A stretch of 64,000 nucleotides of DNA. Source: a virus (lineage: Duplodnaviria > Caudoviricetes). A program made the translations under genes and the position numbers. The DNA lies in IMG/VR virus record IMGVR_UViG_2563367162_000001, positions 23,569 through 87,568 of that record; one strand, given 5' to 3'. A model generated the notes under the pieces. The model was not told where the DNA came from. It saw only the letters and a program-made list of their open reading frames with translations, and made no database searches. Positions 1 to 64,000 of this stretch are shown here, piece after piece; position 1 is the first letter of the stretch, and the number at the start of each line of letters is the position of its first letter.

Positions 1-1
1 G

Positions 2-1255
2 GCAAAGTCCACACATCTGGATATTTTCATACCCATGTGGCTGAAATGTCAGGAAACGCGCCAGATTAACGTCATGGTGCTGGTGGGCAAAAGCGAGGAC
101 AACGCGAACACGCTGCTGGCCGACATACAGGCGGAATTACAGTTCAACCAGCGGTATATCCACGATTTCGGGCAGCAGTACAATAACGGTTCATGGGAGG
201 AGGGCGAGTTCGTGACAAAGGACGGCACGGCATTCTTCGCACGCGGACGCGGACAGTCACCGCGCGGTCTGCGTTACCGTAGCCACCGACCCGACTACAT
301 CGTCATAGACGACCTCGACGACGACGAACTGTGCGAAAGCCCCGCACGCGTCACCCGTCTTACAAATTGGGTGAAAGAGGCTCTGTTCGGCGCGCTGGAC
401 GGCGGACGCGGACGCTTTATCATGGTGGGCAACCTCATTTCAAAGAACAGCGTGCTGGCCAACTTCTGCGCCATCGACGGGGTGCATGTGTCACAGGTGA
501 ACATCTGGGACAAGGACGGGGGCGTGTCATGGGCGGCCAAATGGACGCCCGAAGAAGTGAAAGCCATCGAGAGGTTTCAGGGGTATCGCTCGTTTCAAAA
601 AGAGTACATGAACAACCCCATCACCGAGGGCGCGGTGTTCCGTCAGGACTGGATTAAATGGGCGACACGTCCCAAATGGAAAGAATTTGAAGAACTTATC
701 CTGTACATCGACCCAGCGTGGAAAAGCAGCGTAAAGAACGACTACAAGGCGGCAAAACTGTGGGGAAAACGCAAAACGCAGCTGTGGCAGCTGCGCGCGT
801 TCGTCAGACAGGCGACCATTCCCGAAATGGTGAGGTGGTGTTATGACCTGTTCGAGTGGGCGCAGGAAACGGGTATCGCGATAAAATTCTACATGGAGGC
901 CAATTTCATGCAGGAGGAAATTCTAAAAGATTTCAAGACGGAGGGCGATTTGCGTGGCTACCAGCTGCCCATTCTGGGAGACAAGCGCAAGAAGCCCGAC
1001 AAGTTCCTGCGTATCGAAAGCAGCGCGGCAAATTGGGAACGAGGTTTTGTCTATTATGACGATAGCCAGAAGCAAGACCCCGACATGCTCGCAGGTCTGG
1101 AACAGACCCTCGCGTTCCAGAAAGGAATGCGGGGACACGACGACGCGCCCGACGCCGACGAGGGCGCAATATCACTGCTTCAAAAGCATTCACGGATTAG
1201 TAGTTTCACTCCGTCGTTCGGCAGGCGGAACAATGCAAAAAATGTATCATGGTAA
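2..1255 (+). CDS. Phage terminase large subunit (5'-partial)
   Basis: Frame is open from the window start. Walker B-like IVIDDLDD, RNase H-like YIDPA and HDDAPDA motifs. Confidence 0.9.
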   Translation, partial: AKSTHLDIFIPMWLKCQETRQINVMVLVGKSEDNANTLLADIQAELQFNQRYIHDFGQQYNNGSWEEGEFVTKDGTAFFARGRGQSPRGLRYRSHRPDYIVIDDLDDDELCESPARVTRLTNWVKEALFGALDGGRGRFIMVGNLISKNSVLANFCAIDGVHVSQVNIWDKDGGVSWAAKWTPEEVKAIERFQGYRSFQKEYMNNPITEGAVFRQDWIKWATRPKWKEFEELILYIDPAWKSSVKNDYKAAKLWGKRKTQLWQLRAFVRQATIPEMVRWCYDLFEWAQETGIAIKFYMEANFMQEEILKDFKTEGDLRGYQLPILGDKRKKPDKFLRIESSAANWERGFVYYDDSQKQDPDMLAGLEQTLAFQKGMRGHDDAPDADEGAISLLQKHSRISSFTPSFGRRNNAKNVSW

Positions 1256-1515
1256 GAAAGTATTTCAAAGCACTTGTGTTTGAATGGCGGCTGAAACGCG
1301 CCAAGAAAAAAGCGGCCAGCGACGCCGCACTGTACGGGAAAAAGTTTCTGGTGGTCGTGTTCGGCGAAAAGCCTGTCGTGGTTTCCATGCAGGGCATTAA
1401 AAAGCTGATACGGCAGCACCGTTTCGCAAAGGGGTTCACGGCCGAGAAAGCCGAAAAATGCGCGCTTTACGTCGCCATCCCTGACAACTCAAAAAAGCAG
1501 ACGCCATGTTCCTGA
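1249..1515 (+). CDS. Hypothetical phage protein (basic)
   Basis: ORF overlaps both neighbours in the head operon. Confidence 0.65.
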   Translation: MVRKYFKALVFEWRLKRAKKKAASDAALYGKKFLVVVFGEKPVVVSMQGIKKLIRQHRFAKGFTAEKAEKCALYVAIPDNSKKQTPCS

Positions 1516-1925
1516 CGATTGAAGACTACAAAAGCGTGTGCGACAGTTTCGAGTTCGAGCAGGTGACAGCCTGCGAAGCGGAACGCCTCACGGCGGAACG
1601 GGCGGCAATGGAGCAGATTTGCAGCTACACCAGACACCGATACGACATGCGGCAGGCATTTGCCGCCGAGGGTGAGCAGCGCAACGCCATGCTGGTGCAG
1701 TGCATGGTGAACATCACCCTTTGGCTGATGATTCACCGACTGCCGCAGAACATGGGACACGAAAGGCGCGAATGCCTGTACAATGATTCGGTGAAATGGC
1801 TGCGCGACGTCCAGAACTCCAAAGCGTCGCCAGACCTGCCGACATATACAGGCACGGACGGGGAAACGGATGCACACAACCCCGTCCGTTACGGCTCTAT
1901 GCCCCCGAACAGATACGATTATTAA
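1506..1925 (+). CDS. Mu gp36-like (DUF1320) head-tail adaptor protein
   Basis: MFLTIEDY start, RYD and YNDSVKWLRDV motifs, size and position. Confidence 0.75.
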   Translation: MFLTIEDYKSVCDSFEFEQVTACEAERLTAERAAMEQICSYTRHRYDMRQAFAAEGEQRNAMLVQCMVNITLWLMIHRLPQNMGHERRECLYNDSVKWLRDVQNSKASPDLPTYTGTDGETDAHNPVRYGSMPPNRYDY

Positions 1926-1947
1926 ACGGTATTTAATCACTAATTAA

Positions 1948-3195
1948 ATGGACTTAATCAGTAGCATTAAACAGGCTTTCACGCGGCGCACATACACCGA
2001 GGCGGACATGGACAGGCTGATACGGTTTGCCAAAAGCAAACAGGGGCTTAAACTGACCGCGCAGCTGATGCAGCAGACCGACAGCCTGACAAAGAAAGAC
2101 ATTGCGACATGGCGGCAGGCATGGCAGGCCGCCATAAGCATAGACACGCCGAACCGCGCGCGGCTGTACGACATCTATACCGACTGCCTCGTGGATCTTC
2201 ACCTGACGGGATGTATCGGACAGCGGAAAGGAAAGACGCTGCAAAAGGATTTCCGACTGGTGGGAAAGGACGGAAAGGAAAAGGCGGACGCCACCAAACT
2301 GCTGCAAAGGGAATGGTTCAACGATTTCTGCGACCTCGCGCTGGACAGCCGTTTCTGGGGGCACAGCCTCATACAGCTGGGCGACATCGTGTCGGACGAG
2401 AACGGGATGCGCTTCGAGGGCGTGGAAATTGTGCCGCGCAAGCACGTGTGTCCTGAATACGGGGTAATTACACCAGAACCCGCCGCCGACTGGCGCACGG
2501 GCATACCGTACCGCAACGGGGATTTGTCCCTGTGGTGCGTGGAGGTGGGAAAGCCCAAAGATTTGGGGCTGCTCCTCAAATGCGCACCCTCCTGCATAAG
2601 CAAGAAAAACATGCTGGCGTTCTGGGACATGTTCGGCGAGATATTCGGCGCGCCCATGCGCGTGGCACGTACCAACACCACCGACGAGGCCGAACGCCGA
2701 CGCATTGAGGGGTCGCTGGACAGAATGGGTGCGGCGTTCTGGGCGTTGTTCCCCGAGGGCACGGACATCGAAATTAAGGAAAGCAGCCGCGGGGATGCTT
2801 ACAACGTCTATGACAAGCGCGTGGACAGGTGCAACAGCGAACTGTCCAAAGGCACGCTGATGCAGACAATGACCATCGACAGCGGTTCGTCCCTGTCACA
2901 GTCGGAAACGCACCTCGAAATTTTCGAGGACGTGGTAAAGGCCGATGCAAAGATGGTGGCGAACGTCGTAAACGACAAGCTGCTGCCACTTATGGCGCGG
3001 CACGGTTTCCCCGTGCAGGGGCTGACGTTCCAATGGGACGACGCGGCATCGTTCAGCCCCGCCGAAAGGCGCGAGGAGGAACGCCTGCTGCTGGAATATT
3101 ACGAGATTGACCCGCAGTATTTCGTCGATAACTACAACATACCCATCACGGGCGTGCGGCAAGCAAAAACACAGCCTGACGCTTTTTTCGGGTAA
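1948..3195 (+). CDS. Portal protein, Mu gp29-like (DUF935)
   Basis: 415 aa with EIFGAP and CNSELSK..L.QT motifs. Follows terminase and precedes MuF. Confidence 0.85.
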   Translation: MDLISSIKQAFTRRTYTEADMDRLIRFAKSKQGLKLTAQLMQQTDSLTKKDIATWRQAWQAAISIDTPNRARLYDIYTDCLVDLHLTGCIGQRKGKTLQKDFRLVGKDGKEKADATKLLQREWFNDFCDLALDSRFWGHSLIQLGDIVSDENGMRFEGVEIVPRKHVCPEYGVITPEPAADWRTGIPYRNGDLSLWCVEVGKPKDLGLLLKCAPSCISKKNMLAFWDMFGEIFGAPMRVARTNTTDEAERRRIEGSLDRMGAAFWALFPEGTDIEIKESSRGDAYNVYDKRVDRCNSELSKGTLMQTMTIDSGSSLSQSETHLEIFEDVVKADAKMVANVVNDKLLPLMARHGFPVQGLTFQWDDAASFSPAERREEERLLLEYYEIDPQYFVDNYNIPITGVRQAKTQPDAFFG

Positions 3196-3206
3196 GCCCC
3201 ACGGGT

Positions 3207-4748
3207 GTGGGGCTGCGCAGGGGGTACAAGGCTTTCAACGCAGCGTTGCGTTCGCTTTACGGGCGTGAACTGCTGACACTGGCCGAGGGCGGACGGCCAT
3301 TTGACTTCGACGACGCGCTGTTTGACGAGGCGGCAAAAACGGTGTACCAGAACGGGGGATTTGATGTTTCATGCCTGACAGAACCGCAGGCGCAGGCTCT
3401 CATTAACGAGACGCTGCGCGTGATTGACATGGCCGTCGGCAACGCGCTGCCCCATGAAGTGCCCGACACCATACGTTACGCCCTCGAAAACAACGCTTTT
3501 GTGTTTTCGGGATTTAAGACATTCCACGCGCTGCGTGAAGTGGGGCTGTCCATGCTCACGGAAAAGGGCGACATCAAACCGTTCGGGGAGTTCCTGACGG
3601 ACGTAAAGCGGATAAACGCGCAGTACAACCACAATTACCTGTACGCGGAATACAACCACGCGCTCGGGGCGGCGCAGATGGCGGCCAAATGGCACGACTT
3701 CGAGCAGGACGGCGACCGTTACAACTTGCAGTACCGCACGGCGGGCGACGACAAGGTGCGCGAGGAACACGCCATACTCAACGGCACGACACTGCCGCCG
3801 TCCGACCCGTTCTGGGACATGTTTCTGCCGCCAAACGGCTGGAACTGCCGATGCACGGCCGTACAGGTGCGAAAGAACAAATATCCCGCATCCGACCCAG
3901 AACTGGCCATGAAGCGCGGGCAGAACTGCACGGAGGGGGCGAAAAAGGCCATTTTCAGGTATAACGCTGGAAAGTCGCTGAAACTGTTCCCGCCAAAGCA
4001 CCCGTATTTCAAGGCACCCGCAGAGGCAAAGCAGGTCATCGAACAGGTGACGCAGGAAGCCATCAGGGAGAAACGCATCCGCGACATGGTCGAGGAACTG
4101 CCCGACAACCTGACGCCTGAAGAAAAGCAGGCCATTGCCGCGCACAACCTTGAAATAGAAGAAGCCCTGAAAATAACAAAGGGAAAACCTATGACCGTCG
4201 AGCAGGCAGACCAGCAGCACGCCAATCCGAACTATGGCAAAAAATACGAATACAGCATCAACTGCCAGACCTGCGCCCCCGCTTATGTATTGCGGCTGAT
4301 GGGCTTTAACGTGACCGCAAAGGCAAACACCAAAAACTCGTTGTCGGAATACCTGTCACGCCAGCGTTCGTTCGAGGCATGGAAGAACACGGACGGGTCG
4401 CCAGCCGTGCCGACGCTGACATACGACTGGATGATAGCAAAGGGATATAAACAGATGTCGAAAAAAAGATATGCTGAATATTTCGAGGAATGCTGCAAGG
4501 AGACGGGCGTATATATACTGACTATCGGCTGGAAAGGCGGAGGGGGACACGCAACTGTCCTGCAACGTTTTGAAGACGGTACATTGAAGTATATAGAACC
4601 GCAGGTTTACAGTGAGAGAAGTGGGGCGAAAAGGAGCATTGACGAACTGTGCGAAAGCGGGGCGACAAAACCCTACCCCAAAAGAGGCGTGCTGCGTGTT
4701 GATAACAAACTGTTCGACACTAAATTTGCATCAATCTTTGACAAGTAA
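3207..4748 (+). CDS. MuF (Mu gpF/SPP1 gp7-like) minor head protein with C-terminal papain-fold toxin domain
   Basis: MuF motifs YRTAGDDKVREEH and PPNGWNCRC. C-terminal extension contains NCQTC, GGGHA and YIEPQ. Confidence 0.85.
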   Translation: MGLRRGYKAFNAALRSLYGRELLTLAEGGRPFDFDDALFDEAAKTVYQNGGFDVSCLTEPQAQALINETLRVIDMAVGNALPHEVPDTIRYALENNAFVFSGFKTFHALREVGLSMLTEKGDIKPFGEFLTDVKRINAQYNHNYLYAEYNHALGAAQMAAKWHDFEQDGDRYNLQYRTAGDDKVREEHAILNGTTLPPSDPFWDMFLPPNGWNCRCTAVQVRKNKYPASDPELAMKRGQNCTEGAKKAIFRYNAGKSLKLFPPKHPYFKAPAEAKQVIEQVTQEAIREKRIRDMVEELPDNLTPEEKQAIAAHNLEIEEALKITKGKPMTVEQADQQHANPNYGKKYEYSINCQTCAPAYVLRLMGFNVTAKANTKNSLSEYLSRQRSFEAWKNTDGSPAVPTLTYDWMIAKGYKQMSKKRYAEYFEECCKETGVYILTIGWKGGGGHATVLQRFEDGTLKYIEPQVYSERSGAKRSIDELCESGATKPYPKRGVLRVDNKLFDTKFASIFDK

Positions 4749-4958
4749 ACGGATAATGCCCAATGCTTCAAAGCCCGTTACTTCGGTGGCTTTGCCGTCT
4801 TTGAAAAGGTAGATGTAAGGGAAGCCCGTATCGGTGTCCTCTGGGAAACGGAACAAAAAAGCGTCTTTGCCCTTGTACTTACCGAGGTAGTCAAAGGCAT
4901 CGCCGTAAAGGTCGATAAGACTTTTTGCGGCACTCTTTATTTGTTCGGGCACTTTCAT
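4731..4958 (-). CDS. 75-aa antisense protein, candidate immunity protein for the MuF toxin
   Basis: MKVPEQ... ORF converges on and overlaps the MuF stop. A TATTTTTG (-7 box) lies just upstream of the ATG. Confidence 0.6.
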   Translation of the reverse strand: MKVPEQIKSAAKSLIDLYGDAFDYLGKYKGKDAFLFRFPEDTDTGFPYIYLFKDGKATEVTGFEALGIIRLLVKD

Positions 4959-4963
4959 ATCGG

Positions 4964-4971
4964 CAAAAATA
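4964..4971 (-). promoter_or_regulatory. Bacteroidetes -7 promoter element (TAnnTTTG)
   Basis: CAAAAATA on the + strand, 5 nt from the ATG at 4958. Confidence 0.5.
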
Positions 4972-5010
4972 CGAATTATTTTTTGTTTAATTATAAAAAT
5001 AACACCCAAA

Positions 5011-5469
5011 ATGATAGACGGGGAACAACTTAAAAGAAACATATTGGACGATATGCGCGTGGAACTCTTCGACGAGTTCGACAAGAACTTCGACCGAAAG
5101 GCGTTTTTTACAAAGAAATGGAAACGCCGAGCCAACCCCAACGCGAAAGGATCGCTGCTGATGGTTACGGGAACAATGCGCAGAAGCATCAAGGCGGAAG
5201 TAAGAGGAAACGGTGTGCGGTTCACGTCCGCCGTGCCATACGCAGCCATACACAACGAGGGCGGAACTGGAACAAAGCCTGTGCGGCAGCATACCCGAAC
5301 CAGCAGAAAGGGAAAACAATACACGGTAAAGGCGCACACGCGGAAATTTACCATGCCGAAGCGTCAGTTTGTGGGCGACGGCAAACGGACGCAGGAAATA
5401 ATAAAGGGCGTCATTGCCGATAACGTCGCGGATTTCAACATGCAACTGTCTAAATTCATAAGGAAATGA
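5011..5469 (+). CDS. Phage virion morphogenesis protein (Mu gpG-like)
   Basis: L..TG.MRRSI, YAAIHNEGG and MPKRQFVG motifs. Confidence 0.85.
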   Translation: MIDGEQLKRNILDDMRVELFDEFDKNFDRKAFFTKKWKRRANPNAKGSLLMVTGTMRRSIKAEVRGNGVRFTSAVPYAAIHNEGGTGTKPVRQHTRTSRKGKQYTVKAHTRKFTMPKRQFVGDGKRTQEIIKGVIADNVADFNMQLSKFIRK

Positions 5470-5951
5470 GAAAACAGATTTTTCAGGCAATCTGCACACG
5501 TCTTACCGAGCGCGTGCCAGATATTCAGTTTATAGACCTGTGGAACAACAACGTCCAAACGCTTAGCGGCGGCGCGGTATGGCCTTTGCCTGCCGTGTTC
5601 GTGGAGTTCGAGCCGATAGAGTGGCGGCAGCAGAACAACGGCGCACGGCGCGGCGACGTGGCAGTGCGCCTGCATCTGGTGACGCGAGCCGTCAGCACAC
5701 ACGGGGCGAAAGACCCGAAAATGTCCGACGCGCTGGGGTTTCTTGATTTGATAGACCAGATAAATGCCGCCATGCAGGGATTGCGGGGGGATAACTTTTC
5801 AGGCTTCCAGCTGACTACCTCGGCGACCAACCACGACCACGCGGAACTGATGGAGAGCGTCGAGCGGTACACCACCAGCGCGCAGGACATCACGGCAGTG
5901 CCGAAAGCCGCGAAAGTGACGGGGATTGCCCCGACGCTGCGGAAAGGGTAA
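5466..5951 (+). CDS. Mu gp37-like tail completion/neck protein
   Basis: IDLWNN and PAVFVEF motifs. ATGA overlap with gpG. Confidence 0.6.
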   Translation: MRKQIFQAICTRLTERVPDIQFIDLWNNNVQTLSGGAVWPLPAVFVEFEPIEWRQQNNGARRGDVAVRLHLVTRAVSTHGAKDPKMSDALGFLDLIDQINAAMQGLRGDNFSGFQLTTSATNHDHAELMESVERYTTSAQDITAVPKAAKVTGIAPTLRKG

Positions 5952-5952
5952 G

Positions 5953-5985
5953 AAAAAGCCCCGCGTTCAGGTCGCGGGGCTTTCA
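5953..5985. terminator. Bidirectional intrinsic terminator between late and early operons
   Basis: AAAGCCCCGCG...CGCGGGGCTTT hairpin at the convergence point. Confidence 0.75.
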
Positions 5986-6218
5986 TTGAGTGCATCCCAT
6001 AAAGTGAGTTGCTGCGGCTGCTGCACGGGCGGAGGCGTCGGTATGCCTAAATAATTCAGGTAGGTGCGATAGCAGATTTTGAACTTTGGAAAAATATGCT
6101 GCCGCCATACGGCCTTGTAACACCGCGCCTGATTGCCGCTTTCATAGTGCTGCTCGGTAATGGCGCGAACCATCCTTACACGCTCTATGGTACTTTCGTG
6201 GTGTTTTCGTTTCTCCAT
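5967..6218 (-). CDS. Hypothetical phage protein (possible DNA-binding regulator)
   Basis: 83-aa ORF at the end of the early operon, with an HTH-like ICYRTYLNYL segment. Confidence 0.65.
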   Translation of the reverse strand: MEKRKHHESTIERVRMVRAITEQHYESGNQARCYKAVWRQHIFPKFKICYRTYLNYLGIPTPPPVQQPQQLTLWDALNESPAT

Positions 6219-6315
6219 CTGCTTACTTTTTACTACCTTTGCAAACGTCCTTTTACAAAGGCTTTGCGCTGGCTCGCTGTTGGTTAAGTTTGGCAGATGG
6301 AGCTGGCGCGGCTTT

Positions 6316-6969
6316 TTATTCCACGTCGGTCATGCCGAGCGGAATATTCACCCAAGCACCCTTTTCGTTTTTGTATTCAGCACGAATGTATTTCTTTGTC
6401 GCGGTGGGCTGGTAGCTTTCCTCGATGATTTGCACACCCTCGATAAAACGCTCGTTGCCCGTTTCCTCGGCCATCTTACGAAGCTGGAGCACACGGCTGG
6501 CCTTGATGTTCCCGCTCTGGTCACGGGAAAGCAGACGCAGCACGGCATTCACAAGGGCTTTGCTCGTTTCGTCTTTGGCAAGGCTTTCAATGTATGCCTT
6601 GACCATTGCGATGCCGTCCTCCACCGTGTCACGGTAGCCGTCGATGGTGTTCACGCCGAGGGTAAGACGCAGTTTGCTGTCGCTGGTGGTAAACGTGTGG
6701 CTGCGCTGGTCGTCTTTCGTAAGTCCCAGCACCTCCGACTTCATTTTCAGAATGGCGTCAAAGTTGCCGAAAACGGTATTTTTAACCGTCTTGATTTGTT
6801 CGCTCAACTCTTGGAGGACGGGCAGCGTGGTACGCAGTTCATCGTCCACCATTGAGGCGTAGTTCTCACGCTGCTGCTTGCGCTGTGCCGCAGCTTCTTT
6901 CTTTTGCTTTTCTGCGCGGTACGCCTCGAACTCTTGGCGTTCTTCCGCGGTCATTGTTACATTTTCCAT
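6316..6969 (-). CDS. DUF3164 family protein
   Basis: QRSHTFT motif and C-terminal IPLGMT, typical of Mu-like early regions. Confidence 0.75.
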   Translation of the reverse strand: MENVTMTAEERQEFEAYRAEKQKKEAAAQRKQQRENYASMVDDELRTTLPVLQELSEQIKTVKNTVFGNFDAILKMKSEVLGLTKDDQRSHTFTTSDSKLRLTLGVNTIDGYRDTVEDGIAMVKAYIESLAKDETSKALVNAVLRLLSRDQSGNIKASRVLQLRKMAEETGNERFIEGVQIIEESYQPTATKKYIRAEYKNEKGAWVNIPLGMTDVE

Positions 6970-7012
6970 ATTAAACGGATTTTGAAGTTATTAAAAAGGG
7001 ATTAAATGCTGT

Positions 7013-7183
7013 TTAATCGTTGTCAAAATGCTGGTAAATATCATCGGCGTATTCGGCCATGTCGGCCTGCGTTTGCGCCCATTCGGCAAGTTCCTGCATG
7101 AATGCCGCGTATTCCTCGCTTTCCATTTCGACGGTGCGCTCCCTGATGGCGCGCTGAACGTCTTTCATTACTGTACTGCTCAT
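7013..7183 (-). CDS. Small acidic hypothetical protein (56 aa)
   Basis: Translated by hand as MSSTVMKDVQRAIRERTVEMESEEY...FDND; fits the operon. Not in the supplied ORF track. Confidence 0.5.
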   Translation of the reverse strand: MSSTVMKDVQRAIRERTVEMESEEYAAFMQELAEWAQTQADMAEYADDIYQHFDND

Positions 7184-7316
7184 GTTTAATTTTTATTACT
7201 ATATCATTGAATTGCTTTGCTGTCATGGCAAAAACACGACACGCCTGCGCGAACTCTGAAAGGGACGCCGCACACTCGCGGGCGGCTTTTGCGTCAATTT
7301 CCCATTGCCTCATAAA

Positions 7317-7547
7317 CTACAGCTTTGATGGTTTCCACTCGATTGTTATCACGGCATCGAGTTTACCGCTACCGTTACACACGGGGCAGTCTATTTTCAC
7401 ACGCTCCCGCTGTTGTTCACCCCAAAAGAAGCCGTTACCGTGGCAATACCCGCACGAATGGCCGTTGCTGGTAATGGTTTCTTTCATATTGCCGACCCCG
7501 ACAAATTCAGAGGGCGTTATTTTAATAATATCGCATTTTGCACTCAT
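7317..7547 (-). CDS. DnaJ-type zinc finger small protein
   Basis: CGYCHGNG and CPVCNGSG motifs. Confidence 0.75.
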   Translation of the reverse strand: MSAKCDIIKITPSEFVGVGNMKETITSNGHSCGYCHGNGFFWGEQQRERVKIDCPVCNGSGKLDAVITIEWKPSKL

Positions 7548-7566
7548 GCTTATTTTGATTTGAAGA

Positions 7567-7962
7567 CTAACGATTGACTAAATCGAAACGAGGAAACCTT
7601 TCAACCACTTTAACATACAGTTCCTCGACGGGAATGATTTCACGTCCGCTTCTATCTTGTCTATGGCACGCATCTTTTAATATTTGGTCTGAGATAAAGC
7701 CCAATTGATTAGCCCTAAGAACTGCAATCATTTTAGAAGTATTCCTATCACAGATGTCATTCCATAACACATATATATTTGTCCCATAGATTTCCAGTGT
7801 ATCTAAAGCAAGGATTTTCCCAAGTCCTCCCATAAAGTCATCGGGGTCGACCTGTTTAGCACATTTAAGAATTTCCATAAGTGCTGTTATAGCTCCTGGA
7901 TTACCTTCACACATTTTGATTACTGCTGACTTTGCATTGTCACATAAAGTTATTCTATTCAT
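7567..7962 (-). CDS. Hypothetical phage protein (AT-rich insert)
   Basis: 131-aa ORF with a GNPGA motif; lower GC than its neighbours. Confidence 0.7.
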   Translation of the reverse strand: MNRITLCDNAKSAVIKMCEGNPGAITALMEILKCAKQVDPDDFMGGLGKILALDTLEIYGTNIYVLWNDICDRNTSKMIAVLRANQLGFISDQILKDACHRQDRSGREIIPVEELYVKVVERFPRFDLVNR

Positions 7963-8159
7963 AATTTAGTTGTTTGAAACATATTGTACTGAAAATCATA
8001 TCCCAATGCCCGCAATCGTTTCTCCTGTACCGTACTGCGGTTATTGTCACTCTCTGGAAGCACGGCCACCCGTTGCTCGCGGTTGAACTGATAGCCTTTT
8101 TTCCGCATCTGGTAACGTAGGTTGCGTTCCTTACGCATTTGCTTGTCTTCCGTTCCCAT
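7959..8159 (-). CDS. Hypothetical phage protein
   Basis: 66-aa ORF overlapping both neighbours. Confidence 0.55.
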   Translation of the reverse strand: MGTEDKQMRKERNLRYQMRKKGYQFNREQRVAVLPESDNNRSTVQEKRLRALGYDFQYNMFQTTKL

Positions 8160-8613
8160 GACCTAATAATGTTTGCATAAGCAGGGCGTCGGCTATATCA
8201 TTCACCGCCTGCGCGTCTTTTACTTTGTTGTTGAACGCGGCCACCAGATTGCGCAACCTTTCACGCGGTATCTTGTTAAAATCCGTGTGCCCCGTGGCAC
8301 GGCAGGCAATGCCTTTAATCACCGTGGCGTTGCTTTCTTTGCCCGTGGCTTTGAGGTAGCCACCAATGGCGGCCATTACACGCTTGCGCAGTTTGTCCAT
8401 TTCACCCGCGCCCGTCTTTTCGTTCGCCTGTGCCGAAAGTTTGCCGCACACGTTTATCAAATCGTGGGTGTCCATGTCGCGACTGCTTTCAACCCCGTAA
8501 CTTTCCACGATGGCGCGTTTCTCGGCATCGGTCAGTCCCAACACGCTGCAAAGAGTGTGGAACTTCTTCAAAATATCCCTGTGGATTTTATCCATCGTCT
8601 TGTTTTCTGCCAT
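8131..8613 (-). CDS. GemA-like (DUF1018) regulatory protein
   Basis: HTLCSVLGL and GVESSRDM N-terminal motifs; Mu early region position. Confidence 0.6.
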   Translation of the reverse strand: MAENKTMDKIHRDILKKFHTLCSVLGLTDAEKRAIVESYGVESSRDMDTHDLINVCGKLSAQANEKTGAGEMDKLRKRVMAAIGGYLKATGKESNATVIKGIACRATGHTDFNKIPRERLRNLVAAFNNKVKDAQAVNDIADALLMQTLLGHGNGRQANA

Positions 8614-8619
8614 ATCCTT

Positions 8620-9258
8620 TTACATTTTATCAATCCAATACTCCTGTGCGCCTGCCTCCCATATCACGAAGTCCGCGCCGCCCTCGCCGAGGTCGGCAAC
8701 CTCGTAACGGGTAGTAACAAATGCCTTATAACCCTCCACACGTATTTTTATCTCACTGTCATAGCGGATATTCTGTGCCATCATACCTTTGGGCTGGCCT
8801 GCCTTTTCATGACTGATGAAAATAAACAGCTTATCGGGGAACTCGTCGCGCAAAGTCTGGTACTGATCCATATTAAAACGCCTTAAATAATGCACGCTGT
8901 CAATCACAATCACGTCAGGACTTTGTTTCTTCTTCAAACGGGTACGCAGTTCTTTCAACTGTTCTTTATTCAGCAGGATAATACGGTTGCCGACTTCCGC
9001 CATGCCCACACGTTCCCATGCCTTTTGCAATGACAGACTTAAACCCTGTTCCAGACTGTTGTATGCCACGCGGCGAAAGCGGGTAAGGTACTTGCAGACC
9101 TGCATCACAAAGGTGGTTTTACCGCAACCGCTGCCGCCGTAGATTATCCACGCCCCCCGCAGTTCTGGCCGCCCGAAGCTGGCAAGAAACGCCCCGTCGA
9201 AGTCGGCCACCTCAAATTTTGCCGTCAGCACGTTTTTATTGCTTATCGCCCGTCCCAT
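8620..9258 (-). CDS. P-loop ATPase (RecA/KaiC-like)
   Basis: Walker A GGSGCGKT, Walker B VIVIDS. Confidence 0.8.
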   Translation of the reverse strand: MGRAISNKNVLTAKFEVADFDGAFLASFGRPELRGAWIIYGGSGCGKTTFVMQVCKYLTRFRRVAYNSLEQGLSLSLQKAWERVGMAEVGNRIILLNKEQLKELRTRLKKKQSPDVIVIDSVHYLRRFNMDQYQTLRDEFPDKLFIFISHEKAGQPKGMMAQNIRYDSEIKIRVEGYKAFVTTRYEVADLGEGGADFVIWEAGAQEYWIDKM

Positions 9259-9263
9259 AGCTA

Positions 9264-10112
9264 TTATTTACCCTCCTTTTGTAAAGCCCAAATAGCGCGT
9301 TTTACACGGCGCAAATCACATTCGCAGTCCTCCACTATGCGGTTGATGGCGTTCGTGGCTGTAATGCCGTTTGCCACGCAAATGGCGGCTATATCTTCAC
9401 TGTTCACCACCTGCAACTCCACGAACTTGCGCCCCATGCGGCTGTAAATTTCCTCGTACCCCTTGCGTTTGGTGCGCAGCCCTTTTTTAATGCGCTTCTC
9501 CAGAAAATTGGTGGCGCAAAGGATAATGCCGCAGTGTCCCTCCAGCTGGTTGTAAAGACTGATAAAGAAATAAAGCACCTGATCCGAAAGTTTGTCGGCT
9601 TCGTCAAGCACCACAAGCGGGTTTTCCTTGCGTTTGAGCGTGTCGATGATGTCGTCCATCATATCCGACACCGTGCTGCCCGTGAAGTCCACGCCCATAC
9701 ATTGCAGCAACTTGCCCATGAACGTGCGGCGGTTCCAATATTCAGAGCAGCAGAGGTGGTAAACATGGCGGTGCGTAGCGGCGTAGTTCTTTATGGCTTC
9801 CGTCTTACCACAACCAGCGTCACCCGTAACGGCCAGCACAAGGCTGTCCTCACGGGCATTGTCAAGCAGAAAGCCCATGCGGCTGTACGCGCGTGTTTCA
9901 GCGATGCGCCACGCTTTTGCCTCGTGCCCCGTCTGGGCGGCTATCGTGCGCCACATTTCCTCGCTGATGGTGTCCCAATCACCTGCCAGCACCTTGCTGA
10001 CAGTGGCCGCGCTTACGCCGTTCATACTGTTGGCCGCCTTGTTCTGGCTGCCTTTCTGCACGCAGTAGTCTTTAAGACGTGCGGCAATCTGTTGTTTTTC
10101 GTCCTTTTGCAT
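9264..10112 (-). CDS. MuB-like AAA+ transposition ATPase
   Basis: N-terminal HTH, GDAGCGKT and VVLDEADKL. Directly downstream of the transposase. Confidence 0.85.
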   Translation of the reverse strand: MQKDEKQQIAARLKDYCVQKGSQNKAANSMNGVSAATVSKVLAGDWDTISEEMWRTIAAQTGHEAKAWRIAETRAYSRMGFLLDNAREDSLVLAVTGDAGCGKTEAIKNYAATHRHVYHLCCSEYWNRRTFMGKLLQCMGVDFTGSTVSDMMDDIIDTLKRKENPLVVLDEADKLSDQVLYFFISLYNQLEGHCGIILCATNFLEKRIKKGLRTKRKGYEEIYSRMGRKFVELQVVNSEDIAAICVANGITATNAINRIVEDCECDLRRVKRAIWALQKEGK

Positions 10113-10123
10113 CTTATTTCGTT

Positions 10124-12127
10124 TTAGAAAATTGAATAATCGTCTTTATCCGAAGCGGCCGCGCCCTGCGGTATCAGGGGCACTTCCACCGTCTTGACCT
10201 CTACCGCCTCCACGTCAATGGCATTCAGGCGTTTCTGCGCTTTCGGCAGTTTGTGCTGCCCGCGGCTGTCACATATTAGCAGGCGGTTGAGGATATTGTC
10301 CTGTGCAATAACGGGCTGCGCCTTTTCATAAGCCAGCGCGAGGCGTTCCGTTACATGTTGTTCCAGATGCCTGTTGAAGTCCTGCACCTGTTGAAGTGCG
10401 GCCGCGTCGCCCTCCTTGCGGTCGGCAAGTGCCATCGGCTGCACGTATTTTTCTGTCAGCATGAAGCGCAGCGTGCCGTCTTCACTTACCGCCAGCACCT
10501 CATGCAGATTATCGGGGTCGTATTTCACCGTCCAGCGTCTGCCTGCATACTGACGGAAACGCACGTCAAAACAGTCATAATCGCGTTTCATGCCCAAAAT
10601 AGTAGGCCGCAGGCCGCTGCCCTCAATGGCGTTCTTGTGGCCTGTTTCCGCACCGAAATTCAGCAGGTATTGTTCGCGGCTTAACGGCAGGCGGCGTTCC
10701 GCGGGCAGGTTCTCCATAAGTTTGCGGAACTGTTCTACCTTGCGCTGGCGTTCCATCTGCATGATGCGGTCTATCTGTTCACGCACACCCGCTTCGTCGG
10801 GGAAACTGTGCCGCAGCATGTTCAGGGCTTCACTGTTTGGCTGCTTGCTGGGGTCGGTGGTTATGCCAAAGCCCGACCAGTTGTTGAACAGCTTGCAGTA
10901 TGTCTTATTCAGGTAGCCGAAATAAGGCTCTATCACTTTGGCCTTTGCATTCTTTACGCGGGCAGGCGTCAGTTTGTCGCCCATCACGTTATAAAGCGGG
11001 GTCATGGCTTTAATGCCGTAGTGGTCACACTGTATCTGGTTTGCCCGAAGCATGACCCCGAAAAGTTCCTCGCTGTGTTTGGCCGCGTTGCGCAGGGCTT
11101 CGGCTATAAGTTCGGGCGTTTCGTGTGTACCTACGGCATAGCCTATCGGGTAATTTATACAGGGGTCAAGCACCACCTCCAGCGTCAGGCGGTTATGGTA
11201 TGTCGTAACGCTGCGGCCTTTGCTGTCGGTTTTCGTTGTCTGGTAAAGCAGTTCCACGTCCCAACCGTCAAGCGTCCACATGAGGAACGGAGCAGTCGGT
11301 CTGGTGCGCTTCACCTGCATGGATTTCTTGTTGCGGAAATTCGTACTGCCCAAACGGCCTGCCGATGTTACCAAGTCCAATTTTTCACGCCATTTTGCCA
11401 CCGTGCTGGGGGTTATCGCTTTCCAGCCCTGCTGCTTCGCCACGGCATTGTACAAATTGGCTATCGCCACATTGTCGAGGTTGTTGTGGTGGCCGATAAG
11501 CTGCACAAGCACGCTTTCTTTTACATCGTCGTCCACCTTTGCGGCGTTGATATTCTGGAACTTCTTGCTAATGAAACACACATACCCATCATGCAGGTAT
11601 TCGTTAAACTTACGTTGCAGGCGGCGGTCGCTTTCAGGCAGGGAGTGCGGGAAACGGTCGGCCAGACGTGGCAGGGCTGCCGCGGCTTTGCGCCAGAACT
11701 CCGTCTTGTTCAGGCGCGGTTTACTCTGACGCAGGCGGTGGCTGTTGCTGGTTTCAATACACTGCCGAAAAGCGTTCATGATGGCGCAGTTGTTTGAATA
11801 TTCCGCCTGCTTTTCGGTGGTGAGGTGGCGGCCGTCGGCCAGCACATAGTCCGCGTAAAACTGCATGGCCTGTCCGTCGGGGGTGATTGTGTCCATAAAA
11901 GGCTTGCTGTCGGCTTTTTCCTGTAAGTCGGGGTAACGGCGGTAAACCTCCGTGCGATATTTCAGTGGCAGGCTTTCAACGGCAAACAGCGCGGGTGTCC
12001 CATAGCAGGCACGTTGCACCTGCTTGATTTGCTTACGACGGCGCAGGTTTTTCACCGTGTCTTCCGTCATAATACCAGCAATCAGCTCGGTGTGACTTAT
12101 ACAAAGCGTGTTACCGTAATATTCCAT
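10124..12127 (-). CDS. MuA-like DDE transposase
   Basis: 667 aa with WTLDGW, QCDH and AKVIEPYF DDE motifs. Confidence 0.85.
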   Translation of the reverse strand: MEYYGNTLCISHTELIAGIMTEDTVKNLRRRKQIKQVQRACYGTPALFAVESLPLKYRTEVYRRYPDLQEKADSKPFMDTITPDGQAMQFYADYVLADGRHLTTEKQAEYSNNCAIMNAFRQCIETSNSHRLRQSKPRLNKTEFWRKAAAALPRLADRFPHSLPESDRRLQRKFNEYLHDGYVCFISKKFQNINAAKVDDDVKESVLVQLIGHHNNLDNVAIANLYNAVAKQQGWKAITPSTVAKWREKLDLVTSAGRLGSTNFRNKKSMQVKRTRPTAPFLMWTLDGWDVELLYQTTKTDSKGRSVTTYHNRLTLEVVLDPCINYPIGYAVGTHETPELIAEALRNAAKHSEELFGVMLRANQIQCDHYGIKAMTPLYNVMGDKLTPARVKNAKAKVIEPYFGYLNKTYCKLFNNWSGFGITTDPSKQPNSEALNMLRHSFPDEAGVREQIDRIMQMERQRKVEQFRKLMENLPAERRLPLSREQYLLNFGAETGHKNAIEGSGLRPTILGMKRDYDCFDVRFRQYAGRRWTVKYDPDNLHEVLAVSEDGTLRFMLTEKYVQPMALADRKEGDAAALQQVQDFNRHLEQHVTERLALAYEKAQPVIAQDNILNRLLICDSRGQHKLPKAQKRLNAIDVEAVEVKTVEVPLIPQGAAASDKDDYSIF

Positions 12128-12130
12128 ATT

Positions 12131-12499
12131 TTACATTGATTGCGCTTCCGCCTGTATGGCGGGGAACTGGTCTAACATTACGTTTTTGTAGTTCTTGACA
12201 GACTGACCGTCTTTGATGATGTCCACACGTCCCGTATTTTTGTCACACTCCAGCATAACACCATTAGGGAAATACTGACGCATATAACCGTCAGCATCGT
12301 GCATCGTTTCAATTGCAGGTGTGGCAATCATTAAAATACCTCCGCGCTGCTGTGCCAGCTGACGGATTTTCCGCGCCCGTGGGCTATCGCCCCCACGTTC
12401 AACAAAAGTCAGTGCCCGCCATACCGCTATTTTAGTAGTCCTGAAAGTCTTAATCAGGAACTCGCGGTTTTCTTTCGTTACTGCTATGTACTTTTCCAT
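12131..12499 (-). CDS. Hypothetical early protein (possible Ner/Cro-like)
   Basis: 122-aa ORF just upstream of the transposase. Confidence 0.65.
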   Translation of the reverse strand: MEKYIAVTKENREFLIKTFRTTKIAVWRALTFVERGGDSPRARKIRQLAQQRGGILMIATPAIETMHDADGYMRQYFPNGVMLECDKNTGRVDIIKDGQSVKNYKNVMLDQFPAIQAEAQSM

Positions 12500-12507
12500 A
12501 TTACTAT

Positions 12508-12933
12508 TTATTTCAGGTTAGCATTGATATACTGTACATCCTCTTCCCAAAGAGGAAGCCCCATTTTGATTTTTCTGGTTACAACTTCCTTTTGCCCGAC
12601 TAATTTCACTGCCTTATTATAAAAATCAGTGTCGTTATACGCGCTGGCTTTACCTATAAGAAACTCTGCAAGCTCTTCCCGCTCTTTCTTTACAGCCTTT
12701 TTCAAAAAACTAAGCTCTGCATCCATGCCACCAACACGTCTGCCGACTTCTTTCAAACATTGGCGTAATTCGATATGATCGTTAGCTCCGTCATAGGCAC
12801 ACATGGCTTTCATTTCTTTACAGAACTCGTCCTTATCCATATTTCCAGCAGCTATGTAGAGATTCTCCACAAAATGATAATCTTCTGCCGTTATCAGTCT
12901 TCGTGTCCTGTCTTCAAATTCTTTCTGTGTCAT
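12508..12933 (-). CDS. Hypothetical phage protein
   Basis: Start chosen at MTQKEFE; first gene of the early operon. Confidence 0.65.
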   Translation of the reverse strand: MTQKEFEDRTRRLITAEDYHFVENLYIAAGNMDKDEFCKEMKAMCAYDGANDHIELRQCLKEVGRRVGGMDAELSFLKKAVKKEREELAEFLIGKASAYNDTDFYNKAVKLVGQKEVVTRKIKMGLPLWEEDVQYINANLK

Positions 12934-13023
12934 TGTCCTTTTACTTTTAGGGTTTAACATTCTGCCGCCTCGGCTTTTTTTCGTACCTTTGGCGGCTGTG
13001 TTATAAGTTTCACGCTGCAAATA

Positions 13024-13070
13024 TCGTGATTTCTCACGAATATACAAATAAAATGCGTGAGAAATTTCGA
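13024..13070. promoter_or_regulatory. Candidate repressor operators (CGTGA-N4-TCACG-like)
   Basis: TCGTGATTTCTCACGA at 13024-13039 and GCGTGAGAAATTTCGA at 13055-13070 lie between divergent genes. A third copy is at 13246-13261. Confidence 0.5.
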
Positions 13071-13091
13071 TTTTCTATAAATTATACATGT

Positions 13092-13526
13092 ATGGACGAA
13101 ACAATTCACGATAGGATAGGGGCATTAGTCCAAGAATATGGAGATGGCAAAAACACTGTATTTGCCAATAAAATAGGCATAAGTGAGGGAAATATACGTG
13201 GTTATATCAAAGGCATCATGCCAAAGGCTGATGTTCTTGAAAAAATCGTGAGAACTCTCGATGTAAATGCAATGTGGTTACTCACGGGAATAGGACACAT
13301 GCGCGTAAGCAATTTAGATATAAATGCACCTGTACTTGTTTCTGACAATGACAGGCTTGCTCCTATATTGCAACAATTCGATGTATTTATTCAAAAAAAA
13401 GACGCACAGATTGTACAGCAAGCAGAAGAAATTGGGCGGTTAAAAGAACGAGTTTCTCAACTTGAACGGGGAAAGGGAAAAAATGCCTCGGATGTCCCGA
13501 CTTCTGGCGTTGCAAATGTCGGATAA
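13092..13526 (+). CDS. XRE-family HTH phage repressor
   Basis: FANKIGISEGNIRGY and WLLTGIG motifs, coiled-coil C-terminus, divergent from the early operon. Confidence 0.85.
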   Translation: MDETIHDRIGALVQEYGDGKNTVFANKIGISEGNIRGYIKGIMPKADVLEKIVRTLDVNAMWLLTGIGHMRVSNLDINAPVLVSDNDRLAPILQQFDVFIQKKDAQIVQQAEEIGRLKERVSQLERGKGKNASDVPTSGVANVG

Positions 13527-13780
13527 CAGTGATAAATATCTTGCGCCGCTGATATGCCCCTTTATATGCCCCATATATGGGTACTTTCTTATGAATCATG
13601 CTGTTTTTTCATTTTTTCGAGGAAAAATACGCATTAAACGGTTATAATCAACAACTTAAATAGATTATAGCCGCTATTTTTCCTATATACAAAAAGGAAT
13701 TAAAGGGGTAGATTTTCACGAAAAAGCCGCTTTTATATAGTCGTTTTTGCTCTTTTGGGGGAGTATTCACCATACACGCA

Positions 13781-13815
13781 GACACCCCAACTGACACCCC
13801 AACTGACACCCCAAC
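13781..13815. repeat. 12-bp tandem repeat GACACCCCAACT x3
   Basis: Seen directly. A second 12-bp-period repeat (ATATGCCCC) occurs at ~13552-13580. Confidence 0.85.
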
Positions 13816-14202
13816 CTCGTTTTTTCAAACGAAACGTACCGTTTTACCTCCTACCCTACCCGACCATTTACACCTCAATTCTACCATTTCCAAAAGTCCA
13901 TTTAACTGGTGATAAAACGCCCGTTAAAGGGTATTTTTCCGCTTTGCTGCCTCGCCACTACCCTACCCTCCCCATCGCCCCAAAAACAACAGACGACACG
14001 GCTAAAAGCCCCATTTCACGCCGTTATTGCTCGTTTGCAGTGGTGTACTCACCAGACAAAAGAAAGCGGCCAGAAAGCCCCCAAAAGCCATCTGACCGCC
14101 TATGCGATTAAAGCAAATTAAACCTGATGCAAAGCCGCATTAAACACCTGCTTAAACACTTTGCCCTCGTTCTTAAAGCAAAACTAAACCAACTTAAACC
14201 TT

Positions 14203-14318
14203 TTGTGCGTTTCGTTTTCCACCCCTCCACCCTACTACCATCACCTACTTACCGAATTATCAAAGGTTTACACATTCAAACGCTCTTCATACTGTTGTAC
14301 GCTTCGTTTTCATGCCCA
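14203..14318. repeat. Putative transposase-binding end repeats of the prophage
   Basis: TTGTGCGTTTCGTTTTC at 14203-14219, TTGTACGCTTCGTTTTC at 14295-14311, an inverted partial copy at 13826-13839, then a terminal CA. Confidence 0.6.
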
Positions 14319-14796
14319 TACTATCATGATACCAGAACAGATAAATGGAGATAGCTGCCAAGTATCTATAAAAAGTAAAACAAGAGAGATAACTAATGCA
14401 TGGCTTACAGTTACAGCTCTCAACAGTAATGAAGTGGCAGTAGCATCTGAAGACAAAAAGCTGGAACATCCGGAATGGACGGATAATGTACTATCATTAA
14501 AATTGACGGACGGGAAATATAAAGCCCAAGCATTACGAATTAATATCTTTTATTTTGGAAATAGTAATCCGGATCAACAAATATGTTTAAGTGACCTGCA
14601 AATCAATATTGATGGAAAAGATCTGGGGAAACAATCTATTGAAGATCAAACTGTCATTAACACAAACATTCACAAAAGACTTATCAAAAATAAGATTATA
14701 AAATTATCTCATGACAATGATAGTACTCTGCTTACGCGAATAAATGAATTGAAAGATAAAAAAATCATAGGATTAGGAGAATGTACTCATGGTTCG
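14319..14796 (+). pseudogene. Internal fragment of an erythromycin esterase-like host gene
   Basis: AT-rich open frame ending IIGLGECTHGS (EreA/EreB GExxHG motif). Truncated by the prophage on the left and by the TGT-ended element on the right. Confidence 0.7.
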
Positions 14797-14853
14797 TGTA
14801 CCTTGCAAATTTGGATACCACATTTTTATGTAATTTAATATATCCCACTTTTG
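14797..14853. repeat. IS21-type terminal sequence (TG start with two imperfect internal repeats)
   Basis: TGTACC... followed by TGCAAATTTGGATACCACATTTT and TGTAATTTAATATATCCCACTTTT. Confidence 0.6.
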
Positions 14854-14885
14854 TTGTATTGGTAGTTTACAGACATTAACTCTTT

Positions 14886-15659
14886 TTACGTCCCTATATC
14901 CTGTTCATGATTGCTAAAAATTGTTTTCCTGTTCTCCATCCGGTAACTTGTTCCCGACAGCCTTATTATCTCACAGCAATAGAGCAGCCTGTCAAGCAGT
15001 GCTGCCGTGACCGCTTCATCCTCCAAAGGTTCCAGCCACTGTACGAGTGCCTTGTTTGCCGTGATGACAAGTGATGTCCTTTCCTGGAACTCATTCACCA
15101 GTTTGAAAAGCAAAAGAGCGTCTTCTCTTTTCAGGGGAAAGAGTGTGGCATCGTCAATGGCCAGCAGCTGTGCCTTCATTATGCGTTTGTAAGTTTTCAT
15201 GGCATGGCGGGAGAGATCCTTTGTCTTCAAGCAGGTGAGCAGCTCCTCCAGTGTCACCATGTATGCCTTGTACCCCGCCTTCACGGCTTCATGGACAAGC
15301 CCGGCGGCAATGAAGGTCTTGCCTGTTCCGGAACCGCCTGTCAGAAGAATGTTGTATGCCTGTCCCACCCATACCAGCTCACGCAATTCGCGCAGCCTCC
15401 TTGCGTCCATGCCGTCCGTCCTTTCAAAGTCATATGTGTCCAGGTCATACCTTGGGGGAAGTCCCGCCGCCTTGAGCCGGCACAGGTAATTTTTTCTCTC
15501 CCTGTCGCGGACCTCCCGTTCCAGACATGCAAGCAGGAACTCCGGATAAGTCGGCTGCTTTTCCTGCGCCTCGTGAAGTATCGCTCCCATGTGTTCCGCC
15601 AGGTTCGGCAGCTTCAGGCGCCTTGCATATTCCACCAGTTCCTTCCTACGCTTTGTCAT
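14886..15659 (-). CDS. istB: IS21-family helper ATPase
   Basis: [14 protein letters not shown] and ALLDRL...GTSYR motifs. Overlaps the istA stop. Confidence 0.93.
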
Positions 15660-17208
15660 GGCCCGCAAAGATTTCGTTATACGACCGCATCGCCCCTGAC
15701 TGTGCCCCCGGATAACCGTCCGGATATGCCGTTCCCTTATCCTGTCCCCGGCTCCCGCACACATGCTCACACAGGCTCCTGACAGACTCGCCGTTGTAGA
15801 TGCCCTTGTCAAGACATATCCGCACAGCCTCTATCAGGGTACTTTTGTCAAATCCCGGAATGATCCGCAGGATCACTTCCAGATTGTCCTTGTAATAGCG
15901 CTCCTTCCTTCTTTTGAGATTCTCCATCCATAAGGCGACCTCCCGGTTTCCGGACACATAAATAAGGATGCGTTCTGCCAGCTTGCCGGCTCCGGTATTT
16001 CTCGGTTTCCTGTGCCCTTCGTCATAGACCGTCTTTCCTTTCCTGGTGCAGAGCTCGTGCCTGCCCACCAGCTTCCCCGTGCTTTTGCTGTAAAGCTCCA
16101 CATGCCCGTCAGCCTCCTGAAGCCAGAGCGTCGTCTCCCCGCTGCGGTAGGTTCCGCACGGAACGCTGTAGTAATTCCCCCGGTATTGCACGGTATTGTC
16201 CTTGCGCACATGGTATTCCCTCATCTCCTCCTGTGGCGGCTTCGGGATGCCATGGTAAGGCGTGAGATACCCCTGTTCCATCGCGAACTCCTCACTCGGG
16301 ACCAGATGTGTCGTTCCGTGCACCTTTCCGTTCCCCGTCCTTTCAAGCCACAGGAGGGCCTGCCCGTTCAGCGTGTCCGCATCGTGGTACACGCGGGCCG
16401 CCAGAAAGTTCTCCTTCACGTATTTCACGACATTCTCGACCTTCCCCTTCGACTCGGGATCGGCCTTGTGGCAGAACACCGGCTGGAAATGCTGCTCCCT
16501 GACGAATGCCTGGAACTTTCTGGTCAGTATCAGGTCGCCCAGGTTCTCCCGCGCTATGAGCACCCTGTCCTGGTCATAGACGATCTTTTCGGGCTTGCCC
16601 CCGAAATACGCGAATGCCAGCTCGTGCGCATACACCGCCAGCTCCGTGTCGAAGGGCCTGCGGCTGAAATGCACAAACTTGTAGCGTGAACGTGCCAGCA
16701 CGATGGCGAAAAAATACACCTTCGTGCTTCCGCCGTTCCGTGCCGGCATCCATTTTTCACCGAAATCCGCCTGGGCGTACTCCCCGTAAGGGGTGTCCGG
16801 CAGCTTCTCATAATCACGGCGTATGCGCGCCTCCGACTTTTTCCCGATTCCGTACTTCAGGCGTACCCTCTCCACAAAATTGAATACGGTCTTGTCACAC
16901 ACAACCGGAAAATCCGGATAACACTCCCTGAGCCAGTCATGCATCCGGGCGGATGAGATGTACGGGTATTCTTCCAGCATGCCCCGTACGTATTCCTCAT
17001 ACTTTCCCAGTTTCAGCTCGTACTTGCGGTGCGCACTCTGCTTTCTGACGAACTCTTCCCGGCTCATCTGCAGATACCTCCGTACGGTGCTCCGGTCCAC
17101 ACCCAGATATTTTCCGGTCTGTGTCTTGTTGAGTCCTTTGGACTGAAGTTCTCTTACCTTGTACCACATATACAGTTTGTCTTTAAAAAATCGGCTCATT
17201 GTTTCCAT
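15646..17208 (-). CDS. istA: IS21-family DDE transposase
   Basis: N-terminal HTHs, [18 protein letters not shown] and VHGTT motifs. Confidence 0.93.
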
Positions 17209-17369
17209 TACGATGTCGGTTTCTTTGTTGAGCCGGCAAAGATACGGACATTTTTACAGTGTGGGACAGTGCCGCCGTCTCCCGTGGAGGTGCGACATCG
17301 GCCTTTCCATTTTTCCACCGGTAAAGTTACAATTCACATGCCTTGCCGGACTTCCCCATGGCCGCAGTA

Positions 17370-17597
17370 TTATGGTACGTTTTCTCTTCCGCCCCTGCCG
17401 GCACGGAGAAGTCTTCCGATCCTGATGACGGCCCTGGATGTCGTGTGGACTGACGTGTCCTTCCAGCGTACATTCCGGAGCGTGTTGTAGCTGGCTCCGA
17501 CCCGCTGCGCGTCCAGATGGTCATAAATGGCGGCTATGCTGCCGAAAAAATAATCCTTCTTCTCAAAAATCAGATGTACATAAACCACTTTGTCCAT
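17370..17597 (-). CDS. Hypothetical protein
   Basis: 75-aa ORF (YFFGSIAAIY) co-oriented with and upstream of istA. Confidence 0.6.
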   Translation of the reverse strand: MDKVVYVHLIFEKKDYFFGSIAAIYDHLDAQRVGASYNTLRNVRWKDTSVHTTSRAVIRIGRLLRAGRGGRENVP

Positions 17598-17864
17598 ATT
17601 TCATTGTTCTTTTTTACAAATATATGCATATATATGGTATATGCATATATTCTTATCCTGTTCATGCAAATAATAAGTATATGCATTTTTTCAAACGAAT
17701 CTCTTATATTATACTTATAAAGTAACTTACTTAAATATACATAAAAGTATTTCTCGCATTCAAGTACCATACAGAGTCTTCCCCGTCACCCATAGGAACA
17801 AAAAAATCCCCATTCCCTTGAAAGGAGAATGGGGACACGGTAATAATAAAGGAGATGCCATCCG

Positions 17865-18122
17865 TTATATTTCCTTGGCATATCCAGTCCGGATGAGATC
17901 GGAAAGGAAATGTTCCGGAGTATCGGTGGCAATCCTCACCCCGGCCTCTATCACATAACGTTCGGCAAAATTGCACATGTACTGTTCGTCTGTACAGTCG
18001 GAATCCATCCAGCTGCCCGTGCGGAGCTCATGCACAAACTCTTTGGCGTCACCGGCGACGATACGCTCGTCGCCCGGTAACATATATGTCTTCTTGTTCA
18101 CATTATTCATACTGTCGTTCAT
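17865..18122 (-). CDS. Hypothetical protein coupled to the amidoligase
   Basis: ATGA overlap with the amidoligase stop; followed by a hairpin at ~17801-17836. Confidence 0.65.
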   Translation of the reverse strand: MNDSMNNVNKKTYMLPGDERIVAGDAKEFVHELRTGSWMDSDCTDEQYMCNFAERYVIEAGVRIATDTPEHFLSDLIRTGYAKEI

Positions 18123-19060
18123 ATTGCTAATTTTTTTGTTCTTAATTTGTAATACAACTTTTGTTTCTCTCCCAGGAAAGGAAAATTTTCCAGTCTGATT
18201 CCTGCAGGCAGAGAACCCACGGATGCAAAGGTAATCATTCTGTCGAGAAAACACACCCAATTTTCAATTTTTGTAAAACTGATGGTTCCCGAATGCTGTC
18301 TGAACTCCACCGTCCTGTGGCGTGAATAGGCTTGAAGGTTCACTTTCATATACCTGTTTGGAAACAGGCTCTGAAGCTCCCTGATATTCCGTGCCGAGCG
18401 TATCCGCTCATCGGGGAAGCGTGTGAGGGAGGCGCAGTAGGTGTTCGCGCTGCCCCTGCGTGAGGCTGGCATGAACCTGTCTATTTCCGCTTCGGCATGC
18501 TTGTAGGAAAGCAGCAGGTTCCGCCATGTGGTGATGTTGAAGTCCTCCGCATTCATGTGCACGTGCAATCCGCAGCTTCCATTAATCTTGACATTGCAGG
18601 AGTCCAGCACCCAGCAGACTCTCTCCAGTTCCTCCAGTCCGTCCTCTCCCTCCAGTATGGGACTTACGAGCTCGAATGTGTCATTCCCGTTCAGGCTGCT
18701 GTCCGTTACCAGTTTCCAGTGCGGACGGAGGTCATGGTTGTAGCTTTCCGAGGCCACCTGGATTCCCGCTTCCGCCAACTCGCGTACGAGCCGCTGGCAT
18801 GTACAGTTATAGGCTTCTATCTCAACACCGAACCTTCTTCTGAAAGAATAATCAGGTTCGGGTGTGGCGATGGTGGTTCCTGCGGATGCGATCAGCCCCT
18901 CGTCCCTCATTCTCTTGTAGACGTTCCATACAAACCCGCGGTTTCCACGGGTCACAAGGTCGGCGATCTCACGGTGGGTGAATCCGAGCAGAAGAAGTTT
19001 CCGTATCTTCGAAGTCTTTGTGCCGTTTTCCGCCAAAATGTTTCTAACTTGTTCATTCAT
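18119..19060 (-). CDS. Putative amidoligase (COOH-NH2 ligase) with N-terminal HTH
   Basis: FGVEIE, DSSL, ELVSPIL, SCGLHVH and TVEFRQH motifs. Confidence 0.85.
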   Translation of the reverse strand: MNEQVRNILAENGTKTSKIRKLLLLGFTHREIADLVTRGNRGFVWNVYKRMRDEGLIASAGTTIATPEPDYSFRRRFGVEIEAYNCTCQRLVRELAEAGIQVASESYNHDLRPHWKLVTDSSLNGNDTFELVSPILEGEDGLEELERVCWVLDSCNVKINGSCGLHVHMNAEDFNITTWRNLLLSYKHAEAEIDRFMPASRRGSANTYCASLTRFPDERIRSARNIRELQSLFPNRYMKVNLQAYSRHRTVEFRQHSGTISFTKIENWVCFLDRMITFASVGSLPAGIRLENFPFLGEKQKLYYKLRTKKLAI

Positions 19061-19269
19061 AAAATGTTATCTCCTTTATTATTATATTTCAAAGGTAACG
19101 ATTTTTCTTCACTTGTCCAAATATCAGCACGCTCTTTATCAGCATGTTAGCTTACTTTTGCTTCTGCTAAAAGTTGTATCCGTATGCCTCATGTTCCGGA
19201 TTTTACTCCTTTTCATGGGGGATTTTACGTGGAGTCCGCAGTTTTCCACATCCGCACATGTCCTTTCTT

Positions 19270-19660
19270 TTCATAGGGGGAACCTCCGGGATGCGCTGTC
19301 CCTTTGCCGGAATATCCGGACCCTCGCCGCCCGTGGAGCTAAGGGGGGCTTCCCCCCCTTAGTGAATTCCTGATAAGGAAGAGCAAGAGGAGTTCCCGCA
19401 CCCGGGAACATAAATCGACGCAAAGCGTTGATAATCACATATATAAATGTATATGACGTTACATACCACGCATACATTTGTATGCACATTCTATTCTTTA
19501 TGGCTGAAAAACAGCCGGATAGGCTGTAAGCATGTGTGTATGCTGCCGCGGCATTTTGCTAATTTTCAACAAGTTATATTATTTTATGCCCCTCACGTGG
19601 TGTTACGCTTTGTTCGTGTTTTTTTCTTAACTAACTTCGCCACCGCATTTTAAGCAGCTT
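19270..19660. other. Probable oriT region
   Basis: Non-coding, hairpin-rich (GTTCCCG..CGGGAAC, CGACGCAAAGCGTTG) and directly upstream of the mobilisation genes. The nic site was not identified. Confidence 0.45.
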
Positions 19661-19677
19661 ACAAAAACATATACAGG

Positions 19678-20220
19678 ATGAAAGAACACTCTGTCAAAAT
19701 GGTCAGACTGACTCCCAGCGTGAAGGCCAGACTGGATGTCTTCAAAGGGAGTGACACGACCAGTGTCTGTGTGGACCGGATGATCAGTTTTTTTGAAATA
19801 ACCGGCTTCAATCCACGCTATGCTTCCAAGAACCCGACGGCACTGCTGGAAAAGAGAATGGAGGACCTTATCAGGATAGTCAAGTCCCAGGAACGGGATA
19901 TATTCAAGCCCCTCCTTGAGAGGACTGCCGGCTCGGCCGGCAGTATTCGGGACTCCCCGGACTATGCCAGGATGATGAACGAGATGCGCGACCTGCAGGA
20001 AAAGAACAGGCAGCTCAGGCAGCAGGTCGCGGACCTCGGACAGGCTCCCGCCATGGATGTGGAGAAGGAACGGGACAAGCTCCGCAGGCTGGCCGACCTG
20101 GTGAAATACCAGCTTGATCCGGAGAAGTTTCCCCGGGTGAAGTTCAGTGACGAGGTGAAGGTTCCCGTCTCCACCCTCCAGCTGCTCATCAAGAGGATCA
20201 ATGAGGAATATGTACTGTAA
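19678..20220 (+). CDS. Mobilisation accessory protein (BfmA/BtgA-like)
   Basis: FFEITGFNP and IVKSQERD motifs; overlaps the relaxase. Confidence 0.65.
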   Translation: MKEHSVKMVRLTPSVKARLDVFKGSDTTSVCVDRMISFFEITGFNPRYASKNPTALLEKRMEDLIRIVKSQERDIFKPLLERTAGSAGSIRDSPDYARMMNEMRDLQEKNRQLRQQVADLGQAPAMDVEKERDKLRRLADLVKYQLDPEKFPRVKFSDEVKVPVSTLQLLIKRINEEYVL

Positions 20221-21160
20221 GACGCACCGTCCGGTGAACACCCCGGGGGTGTCTGACAACAAGGGAAAGTGTGTCCAGCTGGTGGAATATCTCAGCAAGG
20301 AATCGCAGGACGAGCGTCCCTATTATGATAATTTTTTCTCACAAAAAGAGGATTTCGTCACCCCGCAGACTGTCAGGCTCCATATAGACAACAACCACAG
20401 GACTCTGAAAAGGAGGGATGACAAGTTCTACATGCTCTCCGTCAATCCGTCCGGTGAGGAACAGGCACATCTGATAGAGAGGGTGACGGGTAGGAAGGTC
20501 GGGGAGTTCTCCGAACTCTCCCCCCGTGAGCAGGAGGACGTGCTGGCGGAGATGAAAAGGTTCGCCAGGGATTGTATGGATGAGTACGCCCGGAATTTTT
20601 ATCGTGAGAGGATCACCTCGGGCGCCGATCTGGTATGGTACGGGCGCGTGGAAACGGAACGGCATTACAAGAATGACGATCCCGATGTCAGGGAAGGAAA
20701 GGCGAAGGCCGGTGACAGGAAGCCGGGATTGCAGCTGCATGTGCATGTCGTGGTCTCCCGCATGGACAGGACACAGACCATATCCCTTTCCCCGCTTTCC
20801 AAGAGCAGGGGCAACCGGCAGATACTTGACGGGCAGGAGGTACTGGTAGGCTTCGACAGGTCGCAATGGTCCGCCCGGTGCGCCTCGCGGTTCAACCAGC
20901 GGTATGACTACTTTCCTTATTGCCGGTCGGACAACAGGGAGCTGAGGGAATATTCCGAGAACTGGAGGATAAGAAACGAGATGCGGAACGAGGCGGTGTC
21001 AAAAATCAAACAGGAGCTCCTGCATGGGGAGCTCCGGGAGGAAAGGCGGATGTACATGGGTGTCTGCCGCCTTTACCGGTTTGTGGTGAATCCCCGGAAA
21101 GCGATCATCCGGGAGCTGGAAAGACTGGGAACGGACCTTCTTACCGGAAAGGGAAGATGA
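20201..21160 (+). CDS. Relaxase, MobB/DUF5712 family
   Basis: LVEYLSKE, KFYMLSVNPS and KPGLQLHVHVVVSR (HUH) motifs. Confidence 0.85.
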   Translation: MRNMYCKTHRPVNTPGVSDNKGKCVQLVEYLSKESQDERPYYDNFFSQKEDFVTPQTVRLHIDNNHRTLKRRDDKFYMLSVNPSGEEQAHLIERVTGRKVGEFSELSPREQEDVLAEMKRFARDCMDEYARNFYRERITSGADLVWYGRVETERHYKNDDPDVREGKAKAGDRKPGLQLHVHVVVSRMDRTQTISLSPLSKSRGNRQILDGQEVLVGFDRSQWSARCASRFNQRYDYFPYCRSDNRELREYSENWRIRNEMRNEAVSKIKQELLHGELREERRMYMGVCRLYRFVVNPRKAIIRELERLGTDLLTGKGR

Positions 21161-21171
21161 CCGTCCGCCGG

Positions 21172-22776
21172 TCATTCACACGGGAACAGACTGCGTACCT
21201 CTTCAAGTATCCGCGCGAAGTTCCTGCTGACCTCCCCCGGCTCAAGGACCCTGACATCCGGCAGTGCTGTTTCCCGGCTGTCATCATACATGGCAAGTCT
21301 CACCCTGAAGTATCCGGCATTGGCGCGGGTGGCCGAACCGATGAACTCTCCCGGCTCCAGGTCGGTAAAGTCCTTTCCCTGGTAGATGTCCTCCTTTTGG
21401 GAGGACACCGTCACGCTCCGGTTCATGCTCCCCCCGCTTTTCCCCGTACTCCGGGATTTTCTCTCCTTCTCCTCCTTTCCGAAGATCAGCGGGTAATACT
21501 TCAGGGCTTCCACATCCTTCGTGCGCCCGAAGAACTGGTTCCCGAAATTGGCTTCCACGGATGACCTGTCAAGCTTCCCGTACAGGTTCTCCAGTTTGGA
21601 TCCCGACTGTGTGAGCAGGACAAAGGCGGCCTTGTACTCACGCAGGACCGACGGCAGTGTCTCGAAGTTCCTTATGTTGACCGTCGTCATCTCGTCCAGG
21701 AAATAGACGAAGGGCACCTTGTTCTGCATGGTGAACTGCCGGGAGGATATGCTCATTAGCATGCCTATCACCGGGGCGTAGACCGAATTCTTGGAGAAGT
21801 TGTTGCTGACGGCGAACATTTTCGGCTCCTGCGGGTCAATCAGGTTGAAATCGAAGTCGTCCCCCGAGAGGATGTATGCGATCTCCTCGTTCTGGGAGAT
21901 GGTGGCCAGGTTGTTGCATAGTGTGGAGAGGTAGGAGGCCTGCGTCTTCTCGGATCCTTCCGCCTTCAGGTATGCGCCGGCCAGCATTTCCGACACGAGA
22001 TTCTGCTGCAGGAACATGGAGAGCTGCCGGGTGGACGCGGTCATGATGAAGGCCATGATATGCGGCAGCGTGCAGAATTCCGGAAACTCATCCCAGAAAC
22101 GGAAGGCCACCCCGCGCAGGATTCCCAGACCTCCGGACACCCATTCGTTCTGCTGCTCCTTCTTGGGGAGGAGCGCGAGCAGGATGTCCTCCATCAGCTG
22201 GATCAGCTCGGTACGGTCCCTCACCACCTTGAGGGGGTTGAAGCGGTACGAGCGTTCCGGCTTGTCGAAACTGACATAATACAGCTTGTGGGGATAGCCG
22301 TGCTTTTTGATCAGATTATAGGCCGTCTGTGTATAGTCCGTGTCCTTGAAGTCATAGATGAACCCGGCGAATCCGAGTCTGACATATTCCTCCAGCAGCC
22401 ATTTGCCTATGCTTTTTGTCTTTCCGGAACCGGCGCCGCCATATACGAGGAAGTTTGCGAAATGGTAATGGAATTCCAGGTGGGTGTGCGGAATCCCCGA
22501 GATCACCGGCAGCCGGACCGGTTTTCCGCCCCCTCCTTTTACTGCGGCCCCGGCATGCTCCCATATCCACAGAAAGGCTGCCACGGCCAGTGAGACGGCG
22601 GCGGGAAAGAACATGTACCGGGGAAAGAACAGGCGTGCCAGAAAGGTTTCCGCCGCCATGCAGCCGAGAAATACGGGCAGGTTTACGTACCATTTCCGGC
22701 TCAGTGTCGAAACCCCTGTCATCAGGGAGACTATGGCCAGAAGAACCAGCTTGATGTAAATGATGTAATGTTCCAT
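21172..22776 (-). CDS. Type IV coupling protein (VirD4/TraD-like)
   Basis: N-terminal TM segments, GGAGSGKT, YDFK, FNPL and FLDEM motifs. Confidence 0.9.
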   Translation of the reverse strand: MEHYIIYIKLVLLAIVSLMTGVSTLSRKWYVNLPVFLGCMAAETFLARLFFPRYMFFPAAVSLAVAAFLWIWEHAGAAVKGGGGKPVRLPVISGIPHTHLEFHYHFANFLVYGGAGSGKTKSIGKWLLEEYVRLGFAGFIYDFKDTDYTQTAYNLIKKHGYPHKLYYVSFDKPERSYRFNPLKVVRDRTELIQLMEDILLALLPKKEQQNEWVSGGLGILRGVAFRFWDEFPEFCTLPHIMAFIMTASTRQLSMFLQQNLVSEMLAGAYLKAEGSEKTQASYLSTLCNNLATISQNEEIAYILSGDDFDFNLIDPQEPKMFAVSNNFSKNSVYAPVIGMLMSISSRQFTMQNKVPFVYFLDEMTTVNIRNFETLPSVLREYKAAFVLLTQSGSKLENLYGKLDRSSVEANFGNQFFGRTKDVEALKYYPLIFGKEEKERKSRSTGKSGGSMNRSVTVSSQKEDIYQGKDFTDLEPGEFIGSATRANAGYFRVRLAMYDDSRETALPDVRVLEPGEVSRNFARILEEVRSLFPCE

Positions 22777-22793
22777 TGTGATGATTTGCTTGA

Positions 22794-23171
22794 TTACTTG
22801 ATTCTGTTCTTTACTTTTTTAAGTATGACAAGAGATATGCTTCTTGTTCCGGGCTGCAACGTCACAGGGTGCGGCTCACCTTTCCGGCCGGACGGGGTTC
22901 CGGCCATGACAAACATTTTGTCACAGCCGGGAAGGACGGTAGGGCATCCCCGGAGCAGGGAGATCCATCTGGCCGGGGAGATTCCCCTCACCCTCACACC
23001 GGCATGGCGGAGCGCATCCAGCACCGGCTCCATATCATATGACACGCCGGCCACATGCAGGGTGGTCCTTTCCCCGCAGAACCGGAGCTCCCTGCCCGCC
23101 CAGGAGAAGGAACGGAGTCCGGCGGCTTCCTCCCGGCGGACGGTCTTGTCGAAAGGGTCATTCATGTCCAT
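22794..23171 (-). CDS. Hypothetical protein consisting mainly of a module shared with two upstream genes
   Basis: LRHAGV...WISLLRG...TPSG motif; in an operon with the T4CP. Confidence 0.65.
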   Translation of the reverse strand: MDMNDPFDKTVRREEAAGLRSFSWAGRELRFCGERTTLHVAGVSYDMEPVLDALRHAGVRVRGISPARWISLLRGCPTVLPGCDKMFVMAGTPSGRKGEPHPVTLQPGTRSISLVILKKVKNRIK

Positions 23172-23175
23172 AGGC

Positions 23176-25797
23176 TTATATTTCCATTTCCGCCGTCTTC
23201 AGACTGCGGGCGTCCATGCCGGATATTCTTATCCCGTATCCCGCCGGCTCCTTCACGGCCATAAGTGTCCGCCCGTCCGGCAGCATCATGCCTTTTCCAC
23301 TGAAGACGGCCTTCCACCCGTCTCCGTCCAGGGAGGCCGGCTCGACTCCCGCCTCCCTCATGCGCACCAGCAGGGAGGTCACGTCCGTCCCGCCGCCTTT
23401 CTCCCTGAGAAGCGCACGGGCGTACCCGGGTGAGAGCTCGAGCCCGCCCTTTGCCGTGAGGATACTTTCCGGAACCGCGACAGCGGCCGTTCTCCCGAGA
23501 TTCGCGCCGCTGGCCGCCAGCATGCTCCTGAGCTCCCTTCCGTCGATATCGACAGTGAAGCCCAGGTTCCGCAGAAGTTTCCGGAAGGCGTTCGAGATCC
23601 TGTCCCACAGGGAAAGGTCCGTTCCGTCTTCGGCCATACGCGCCAGATATTCCTCCGTGGCTGTGCGTATGTCCATTCCCGTACCGGCCAGCCGGTCGAT
23701 CCCGTCCCTTGTCCTCCCGTCGCACCCGGCGTAGACGTCATCCAGAAACGTGTCCATGTGTCCGTCGCCCGCCAGTTTCCGCAGGCCGTAATGGGCGATC
23801 CCCTCATGCAGCAGCGTGCGCTCGATGTCCTCCTTCCCCCTGGCGGCGGGAAGATACAGGCAGACATGGTCCGAGGTGATATCATACCAGCCCCTTATGT
23901 CCTTTCCTCCCAGGATCCTGTCACGTATCCCGGGAGAGCCGACCTCGTTGATTGAACGGATGACCCTGACGGGTATGTGCCGCTTTTCCGCCAGGGATGA
24001 AGCATATTCGGAGAGGGCGGCCATCCGGTCATCCCCTGAAAGGGAGAAATCTCCCCCGTGTGCCACCTCCCGGCTGCCGGCCAGACGGAACCGCACGCCT
24101 TTGACATCGCATGCCCTCTTCAACGCCCCGTTTCTGGAATCCCTGTCCCCCTCATTGTAAGTGAATACTTTCAGGCCCGCCTTGTCCATGGCGCCGGTTA
24201 TCCTCGGGGACGTCCCTTCAGGAACCACGGCCGCCGCAAACTCCTCCAGATAGACGGGACGTTCAAACTTGGTCTCAAAATACATGGCGGGATATTCATT
24301 ACGTATCGCCCCGATCATCTCCCGCAGTCTGGCAACATCGGTGTCGGAGAAGTCGATTCCGTATTCCTCCTTCACGTACTTTTTCGGGTTCCCGCTCTTC
24401 GCCGCCTCCATGAGCCTCGCCAGCCCGTAATCGTCATAGCCGGTGGCACCCGGCTGCAGCTTCATGCCCAGGTCGAAGAACACGTCGGACCATTTGTCCC
24501 TGAAGGCGTCCACGTCCTCCTGGCTTGTTGTCAGCTTGCCTTTCTCCCGGCGTATGCCGTCCAGCGAGCCGTGCGCTTTCAGCATGCCGGCGGCAAAATT
24601 GCTGAAGGACACGCCCAGTCCCGTGGCGGCGTTCCTTCCCAGCCTGGTCATGAACCGGGACGCGTTCTCAAGGGTGTTGGGAATGTATTTCCTCATTCCG
24701 GAAGGGGTGAAGCCGTCAAAGATGACCTCCTTCACCTCATAGCGCTCGTTGAGACCGTCAAGCCAGCGGTCAAAATCCTTTTTCAACCCGTTCATTTCGA
24801 TATATTCCCGGGCTTTGAGCGTGGTGCCCGCGTCATCCGCGCAGCCGGCATGCGCGGCATCATTCAAGACGTTCTCCGTAAAATCGGCAAGCTCCCTGTA
24901 GTCATATCCCGTTTCACGTAACGCGTCCAGCCTCTCCCTGGCACGTCTTACGACCAGCGAGTCCGGATTGGCCCGGGAACTGATCTTCTCCTCCAGGCGG
25001 ATCATCTTCCCCTGAAGCTCTTTCCCGTATGCCGTCCTGTCCCCGGAAAAGTTCTCACGGATATAAAGCCCCAGCAGCTCCGACCGTTTCCCGGCACTGA
25101 CGTCATACAGGGCGGAGTTGTCCCCCATGATATCCCTTACCGCATTGTGGAGCGATTCCGGATACCTGGCCTCCCGGCGCACCAGCCCGGGCGCTTTTCC
25201 CTGTTCATGCAGATACAGGTATGCCAGCCGGTCGGCGGAACGCCCGTCCATCCATGAGTTGATGCCCCGTCTTGTCTCGTTCCGCATTTCTTCGGGTACG
25301 GACATGATGTCACCGGACGCCCTGTCACCGCCCGTGCCCCCGAACTGTCTCTCTATCTGAGGGTAGACGGGAGTCCATGCGTCCTGGCTCCATGTTCCGG
25401 CATTGCGTCCGCTATGCCTGTCTATCATGGAGGCGGGCAGTACCAGTGAGATCTCCCCGTATCCCTCGTGGGTCTGTCTGCTGATATCGATCACCGCCGC
25501 GCTCGGGTTGGCGAATCCGCCCAGCCTCAGGGCTTTTAAAAGACGCTCCTCGCTGATGTTGTGCAGTCCTACCAGGGATTTCTCCCCACCGCTTTCCCCG
25601 GCCTCGCGGAAAAGTATGTCACCGGTCTCTTCCCGGACCAGCTCCACCACTTTCTCCCGGGCGGCCTCCAGAACGGGGGTGTCCCCGGTCCGGACGGTTT
25701 CCGTTCCCGCACTCTTGTGACCGGCGGAAGGCTCCGTCCTATAGAAAGGGAAAAGACCAGTTTCCCCCTCCATGAAATATTTGTCAGAAATGTTCAT
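23176..25797 (-). CDS. Large polyvalent-type protein with zincin-like metallopeptidase domain
   Basis: 873 aa; LLHEGIAHYGL motif, YFETK motif and the shared C-terminal module. Confidence 0.65.
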   Translation of the reverse strand: MNISDKYFMEGETGLFPFYRTEPSAGHKSAGTETVRTGDTPVLEAAREKVVELVREETGDILFREAGESGGEKSLVGLHNISEERLLKALRLGGFANPSAAVIDISRQTHEGYGEISLVLPASMIDRHSGRNAGTWSQDAWTPVYPQIERQFGGTGGDRASGDIMSVPEEMRNETRRGINSWMDGRSADRLAYLYLHEQGKAPGLVRREARYPESLHNAVRDIMGDNSALYDVSAGKRSELLGLYIRENFSGDRTAYGKELQGKMIRLEEKISSRANPDSLVVRRARERLDALRETGYDYRELADFTENVLNDAAHAGCADDAGTTLKAREYIEMNGLKKDFDRWLDGLNERYEVKEVIFDGFTPSGMRKYIPNTLENASRFMTRLGRNAATGLGVSFSNFAAGMLKAHGSLDGIRREKGKLTTSQEDVDAFRDKWSDVFFDLGMKLQPGATGYDDYGLARLMEAAKSGNPKKYVKEEYGIDFSDTDVARLREMIGAIRNEYPAMYFETKFERPVYLEEFAAAVVPEGTSPRITGAMDKAGLKVFTYNEGDRDSRNGALKRACDVKGVRFRLAGSREVAHGGDFSLSGDDRMAALSEYASSLAEKRHIPVRVIRSINEVGSPGIRDRILGGKDIRGWYDITSDHVCLYLPAARGKEDIERTLLHEGIAHYGLRKLAGDGHMDTFLDDVYAGCDGRTRDGIDRLAGTGMDIRTATEEYLARMAEDGTDLSLWDRISNAFRKLLRNLGFTVDIDGRELRSMLAASGANLGRTAAVAVPESILTAKGGLELSPGYARALLREKGGGTDVTSLLVRMREAGVEPASLDGDGWKAVFSGKGMMLPDGRTLMAVKEPAGYGIRISGMDARSLKTAEMEI

Positions 25798-25864
25798 ATG
25801 CCTTTTGAATTTATAATCGGGTTATGTCATTGGTTTGCAACCTGCCGGAAATGTCATTAAAGAG

Positions 25865-25910
25865 ATATTACTTGTTTACTTGAAAAATAAGTCAAGCAAA
25901 CAAGTAATAT
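25865..25910. repeat. 19-bp inverted repeat built from TTACTTG(A/T) octamers
   Basis: ATATTACTTGTTTACTTGA / TCAAGCAAACAAGTAATAT, one mismatch. Confidence 0.7.
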
Positions 25911-25932
25911 TCATGTAATGCACATTTTACTT

Positions 25933-27300
25933 CTACATGTCCGCGCCGGCCTGGCGGCTGATGCTGTTTATCGAGTTCACGGCTTTCAGCGTATAGCCGG
26001 CGGGAGTCTTGGAGAGCATCAGCGCGCTTCCTTTCCCGGCCATGCCGGTGACGGTCGGCGGCTTAACGGCCTTTCCCTGCATGAGCGTGTTCCATTGCTC
26101 GGCCTTCATGCTCTCCACGGCGACACCTTTGGCACGCAGTTCCCGGATGATGTTTCCCATATCGCATCCTTTCTTGTCCGGGACAGCGGACGAGTTGAAT
26201 TTTTCACAGGCCCCGGCGAGTTTTCTCTCCCTGCGCTCGCCGGCCTCCTCAAGTTCCCGGGCGCGTTCCACGCCGCTGCCCGAGTACTGTGCCTCAAGGC
26301 CGGCCTCGTAATACTCCCTGTTAATTTCCTGAATCTCCCTGTCCAGTTTCTCAACGGCCTCCTTTACCTGTCCGGCCGACGGCTTCTTTCCTGCGGCCTC
26401 CCCGGCCTTTTTCGCGGCCGTGCGTTTTGCCGGGGCGGCGGAACTCCCGTGTGTGCGGGCCTCCTTCGTTTTCTTCCCGGCATCCTTCCCGAGCTCCAGT
26501 CCGTACAGGCTTGCGGCCTGCTTCTTCACCTCCTCTGCCGGGGAGCTGATGAGCGTCGCGGCAGTCCTGTCGGCATGCAGGACAGAAAGCTGCACCTTCT
26601 CCGTGGGATTCTCGATGTGGCGGATGTTACGGGGATCGCTTCTGACGGCGGCGAGCTGGACGGCCTCCGGAGGATCCGCCAGATACATGACGGTCTCCCC
26701 CCTGGCCTGCACGGCCGCGAGCTGCACGCTTTCCGCAGGGGATTTTATGTGACGCAGAGCATCCGGATTCCTCTGTATGGCCATGTGCTGCACCTTTTCC
26801 GCGGGTTCCTCGATGTGGCGGATGTATTCCGGCTCCTTCTGTACCGCCGCCAGCTGCACCTTCATGGCAGGTTCCCGGATGGAGGCGATGTGCTGCGGAT
26901 CCTTCAGCACGGCCATCAGTTGCACCCTCTCCGCCGGCTTCCGTATCAGGGCGACACATTCGGGTCTTCTCTCGACAGCCGCCAGCTGCACCTTCTCCGA
27001 AGGATCGGGTATGAAGCCGATGTAGGACGGTCTGGCACGTATGACGGACAACTGGACCCGCTCGCCTGGCGAGGCGATGAAATGAATGTTGTGCGGCGCG
27101 TTCCTGACTGCGGCAAGCTGCACTTTCTCCACGGGTTTGTCGATGAAGCAGATGACACTCCTGTCCCTGCGGACCGCCGCCATCTGGACACGTGCGGAAG
27201 GGTTGGCAAGCATGCTGATGGCGCGGGGATTGCGGAGTACGGTTCTCATGTCCCGGCTGAACAATGCCGCCAGGCGTTCTGAAATGGTAGGCATGGGCAT
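25933..27300 (-). CDS. Tandem-repeat protein (~23-aa PxExVQLAAV repeats, DUF4116-like)
   Basis: About 10 repeats visible, then a Lys/Ala linker and the shared C-terminal module. Confidence 0.8.
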   Translation of the reverse strand: MPMPTISERLAALFSRDMRTVLRNPRAISMLANPSARVQMAAVRRDRSVICFIDKPVEKVQLAAVRNAPHNIHFIASPGERVQLSVIRARPSYIGFIPDPSEKVQLAAVERRPECVALIRKPAERVQLMAVLKDPQHIASIREPAMKVQLAAVQKEPEYIRHIEEPAEKVQHMAIQRNPDALRHIKSPAESVQLAAVQARGETVMYLADPPEAVQLAAVRSDPRNIRHIENPTEKVQLSVLHADRTAATLISSPAEEVKKQAASLYGLELGKDAGKKTKEARTHGSSAAPAKRTAAKKAGEAAGKKPSAGQVKEAVEKLDREIQEINREYYEAGLEAQYSGSGVERARELEEAGERRERKLAGACEKFNSSAVPDKKGCDMGNIIRELRAKGVAVESMKAEQWNTLMQGKAVKPPTVTGMAGKGSALMLSKTPAGYTLKAVNSINSISRQAGADM

Positions 27301-27704
27301 CAGTTTTTATAAGGTTTGACTTCGGTCAGGAACTCCTCTATGGCCGCCGTGTCCGGCTTTCCCTCATTCCTGTCACTTTTCATCCGCAGGACCAGTCTCT
27401 CGGCCGCGTCCAGCACATTCTCTTCAGGAAGGAGGTCCAGGCCCAGCATTTTCTCCACGGCCATGAAGCAGGTCCTCCGCGAGGGGGCGTGCATGAGCAG
27501 GACGCTCTCCGCAGAGCGGAGAACCGCCACGAGCTGCACCTTTTCCGTGGCCGAGGGCAGGTGCCCTATCAGCTCCGGTTTTCTCTGTACCGCCGCCATC
27601 TGGGCCTTCTCGGACGGCGTCTTGAATTGCAGGATCATGTCCGGATCGGCCAGGACCGCTGCGAGCCGGGCATTCTCCGGCATCATCTTGTTTTCGGTTG
27701 ACAT
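27300..27704 (-). CDS. Short paralogue of the repeat protein
   Basis: PSEKAQMAAV and TEKVQLVAV repeats; start at MSTENK. Confidence 0.7.
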   Translation of the reverse strand: MSTENKMMPENARLAAVLADPDMILQFKTPSEKAQMAAVQRKPELIGHLPSATEKVQLVAVLRSAESVLLMHAPSRRTCFMAVEKMLGLDLLPEENVLDAAERLVLRMKSDRNEGKPDTAAIEEFLTEVKPYKN

Positions 27705-27933
27705 GGTTGTCTTGGTTTTAGTTATACATGATGTTTGTGGAACACGCACTGTGCCGGTTCCGGAGTGCAAGGTACGGAGGTTCGTCGCAATCATGTTGCG
27801 ACGTGCGGGATTTCGCGTCACGCACGCCGGCAACGGGACCGGAATCCTGTAACAGAAAACGCGGACAATCCGGAGGGGGGATCCGGTATTGTCCGCGGGA
27901 AAGAATTCAAGGTGGTGTGTGCGGTGATGTTTG

Positions 27934-28776
27934 TCAGGCGGCCCCGGGCATCTCCCTGTAGAGCATGATATCCGTATAGGACGAAGCGTAATTCATCCGT
28001 GCGGCGAACGTGGACCGGCCCGCCCCCCTGAAAGGATTGCCGCTTCCGGGATGCTCCTCCATCCAGCTGCAGAAATCCAGTATGGGCGACTTGGACGAGG
28101 TGAAATAGACAAACGGGTGTCCCTTCAGGACAAGCAGGACATCCAGATAGTCCTTCAGCTTCCAGTCCATTTGGTATGTGCTGGTGTCCGTGGCCATGTA
28201 GGGGGGATCGACAAGGAACACGACGTCCGGCGAGCAGCCGTATTTGTCCGCCAGCACCTTGTAATCGCAGCAGACCACTTCAAGGCCGTCAAGATAGCCC
28301 CCGCAGCGGTAGTCGGAAAGGCGCAGGTTGTTGTAGAAGCTCTGCTTCCCGAGCTCCTCCAGGTTCAGGGCGTATTTCCCGGAAAACAGCAGGGAGGATG
28401 AGAGGGTGATGTAATCCACCGCTCCTGTTTGTTCCTCCTGCCGGATGCGTTCGAGAAATGCCGCACGCAGGCTTCCGGTTATCATCTTATGGCGGGGATG
28501 TTCCCGTGCCATATCCCGCAGGTCCGCCAGCAGACGGTTGGTCCGGCCGATATTCTCCAGACGCCCGCGGTAGTTGTCGTGGTCATTGTAAATGACCGTC
28601 GCGTCAGGGCGTTCCCGTTTGGTGATGTGCGCCAGCAGGCCGGAACCGCCGAACAGGTCGACAAAGACCGTCTTGTCACCGAAACGTTCCAGTACCTTTC
28701 TGAATTCTGACGCGAACATGCGTTTCTGCCCCACGAAAGGAAGCGGGGCCTGGCTGTAAATGTTAGTCTTTTCCAT
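27934..28776 (-). CDS. DNA adenine methyltransferase (Dam-like, orphan)
   Basis: APLPFVGQK, VDLFGGSG and DPPY motifs; no adjacent restriction endonuclease. Confidence 0.88.
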   Translation of the reverse strand: MEKTNIYSQAPLPFVGQKRMFASEFRKVLERFGDKTVFVDLFGGSGLLAHITKRERPDATVIYNDHDNYRGRLENIGRTNRLLADLRDMAREHPRHKMITGSLRAAFLERIRQEEQTGAVDYITLSSSLLFSGKYALNLEELGKQSFYNNLRLSDYRCGGYLDGLEVVCCDYKVLADKYGCSPDVVFLVDPPYMATDTSTYQMDWKLKDYLDVLLVLKGHPFVYFTSSKSPILDFCSWMEEHPGSGNPFRGAGRSTFAARMNYASSYTDIMLYREMPGAA

Positions 28777-28867
28777 TATATAATCAGTTTGTCGTGAGAT
28801 ATAAGTGTTTGTATTTCCGGCACAAAGTTCCGCACTTCCTGCCATGAAAGCAAAAAACAGGCGCCAC

Positions 28868-29110
28868 TTATACTGCATGGAGCGTACACTCCTTCTTGAA
28901 ACGTCCGATAATCTCGTAGATTTTCCGTTCCGAAACACCATGCCTCACCGACAGGGCGGCGACGCAGTAGGTGACCTTGTCACCCTGAAGCCGCATACGT
29001 TCATACTCCTTGTACAGGTCGAGATACCTGCAGTCATCCGGCTTGAAACCCATCGCCCTCAGGCGTTCAAGAACCTCCCTGTTAAAATTTAGAATCTCAA
29101 ATAATGTCAT
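28868..29110 (-). CDS. Small HTH-like hypothetical protein
   Basis: 80 aa with a GVSERKIY motif; upstream of the methylase. Confidence 0.7.
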   Translation of the reverse strand: MTLFEILNFNREVLERLRAMGFKPDDCRYLDLYKEYERMRLQGDKVTYCVAALSVRHGVSERKIYEIIGRFKKECTLHAV

Positions 29111-29136
29111 AACGAATATTTTCTTAACTTTGCAAA

Positions 29137-29260
29137 GCCAATCATTTTTGTAACATAAAAAAAGCAGAACCGCAACAGAGGGTATTTGCCCCCGGTTGCG
29201 CGGTTCTGCGTAGTGTTACAAAGTGATTGGCGTTACTTTTAACAGGCCGGGGGCTTTTAT
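29137..29260 (+). ncRNA. Putative structured small RNA (long nested hairpin plus pseudoknot)
   Basis: TAACTTTG -7 box at 29125-29132. Stems GCCAATCA..TTTGTAACA/TGTTACAAA.TGATTGGC and GCAGAACCGC/GCGGTTCTGC. Loop GCCCCCGG is complementary to CCGGGGGC before a T-run. Confidence 0.55.
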
Positions 29261-29577
29261 TATCTTCATAACGTCCCCGGCAAGATCCCTGACTTTTTTA
29301 GTCTTATATGTACGGGCTTTATACCTTTAAGACCGCAAGATATATTATGTGGTCGCATTTTTTTTGCGATATACCTTTCCCGTGAAAGAAATAGTTTTTC
29401 AATTTAAGTAAATTACTTCATTTATATTATTTACTGATTAAGTGATTTATAATAAATACACATTCTACTATATAAGTATAATATGTGAAATATATTTAAA
29501 GTAAAATAGTATTTACGTAAAATGCTTGGCAATCTGTGTGATATTTTGTATCTTTACACCGTAATAATCAAGGAGAT

Positions 29578-30399
29578 ATGAACATTATGAAGACAATTAC
29601 GACAGCATGTGTCAATCACAAGGGTGGTGTCGCCAAGACGACCTCACTGTTGAATCTGGCTGCCGGAATCGCACGGCTGCACGGAAAGAAGGTATGTATT
29701 ATCGATGCGGATCCGCAGGCGAATACGACGATGGCGGCATTCGGGGAGGAAATGGCAAGTCTTTCCACGGAGGCCTTGCTTGAGAGCGTGCTGCAGGACT
29801 GCATGCAGGACAAGCCTCTGAATCTGAAGCCGCAAAAATGGCTGGAGAAGGTGGATATATTGCCGGCATCTCTGGACCTGGCGGCAACGGAGGTGGTGAT
29901 GAACACCACGCCGGGAAGGGAGTTCCTTTTCAGGGAGATTATAAAGGTACTGGCGGAAAATTATGAGTATATACTTATAGACTGTCCGCCCTCGCTGGGA
30001 ATCATTACGCAGAACGCGCTCATGGCAAGTGACTTTGTCATCATACCCACGGACGGGAACTATTTCGCAATGAAGGGTATCGAGAAGATACATTATATCA
30101 TCAGCCTGCTCAGAAGGAAGCTGGGCGCGCAGGTACGCATACTCGGATACTTCATGACCAGGTTCAATGCGAAAAGAAAGCTGGATGCGGATATAAGGGA
30201 GAGCCTGAAGGAGGCGCTGGGGGAAGGAATGTTTGAAACAACGATCCGCAACAACGTGGCCTTGGGAGAATCCCAGTACAACGCGCAAAGCATTTTTGAT
30301 TATGCGCCCTCGTCAAACGGGGCTGAGGACTACAGGAAGCTGACGGAGGAATTTGTCGGGAGAGTGAAAAGGATGAATAAACAAAATACTGGAAAATGA
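29578..30399 (+). CDS. parA: ParA/Soj partition ATPase
   Basis: KGGVAKTT, DADPQAN and IDCPPSLG motifs. Confidence 0.92.
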   Translation: MNIMKTITTACVNHKGGVAKTTSLLNLAAGIARLHGKKVCIIDADPQANTTMAAFGEEMASLSTEALLESVLQDCMQDKPLNLKPQKWLEKVDILPASLDLAATEVVMNTTPGREFLFREIIKVLAENYEYILIDCPPSLGIITQNALMASDFVIIPTDGNYFAMKGIEKIHYIISLLRRKLGAQVRILGYFMTRFNAKRKLDADIRESLKEALGEGMFETTIRNNVALGESQYNAQSIFDYAPSSNGAEDYRKLTEEFVGRVKRMNKQNTGK

Positions 30400-30677
30400 A
30401 AGAGTTCAAGTCAAGAGGGATCTCACTGGAGAACATGGTGGGGGAAAACACGGTGAAAGAAAAGGGCATGACTGGAAAGCCTGCGGGAAAAACATACAAC
30501 CAGACTATCGCGCTGGCAGAGGATCTTGTGTGGGAATTGAGAACATTCGCCGCGGATCACCGGTACAGGGGCGTCAAAACGATACTTGAAGCGATGATAG
30601 GGTGCTTCCTCAAAGAGGACGGGACACTGGACCGAGAAAAGCTGGAGGATTTCTGGAGAGAATATGTGGAGAAGTGA
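30396..30677 (+). CDS. Small ParA partner (putative type Ib centromere-binding protein)
   Basis: 93 aa with an ATGA overlap to parA; function inferred from position. Confidence 0.55.
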   Translation: MKEFKSRGISLENMVGENTVKEKGMTGKPAGKTYNQTIALAEDLVWELRTFAADHRYRGVKTILEAMIGCFLKEDGTLDREKLEDFWREYVEK

Positions 30678-30739
30678 AATATGGAAATTACTATAAAAGT
30701 AACAGTCGGATAAAAGTAAGATACTTAACTAAAAAAAAC

Positions 30740-32578
30740 ATGAAAAAGATATTCGGATACATATTGGCCGCCTCGCTTGCCTGTACGCTTGCATCATGTG
30801 AAAAGGACGAAATTTTGCCGGAGCCGGAACCGCCCGTGGTGAATCCCGGCGGAAGTCAGGAGGAGGAAGAAGAACCCGGAGAGGAACCGGAAAAAATACA
30901 GCTGGGCGTCACCGCCGCATTGCAGGGCATGCAACAGACAAGGGGGATCATTGAGGCGTTCGTGCCGGGACACGCCATGGGAGTGTTTGTCAATACGGAC
31001 GGGACGGAAGCCGCAGGCCCGAAAAACGCCTCCTACGTCTTTGACGGGAAAGAATGGAACGCTGCCGGCGAGGTACCGGTGGAGGGGGATGCGGAGGTTG
31101 TCGCATATCTGCCGTATGACAACGCGGTGACTGACTGCAAGAATGTGCCGTTTGATCTGGCGGACCAGGATGACATCCTGTACGGATCCGCCAGGGTGAC
31201 AAAAGACATGCCCACCGCCGACCTGATGATGCGGCACGCAATGACGCTTGTACGTGTGCGGCTGATGAAAAACGAGTACATCGGTGCGGGAGTGGTATCG
31301 GATATGACATTCTCGGAAATATATACCGCCGGAACGGTCGACGCCTTGTCCGGAACTGTGAAGATGGACTACAACAGGGGACGTGGTGCGGTCAGAGTCG
31401 GAGGGAACTACGCCCTGAATGATGCGGATCCGGTCGTTGTCGATGCGATTCTTATTCCAAGGGCATCATATGACCACCAGGCATGTGTCAGCTTTACCAT
31501 TGACGGACAGAAGCACACTTATGCATTCCCGGTGCAGCATGAATGGAAGGCGGGCATGAAATACACCTATACGCTGAATATGACGGGGAATTACAACGCG
31601 CCGGTCAACAAGGAACAGGTGGATATTGATGTGGAATACTGGAGCCAGTACGGCAAGACCGATGAAATCATACTCAATCCTGATCCGGACGATTATCCTT
31701 TCAAGATATGGCCGAACTACACAGAATACGGATACGACTGTTATCAAAACGAAGGCAAGGTGTTCGGGACATTCTATACGCCTTTCTGTGATGATGGCGA
31801 AGGGGAGATGAGATTTGTATTCATGAGGCAGGGTACCAATGAGATTGTGGAGAAGTTCCAGCCGATAGACATCAAGACCAATGGAGGATGGGACGGCAAG
31901 CGCATCCAGTGTTATGTCACCTCCGCACCGGGAACCTACCAGCTTGTCCCATTGTTCCGTAGGAAAGGAGAAACAATGTGGTGTAGGGCCGTTGGATATT
32001 CTTATGGAAGCACTGATCAGGAGTGGCTGTATGAGGTGAAGGCGCCCGCATCAGAGAATTTGCCGGCATTGCGCATGATGGAGGTGGAAGGGCAGGGATA
32101 TACTTCTATTCTTGCATATCCGGTGCCTGATGACACTCCATGGAACCTGGTATATGTTTTGTCCAATAAAGGAGAAAAAGCATTGAGAGGCGAAATTAAA
32201 GCGGTCTGGGAGCGTGAGTTCAAGATGAATTCTAATTCATACAGACCAAGTATTAAAAGAAAAGGTGCGGTCAATGATGACGAATGGAGGGATGAGATTG
32301 GTACTGTGGCTGTTGATGTTCCGGCAGGAATACGTTTCTGGAAAGGTATTATGGAGTGCCAGTTCCCGGTTAAACGATTGGATCCTAAATACGATGGAGT
32401 TGGTTATGCAACTCCTTTAGTTCATCTGTATTGGAAAGCGGAAGGTTCCAATGAATGGGTATTGCTTCGGTGTGATGCAGACTATCTCTTCAACCGCAAC
32501 TATACGGACGGATATATTTGGGATGAGACAACGAATTATATAAAAATACTTCCACAAAGTTGGAATAACAGAAATTGA
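30740..32578 (+). CDS. Fimbrillin-family (type V pilin) lipoprotein with large C-terminal domain
   Basis: Lipobox LASC, QQTRG processing motif, AYLPY, HAMT and WKAGMKYTYTL motifs. Confidence 0.8.
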   Translation: MKKIFGYILAASLACTLASCEKDEILPEPEPPVVNPGGSQEEEEEPGEEPEKIQLGVTAALQGMQQTRGIIEAFVPGHAMGVFVNTDGTEAAGPKNASYVFDGKEWNAAGEVPVEGDAEVVAYLPYDNAVTDCKNVPFDLADQDDILYGSARVTKDMPTADLMMRHAMTLVRVRLMKNEYIGAGVVSDMTFSEIYTAGTVDALSGTVKMDYNRGRGAVRVGGNYALNDADPVVVDAILIPRASYDHQACVSFTIDGQKHTYAFPVQHEWKAGMKYTYTLNMTGNYNAPVNKEQVDIDVEYWSQYGKTDEIILNPDPDDYPFKIWPNYTEYGYDCYQNEGKVFGTFYTPFCDDGEGEMRFVFMRQGTNEIVEKFQPIDIKTNGGWDGKRIQCYVTSAPGTYQLVPLFRRKGETMWCRAVGYSYGSTDQEWLYEVKAPASENLPALRMMEVEGQGYTSILAYPVPDDTPWNLVYVLSNKGEKALRGEIKAVWEREFKMNSNSYRPSIKRKGAVNDDEWRDEIGTVAVDVPAGIRFWKGIMECQFPVKRLDPKYDGVGYATPLVHLYWKAEGSNEWVLLRCDADYLFNRNYTDGYIWDETTNYIKILPQSWNNRN

Positions 32579-32579
32579 A

Positions 32580-33338
32580 ATGAATATATTTACCGATAAG
32601 CAATTACAGAAAGCCGAACAAATACTATGCTCTCCATTGGCAAAGTTGTCGGATCTGACATCTTCCGATATACGTAATTTGGCCGTGGTGTGGAGTTATT
32701 ATTCGGGAAAGATCGAAGGGAATACATATACATATGTGGAGACGGAAGCGCTTCTGAAAGACGGCATCACTTCTGAAAAAAGATATGAGGATGCAAAAAT
32801 GTTGAAGAACCTGCATAACGTCTTTGTGTCGGAAATGGAATATATCCATAAAGGAGGTAATACGGAAATGATAGATGAACGTACATTGCTCCGGCTGCAT
32901 TCCGGTTTGTCTTCCGGGTTGGTTTCCGATGAAGAAGCCGGACAGTTCAGGACACGCCCGGTACGGATCAGCGGGACGGAATATATACCTCCGCGTGATG
33001 TGTATGAGATCCGCTTCAAGTTAAGCGAGGTCCTGTATCGCCAGACTGAACTGGACAATCCTCTTGAACGTGCCGTATATTTACACTGTAACATTGCGAA
33101 AATACAACCGTTTATAGATTGTAACAAACGGACCGCACGCCTTGTGGAAAGTATTGTAATGATGAATGCCGGACTGATCCCGGTATATTCGGCCAGAGAG
33201 GCTGATATCCTGAACTATCGAAAAGGACTGGTCAGCTTTTATGAAAACGGAGCATATGAACTGTATGCCGATTATTTTTTGGAAAGACAAATAAGCCGGA
33301 TAAGAGAACTGACAGCTGATACCGGCATGGAGATATAA
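32580..33338 (+). CDS. Fic/Doc family protein (non-canonical motif)
   Basis: QPFIDCNKRTAR motif and SGKIEGN inhibitory motif. Confidence 0.85.
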   Translation: MNIFTDKQLQKAEQILCSPLAKLSDLTSSDIRNLAVVWSYYSGKIEGNTYTYVETEALLKDGITSEKRYEDAKMLKNLHNVFVSEMEYIHKGGNTEMIDERTLLRLHSGLSSGLVSDEEAGQFRTRPVRISGTEYIPPRDVYEIRFKLSEVLYRQTELDNPLERAVYLHCNIAKIQPFIDCNKRTARLVESIVMMNAGLIPVYSAREADILNYRKGLVSFYENGAYELYADYFLERQISRIRELTADTGMEI

Positions 33339-33484
33339 AATTCATTGGCATAAACAATTTGAATTTAAGGTGGAGAGGTCCTGTTGCAGTGATGCACCGG
33401 GACTTCATTTTTAAACGTAAACACATTAAAGAGATTCAAAAGAAAACAGCATAAGCTCCTATAAGAATATGCTTGGTATCTGTT

Positions 33485-33505
33485 CCAACAGTACTATTAC
33501 AGCCA
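33485..33505 (+). repeat. Shufflon recombination site 1
   Basis: CCAACAGTACTATTACAGCCA, exact match. Confidence 0.92.
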
Positions 33506-34341
33506 GATTTGAACAAGGTATATCTATTCCTGATTACATTTTCGTAGGTGATAATGGTGTTATCTTTTCCCAAGAAAAAAAATATATATTGGGTGAAACG
33601 GATTGGTATTCAGTAGTACACGGTAATGGCAAATATATAGCAGTCGGCAAACGTGGATATATGACCACTTCAACAGATGGCAGAACATGGACAGGACCGG
33701 ACATCGTTGGATACTCGTCAGACTGGTATTCAATAGTCTATGGAAACGGAAAATTTGTCGCTGCCGGTAATGGATATGTTGCAGTATCTACGGGCACCGG
33801 AGATTGGAACATTGTCAAGATCAGCAACACCAAGAACCGCACATGGAACAGCATACAATATTGCAATGGCCGGTTTATCGTTGTAGGCAATAACGGATAT
33901 ATGGCAACCTCCACAGACGGAAACGTCTGGCAGGAAACAAAAATTGGCTCCGGTGACTTAAAATCTGTAGCTTATGGAAATGGAATTTATGTCATTGCGG
34001 AAAAAAGTGGTTATATTAATCACTCGACAGACCTGACAAACTGGAACAGGCTAAAAATCACAGTAACCAATTTGTATTCTTCAACATTCGGAAATAATAA
34101 ATTTATTGTAAGTTCCTATGGATATATGCACTATTCCATCGATGGGAAGAATTGGGTGGAGGTAGCCTTTGGGAATAATTCCTGGGAAAAAGTCATATTT
34201 GAAGATAATAGTTTTCTGGCTTTGGAAAACAATGGTTATTTAGGAAAATCCACGGATGGAATTAATTGGAAATCTACCGGAATAATAGAAAGCGGAGACG
34301 TTCGGCTCAGCTTTCTCAATGGTTTTTGTCGCATAAAATAA
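33485..34341 (+). CDS. Silent C-terminal cassette A (beta-propeller, YGNGK/STDG..W repeats)
   Basis: Begins NSTITARF at site 1, has no signal peptide and is homologous to the C-terminal part of 40030-41559. Confidence 0.85.
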
Positions 34342-34373
34342 AAAAATGGTTTTATTGAACTGACAGCATTAAG

Positions 34374-34404
34374 ATAGCGAAACCAATTCTCTCGGTTTCG
34401 CTAT
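34374..34404. terminator. Bidirectional terminator
   Basis: ATAGCGAAACC/GGTTTCGCTAT hairpin between convergent ORFs. Confidence 0.7.
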
Positions 34405-34428
34405 TAAATTTTGCATACAGTGCAAAAA

Positions 34429-34725
34429 CTATAACAACTCTATTTCTTTTACGGATAATCCGGTAGCCTCCGAAATAATCTCAACCAACACACCCAGTTT
34501 CTTTAGATTAAAAGCATTTTCTTTTCTCTCTTTCAGACGGCCTTCAGCTTGCCCTTCTTCCCATCCTTTGGATTCTGCTGTAGCTATGGTGTTTTGCCAA
34601 TCACGATAGACTTTTAGACTTTCTTCATAAGCTTCATACTGTTCTTTTGTGAATTTGGCTATTTCAACCGCTTCAAACAATTTATTAAACACTCTTTCCT
34701 GTAAAGCTTCCGGACGTTCCATCAA
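34429..34725 (-). pseudogene. C-terminal remnant of an Rpn-family (PD-(D/E)XK) protein
   Basis: ERPEALQERVF..LFE..EIA, YEESLK.YRD, EGxxEG repeats and IxxATGLS..EI tail. The nuclease domain is absent. Confidence 0.75.
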
Positions 34726-35171
34726 CCGATGGGGTGAACTGGACTACACCAAAGCAATTTGGTAGTAATACCTGGAATGCTGTAATATATGCTAATGGAA
34801 AGTTTGTGGCTGTTGGATCACATTGTTTCGCGGCTTTGTCGCTTAATGGTGAATTATGGCAGGAATCATATGATTTTCGGATAAATGGAGCGAGTGATAT
34901 AATATATGCAAACGGTAAATATGTTGTGGTTGGAAACAAAGGCTTTACAAATACATCAACCAACGGTTCTGTCTGGGAACAGAAAGTATATGCAGGTAAC
35001 ATTAACTGGAAAGGCGTAGCTTACGCTGACGGAAAATATGTTGCCGTCGGAAGTAGTGGTTACATAACTTCATCGAATGACGGTGTGAGTTGGACTACTC
35101 CAAAACTAATAACAGATGAATCAGGAAATCCTATTACAGCAACTCTAAATAGTATTTGCATCATGCCATAA
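34720..35171 (+). pseudogene. 5'-truncated fifth beta-propeller cassette (E) lacking a recombination site
   Basis: Starts mid-repeat (STDGVNWTTPK) and ends DESGNPITATLNSIC like the other cassettes. Confidence 0.8.
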
Positions 35172-35222
35172 TAATATTCCCCGGAAATAATCGTTATGAC
35201 AAGTGGTTCTCCGGAAGAGTAA

Positions 35223-35258
35223 GAAGGAGCTGTGTGATATTATTCATACAGCTCCTTC
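35223..35258. terminator. Hairpin between convergent cassettes
   Basis: GAAGGAGCTGT...ACAGCTCCTTC. Confidence 0.6.
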
Positions 35259-35335
35259 ATTCTCCGGTTCTTCAGAATACCGTTTTACGTTCGCCTAAAT
35301 CAGAATTGGGATATGACCGTTCTCACATCCGGTTG

Positions 35336-36237
35336 TTATTGTATAGCACAGAGAGCGTTCAGATTAATATTTAATGCATTTCCGGAAGCGTCTTTTACCT
35401 GCTCCGGATTTGACCAGACTATCCCGTCGGCAGACTGGGTTATCAGTCCATTGTCACCTATTGCGATAAATTTATTATTGAGATAAATGACATCGTTCCA
35501 GTTCTGTGTACCAATCTGTTTTGGGGAGTCCCAACCCTTGGATGAAACTATATACCCGTCTTTCCCAACGGCGACAATTGTTCCGTCATTGGAAACTGCA
35601 ACCCGTGTAAAGGTCTTTGTAAGTGATATTTCCGCACTTTTGGACCAACCGAAATAACGGCTGAAAGCATAAACCTCACCCCATTCCCCAAGTGCTATGA
35701 ATTTTTTGAGATCACCATTGAATGTTATATCTATGGGGGTAATCCCTCCAATTACTTTTCTGGTCCATGTTGTGGAATAGTCGTCCATTGTATAACTATA
35801 TCCATAACCGTCTTGTTTCCCTACCATAACGAATGTTTTATCTCCATAAGCTACCGAATAAGGAATAAAGGTAGAATGTGGCTGACTGCCAGTAAAGTTC
35901 CAGTCGTTTGATACAAAGTATGTTGCTGTCGAATAACTTGTAGAATATGATGTTATGAACTTGTCATTACCAAAAGCAACCCCAATCGGTTCATATCCTG
36001 TTCCCATCTTACTTGTCAGATTCCAATTCTCACCATCGGATGAAGTCATATATGGAGCGGTAAAAGATGAGCCTTCCTCCATTTTGCCACTTACAAAGTA
36101 TCTACCATTGCCATAGGCCACATACTTCCAATCACACTGTCCTGTCTGTTGTGTTCCTAAAGGAGTGATCACATACCCATTGTTCCCTACAATTATGAAC
36201 TTACTACTTATAAAATTGGCTGTAATAGTACTGTTGG
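35336..36237 (-). CDS. Silent C-terminal cassette B (beta-propeller)
   Basis: Begins NSTITANF at site 2 and has no signal peptide. Confidence 0.85.
36217..36237 (-). repeat. Shufflon recombination site 2
   Basis: TGGCTGTAATAGTACTGTTGG, exact reverse complement. Confidence 0.92.
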
Positions 36238-36320
36238 AGCTAAGTAACATGGATAATGTACTTCTTTAAACATACAAACCTGTGTAATTGCGATAAATAG
36301 ATTATTTTTGAAACTAAAAA

Positions 36321-37484
36321 ATGGAACAGCTGAATATATTGGCCACAAAATTACGCAACTGCATTACTAATTTTTTTACTCAGGCAGAAGCTGTCGGTGT
36401 AAAGGGAAACATATATCTTTTTCTGGAAGGAGAAGAACTCAGCTTTTCAATATCAGAGTTGCAAGGTACCTCTGATTTCGAAAAGCCGCTGAAAGAAAAA
36501 AAACTGGGCGGATACTATGATCAGGTTAGAATCACTCTACCTGAGGGGGGGCCAGGCAAAAGTTACAACATGTTTACCGATTTCTTTTCCGACATATGTG
36601 CTGATATAAATATCAAGGACTCCACACGTAAAAACTATTTTCGGACTCTTGATACATTGAAAGAGTATGCTCCAAACGCACATTTGTCAGATATTGATTC
36701 CAGCTTTGTATGTGGTTATGAATTATTCCTTTCCTCTTTGAAGATGAAAGCCAATACTATAATCAAACATCTGAAACATTTAAAGAAGGCCTTTCACCAG
36801 GCTTGTCGGAAAGGCTTTATAAAACATTCTGTAGATGAACTGTTCAGCCTCTGTAATGTTAGACCAGAGAAAACCTTCAAAGAAAGCCTGACGACTAAGG
36901 AACTGGTCGTGCTCTATCAATACCTGCAAAACAATTTTAATACACTGGAAAATAGAGAACGAGAGATTCTTGCCGGCTTTATATTCTCATGTCTGACCGG
37001 TCTGCGCTATTCCGATATCTGCAAAGTGGAATATTCAAATATTAAACGGATCAGGAACAAGCGATGGCTTTTCCTCACAATGAAGAAGACATCACAGAAA
37101 GTTTTTGTTCCCATTGAACAGATGTTTTCAGGAAAGGCACTCGAAGTGATAAGATTATTTCACCGTACACGGGGAAAACTCTTTTATATGCCGTCCAATG
37201 CAGTGTGCAATCGGGTTATAAAACGTGTTTACAAGAAGCTCTTCCGCAGTAAAAAGAATATCTCTTTTCATACTGGGCGTCATACGGCAGCCACACTGCT
37301 GCTGTATCATAACACGCCACTCACAACTATAAAGGAAATTCTTGGCCATACCAATATTCGTACTACAGAAACATATGCGGATATAAATGAAGCGACAATT
37401 TACAATTCCATATCCAAAATAAAATTCAAGGAACTGGAGAAGGTTGAACGGAGGGTGGCCAGAATCTTTTCTGATAAGTTCTGA
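36321..37484 (+). CDS. Tyrosine recombinase (candidate shufflon invertase), intact
   Basis: TGLRYSD, K, HTGRH and LGH...Y catalytic residues all present. Confidence 0.92.
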   Translation: MEQLNILATKLRNCITNFFTQAEAVGVKGNIYLFLEGEELSFSISELQGTSDFEKPLKEKKLGGYYDQVRITLPEGGPGKSYNMFTDFFSDICADINIKDSTRKNYFRTLDTLKEYAPNAHLSDIDSSFVCGYELFLSSLKMKANTIIKHLKHLKKAFHQACRKGFIKHSVDELFSLCNVRPEKTFKESLTTKELVVLYQYLQNNFNTLENREREILAGFIFSCLTGLRYSDICKVEYSNIKRIRNKRWLFLTMKKTSQKVFVPIEQMFSGKALEVIRLFHRTRGKLFYMPSNAVCNRVIKRVYKKLFRSKKNISFHTGRHTAATLLLYHNTPLTTIKEILGHTNIRTTETYADINEATIYNSISKIKFKELEKVERRVARIFSDKF

Positions 37485-37646
37485 AGACTACCAATAGGTA
37501 AACCGACTTCTGACAGCAGATCAAAATATTTGAAATAAGCTTCTGCTTAACGATGTATACAAGAAGTCGTCATTCCGTTTTATTTGATTTGTAGTGTATA
37601 TTATATCGTATGAGGAAGAAAAAAGCTAATTAGGACAGCCTTCATA

Positions 37647-37667
37647 CCAACAGTACTATTACAGCCA
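37647..37667 (+). repeat. Shufflon recombination site 3
   Basis: CCAACAGTACTATTACAGCCA, exact match. Confidence 0.92.
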
Positions 37668-38611
37668 ATTTCGAATCTCCGCTCTCCATTTCGGATTATG
37701 TGCTCACGGGAAATAATGGTGTCATTCTCTCCAGGGGAGAAAGTTATGTGATCGGTACTGCTGACTGGTATTCAATAGCCTACGGAAACGGCAAATATGT
37801 TGCGGTTGGAGCATCCAAAGGCAATAACGGGGCTTATAGCGGGTATATTACCAATTCGGCAGACGGAGTGAATTGGAGTACCCCTAAAAGGTTGGTTGTT
37901 TCTGGGAACGGCTCGACAACAAAATGTAAGACAGTTATGTATGCGAGTGGAAAGTTTGTCGCAGCCGGATTAAGGGACGTTGATGATTTTGACCCCTATT
38001 CCTCCATTGCCATATCGAATGATGGGGATAACTGGACATTTGCCTCTAAATTCAGCAACACCAGTTATTTCAATACGTATTATGGTGTAGCCCATGGCAA
38101 TTGTAAATACGTCGCTGTGGGGAGTTACAGCAACCGGAATTTGATATCGGCCGTCTCAACTGATGCGGTTTCATGGAGCGGATATGACGTGGCGGGTCCC
38201 GGAACAGGTATATTGAAAGGTATAATTTTCGCGCAGGATGTTTTCTGGGCATTCAAGAATGGCACGGTGTATAGGTCGGTAGATGGGATCACATGGACAT
38301 CGCATTCCATGGGAGGACTGAAAACATGCAATTCTATGGCTTTTGGAAACGGAGTATTTGTCGCTGTCGGAGATGATGGATATATCTCCACATCCACAAA
38401 TGGAACAATCTGGGGAACTGCTTTCATGGCCGGAACGAGCAAATGGAAGTCCGTCATATATTCAGATGGAAAATTCGTTGTGGTCGGAGAAGACGGATAT
38501 ATCTCATTCTCTAATGACGGCATGTCGTGGAGCGAACCCATTCCGATAAGAGATAATTCGGGCAATAAGGTCAAGACAACCTTTAATTCCATTCTTAGAC
38601 TGGCTGATTAA
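37647..38611 (+). CDS. Silent C-terminal cassette C (beta-propeller)
   Basis: Reads TNSTITANFESPLSISDYVLTGNNG in frame with ORF 37700-38611. Confidence 0.85.
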
Positions 38612-38810
38612 AGTTTTCTTTCTCAAAGCAAGCCAACACGACAACAGGTACCGGAAAACTTCTAGTACCTGTTTCTTGCCCGTTTTTAGCCTCATACAGG
38701 ACAAAACGATAACTCTCATTTCACAATCAGAAGACCGTAGAACGAATTTATGACCTGTCGGGATGTTTTTGTTGGAAACACGATAAATAGAATTATTTTT
38801 GTTTCTAAAA

Positions 38811-39973
38811 ATGGATTCATTAAATATTCTGGGCACCCGGCTGCGTGATTGTATAAAAAGCCACCTTCTCCAATTTGGGAAGGGTGATATCAAGGGAAAC
38901 ATATATATACTATTGGGAGGAAATGAATTCACCCTCTCGATATCCGACCTATGTGAGGAGAACGAAGCCTCCCCCCCCAGAAAGAAAAATATTTGGGTGG
39001 GTATTATGACAAGGTCAAGGCAATGCTGCCTGAAGGGGAGACTGACAAGCACTATGTTGCCTTTGTCGATTTTTTCTCTGACGTATGTATGGAGACCGGC
39101 ATCAGGGAGTCCACCCGAAAGAACTATCTCCGGACACTGGATACATTGGAAGAATATGCTCCGGAAGCGGCTTTCTGTGATATAGACAAAATATTCGTAT
39201 GCGGGTACGAGCGCTTTCTTTGTTCCATGGGAATGAAAGCCAACACGATTGTCAAGCATATGAAACATTTAAAAAAGGCACTCCGACAGGCTTGCCTGAA
39301 AGGGTATATCAAACATTCCATAGAGGAATTGTTTAGCCTTTGCAATGTGAAACCGGAGAAAACTTTCAGGGAAAGCCTGACGACTAAGGAACTGGTCGTG
39401 CTCTATCAATTTCAGGAAAACAATTTCGACACGATGGAAGAAAAGGAGCGGGAGATTCTTTCCGGTTTTCTGTTCTCGTGTCTGACCGGTCTGCGCTATT
39501 CCGATATCTGCAAAGTGGAATATTCAAATATTAAACGGATCAGGAACAAGCGATGGCTTTTCCTCACAATGAAGAAGACATCACAGAAAGTTTTTGTTCC
39601 CATTGAACAGATGTTTTCAGGAAAGGCACTCGAAGTGATAAGATTATTTCACCGTACACGGGAAAAACTCTTTTATATGCCGTCCAATGCAGTGTGCAAT
39701 CGGGTTATAAAACGTGTTTACAAGAAGCTTTTTCGCAGCCGGAAAAACATTTCTTTTCACGTTGCACACCATACGACTGCCACCCTTCTGCTTTATCATG
39801 ACACGCCACTCACAACTATAAAGGAAATTCTGGGGCATACCAACATCCGCACTACGGAAATCTATGCGGACATAAACGAGGCGACAATCTACAATTCGAT
39901 ATCCAAGATCAAATTTAAGGAACTAGAAAAGGTTGAACGAAGGATAGCTAGGAGCTTTTCCAATAAAAGCTAA
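38811..39973 (+). pseudogene. Second tyrosine recombinase, frameshifted at a C8 tract and with HxxR>HxxH
   Basis: N-terminal and C-terminal parts are in different frames around 38971-38978; HVAHH replaces HTGRH. Confidence 0.85.
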
Positions 39974-39975
39974 AG

Positions 39976-40020
39976 ATCCACTGCCAAGAGCTTTAGCTTC
40001 TGGTAGTGGACCGAAAAAAA
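39976..40020. terminator. Bidirectional terminator
   Basis: TCCACTGCCA...TGGTAGTGGA stem followed by an A-run, between convergent genes. Confidence 0.65.
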
Positions 40021-40029
40021 CTGTGGCAA

Positions 40030-48061: not shown

Positions 48062-50479
48062 TTAATGTTCGTTGATATATTCCTTTATGGCTTCCTCCAT
48101 TGACATGCGTCGGCTCTTCTCCTCAAGTTCCGACCATATCTCACCCTCCGTCTGGAACGCGAGGAACTTCTCCCTGGAGAACTCGAGCCGGGTGACCACC
48201 CCGTAGTTCTCGCCCATGCGCATGAAGCACTCGGAGTAGGGACGGTCGCAGGAGAAGTTGTTCCGCATGGATTTCATCAGGGCTATCTGTCCGGACTTCT
48301 CCATTTTGAACCTGTCAATGATGCTCCGGTAGATGACCTCCTTTGTCGGCAGTACGAACAGCATGTCCGTGTTGCCGATGATGTTTTTCGTATGTTCGTC
48401 GTCCGGAAGCTGGTCGGGCGTCTGCACGATCGTATACACCGCCCCGTTCTCCTTGCGGATCTTCTGGTAGCAGTAGGCCACGGAGCTGTGTATGCCGGTT
48501 CCCGTGGCCGTGTCCACCATCTGTGCGGTCTCGGCGTATTCGTCGAAGATCAGCACGCCGCGCTTCCGCTTGTCGCTGAGCAGTTTCTTCTGCACGATGG
48601 TGAATATCATGCTCATCACGAGGTTTGACAGGAACCTGTCCTGTTTGATCTGCGTGAGCTCGAAGACGATGAACCTCTTTCCCGAGAAGTCGGTCCTTGT
48701 ATCCCTGCTCACATTCTCGTAACGGTGCCCGGGCATGAATTCCCCGCAGTTCAACCGGAAGGAGTCAAGCTCGAAGTAGGTGCGTGGGACATGTTTTCTT
48801 GCGAGTATCTTCTCATAATTCTCCGTCACATGGTTGTAGAACCCCTCGAAATTGTGTCCTGCGGGCACATGCTCGTAATAGTCCTCTATGAAGAGGTTCA
48901 GGGCGGTCTCCCTTTCCGATTCCTTTTCCGTGAACATGTGCTTCCAGTACCTCTGCACTATTCCGGAGATCATGACAAGCGAGTTGTTGTCAAGCTCCCT
49001 TCCCTCCAGATCGAAAGGGTTTATCCCCAGGGGTGTCCTCCCGTCATAGTCTATATGCATGGATATGTCCGGATACAGCTTGCACAGCTGGCTGAATGAC
49101 TTTCCGAACTCCACGACCACGGCTGTATAGTCCTGCTCGAGCAGCTGCTGTGTGAAATTGAGGGTGAAGGCGGATTTCCCGCCGCCGGTTCCGGCGATGA
49201 CCATGCCGTTGCGCGCGTTCACCCGCTTTTTCCCCGCATCCCAGATGTCCTTTCGCAGGGGTACCTGATACATCCGGTCATGCACGAAGATTCCCTCCGC
49301 GTCGCTGCCGAAGCTCCCGCACTGGAGAAAGAAACACAACGCGACGGACAGGGTGGAGAGGAACAGGTATTCCCCGGGCATCAGACTGATCTGGCCGGGA
49401 ACACAGGCGAAGTGCATTCTTGCCAGGTTCTCGTAGCCCGGTATGTAATATCTGAGCCGGTTCAGGTTCAGCACCTCCCTGACTCTCCGGTCCGCCTTCT
49501 CCAGCTCCTCCACGTCTTCGTCAAAGACACATGTCGAGAAGAAGCAGCGCACCAGGGTCTCGTTCTCGTCCAGGATCTCCTTCTGGAGTTCGTCCAGTTT
49601 TTCGAACTGTGACTTGATGCCCCTGTTCATGGAGGAGTTGCTCCCGTAAATGTCTATGTTCCGGGCGATCAGTGAGCGCAGTCTCTCGTTTCCTTCGAAA
49701 TGGATGACCTGGTTGACTATGTGGTTGTATGGAAGGTACATTCCCAGCTGTTCCATCATGGGGTGGTACAGCTGCGCTCCTGCGGGAGGCAGCGACTCGT
49801 CCTTGACACAGGAGTCCATGACACCGTCCGGAAGGAATGTCTCGTCACACACCGCGTAACAGCGCGCATGGTTTTTACCCGTATGGAGCGAGGAGTCGAC
49901 ATGCGTGTCCGTGACGGCGCCGTCATCACCGAACAGGTTGGAATATCCGCGGGTGAATGCGGAGATCCTCTCATATGGTACCGGGGTTATCGAGGTGTCA
50001 CGCAGGTTCCGGATGATGCTGGCCGCGTTGTTCACCCCCTCAAGGAAGCATCCGAGCCTTGCACGGTCCTCCCTGTGCAGGTTCTCCCTGTAGGACAGGG
50101 GTGAGGACACGTATGCTTTCTCAAGGCTTCTGAGCCCCGGAAGCACGAAATGAAGGAGGCAGGTATGCTCAAGATACAGGCGTCCCTCGAAATGGCGCGC
50201 GTCGGCCCGGTCAAGGAAGGATCCGGCCCGCATGTCGGAATGGTGGCTCCTTTTGAGGAACACGTCCTGCTTGTGCACATAAGTGCCGTCGGGCATGTGC
50301 CTGAAAGCCTCCCGGTACATCCGGTTCCTCTCATCGATGTCCTCCGCCGAGAGGGAGTAGCATTCCGGCTCGTGAAGTTCGAACGGGATGCATATGCTGC
50401 CGCATTTGGTGAGTATGACACTCTGCCCGTCAGCCTCGCTGATTATGTCAAGTATGCTGTATAGTTCTTCTTCTCTCAT
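48062..50479 (-). CDS. traG: VirB4-like conjugation ATPase
   Basis: AGTGGGKS, INPF, IFDEY and IRKENG motifs. Confidence 0.9.
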   Translation of the reverse strand: MREEELYSILDIISEADGQSVILTKCGSICIPFELHEPECYSLSAEDIDERNRMYREAFRHMPDGTYVHKQDVFLKRSHHSDMRAGSFLDRADARHFEGRLYLEHTCLLHFVLPGLRSLEKAYVSSPLSYRENLHREDRARLGCFLEGVNNAASIIRNLRDTSITPVPYERISAFTRGYSNLFGDDGAVTDTHVDSSLHTGKNHARCYAVCDETFLPDGVMDSCVKDESLPPAGAQLYHPMMEQLGMYLPYNHIVNQVIHFEGNERLRSLIARNIDIYGSNSSMNRGIKSQFEKLDELQKEILDENETLVRCFFSTCVFDEDVEELEKADRRVREVLNLNRLRYYIPGYENLARMHFACVPGQISLMPGEYLFLSTLSVALCFFLQCGSFGSDAEGIFVHDRMYQVPLRKDIWDAGKKRVNARNGMVIAGTGGGKSAFTLNFTQQLLEQDYTAVVVEFGKSFSQLCKLYPDISMHIDYDGRTPLGINPFDLEGRELDNNSLVMISGIVQRYWKHMFTEKESERETALNLFIEDYYEHVPAGHNFEGFYNHVTENYEKILARKHVPRTYFELDSFRLNCGEFMPGHRYENVSRDTRTDFSGKRFIVFELTQIKQDRFLSNLVMSMIFTIVQKKLLSDKRKRGVLIFDEYAETAQMVDTATGTGIHSSVAYCYQKIRKENGAVYTIVQTPDQLPDDEHTKNIIGNTDMLFVLPTKEVIYRSIIDRFKMEKSGQIALMKSMRNNFSCDRPYSECFMRMGENYGVVTRLEFSREKFLAFQTEGEIWSELEEKSRRMSMEEAIKEYINEH

Positions 50480-50783
50480 TTTTTCTTGGAATTCTTCTGT
50501 TTAGACTCAGATTGCTGACGGTCATGCCGTGCCCCGACTCCCTGAACTTGGTCGGCCTCGCCTTTTTCCTCAGCTTGTGCCGGAGCGCCGGCAGTCCGGC
50601 CAGCGATACAAGAAGGACCAGCAGGGTCCTGTCCCAGCCACCGGTCGTTATTCCGGAACGTATGCTCAGGAAAAGCAGCACAAGGGCTCCTCCGCAGCAT
50701 CCTACGAAAATCCAGTAGTCCGATGAAAGGAAGCCCCGTATCATGCAGGGGCTTTCCAGTCCTTTCCTGATCTTGTACCTCAT
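50448..50783 (-). CDS. traF: TraF-like protein (VirB3-like)
   Basis: Y.IRKGLE.P N-terminus, two TMs; synteny. Confidence 0.7.
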   Translation of the reverse strand: MRYKIRKGLESPCMIRGFLSSDYWIFVGCCGGALVLLFLSIRSGITTGGWDRTLLVLLVSLAGLPALRHKLRKKARPTKFRESGHGMTVSNLSLNRRIPRKNERRRTIQHT

Positions 50784-51088
50784 ACGGACAGGCTGATTCC
50801 GGATATCGAGCTTTTAACCGCCGTTATCACTACTGCCGCGAGCAGCGCGAAGCCCACATACCAGGCCAGCGAGAACAGCCCCTCCCTGCGGGTTCCCCGG
50901 TTCTCCTTGTCGACGATGTTGTCCCATTGCTGGGACAGCCCCAGGGCGACTCCGGCGAGCATGCAGGCGGCGAAGATCGGCACGGTATAGCCGTCAAGGA
51001 TCTGGTTCATGGCGCTCCGGGCGTCCTGCGCGAATCCCGGTGCAGCTGAGATTAATAAAAGTGCTGATAAAAAAAATCTTCTTTTCAT
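50780..51088 (-). CDS. traE: TraE-like protein (VirB2-like pilin)
   Basis: Signal peptide plus two hydrophobic helices; synteny. Confidence 0.65.
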   Translation of the reverse strand: MKRRFFLSALLLISAAPGFAQDARSAMNQILDGYTVPIFAACMLAGVALGLSQQWDNIVDKENRGTRREGLFSLAWYVGFALLAAVVITAVKSSISGISLSV

Positions 51089-51102
51089 GACGAATCTGTT
51101 GT

Positions 51103-51930
51103 TTATGGTTTGATTGTTCCGGTATAGTCTTCTCCCGCCTCCCAGGGGCGGACGTTCACACCGGAGAGGATGAGCGTCCCTTCCTTGTCCAGGGTCAGCG
51201 CATGGCCGTATCTCTTTCCGGGCTCGAGGGTGCCCGCCGGAAGATACCAGTCGTAAGTTCTTTCCCGGTAATGTATCCGCGCCTTGCCGCCACCGGCCGG
51301 TCCGGGAAACATGAGCAGCCTGTTTCCCACGGAGACGAGGGTTCCGGTTTCCGGTTTTATGGACAGGGTTCCGTCGGCAAGGTCGTACATGCCTTCCGTC
51401 GGCACCCCGTCAAGACTCAGGCTGCAAGCGTCACTTCCGTCCACGGTGACTTCCATAAGGGAGAGCAGGTGTGCCATCTCAATGTCCGCCCGGTTGTTGA
51501 GCCAGTCGAGACGCAGCTCCCCGGATGCCATGTAGTCGGTCTGGGTTGTGAGACTCACGGGCAGTTCCTGCCCCTGTATGCTCAGGAAGGGATGGAAGGC
51601 GAACAGCCTGCAGGCTGTTTCCGTAAGTGTCACTTCCGGGAAATGCCACCCCCCGCCGTATGTCACATGCAACGGGTTGGCGACACCTGTATAGGCACCG
51701 CCCGCATCGTCCAGCAGTATGATGCCGAAATCCTCCACCCGGGAGTTTCCGTCATCCGCGTCGTTGCCGCGGCTGGAGCAGCTTTCTATCTGCAATCCCG
51801 CCTCCCTGTTCTGCGGGAGGGGATCCCGCCCGTCCGAGCAGCCTGTGAGGACTGCCGGCAGCAGGACCGGGATTATAAGTTTGAATACTTTTATTTTCAT
51901 ATATTGCTTCTTAATGTCAGTTTCTCTCAT
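51103..51930 (-). CDS. Fimbrillin-family lipoprotein
   Basis: Lipobox LTGC, FAFHPF, QTDYM, HLLS and LEPGKRY motifs. Confidence 0.8.
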   Translation of the reverse strand: MRETDIKKQYMKIKVFKLIIPVLLPAVLTGCSDGRDPLPQNREAGLQIESCSSRGNDADDGNSRVEDFGIILLDDAGGAYTGVANPLHVTYGGGWHFPEVTLTETACRLFAFHPFLSIQGQELPVSLTTQTDYMASGELRLDWLNNRADIEMAHLLSLMEVTVDGSDACSLSLDGVPTEGMYDLADGTLSIKPETGTLVSVGNRLLMFPGPAGGGKARIHYRERTYDWYLPAGTLEPGKRYGHALTLDKEGTLILSGVNVRPWEAGEDYTGTIKP

Positions 51931-53531
51931 TGTTCTATGTCGACGGAGGTCTTTCCCGGCTGTACAACTTTAAGGGTCAGGGTGTAACCGCTTTCGTCCT
52001 GTTTGAGAGTCACGGTACCTGTTCTCCTTTCCTTGTTCGGGTTCTCCTCATAACTTACCGATGCTCCGTTCACATGGATCCAGCTGTCACCGGACGCGCT
52101 CCATGAAAGGTTCCTTGTTGACTCTCCGGTCTTCTTATAGCTTGTTATGTCTAAAGAGAATCCGCCGGATGATGAGTCGTCCGGATATTCCGTATGACTG
52201 GTTCCTCCCTTCGTATAATAGAAATAATAGCTGACCGGTGATGCCCCCTGGCTGACTGTGGCCGTGGCCGACGCTCCGCCATGTCTTGCCGTAAAGACAC
52301 AGCTCCGGGCGGATGCGGTGTTGTTCTCCGATACCGTCACCGTGTTCCCTGAAAGGAAGAATCCCTCCGCGCCCCCGCTGATGGTGGGGACCGCCGTCTG
52401 TGTGGTTTCCTGCACGCCGTTTACGAAAGTCACACGTGAGGCTTCCGCGCTCAGCATAGAGGTGCCTCCCTGCCAGGACACTGATGTGGGGGTGGCTGTC
52501 AGCGTGACGGACCAGTCTCCATAATTCCGGTATCTGGGCTCGAGAGTACGGTCGGTAAGCACCTCAAAGGTATACCGTGCCGCATCGGAAACTATCCTGC
52601 CGCCCTCATGCCAGCCTGCGAACTCATAGCCCGCCTTCACGCTGGCGGTCACCGTACAGCTGCTTCCCGTGTTATACAGCCCCGCGCCGGTAGTGGTCCC
52701 TCCGGATGCGTAATCCAGAATGGTGATCCGCTTCTTGTAGTCCATCCGGTAGTTGTGCACCTTGCCCGCCTCGGTGACCATGTCGGAGGTGCCGTGGAGC
52801 CTCATGTCCGTATTTCCGGACAGGACCACATAATTGGAGGATGCGGTGAGTGTCTGGGCGGGGATGGTCACCCGGAACACCGCCGTTGCGTCCCCTGCCG
52901 GACTGTACCTGTACATCCTGCAGCTTCCCCGGCTCTCGTCCGTGGTGACGCCACCCGTGAGCAGGTTGAACCGGTTCATGCGTTTCACGTTCTCCAGCGT
53001 CGCCTCCCTCACCCCGTCGTTCCCTTCGATCCTGAGCTCCACCGTTGACAGCCTGTGTCTGAAATGCAGCGGGACCGTATAGTCCAGGACCGGGTCGGTA
53101 TGGGTGGCGGTCATGAAATCCGCCGCCAGCCAGCCCGTCTTTTCGTCCTGGTCGCCGACTGTATGGGATATGGCGGTCAGATCGGTCTGCCCCGTCTTGA
53201 AAGGATAATACACATAGAAATCAAAGTCAGTCCCCGCTGTCACCATGATATTGTCCGCTTCCGTCGCCGGCCTGAACCTGCCGCCGTCATACGTGTATCT
53301 GCTGTTGGTGGCAAAGTACACGCCAGTCTTCGGCTCTATGGCGAAGACACCTATGGCGTCGCCTTTTTCAAAGCTGCCCTCCTGGGTGCTCCGTGTGTCC
53401 GTCCCGGCTGCGGCGGTAAACGTCACAAGCCCGTCCCGTGAGGGCGATTTCCCGGGAAAGGCTTCCTCCCGGCAGCCGGCAAGGGACAGTGCCAGCAGGC
53501 TGCAGACAATCATTGTTATTGTTCTTGCCAT
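51927..53531 (-). CDS. Fimbrillin-family lipoprotein with InlB-B-repeat-like and BACON-like C-terminal domains
   Basis: LAGC, DTRS, YVYYPF, FRHRLS, GYEFAGW and EN..ERRTGTV motifs. Confidence 0.8.
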   Translation of the reverse strand: MARTITMIVCSLLALSLAGCREEAFPGKSPSRDGLVTFTAAAGTDTRSTQEGSFEKGDAIGVFAIEPKTGVYFATNSRYTYDGGRFRPATEADNIMVTAGTDFDFYVYYPFKTGQTDLTAISHTVGDQDEKTGWLAADFMTATHTDPVLDYTVPLHFRHRLSTVELRIEGNDGVREATLENVKRMNRFNLLTGGVTTDESRGSCRMYRYSPAGDATAVFRVTIPAQTLTASSNYVVLSGNTDMRLHGTSDMVTEAGKVHNYRMDYKKRITILDYASGGTTTGAGLYNTGSSCTVTASVKAGYEFAGWHEGGRIVSDAARYTFEVLTDRTLEPRYRNYGDWSVTLTATPTSVSWQGGTSMLSAEASRVTFVNGVQETTQTAVPTISGGAEGFFLSGNTVTVSENNTASARSCVFTARHGGASATATVSQGASPVSYYFYYTKGGTSHTEYPDDSSSGGFSLDITSYKKTGESTRNLSWSASGDSWIHVNGASVSYEENPNKERRTGTVTLKQDESGYTLTLKVVQPGKTSVDIEQ

Positions 53532-53579
53532 TGTTTTATGTTTTACAGGGAACCTTCCGGTTCCCTTCGGATGAGTAAA

Positions 53580-54530
53580 TTATTTGACCGGCACAAGGGT
53601 GATGTCGGATTCGGTGGAGGTCCATCCCTCTATGGTCACCGACTGCCCGTTCGAGCCTCCGATTTCCGCATTGTTGGAACGCATGGTGATCGAGTAGATG
53701 TATCTCTTCCCCGCCTCCCAGGTGATCTGCGGGATGGAATACGTGTAGGTTGCCCCGTCGATCACCACCTCGAGTGTCACCTCGCCTGAGGCCAGCGCCA
53801 TGGGATAGACCGCCGCGGCGAAGTCCACTGCCTGCTGTCCCTGTGCGGGGACGGTCGTGTTCGGCGCCCATGAGAGTTCCGTGGTAGTGGGGCTGAACGT
53901 GATCTTTCCGCCGTCGTTCAGGTTCATTGTGCCCGTGGTGCCGAACTTGGCCCTGGAGGATTTCAGCCTGGCCGATGTGAGGTTGCCGTCGTTATGATAC
54001 TCCGGTGACACTTTCAGACGGATTACCAGCTGTGACAGGGCGTGCTTCATCGGTATCCTGGCGTCTGTCTCCACAACGGAAACCTGGTTGGTGCTTTTCC
54101 CCCACATATAATCAATCGGGGTGCCGGCATTGACGGGGACGGGGATTCTGGTTCCGTCCGTCACCGACTGGTTATACGGATAATATGCCCATATGGTGGC
54201 CTTGTCCGAGAGCAGGTACACGGGGCTGGCCTGCGTCCAACTGTTCGCCTGCCTGGTCGACTTGTTGTTCTGCGCGCTGTAACGGGGATAGGCGTCGCCC
54301 CATCCGGTCGCCTTGTACATGAACAGCCCGATGGCGTCACCCGCCGCCCAGTCCGTTTTGGAGATGAAGCCGGCCCTCGTTTCCGCGCCGACCGTCGGAA
54401 GGATGTTCAGCTGTGATACCGGCTGTTCCTCCCCCGTGTTCTTTCCGTTGAATACTTCCTCGTTGTTGCTGCATGAGGCCAGCAGCAGGCCTGCGGTCAT
54501 GACCGCTGAAAGAAAAAAAATTGTCTTCAT
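53580..54530 (-). CDS. Fimbrillin-family lipoprotein (candidate major type V pilin)
   Basis: LASC, ETRAG, AYYPY, MKHALS and WEAGKRYIY motifs. Confidence 0.85.
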   Translation of the reverse strand: MKTIFFLSAVMTAGLLLASCSNNEEVFNGKNTGEEQPVSQLNILPTVGAETRAGFISKTDWAAGDAIGLFMYKATGWGDAYPRYSAQNNKSTRQANSWTQASPVYLLSDKATIWAYYPYNQSVTDGTRIPVPVNAGTPIDYMWGKSTNQVSVVETDARIPMKHALSQLVIRLKVSPEYHNDGNLTSARLKSSRAKFGTTGTMNLNDGGKITFSPTTTELSWAPNTTVPAQGQQAVDFAAAVYPMALASGEVTLEVVIDGATYTYSIPQITWEAGKRYIYSITMRSNNAEIGGSNGQSVTIEGWTSTESDITLVPVK

Positions 54531-54544
54531 GTTGAAAAAATTAA

Positions 54545-55423
54545 TTAAAGATTTGGTAATTCAGTCTCCGGTATGTCCTCCCACTCGGGAATGACAACCG
54601 GATCGTCTATCGTAAGTTCCCTGCCGATGTGCAGGTTCAGTTCCAAGGAGAGCTCGTCACCGTCAAATCCTCTGACATACGGGGTCAGGTCGACCGACTG
54701 CTGTTCGTCGAACACCGAGTCCTCGCCGTCCATCCCGACCTTTACGGTCAGTGTATTCTCCACCGCGGGATTGAACCCGAAGACATACAGGCTCGTTTTC
54801 CATTCATCCGTGCCCGCTTTGCGTGCGAACACGCTCGTGACACCCGCGTTCCCCGTCCTTTCCCGCGAGACAAGGTACCGTCCGGTCGAGATGCCGGAAA
54901 GCGTGCCTTTCAGGGAGGACAGCGGAGCGGTGTTGCCGGATACGTTGACCTGTATGTTCAGGCGCTGGACGAATGCGGACGGGGTAATCCGCACCCTTTT
55001 GGGGCTCTGGTATTCCAGACGTTCATTCAGCATGGCCGTACAGCAGAATCTCTGCACGCCGGAAATGTATGCCTCGCCGTCCAGCGTGTCGGTGGCGGCG
55101 GTGAGCCGTGCCTCGTGGTAGTCCCCGGTGCCGGCCGCCTCATAATTCCCTGTATAGAACAGGAAGCGGTATCCGCCCTGCGGGATACTCCACCTGAGGG
55201 TGTCCTGCGTGAAGGTCACAGTGGTCCCCGCGGGGAGGTCCGTATCCGCCGGATAGGCTGTCAGATGCCTCTCCTCCGGTACCGGAGGGGGCACGCTGAT
55301 ACCGCTGAAGTCACACCAGGCGACCAGTTCCCCGTTTCTTGTGCAGAAATCCTCATTGAAGTCGCAGCCGGCCAGTGCGGCTGCAAGGACTGCTAAAGAT
55401 ATCAGTCTGTCAGTATAGTTCAT
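54545..55423 (-). CDS. DUF5119/Mfa2-like anchor lipoprotein
   Basis: LAGC lipobox, no TR processing motif, C-terminal IPEW; position in the pilus operon. Confidence 0.6.
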   Translation of the reverse strand: MNYTDRLISLAVLAAALAGCDFNEDFCTRNGELVAWCDFSGISVPPPVPEERHLTAYPADTDLPAGTTVTFTQDTLRWSIPQGGYRFLFYTGNYEAAGTGDYHEARLTAATDTLDGEAYISGVQRFCCTAMLNERLEYQSPKRVRITPSAFVQRLNIQVNVSGNTAPLSSLKGTLSGISTGRYLVSRERTGNAGVTSVFARKAGTDEWKTSLYVFGFNPAVENTLTVKVGMDGEDSVFDEQQSVDLTPYVRGFDGDELSLELNLHIGRELTIDDPVVIPEWEDIPETELPNL

Positions 55424-57479
55424 CTTTATACAAATTATAGGTTACTATCAGTTTGTTGATCTCCGGATCGAGCCTGCCCCTCCATATCTTGGAATCATCC
55501 TGGTCACATGACTTCACATATGTCTTCAGGGCTTCCTCCTCCCGTCCCAGACGGCAGTAGAGGATGGCGAGCAGATAGTTCCTGTCCGAAGTGTCCGGCT
55601 GTGCCAGCATGATGTCGAGCGCACGGCTGTCATAACCGAGCGACATCAGGCAGACCGCGGTGTTGTAGTCCTCACCGTAGGATTCCTCCAGAATGGAGAG
55701 GGCCCTTCTGTATTGTCTGTCCTCTATCAGGCCGACCGCCTCCATGTAGGTGCTGTCGATGACCGGCATCACGACCGTGTCCTGGATCATGTTCCGGCGG
55801 TGGAGATGGAACTTGAACTCCACACCGCGCAGGAGCGGGTAGTGCTTCTCCCGGATACGCCTGTAATCGGAGGCGTATCCGCGCAGGGCCTGCTCCCGGC
55901 TGTCGGGGTTTCTTGTCTCTTCCATGACATGCAGCAGCGCGGTTCTGTTTGACAGGCTGTCATCCGCACGGACCAGCTCGTGCAGTCTGGCCCAGTCCTC
56001 GCCGATCCAGTGGGGGCGGAAGAGCGTGTCGACCCCCTCGCGGTCATCCGTACGTTCGGCAAGGTACCGTTTGAGTGCCAGCGCACGTTCCCTCGAAAGG
56101 AAAAGGTTCATCTCGGAGCTGCCCTCGGGGGACGAGGTGGCCGTCATGCGGATGCTGTCTATCAGGAATTCTCCCGTATAACTGATTCCCCTGATTGTCT
56201 CGAACACCTTGTCGATCTCCGCCTTGTTGTTTCCGGTATTCTCGGAAAAGCCGGTGCTTCCGGGCTTGTAGGTCACATATGCCCGCAGGCTGACTTCGTC
56301 CTTGCGGGTGATGATCCTCTTCTTGTAACGCGGTGTACGGTCAAGGAACTGCACCATGCTTGAAATGAAATAGGTAATCGTGTCCGACGGGGGAAGCGCT
56401 GTCCGTGTCTCGTCCTTCGAGAGTATCTGGCCGTCAAGCGTGAGGTCTATCTTCTTCGTGTTCTCGGTGGCGGGAAGCTCCTGCTTGTAGTAATACACGA
56501 AACTGTCGCCCTCCTTTATGACCGTGTCCAGACGGGCGCTCTCGTAGGGAAAGCGTACATACTTCTCGTACATCTCGCCGGCCAGTTCCTTCCTTTTCTG
56601 GTTCTCGGCCATTTTTCCGTAATCGGTGAAACGTTCCGTTATCGCGGCGGAATCTTCCGGAGTGATGCTTTTTGTGCGGATCCTGTGGTTGCCGTCGGCG
56701 AAGATCCTCCATTTGGAGGGGATGTACCGGCCGTCCATCTCCCGACGCAGCCAGTATGCCGGAAGATGCTCGAGTATGGAGTTGTATCCGGCGATGGCCT
56801 GCCGGTTGCGCTCCATCTTGTAATTGAACAGCGCGAACCGGGCGTTGGCCTTGTCGGACCAGTCAATCCACCTCTCCTTGGCGATGACCTCGTGTTTCCA
56901 TGCCTGGAAGTATTCGTCCTCAAGCTCTGCCAGCGCCTTCCTGTAGCCTTTCTCGTCAAACAGTTTCTGCAGGTAAAGGCTGTCCGGAATGATGGAGTTC
57001 ATGAACGCCTGGTACCGCATATAACCCTTTTTCTGCATTTTGGCGAAATCGGCTCCCGAAAGGAAGATCCTCTCCAGACGGATCGTGTCCGTCCGCTTGT
57101 AGGCCACGGGAGTGAGCTGGAGCTGCCATTTGTTGCTGATCAGCTCGCCGGGAACCGTGACTACAAAATCCAGGTTGATCCTGCCGTTTCTCTCGGCCAC
57201 CTGTTTGCTTCTCGCCACCACGGTGATTTCCGTCAGTTCCATCTGGGTTATGTATTCACCCGTCACACTGTCCTTCGCAGCTTCCGTCACGATATGCTGC
57301 ACCCCCTTCTCGTCCGTCCAGGTAACCTGTTTGGGGAGCTGGTAGTTCGTGTCGGCCGCCGTCTCCCTCATTTGTGGCTGGGAGATGCGCACACGTGCCA
57401 GGCGGGGAGCGGTGGAACAGGAAAGCAGCAGGCCGGAGAACACTGCGAACGGCAGGATATGTCTTGTCTTTCTCATCAT
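55410..57479 (-). CDS. Pilus-associated lipoprotein with OmpA-like and TPR-like regions
   Basis: SSPEG...N..LS.ERA, GEDW and YPLLR motifs. Confidence 0.7.
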   Translation of the reverse strand: MMRKTRHILPFAVFSGLLLSCSTAPRLARVRISQPQMRETAADTNYQLPKQVTWTDEKGVQHIVTEAAKDSVTGEYITQMELTEITVVARSKQVAERNGRINLDFVVTVPGELISNKWQLQLTPVAYKRTDTIRLERIFLSGADFAKMQKKGYMRYQAFMNSIIPDSLYLQKLFDEKGYRKALAELEDEYFQAWKHEVIAKERWIDWSDKANARFALFNYKMERNRQAIAGYNSILEHLPAYWLRREMDGRYIPSKWRIFADGNHRIRTKSITPEDSAAITERFTDYGKMAENQKRKELAGEMYEKYVRFPYESARLDTVIKEGDSFVYYYKQELPATENTKKIDLTLDGQILSKDETRTALPPSDTITYFISSMVQFLDRTPRYKKRIITRKDEVSLRAYVTYKPGSTGFSENTGNNKAEIDKVFETIRGISYTGEFLIDSIRMTATSSPEGSSEMNLFLSRERALALKRYLAERTDDREGVDTLFRPHWIGEDWARLHELVRADDSLSNRTALLHVMEETRNPDSREQALRGYASDYRRIREKHYPLLRGVEFKFHLHRRNMIQDTVVMPVIDSTYMEAVGLIEDRQYRRALSILEESYGEDYNTAVCLMSLGYDSRALDIMLAQPDTSDRNYLLAILYCRLGREEEALKTYVKSCDQDDSKIWRGRLDPEINKLIVTYNLYKDELY

Positions 57480-57488
57480 GGCGGGAAA

Positions 57489-58031
57489 TTAGAACAGATA
57501 TACAAGGTTCAGTGCGGCGCGGGTGGGCAGGAAGCGCCAGCCGTAGTCACTCTCCACCAGGTCCCCGCAGCGTCTGCACAGGTACCTGTCATATCCCAGC
57601 CACACCGCACCCGCACCGATCTCCCATTCGAGGTTCCAGCGTGTGCCCAGCTGGTAGGCTCTCCCGATACTGACCCCCGCACCGTATCCTTCGCCCTCGT
57701 AACGGTACCTGCTGCCGAACAGGTTGCCCGCACTGTATGTGCCGGCAGTGGCGTACATGCCGATGAAACCGCCCATGTAACTTTCCAAAAGCCAGTAACG
57801 TACTCCGGGAGCGGCATAAAAATTGCGGAACTGTCGGTTCTTTGAGAAGGTGAACGGGTTATACTGCAGCGGCAGGTGTAGCGACCATTTGCGGTTCAGC
57901 GTCATGGACGCCTCCAGATTCAGGTTGGCCGTTCCCAGCCCGAGCAGGTTGGTGCGCAGGGAGTAGGACTGCGCCGCCGCGGACAACGAGCAGGCAAACA
58001 GCCCGTAGAGAAGAAAAGAACGCTTTCTCAT
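57489..58031 (-). CDS. DUF3575 outer-membrane beta-barrel protein
   Basis: RTNLL, YNPF, RYEG and terminal PT.AALNLVYLF motifs. Confidence 0.85.
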   Translation of the reverse strand: MRKRSFLLYGLFACSLSAAAQSYSLRTNLLGLGTANLNLEASMTLNRKWSLHLPLQYNPFTFSKNRQFRNFYAAPGVRYWLLESYMGGFIGMYATAGTYSAGNLFGSRYRYEGEGYGAGVSIGRAYQLGTRWNLEWEIGAGAVWLGYDRYLCRRCGDLVESDYGWRFLPTRAALNLVYLF

Positions 58032-58321
58032 GACTGTACGTCCTCCTTGTCCTTGATGACGGTCACCTCCCATGCGGTAAGGGTGTTGAACCACCGGTTA
58101 TCCCACTGGCGGGCGGAAATGTCAAACTTGACATGCACAGTCATACCGGTTTCGACCGCATAACGGTCGATGTTGGCGTTCATCAGTTGCAGGCACACGC
58201 TCTGCGGCCTGCTTTCCTCGGTCTCAAGAACGAACTCGCGGCTTTTCCACTCGTTGCCAGAGGTTTTGCCGATCCCGTCTCTGACGGGAAGTACGGCGAT
58301 GATTTTTCCTTTTATTTCCAT
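58028..58321 (-). CDS. DUF3127 OB-fold protein
   Basis: MEIKGKI, GNEWKS and RWFN...AW motifs. Confidence 0.85.
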   Translation of the reverse strand: MEIKGKIIAVLPVRDGIGKTSGNEWKSREFVLETEESRPQSVCLQLMNANIDRYAVETGMTVHVKFDISARQWDNRWFNTLTAWEVTVIKDKEDVQS

Positions 58322-58532
58322 TCTGTTAATATTTGGTTTTCAAAATGTTACATTTTTATCTATTACAGGATGTCCGCCGGGCCGTAAGGCCCGCCATAGG
58401 GCTGTGACATGGCCGGGATACGTCCTGCAGGGTTTATTGAGATGTTATTGTCGACTATAGGTCGAATGGACGCATCCCGGTATGTTGCTTCTGTCGGCCG
58501 GTGTGACCGGTTATTGGTTACCGGTAACCGGT

Positions 58533-58775
58533 TCATTCCTGTATTACCTTGTATATTTCAACGTCAGGGACAACTTTTCCCACTCTGTTACGCATGAAGT
58601 CGGTTATGATATCTTCGCGGCTCCATTCTTCGGAGTAGGACATTGTATCCTGGTGCCCGTCACAGATTACGGTTCCATCACCAGTTATGGACAAGCTGAA
58701 ATGGGTGGCCATTTCAGCCGGATCATGGCACTTGAAATGCCGGGAACCTTTGATGAGAATATAGTTTACTTTCAT
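58533..58775 (-). CDS. Hypothetical protein
   Basis: 80-aa ORF overlapping the upstream ORF. Confidence 0.55.
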   Translation of the reverse strand: MKVNYILIKGSRHFKCHDPAEMATHFSLSITGDGTVICDGHQDTMSYSEEWSREDIITDFMRNRVGKVVPDVEIYKVIQE

Positions 58776-58981
58776 ATTTGATTTGATATTGAGTTAATGT
58801 ATCTATGTCCTTTGGCAGTTGGACGGTAAACAACATCTCTAAATGGTCCGGCTTCTTTTGTCAGTAAACCGTTTTCTACCATCTCGTCCAGTTCGGCGTA
58901 TGGTTCGTCAAAACCACCCCATCCTTTTTTGCAAATGTTTCCTAAATAGATAATCTGCATTTTACTTAATCTTATATCCAT
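58772..58981 (-). CDS. Hypothetical protein
   Basis: 69-aa AT-rich ORF. Confidence 0.55.
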   Translation of the reverse strand: MDIRLSKMQIIYLGNICKKGWGGFDEPYAELDEMVENGLLTKEAGPFRDVVYRPTAKGHRYINSISNQI

Positions 58982-59007
58982 GATATTCTTTTCTAAATTG
59001 TTATACG

Positions 59008-59289
59008 TTAAATACTAATCTCTTTAAATTCATATGGAGTAATCTTTTCTTTTGCTTTCACGGAAGAAAAGAATGAATCTACCGGGCAAACACTTTCGGG
59101 CATTCCACTAGTATTACAATCGCTGGGAACGGTTGCCAAGATGCACAAACCATCTGCCGGCAGATACTCACAACTTACTTTATCATCCCAATCAATATAC
59201 TTTTGTGCTTCCTTTGCGAGAGATTCGCACTTATTCATATAGTTTATATAGGCATCATCTGCCTTTTTTATCATTTGATTTATGTTCAT
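59008..59289 (-). CDS. Hypothetical protein
   Basis: AT-rich ORF starting at MNINQ. Confidence 0.55.
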   Translation of the reverse strand: MNINQMIKKADDAYINYMNKCESLAKEAQKYIDWDDKVSCEYLPADGLCILATVPSDCNTSGMPESVCPVDSFFSSVKAKEKITPYEFKEISI

Positions 59290-59491
59290 ATTTATCTTAT
59301 ATGGCAGCTTTGGCGGCTGAAGGATCCTCATGCACTTCACTTTCAGGGAAACGGACAACACGGTAACGATAATGGCTGTTATTCCAGCCTTTCTCACCTT
59401 GGCCATTCATATTGGGCACAGAACTTTTCTTAGCCCATTGCAGTTCAGTCTGTTTGTTCATAAGCTCATTTTCTTTCTTAGTCCTTTATTG

Positions 59492-59650
59492 TCAGATAAT
59501 CTCCTTGATATCGTACCATTCCACATCGGGCCTGTCCAGCCCGTAAAAGTTGACAAGCCCCTTGCGGTCGATAAATCCGTGGTACTCGGTGACCACCGGT
59601 TTCTCCCGGCCCGTCTCCTTGATGACAATCTCATAGCGTCTGTATTCCAT
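59492..59650 (-). CDS. Small hypothetical protein (52 aa)
   Basis: Translated by hand as MEYRRYEIVIKETG...WYDIKEII. Confidence 0.5.
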   Translation of the reverse strand: MEYRRYEIVIKETGREKPVVTEYHGFIDRKGLVNFYGLDRPDVEWYDIKEII

Positions 59651-59660
59651 GTTCGGGCAT

Positions 59661-59951
59661 TTATGACTGTTTCTCCTTTTCCTTCCCCGGGAGGCGGAGG
59701 TACTTCTTCAGGAAATAACTGCAGATCTTTGACAGACGCAGCCGGAAGGTTTCCTCGCAGGGGAGGACCTCCAGTGTCACCGCAATGGGGGCGTCCTGCC
59801 AGGTGATACCGGGAAACATCTCCTTGAGTGCACCCTGGGGGATGTACAGCGACTCCTCACCGGTCCACATGCCGGTGTCCCTTTCGGGTTTGTATATGAA
59901 AAGATGCCCCGTACCGTTATAATCCACGGCGAACCAGTATGTGTTCTTCAT
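59661..59951 (-). CDS. Hypothetical protein
   Basis: WFAVD.NG and P.ITWQDAP motifs; overlaps the upstream gene. Confidence 0.65.
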   Translation of the reverse strand: MKNTYWFAVDYNGTGHLFIYKPERDTGMWTGEESLYIPQGALKEMFPGITWQDAPIAVTLEVLPCEETFRLRLSKICSYFLKKYLRLPGKEKEKQS

Positions 59952-60520
59952 CTTTCGTACACATCAGTTTTTTCCCCGGGAAAGGCAATCGTGCCTTTTC
60001 CCAGCAGTTTCTTTACTTCCGTGATTCGGACGATGCATATCAGGCTGTCCGGTTTTCCCTTCACATGGATGTACCATCGGGACGCGGTACCACGTCCCGC
60101 GTCAAAATGTAGCGGCAGGGTGCGCGGGTATTTGGCGTCCAGCTCCTCGATCCGGTTGTGGATGTCCTCCTTCAGGTTCTCCAGTCCCTCACAGTCTCTC
60201 ACCAGGCTGTCCTGAAACTTCAGGATGTATTCCTGAAGCTCGTTTCCCTTACGGTTTACCGACGCGTAGGTCTGTATGGAATGTATGAAGAATATGCCTC
60301 CGTTGTCCGGTTCCCGGCATGCGCTCCGCATCCATCCCGTTTTCAGGTGGAAATCATGAAAGCAGCCGCCTTTGCCTCCGGACGGGTCCGTGTCAACGTA
60401 CCGGACCGTCACAAGTGTGCGGCCGGCCATCGTCTCGACCTTCTCAACTACAGCCCTGATGTCGGTTCCCAGACCGGTGGCTGTGCCCGGAACGGTTACT
60501 TTTTCTCCTGTTCTCATCAT
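59948..60520 (-). CDS. Hypothetical protein
   Basis: 190-aa ORF in the operon orientation. Confidence 0.6.
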   Translation of the reverse strand: MMRTGEKVTVPGTATGLGTDIRAVVEKVETMAGRTLVTVRYVDTDPSGGKGGCFHDFHLKTGWMRSACREPDNGGIFFIHSIQTYASVNRKGNELQEYILKFQDSLVRDCEGLENLKEDIHNRIEELDAKYPRTLPLHFDAGRGTASRWYIHVKGKPDSLICIVRITEVKKLLGKGTIAFPGEKTDVYER

Positions 60521-60874
60521 TGTACGTATTGGTTATGCGCCGTTTGACGGCATTGTTCTCTTGTATTCATTCTATCTCCTCACCCCACAGTTCCAGATCG
60601 GTGGGGGCATGTCTGATCTGGTATATGATCCACAGCATGCCCGGAAGATACAGGACACCGGTCATTATCAGCAATATCTTCATACGCGCCCTCCTTCCGT
60701 CCGCCTGTTCAGGGTGACGTTCCGGCCGTCACCCGTCTTGAACCGGCAGGCCGGACAGTCCCTATCCGCACCGGATGGCGGGAGGCTGTATTTTTCCGGG
60801 ATCTTCTCCGGCATGTTGTCTTTCCGTTGTCTCATCATTCATTTTTTTTGTTGGTTTGCAAGTATCGCTTTCCT

Positions 60875-61792
60875 TCACATCTCACGGCCGTTGACCGGAG
60901 ATCTGATCTTCTGCAGAAACTCGTTGAAATCATTGCATGAGGGGTACAGCCGTTCCGACTCGTTCACCAGCACCGTGGTTTTCGGCAGCAGGCCCTGTAT
61001 CTTCCTCAGGGCCTCACGGCCGGGTGGATCATTGTCGAGAAACGCATGCACCTTCCCGTACCTTGAAAGGAAATCCTTCGAGCGGTCGGCGATGGCCGTG
61101 GAGTTCAGCACGCAGATGTCGAGCTTTCCGAGCTCCGGAATTTCGGGATGCTCCTTGGCATACTGCCTGAAACTGAGCAGGTCGAAGAATCCCTCAAAAA
61201 GGGCGCAGGATTTGTTCCCGTCCGCAATACAGGTGATATCCTTGGCGTTGGCACACCCCTTGAACATGCTGTTGCGGAGCTCGAACCCCGAGCGGTCGTT
61301 GGCAAAGCCAAGCGCGTATTTCTCACGGGGGTTCCTCTCGAAGCAGTAATGCACCTCCACACAGTGGCTGCGGACAATATCCGCATCAATGTGGCGTGAG
61401 GCGGCGTAGTCAAGTAGATGCCTGTTCTCCACCGGGATGACTTTCAGCACCTTCATTGAAGGGGCCTGCACCGTCCTGCCGGGGGATGCTGCCGTCGGCA
61501 GGACGGGAGGGACGACGGCCAGACCGGAGAATCCAAGTTCCTCAATCCGGCGCATGGCCTGCGGGAAGGCGCAGTTCTCCATGCGCATGACCAGATCGAC
61601 AACCCGGCCGTGGCTGCCTTCCCCGAAATCATACCAGCGGTTCTCGTGTATGAAAACCTTGAAGCTCGGGGAGCTGTCACGCCGGAAGGGCGAACTGTAC
61701 ATGTCATACCCTCCATACCGTCTGGACGGCTTGTAGCCGTAGCGGGCAAGGATGTCTCCCAACGGGATTGAATTGGCTTCCTGTGATGTCAT
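60875..61792 (-). CDS. DNA primase (zinc-finger-like plus Toprim), CTn TraP-like
   Basis: SPFR..SPSFKV, WYDFG, FEGFFD.LS and LDND..G motifs. Confidence 0.88.
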   Translation of the reverse strand: MTSQEANSIPLGDILARYGYKPSRRYGGYDMYSSPFRRDSSPSFKVFIHENRWYDFGEGSHGRVVDLVMRMENCAFPQAMRRIEELGFSGLAVVPPVLPTAASPGRTVQAPSMKVLKVIPVENRHLLDYAASRHIDADIVRSHCVEVHYCFERNPREKYALGFANDRSGFELRNSMFKGCANAKDITCIADGNKSCALFEGFFDLLSFRQYAKEHPEIPELGKLDICVLNSTAIADRSKDFLSRYGKVHAFLDNDPPGREALRKIQGLLPKTTVLVNESERLYPSCNDFNEFLQKIRSPVNGREM

Positions 61793-61950
61793 GGTTATGT
61801 TGTTTTTATGGGTTTCCGTAAGGCTCCCGCCGGGCCTCGCGGACGGGCGGGAGGAGTTTTTTAAATTTATAAATTCATCCCTGCCATCCTCACGGACAGT
61901 TTTCGGCGGGATATGTCTTCTTCTGATAATTCCGTTGTTTCAGAACGCCC

Positions 61951-63069
61951 CTATGCGGGGACAGCCTGCCGCATACGGCTCAGGAGAAACCGTGTGGGAC
62001 TTTTGATCCTCTTGTTGCCCCAGGTCTCCTTCAGGGCCGTGTCAAGCACCACGGGCGCCACGGAGGCGAGCTGCAGGATCTCCTGTTGGTCCTTCGCCGC
62101 GACTCCCAGAAGCTCGAGTGTCTTGCGGCGGTTGCGCATGGTTTCCTCCTGCCTCCTCTGCCGGTCGGCCTGTCCGTACTCGGCGTTGTATTTGGCGATA
62201 TAGTTCTCGATCAGGGGATACAGGAAGTTGATATTTGTAAGCTGGAAATTACTCTGCTCAAGCTCCCGGATCCCCCTCTCGATGGGAAAGTCCGGATAAT
62301 ATCTTTTCAGGGCATGCACCCATCCGATGTAGTGGTCGGACACGCCCAGATATCTAAGTTTTCCTGAAAGGGAGATCCCGTCCTCCTCCCCGCCCGGATT
62401 TCCGGCGGGTTGTGCCGGAGGGGTTGGGGAGGATATTTGTTTTTCTTTTATTTTATGCAGTTTATTTTCGCGAGGTATTTCCGGTTTTTCGCGAACATCC
62501 CTGTTTGCCGTATCTGCCGCCGGCTGCATGGACAGGTCGGCCACTGCCTGTTCGGGAGCCGGGGTTTTCTCCGGCGGGGAGGGAGTGTCATGCCCGGACA
62601 CCGGTATCTCCGCCCGTCCGGGACGGCAGGATGCGGATACGGCTTCCGGCGGTGCCGGAACTGATACCGGTGACTCTTCGGCGGCCAGCAGGGAAATATC
62701 CCCAGGGATCGAGGGTTTCCGGTGGATGGCCTTGCAGATGCCCACATAAAGTTCCTGTATATCCTCACTGGTGAGAATCTGTCTTTCCCGCCACAGGGCC
62801 TTGTTGAAAAGGCCCAGGTCGGCACAATAGTCTATTATGGACGAGATCTCCTGTTCGTCCATACGGGAGTAGTCGGATATGTCGAACAGACCGTCGGCAT
62901 CCATGAGCATGTAGCACCCTTCAACACGGAAAATCTCGTTTATGATGAAATGGTACACGCCCCAGCCTTCCATGCCGAACTTGTTTTTTAGTCTTTTGAC
63001 TTTCGGATCATAGAAGTGGTCGGTCTCGAACCTGAAATAGGTGAAACCTTTTTTCGCTGTTTTTGGCAT
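61951..63069 (-). CDS. DUF4373 domain protein (putative replication initiator)
   Basis: YF..D...DPKV.RL...FG..G and LTS..IQ motifs, Pro-rich linker. Confidence 0.75.
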   Translation of the reverse strand: MPKTAKKGFTYFRFETDHFYDPKVKRLKNKFGMEGWGVYHFIINEIFRVEGCYMLMDADGLFDISDYSRMDEQEISSIIDYCADLGLFNKALWRERQILTSEDIQELYVGICKAIHRKPSIPGDISLLAAEESPVSVPAPPEAVSASCRPGRAEIPVSGHDTPSPPEKTPAPEQAVADLSMQPAADTANRDVREKPEIPRENKLHKIKEKQISSPTPPAQPAGNPGGEEDGISLSGKLRYLGVSDHYIGWVHALKRYYPDFPIERGIRELEQSNFQLTNINFLYPLIENYIAKYNAEYGQADRQRRQEETMRNRRKTLELLGVAAKDQQEILQLASVAPVVLDTALKETWGNKRIKSPTRFLLSRMRQAVPA

Positions 63070-63106
63070 AAGCTTATTTATTTAAAGTGGATAATGATCT
63101 TATGGA

Positions 63107-63544
63107 TCAACTGGCCGAAAGCTCGAACTCCTTGGGGATTTCGGGAAACGGGGGGAACACGCCGCAGGACTGGAGATAGTTCCGCTGGATGTCCGCGGAG
63201 GTCAGCACGCGGTGTTTCTCGTATAGCTCACCGTTGAAAAGGCCGACCTGTATGCAGCCGTTGACAATTCTTGTGACATCTTCCAAAGAGGCATTCCAGT
63301 AGGAAGCGACCGCACGGGCGGTCTCCTCGCACCAGGGAAGAAGATAACCTCCCTTGCAGAGCGTCTCGTTCACGAGATACCGGTAAATGCTGTAGCCGGA
63401 AAAACCGTATTTGCGGGTGAGTCTTCTGATTTTCATGTCTGAAAACTGAGAAGTGCTGATCTCATAGCAGGGACGGGTGCAGTACTCATGCCGCCGTGTG
63501 TGCCCCGAGAGGGGACGGCCCGTTGTAAAACTTTGGATATTCAT
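63107..63544 (-). CDS. Second DUF4373 domain protein (short)
   Basis: D.KIRRL..KYG..G and VLTS.DIQ.NY motifs. Confidence 0.75.
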   Translation of the reverse strand: MNIQSFTTGRPLSGHTRRHEYCTRPCYEISTSQFSDMKIRRLTRKYGFSGYSIYRYLVNETLCKGGYLLPWCEETARAVASYWNASLEDVTRIVNGCIQVGLFNGELYEKHRVLTSADIQRNYLQSCGVFPPFPEIPKEFELSAS

Positions 63545-63628
63545 ATATATAATAAGGTATAATGTTGCTGTATTAAAAGACAAGTGCACGAAAGTCCGGG
63601 TTCCGCCGGGATAGACGGAACCGGAAAA

Positions 63629-64000
63629 TCACCTTGCGGAAAGAATATGGTGCTTTTTGCGGATGAACTGCACATAATTGTGCACAGTCTTCTCACAGAC
63701 CCGGGGAAAGTCCGGATAGTGCTCTTTTAAATGGTCGTGGACACGACTGCTGGAAATGGAGGGGAAACGAAGTAGCAGCGAGACAACTGCCTGCTCGTAG
63801 CGGTGAAGCTTGTACCGGCGGTTCTTTGAGTTCTGACATTCTAAAATGAGATCCTCGGAACTCAAAGACTCGAGATGTTTCACTGTATCGCGGGAAACTC
63901 CAAGACGTTGTGCGGTTCTCGTAATGTTGATACCACGAGAACGAAGATCAAGGATAGTATTCCGTAAAATGTATTTTTTCCTTAAATTTGCCGTATCCAT
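63629..64000 (-). CDS. Stand-alone IstA N-terminal DNA-binding (double HTH) protein
   Basis: Aligns by eye to the first ~120 aa of IstA (LGV.R.TV, P.ISS.R.HD.L.E.YPDFP.VC.KTV.N.V) and stops before the DDE domain. Confidence 0.8.
   Translation of the reverse strand: MDTANLRKKYILRNTILDLRSRGINITRTAQRLGVSRDTVKHLESLSSEDLILECQNSKNRRYKLHRYEQAVVSLLLRFPSISSSRVHDHLKEHYPDFPRVCEKTVHNYVQFIRKKHHILSAR

Follow-up and report, generated by a model that had tools for sequence, protein, structure and literature searches.

Insertion sequences of the IS21 family are about 2–2.7 kb long, and conjugative transposons of the CTnDOT/CTn341 type carry a boundary tyrosine integrase and excision proteins, and insert at selected sites. 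The transposase of TnGBS is of the Mutator-like/ISLre2 type. For IS5376, IstA was described to require IstB, to have low target specificity, to pair two like ends in vitro and to leave 5-bp target duplications, while the substrates of IS21 are tandem junctions, with a promoter assembled from the -35 box of the right end and the -10 box of the left end (PMC10122671). IS21 also moves via a circular intermediate, the TnGBS transposase belongs to a family other than IS21, and such associations may be underestimated (PMC3942029). The known DDE-transposase ICEs include TnGBS1/2 of Streptococcus agalactiae and ICEA of Mycoplasma agalactiae (PMC5587801). In a mouse-gut Bacteroides vulgatus genome, IS21-like ATPase/transposase pairs adjoin conjugative-transposon genes, and it was suggested that Tra genes may have been copied along with one such pair (PMC4860699). 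In the literature we found no description of a conjugative transposon moved by an IS21 transposase, in which istAB marks one extremity and an IS21-like end the opposite one.

The window analysed here, meaning the whole stretch of 64,000 nucleotides, ends where its 87.6-kb record ends (64000). Positions 14797 to about 64075 most probably form one self-transmissible conjugative transposon of gut Bacteroidales, which integrates by IS21-type DDE transposition and not by site-specific recombination; from sequence comparison we infer that this mobile unit would transpose, excise and be transferred. The features at its left boundary are:

14320–14796, plus strand, fragment of an erythromycin-esterase-family gene (PF05139; P0002 is 99% identical)
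14790–14796, TGGTTCG, predicted left copy of a 7-bp target duplication
14797–17338, minus strand, complete IS21-family insertion sequence of 2,542 bp
14797–14837, outer terminal repeat, TGTACCTTGCAAATTT..., at the end downstream of istB
14886–15812, minus strand, istB, AAA+ helper ATPase for target capture (PF01695, 7.4e-59; longest ORF 308 aa)
15646–17208, minus strand, istA, DDE transposase of 520 aa (NF033546)
17320–17338, inner terminal repeat, TGTGAATTGTAACTTTACC read from outside inward, at the end upstream of istA
17339–17800, variable segment adjoining the insertion sequence, with a 75-aa ORF and an AT-rich palindrome, not common to relatives

The esterase gene is what the conjugative transposon targeted. 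The fragment present corresponds to residues 125–283 of a 642-aa relative; the 5' part is cut away at 14319|14320, where a Mu-like prophage ends, and the C-terminal 359 residues are found nowhere in the 87.6-kb record, in line with the initial annotation, according to which the interrupted host gene does not resume. Similarity to relatives ends at 14796/14797, and contigs of another isolate (run X4) contain the empty esterase site, which is broken in the window exactly at 14796|14797. The X4 contig (...GGTTCG|CAAGAATTAAAA) spans 14320–14796 and proceeds into the intact esterase frame QELKTAVIQF, with the gene continuing at both edges. The IS21-like end that had been noticed downstream of istB is thus a true boundary, and from the empty site and the duplications of relatives (see below) TGGTTCG is predicted as the left copy of the target duplication, the right copy of which would fall outside the record.

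The left terminus of the conjugative transposon is the outer end of the insertion sequence. The outer repeat, in which a GTAATTTA motif recurs about 25 bp further in, is kept in four lineages and two solo copies, and the flanks diverge immediately outside it. Both proteins score above the NCBI cut-offs for IS21 (IstA, 183.7 bits against NF033546, cut-off 160; IstB, 233.7 bits against NF038214, cut-off 200), and istB likely starts at an ATG near 15667, as judged by eye. The catalytic triad of IstA, D148, D212 and E258, was assigned by alignment to IS5376 IstA (D124, D187 and E233; 8q4d/8b4h), and is invariant across the four lineages.

The initial annotation erred in reporting no inverted end upstream of istA. 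Of the 19 positions of the inner end (17320–17338), 11 agree with the outer end, a match too weak for a repeat search, and this end was set by comparison with relatives: similarity between the insertion sequences of the window and of the G001 type ends at 17338, and that between the G001-type one and a solo copy in G313 ends at the equivalent position. In a single example, a solo relative in G426, the equivalent ends are flanked by an 8-bp duplication, TTATTGGA. The reverse complement of the outer-end 25-mer is absent from the whole record, allowing up to 6 substitutions. An inverted end between 17210 and 17700, which the annotation had held to speak against its reading, therefore does exist (17338), but the insertion sequence alone has no target duplication in any of the four elements checked, so that this end fails to rescue the reading as an ordinary insertion sequence, and a separate insertion was rejected.

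Around the whole unit, a target duplication of 7–8 bp is present in 5/5 readable paired junctions, from four lineages (one of them in three genomes), two of these pairs (G002 and G004) depending on the joining of two contigs of one assembly:

G001, ATACTTG, one contig, unit of 57,357 bp
G002, AAATGAG, two contigs
G004, TTTTAAAA, two contigs
G419, TCTAAATT, one contig, unit of 50,121 bp
G426, CCATTAT, one contig, unit of 64,230 bp

The insertion site is different in every genome with the unit. Four diverged relatives, of 50 to 64 kb, keep the same order of intact istAB, transfer genes, a short IstA paralogue (IstA-N', 119–124 aa) and an IS21-like TG...CA terminus, all four elements having IstB, IstA, the transfer genes and IstA-N' in common. 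The synteny of istAB with the transfer module at other loci was borne out in four lineages differing by ~14–32% in DNA; the window and G001 are colinear over 14797–64000 at 68–86% DNA identity (78.6% in the insertion sequence). The dN/dS values are 0.05–0.18 for IstA, IstB and IstA-N', with the coupling protein and relaxase in the same range. The >49-kb IstAB-driven conjugative transposon of the initial annotation is therefore supported as a unit, by the duplications, the empty site and the synteny, whereas the role of IstAB as its integrating enzyme is what we infer.

The remainder of the element in the window comprises:

18119–19060, minus strand, Amidoligase_2 gene, with which the conserved backbone begins beyond the insertion sequence
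20201–21160, plus strand, MobB-family relaxase (PF18976; NF041495, 206.9 bits, cut-off 200)
21172–22776, minus strand, type IV coupling protein
29578–30399, plus strand, ParA-type ATPase
33469–41559, cassette region (putatively shufflon-like) with DUF6242 genes and two tyrosine recombinases
42746–50479, minus strand, core genes of a Bacteroidota-type mating pore
42746–43933, minus strand, DUF4138 gene
45122–46102, minus strand, Transposon_TraM gene
46745–47518, minus strand, TrbL-like gene
47524–48045, minus strand, DUF4141 gene
48062–50479, minus strand, TraG P-loop ATPase
51103–58094, minus strand, Mfa-like fimbrillin operon with DUF3575
60875–61792, minus strand, Toprim/CHC2 zinc-finger primase-like gene
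61951–63069 and 63107–63589, minus strand, two Lin1244_N-domain genes
63629–64000, minus strand, IstA-N', 123 aa, in which the two helix-turn-helix domains of an IS21 transposase stand alone

Among window ORFs of at least 80 aa, tyrosine recombinases were found only at 36321–37484 and 38993–39973, both in the cassette region, as had been noted before. This region is absent from the G001 element (C31:1072-58428, 57 kb), inside which there is no PF00589 match, and no PF00239 match was found in the G001 genome. The earlier remark that no boundary integrase is visible agrees with this. A tyrosine or serine integrase with att sites beyond the window, the other finding named there as contrary, is likewise not supported, given the plain esterase gene on the left flank, the many far-end flanks described below and the G001 result. 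In two of the five insertions an unrelated tyrosine recombinase gene lies <2 kb outside the insertion sequence end, which may mean that the unit landed close to other mobile or invertible DNA.

One could still regard the IS21 element as a passenger at the tip of a conjugative transposon inserted by another activity, such as an unrecognised recombinase or the element's relaxase. DDE transposases in ICEs are usually passengers (PMC5587801), backbone proteins of 455, 689 and 177 aa have no family match, and tyrosine recombinase sequences occur somewhere inside the element in three of the four lineages. We consider this quite improbable, given that the unit boundary coincides to the base with the terminal TG of the insertion sequence in all 8 left junctions seen (window, G001, G002, G004, G419, G426, X4 and X13; the X5 left flank matches the window for 5 further bases, by chance), that istAB is under purifying selection with a divergence about equal to that of the backbone, and that the G001 element lacks both recombinase domains. 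The TG...CA ends and duplications of variable sequence also read as the signature of staggered-cut transposition, and not of a site-specific event.

At the opposite side, the IstA-derived gene already recognised in the initial annotation is IstA-N', 39% identical to IstA residues 8–121 (E 2e-26). No other gene lies between it and the far terminus, which it adjoins in every copy seen and which in relatives lies 74–75 bp upstream of its ATG. The element's far end finishes with ...TTACCGCCCTCA in G001, G002 and G004, 75 bp beyond the position equal to window 64000 and next to three different flanks, and the far terminus of the window element would accordingly be expected about 75 bp beyond the record end. 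The stretch from the terminus to the ATG contains a palindrome, TTCGTAATCTGG...CCAGTTACGAA. All three kinds of end (inner, outer and far) have in common TG at positions 1–2 and G(T/C)A(A/C)nTT at 9–15, with an identical GTAACTT in three inner ends (window, G001 and G426) and in the G419 far end; overall the far end resembles the insertion sequence ends weakly (8–9 of the first 24 positions match, by eye).

The far end could therefore be served by a protein other than the resident IstA, either IstA-N' as an obligatory end-binding subunit of a mixed transpososome or a cognate IS21-family transposase acting in trans from elsewhere in the cell, the resident IstA alone being insufficient. With an identity of only 39% between IstA-N' and the N-terminal part of IstA, the far end could need a different binding protein; besides, IstA-N' is conserved (dN/dS 0.06–0.18) and makes up a family with 38 short clusters, the far end, which has its own palindrome, departs from the insertion sequence ends at most positions, and these genomes contain other IS21-family elements (three copies in G313, for example). 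On balance we think this unlikely, as the G(T/C)A(A/C)nTT core has the same offset in all three end types and no protein of >216 aa with an IstA-N'-type N-terminus was found at E <= 1e-5, which is weak evidence. Moreover, since it is an end of the resident insertion sequence itself that forms the left terminus, some participation of the resident IstA is required. The far end would then be an IstA substrate, and IstA-N' may act in end binding or regulation.

At least 119 metagenome contigs and 7 viral contigs (gut) carry the far-end 24-mer, which among the matches listed adjoins 75 distinct flanks (126 instances, 123 with at least 20 nt of flank). Runs X4, X5 and X13 contain near-identical copies of the window insertion sequence end next to three other flanks, and in every one of these runs the inner end at 17338 is spanned by a contig. 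Such abundance sits poorly with a fossil that transposed once and is now fixed and immobile, the window being an old scar. Decayed remnants do exist, the G313 type, truncated by another IS21-family element, making up 35 of the 126 far-end instances among the matches listed, and no circular junction was found in contigs. Nevertheless, copies at least 99% identical to the window insertion sequence end and adjoining backbone occupy four sites in four runs from four studies, beside an empty site, the transposition and transfer genes are all intact, and one far-end sequence type has the 75 flanks mentioned, making a fossil highly improbable in our view.

For a unit moved by IS21-type transposition, we propose that IstA would pair the outer end with the far end instead of with its own inner end, and that IstA and IstB would insert the whole 50–64 kb with a 7–8-bp staggered cut and little specificity, at AT-rich targets. 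The element presumably forms a circle, and the likely substrate would be this circular copy with the two termini abutting, as in the IS21 tandem junction, where two abutted ends are the reactive substrate of the cointegrase in replicon fusion (PMC10122671); the same circle would serve the relaxase as substrate. Two observations sit uneasily with this scheme. The retained inner end should compete with a far end 50–64 kb away, and the duplications are of 7–8 bp, compared with 5 bp in IS5376, a difference covered only by the 8 bp of the solo G426 relative.

The B. vulgatus pairs were treated as ordinary insertion sequences and the transposons next to them were called truncated, and the main text of that report presents no ends, duplications or proposal of IS21-driven movement (PMC4860699).

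Compound transposons are likewise bounded on both sides by IS-derived ends, of which the transposase uses the two outermost, but the window element has one complete insertion sequence only; what the other side retains is a repeat plus a fragment gene of 123 aa from a different, 39%-identical lineage, conserved as a gene and not decaying. With CTnDOT and CTn341 it shares the phylum, TraG P-loop, TraM, DUF4138, relaxase and coupling protein; it differs in the absence of a boundary integrase, the TG...CA ends, the variable 7–8-bp duplications and the 75 flanks among the matches listed. IS21 and IS5376 resemble it in the IstA DDE transposase and IstB AAA+ helper, TG...CA ends, low specificity and short duplications, whereas here the paired ends are 50–64 kb apart with a whole conjugation system between them, the second end is a diverged left-end-like repeat with a DNA-binding-only IstA paralogue of 119–124 aa and no second IS copy, and the duplication is of 7–8 bp and not 5 bp. 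TnGBS1/2 and ICEA have single-protein transposases without an IstB-type ATPase, Firmicutes and Mollicutes as hosts and another mating-pore type, and are not known to have a shortened DNA-binding paralogue at their far end. DDE integration replaces a tyrosine or serine recombinase in them, as it probably does in the window element, and the transposase gene is likewise at the element edge; it is with these DDE-transposase ICEs that the window element would belong.

It is close to certain that the region downstream of 14797 belongs to a unit of 50-64 kb bounded by TG...CA, that one of its two termini coincides with the outer end of a resident IS21 element, and that its insertion duplicates 7-8 bp and takes place at many AT-rich sites. 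The record that holds it is 87,568 bp long and classed as virus, the window being its last 64 kb. Up to window position 14319, including the 23.5 kb before the window, it is a Mu-like transposable prophage, with genes for Mom, a reverse transcriptase, tail proteins, Portal_Mu, Mu F, and an AAA_22 ATPase next to a 667-aa gene in the transposase position. From 14797 onward it is the conjugative element, and the host DNA between the two amounts to only 477 bp, a piece of an erythromycin-esterase-family gene. The right end of the prophage (14319|14320) lies in the same esterase gene as the conjugative element, 477 bp apart, and one virus record combines a prophage and the larger part of a conjugative element. 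A contig from the public sequencing run X4 spans 14320-14796 with intact esterase gene on both sides, and shows the empty site, free of prophage and conjugative element alike; in run X5 the phage end is joined to a different flank. The rest of the esterase gene was found in no locus searched, and there are no tRNA genes in the window. The record's end falls exactly on the ATG of its last gene, 75 bp before the predicted element terminus, and probably reflects boundary trimming at gene coordinates, which would explain the stop at this ATG. The predicted right junction of the window element would consist of an IS21-like terminus (...CA), followed by TGGTTCG and then by the esterase remainder, CAAGAATTAAAA...

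At the outer end (the IS21-like end downstream of istB, at 14797), the element carries an insertion sequence (IS) with two genes:

14886-15812, minus strand: istB, AAA+ helper ATPase (PF01695 at 7.4e-59; NF038214, 233.7 bits against a cut-off of 200)
15646-17208, minus strand: istA, DDE transposase (NF033546, 183.7 bits against a cut-off of 160)

The position of istB downstream of istA is the gene arrangement of the IS21 family. In an alignment to the solved transposase, residues D148, D212, and E258 of IstA align with D124, D187, and E233 of IS5376 IstA, described as its catalytic residues (PMC10122671), and the triad is invariant in the four lineages in which related elements were found. Both IS ends are 5'-TG...CA-3', the outer starting at 14797 and the inner (upstream of istA) finishing at 17338. 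The inner repeat matches the outer at 11 of 19 positions in the window and at 14 of 18 in the IS type of genome G001, and was too weak for an inverted-repeat search of 14600-18200, which returned no pair for the IS ends; it was located by comparison instead. The similarity of the window IS to the 79%-identical IS of four other genomes begins at ...GTAAAGTTACAATTCACA, terminating at window 17338, and the same inner end is seen in two solo copies, in genomes G313 and G426, that of G426 with an 8-bp target duplication. The IS is therefore complete, with 2,542 bp and weakly matching ends, and the initial annotation, which had reported no matching inverted end upstream of istA, has to be corrected on this point, as the inner end lies within the interval of 17210-17700, where, by its own account, a matching right repeat would count against its reading. 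The solo copy in G313 (L051, G313:C1:356730-359073) is 94-95% identical to the G001-type IS; ~170 bp of istB are deleted and a target duplication is lacking, which suggests rearrangement after insertion.

In the window, the IS alone is flanked by TGGTTCG and TGCCTTG and so has no target duplication, and the IS by itself lacks one in all four elements checked. As noted earlier, the esterase gene does not resume past the upstream side of the IS. Judged from these junctions, the window IS came in as part of a larger unit.

The opposite terminus, or far end, was recognized in three genomes with related elements (G001, G002, and G004), where the shared sequence extends 75 bp beyond the equivalent of window 64000, ends at ...GCAGCTAAATTACCGCCCTCA, and then gives way to three different flanks. 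Beside it is the IstA-derived gene that had already been noticed at the far side:

63629-64000: IstA-N', 123 aa, two helix-turn-helix domains of an IS21 transposase, 39% identical to IstA

This gene lies ~75 bp inside the terminus, to be compared with the 130 bp between istA and the inner IS end, and a palindrome is found between the terminus and its ATG. Read from outside, the far end and both IS ends share TG at positions 1-2 and G(T/C)A(A/C)nTT at 9-15, and GTAACTT is identical between the far end of genome G419 and several inner ends. Ends of IS21 elements are each built from two or more direct repeats (L1-L2, R1-R2); by eye, candidate direct repeats are present in the outer end (GCAAATTT at 9-16 and GTAATTTA at 34-41) and in the far end (GTAATTTA at 9-16 and GTAATCTG at 32-39), with no clear second repeat in the inner end. 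The reverse complement of the outer 25-mer is absent from the record, with up to six substitutions allowed, and the record ends do not overlap. A compound transposon, which would have a complete IS copy at the far side as well, was rejected: in all four lineages, and in every variant locus examined, the far side consists of the repeat and a 119-124-aa gene only. The IstA-N' family comprises 38 clusters of 73-208 aa, and no protein above 216 aa with IstA-N' sequence was found at E <= 1e-5, such a blank being weak evidence. Binding of IstA-N' to the far end is possible, in the role of a regulator or a structural subunit.

A direct repeat of 7 or 8 bp surrounds the whole unit in all five assembled junction pairs:

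Target duplications of the whole unit
G001: ATACTTG, one contig, unit of 57,357 bp
G002: AAATGAG, two contigs
G004: TTTTAAAA, two contigs
G419: TCTAAATT, complete contig, unit of 50,121 bp
G426: CCATTAT, complete contig, unit of 64,230 bp

The two 8-bp cases can be read as 7 bp if the terminus is one base longer. Since the repeat sequences differ between sites, they are target duplications made by staggered cutting rather than a recombination core. At the G002 insertion, a promoter-like stretch lies in the left flank and the beginning of a sigma-factor-like gene in the right flank. A short inverted repeat, ATTTGCCATTAC / GTAATGGCAAAT, encloses the G001 target.

The DNA between these ends is a conjugative element, with a MobB relaxase, a TraG-D_C/TrwB coupling protein, a TraG P-loop protein, TraM, DUF4138, DUF4141, and a TrbL-like protein in one set. 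G001, G002, and G004 were found via IstA, and in all three the IS adjoins the same backbone genes as in the window, so that the synteny check proposed in the initial annotation came out in favor of its reading; beyond the outer end, the DNA is different in every genome, starting with the first base. Colinearity between the window and the G001 element extends from the IS through the last window gene, at 68-86% identity. The extra DNA of the G001 element consists of two SusC/SusD pairs (L200:7585-12793 and L201:6999-11864; G001 is a human-gut relative), and the window has other genes and a cassette region there. Cargo among these elements includes nutrient uptake (SusC/D in G001), defence genes, and surface-variation cassettes. 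Each lineage has its own sequence in the segment adjoining the inner IS end (17339-17800). That of the window comprises a 75-aa ORF and an AT-rich palindrome (17619-17691), and in G426 its place is taken by 7.6 kb of cargo, including GmrSD and a two-component system. From these sequences, it looks like a preferred place for cargo gain.

The far-end 24-mer was found in at least 119 metagenome contigs and 7 viral contigs. Among the matches listed (126 instances), 123 have at least 20 nt of flank and represent 75 distinct flanks. These are AT-rich, with a peak at positions 3-5 of the duplicated stretch (71-81% A+T), and show no strict motif. One flank, seen 35 times among the matches listed, is a decayed remnant, also present in G313. 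This remnant (L048, G313:C1:3236000-3248000, and 35 metagenome or viral loci, flank CTAATAGCTGGAACCC) is fixed and decayed, still contains IstA-N', a single Lin1244_N gene, and the first part of the gene after it, and is truncated by a different 3.5-kb IS21-family element with three copies in G313 and a frameshifted istA. We rejected G313 as a fifth element, since what it has is this decayed remnant and, separately, the solo IS with the istB deletion and no duplication. Among the 45 longest non-remnant interiors listed, 32 are covered by the G001 element to at least 93%, four to 48-85%, and nine share only the terminal 0.5-1.3 kb with it, IstA-N' being still present in all six of these nine that were examined. 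Nine loci (L112, L104, L079, L103, L167, L122, L113, L128, and L185) have the far end and IstA-N', with or without the Lin1244_N gene, next to DNA that is not related to the G001 backbone, and may be rearranged copies or other elements using the same end module. In three public runs (X4, X13, and X5), the window IS end recurs at 99% identity or more beside three other flanks, and each run has a contig bridging the inner end at 17338 into the backbone; a further run, X1, may be the source of the window and is not independent of it.

A family-level search returned the far end in 4 of 401 genomes, two of them chance matches of 27-31 nt and the real ones being G004 and G313, and a genus-level search matched 3 of 250 genomes. 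Sought in the genomes or records behind five loci (L009, L003, L211, L220, and L193), it was present only in L193's own record. The outer-end 16-mer matched 18 loci in viral contigs, only two of which (L211 and L220) are real IS ends, and pairing with a far end failed for both. Empty sites were also sought for two genomic insertions, and neither search found one: the right flank of G001 occurs in 82 of 301 family genomes, never from the first base, and its left flank in none of nine loci tested, and the right flank of G002 had matches in 12 of 301 genomes, all of them paralogues at 66-69%. A plasmid form was not found, as the 28 records from a PLSDB search with 14797-22780 each covered at most 13% of it. 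A circle junction (far end, 0-15 nt, outer end) had no match in metagenome or viral contigs, and no joints between the two ends of the element were listed in the run contigs; such collections would rarely hold a circle junction, so these blank scans are silent on whether a circle forms.

One alternative for the enzyme is a site-specific recombinase. The flanking repeats vary from site to site, unlike fixed att sites, and the earlier observation that tyrosine recombinases are internal and absent from the boundaries holds: the window has only two, in the cassette region, and no tyrosine or serine integrase lies at either boundary. Inside the G001 element there is no PF00589 match, the sole match on its contig being in the flank (C31:112-555), and the G001 genome has no resolvase-family match. 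G419 has one internal recombinase, of cassette type, and G426 a fragment only. Small tyrosine recombinase genes do occur within ~2 kb outside the outer end in two of the five insertions (G001:C31:58-993 and G426:C1:~1799717-1800523). They were rejected as parts of the element: the two are unrelated, with similarity limited to 41 residues at 37%, and neither their distance nor their strand agrees. The element may have a tendency to insert close to invertible or mobile DNA. All four lineages have intact IstA, IstB, and IstA-N', and their dN/dS values of 0.05-0.18 equal the range of the coupling protein and the relaxase, the ratios being rough because synonymous sites are near saturation.

The reading of the initial annotation, a conjugative transposon driven by IstAB, is thus supported by the five duplications in five junction pairs, the 75 flanks among the matches listed, and the empty site, and we consider it quite likely that the element is moved by its own IS21 enzymes. 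In the IS21 family, IstA is reported to require IstB for integration, with loose target choice, and to be able to pair two like ends in vitro; the family works on tandem junctions with abutting ends, in which the -35 box of the right end and the -10 box of the left end form a promoter (PMC10122671). By analogy, a circular form of the element would carry an abutted far-end/outer-end junction, which IstA and IstB would insert into a target, and the relaxase would nick the same circle for transfer.

A more speculative proposal, which we hold only tentatively, is that a widespread family of gut Bacteroidales conjugative elements has replaced the integrase by an IS21 reactive-junction machine, in which the circle junction would be both the substrate for insertion into any AT-rich site and a split promoter, and IstA-N' a dedicated far-end subunit or repressor. 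The TTTG of the outer end would be the -33 box and TAATTTAG of the far end the -7 box, ~18 nt plus the junction spacer apart, following the promoter consensus. This junction promoter would switch on IstA-N', the primase, and the transfer operon only in the excised state, and IstA-N' would decide which moves, the 2.5-kb IS or the whole 50-kb element.

To our knowledge, this would be the first conjugative element with a two-protein transposase including an AAA+ target selector, and it offers a natural system for studying what directs a transposase to a near end or to one that lies 50-64 kb off. Its low site specificity makes landing in genes or promoters possible, as in the esterase gene here and at the start of the sigma-factor-like gene in G002. 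Integrative conjugative elements (ICEs) are found and delimited by their integrases as marker, and an IS21-ended family would escape integrase-based pipelines or be called truncated; here it was filed in a virus record, beside a Mu-like prophage.

We found no description of an IS21-ended or IS21-driven conjugative element in the literature. IS21-like pairs beside Tra genes were reported in a mouse-gut Bacteroides genome, and IS21-driven transfer is not concluded in the accessible portion of that report (PMC4860699), whose Table S8 may bear on IS21-CTn neighbourhoods. It has also been suggested that circular transposition of the IS21 type could in principle couple to conjugation (PMC3942029). 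In the available part of a large ICE survey, zero Bacteroidota-type elements are included and DDE transposases in ICEs are held to be mostly passengers; DDE-driven ICEs are described there for Streptococcus (TnGBS) and Mycoplasma (ICEA) (PMC5587801). Like TnGBS and ICEA, the present unit has a whole conjugative element between transposon ends, generates a target duplication, and uses many sites, but its transposase belongs to the IS21 family and is not Mutator-like, so that it works alike without being a member of their family.
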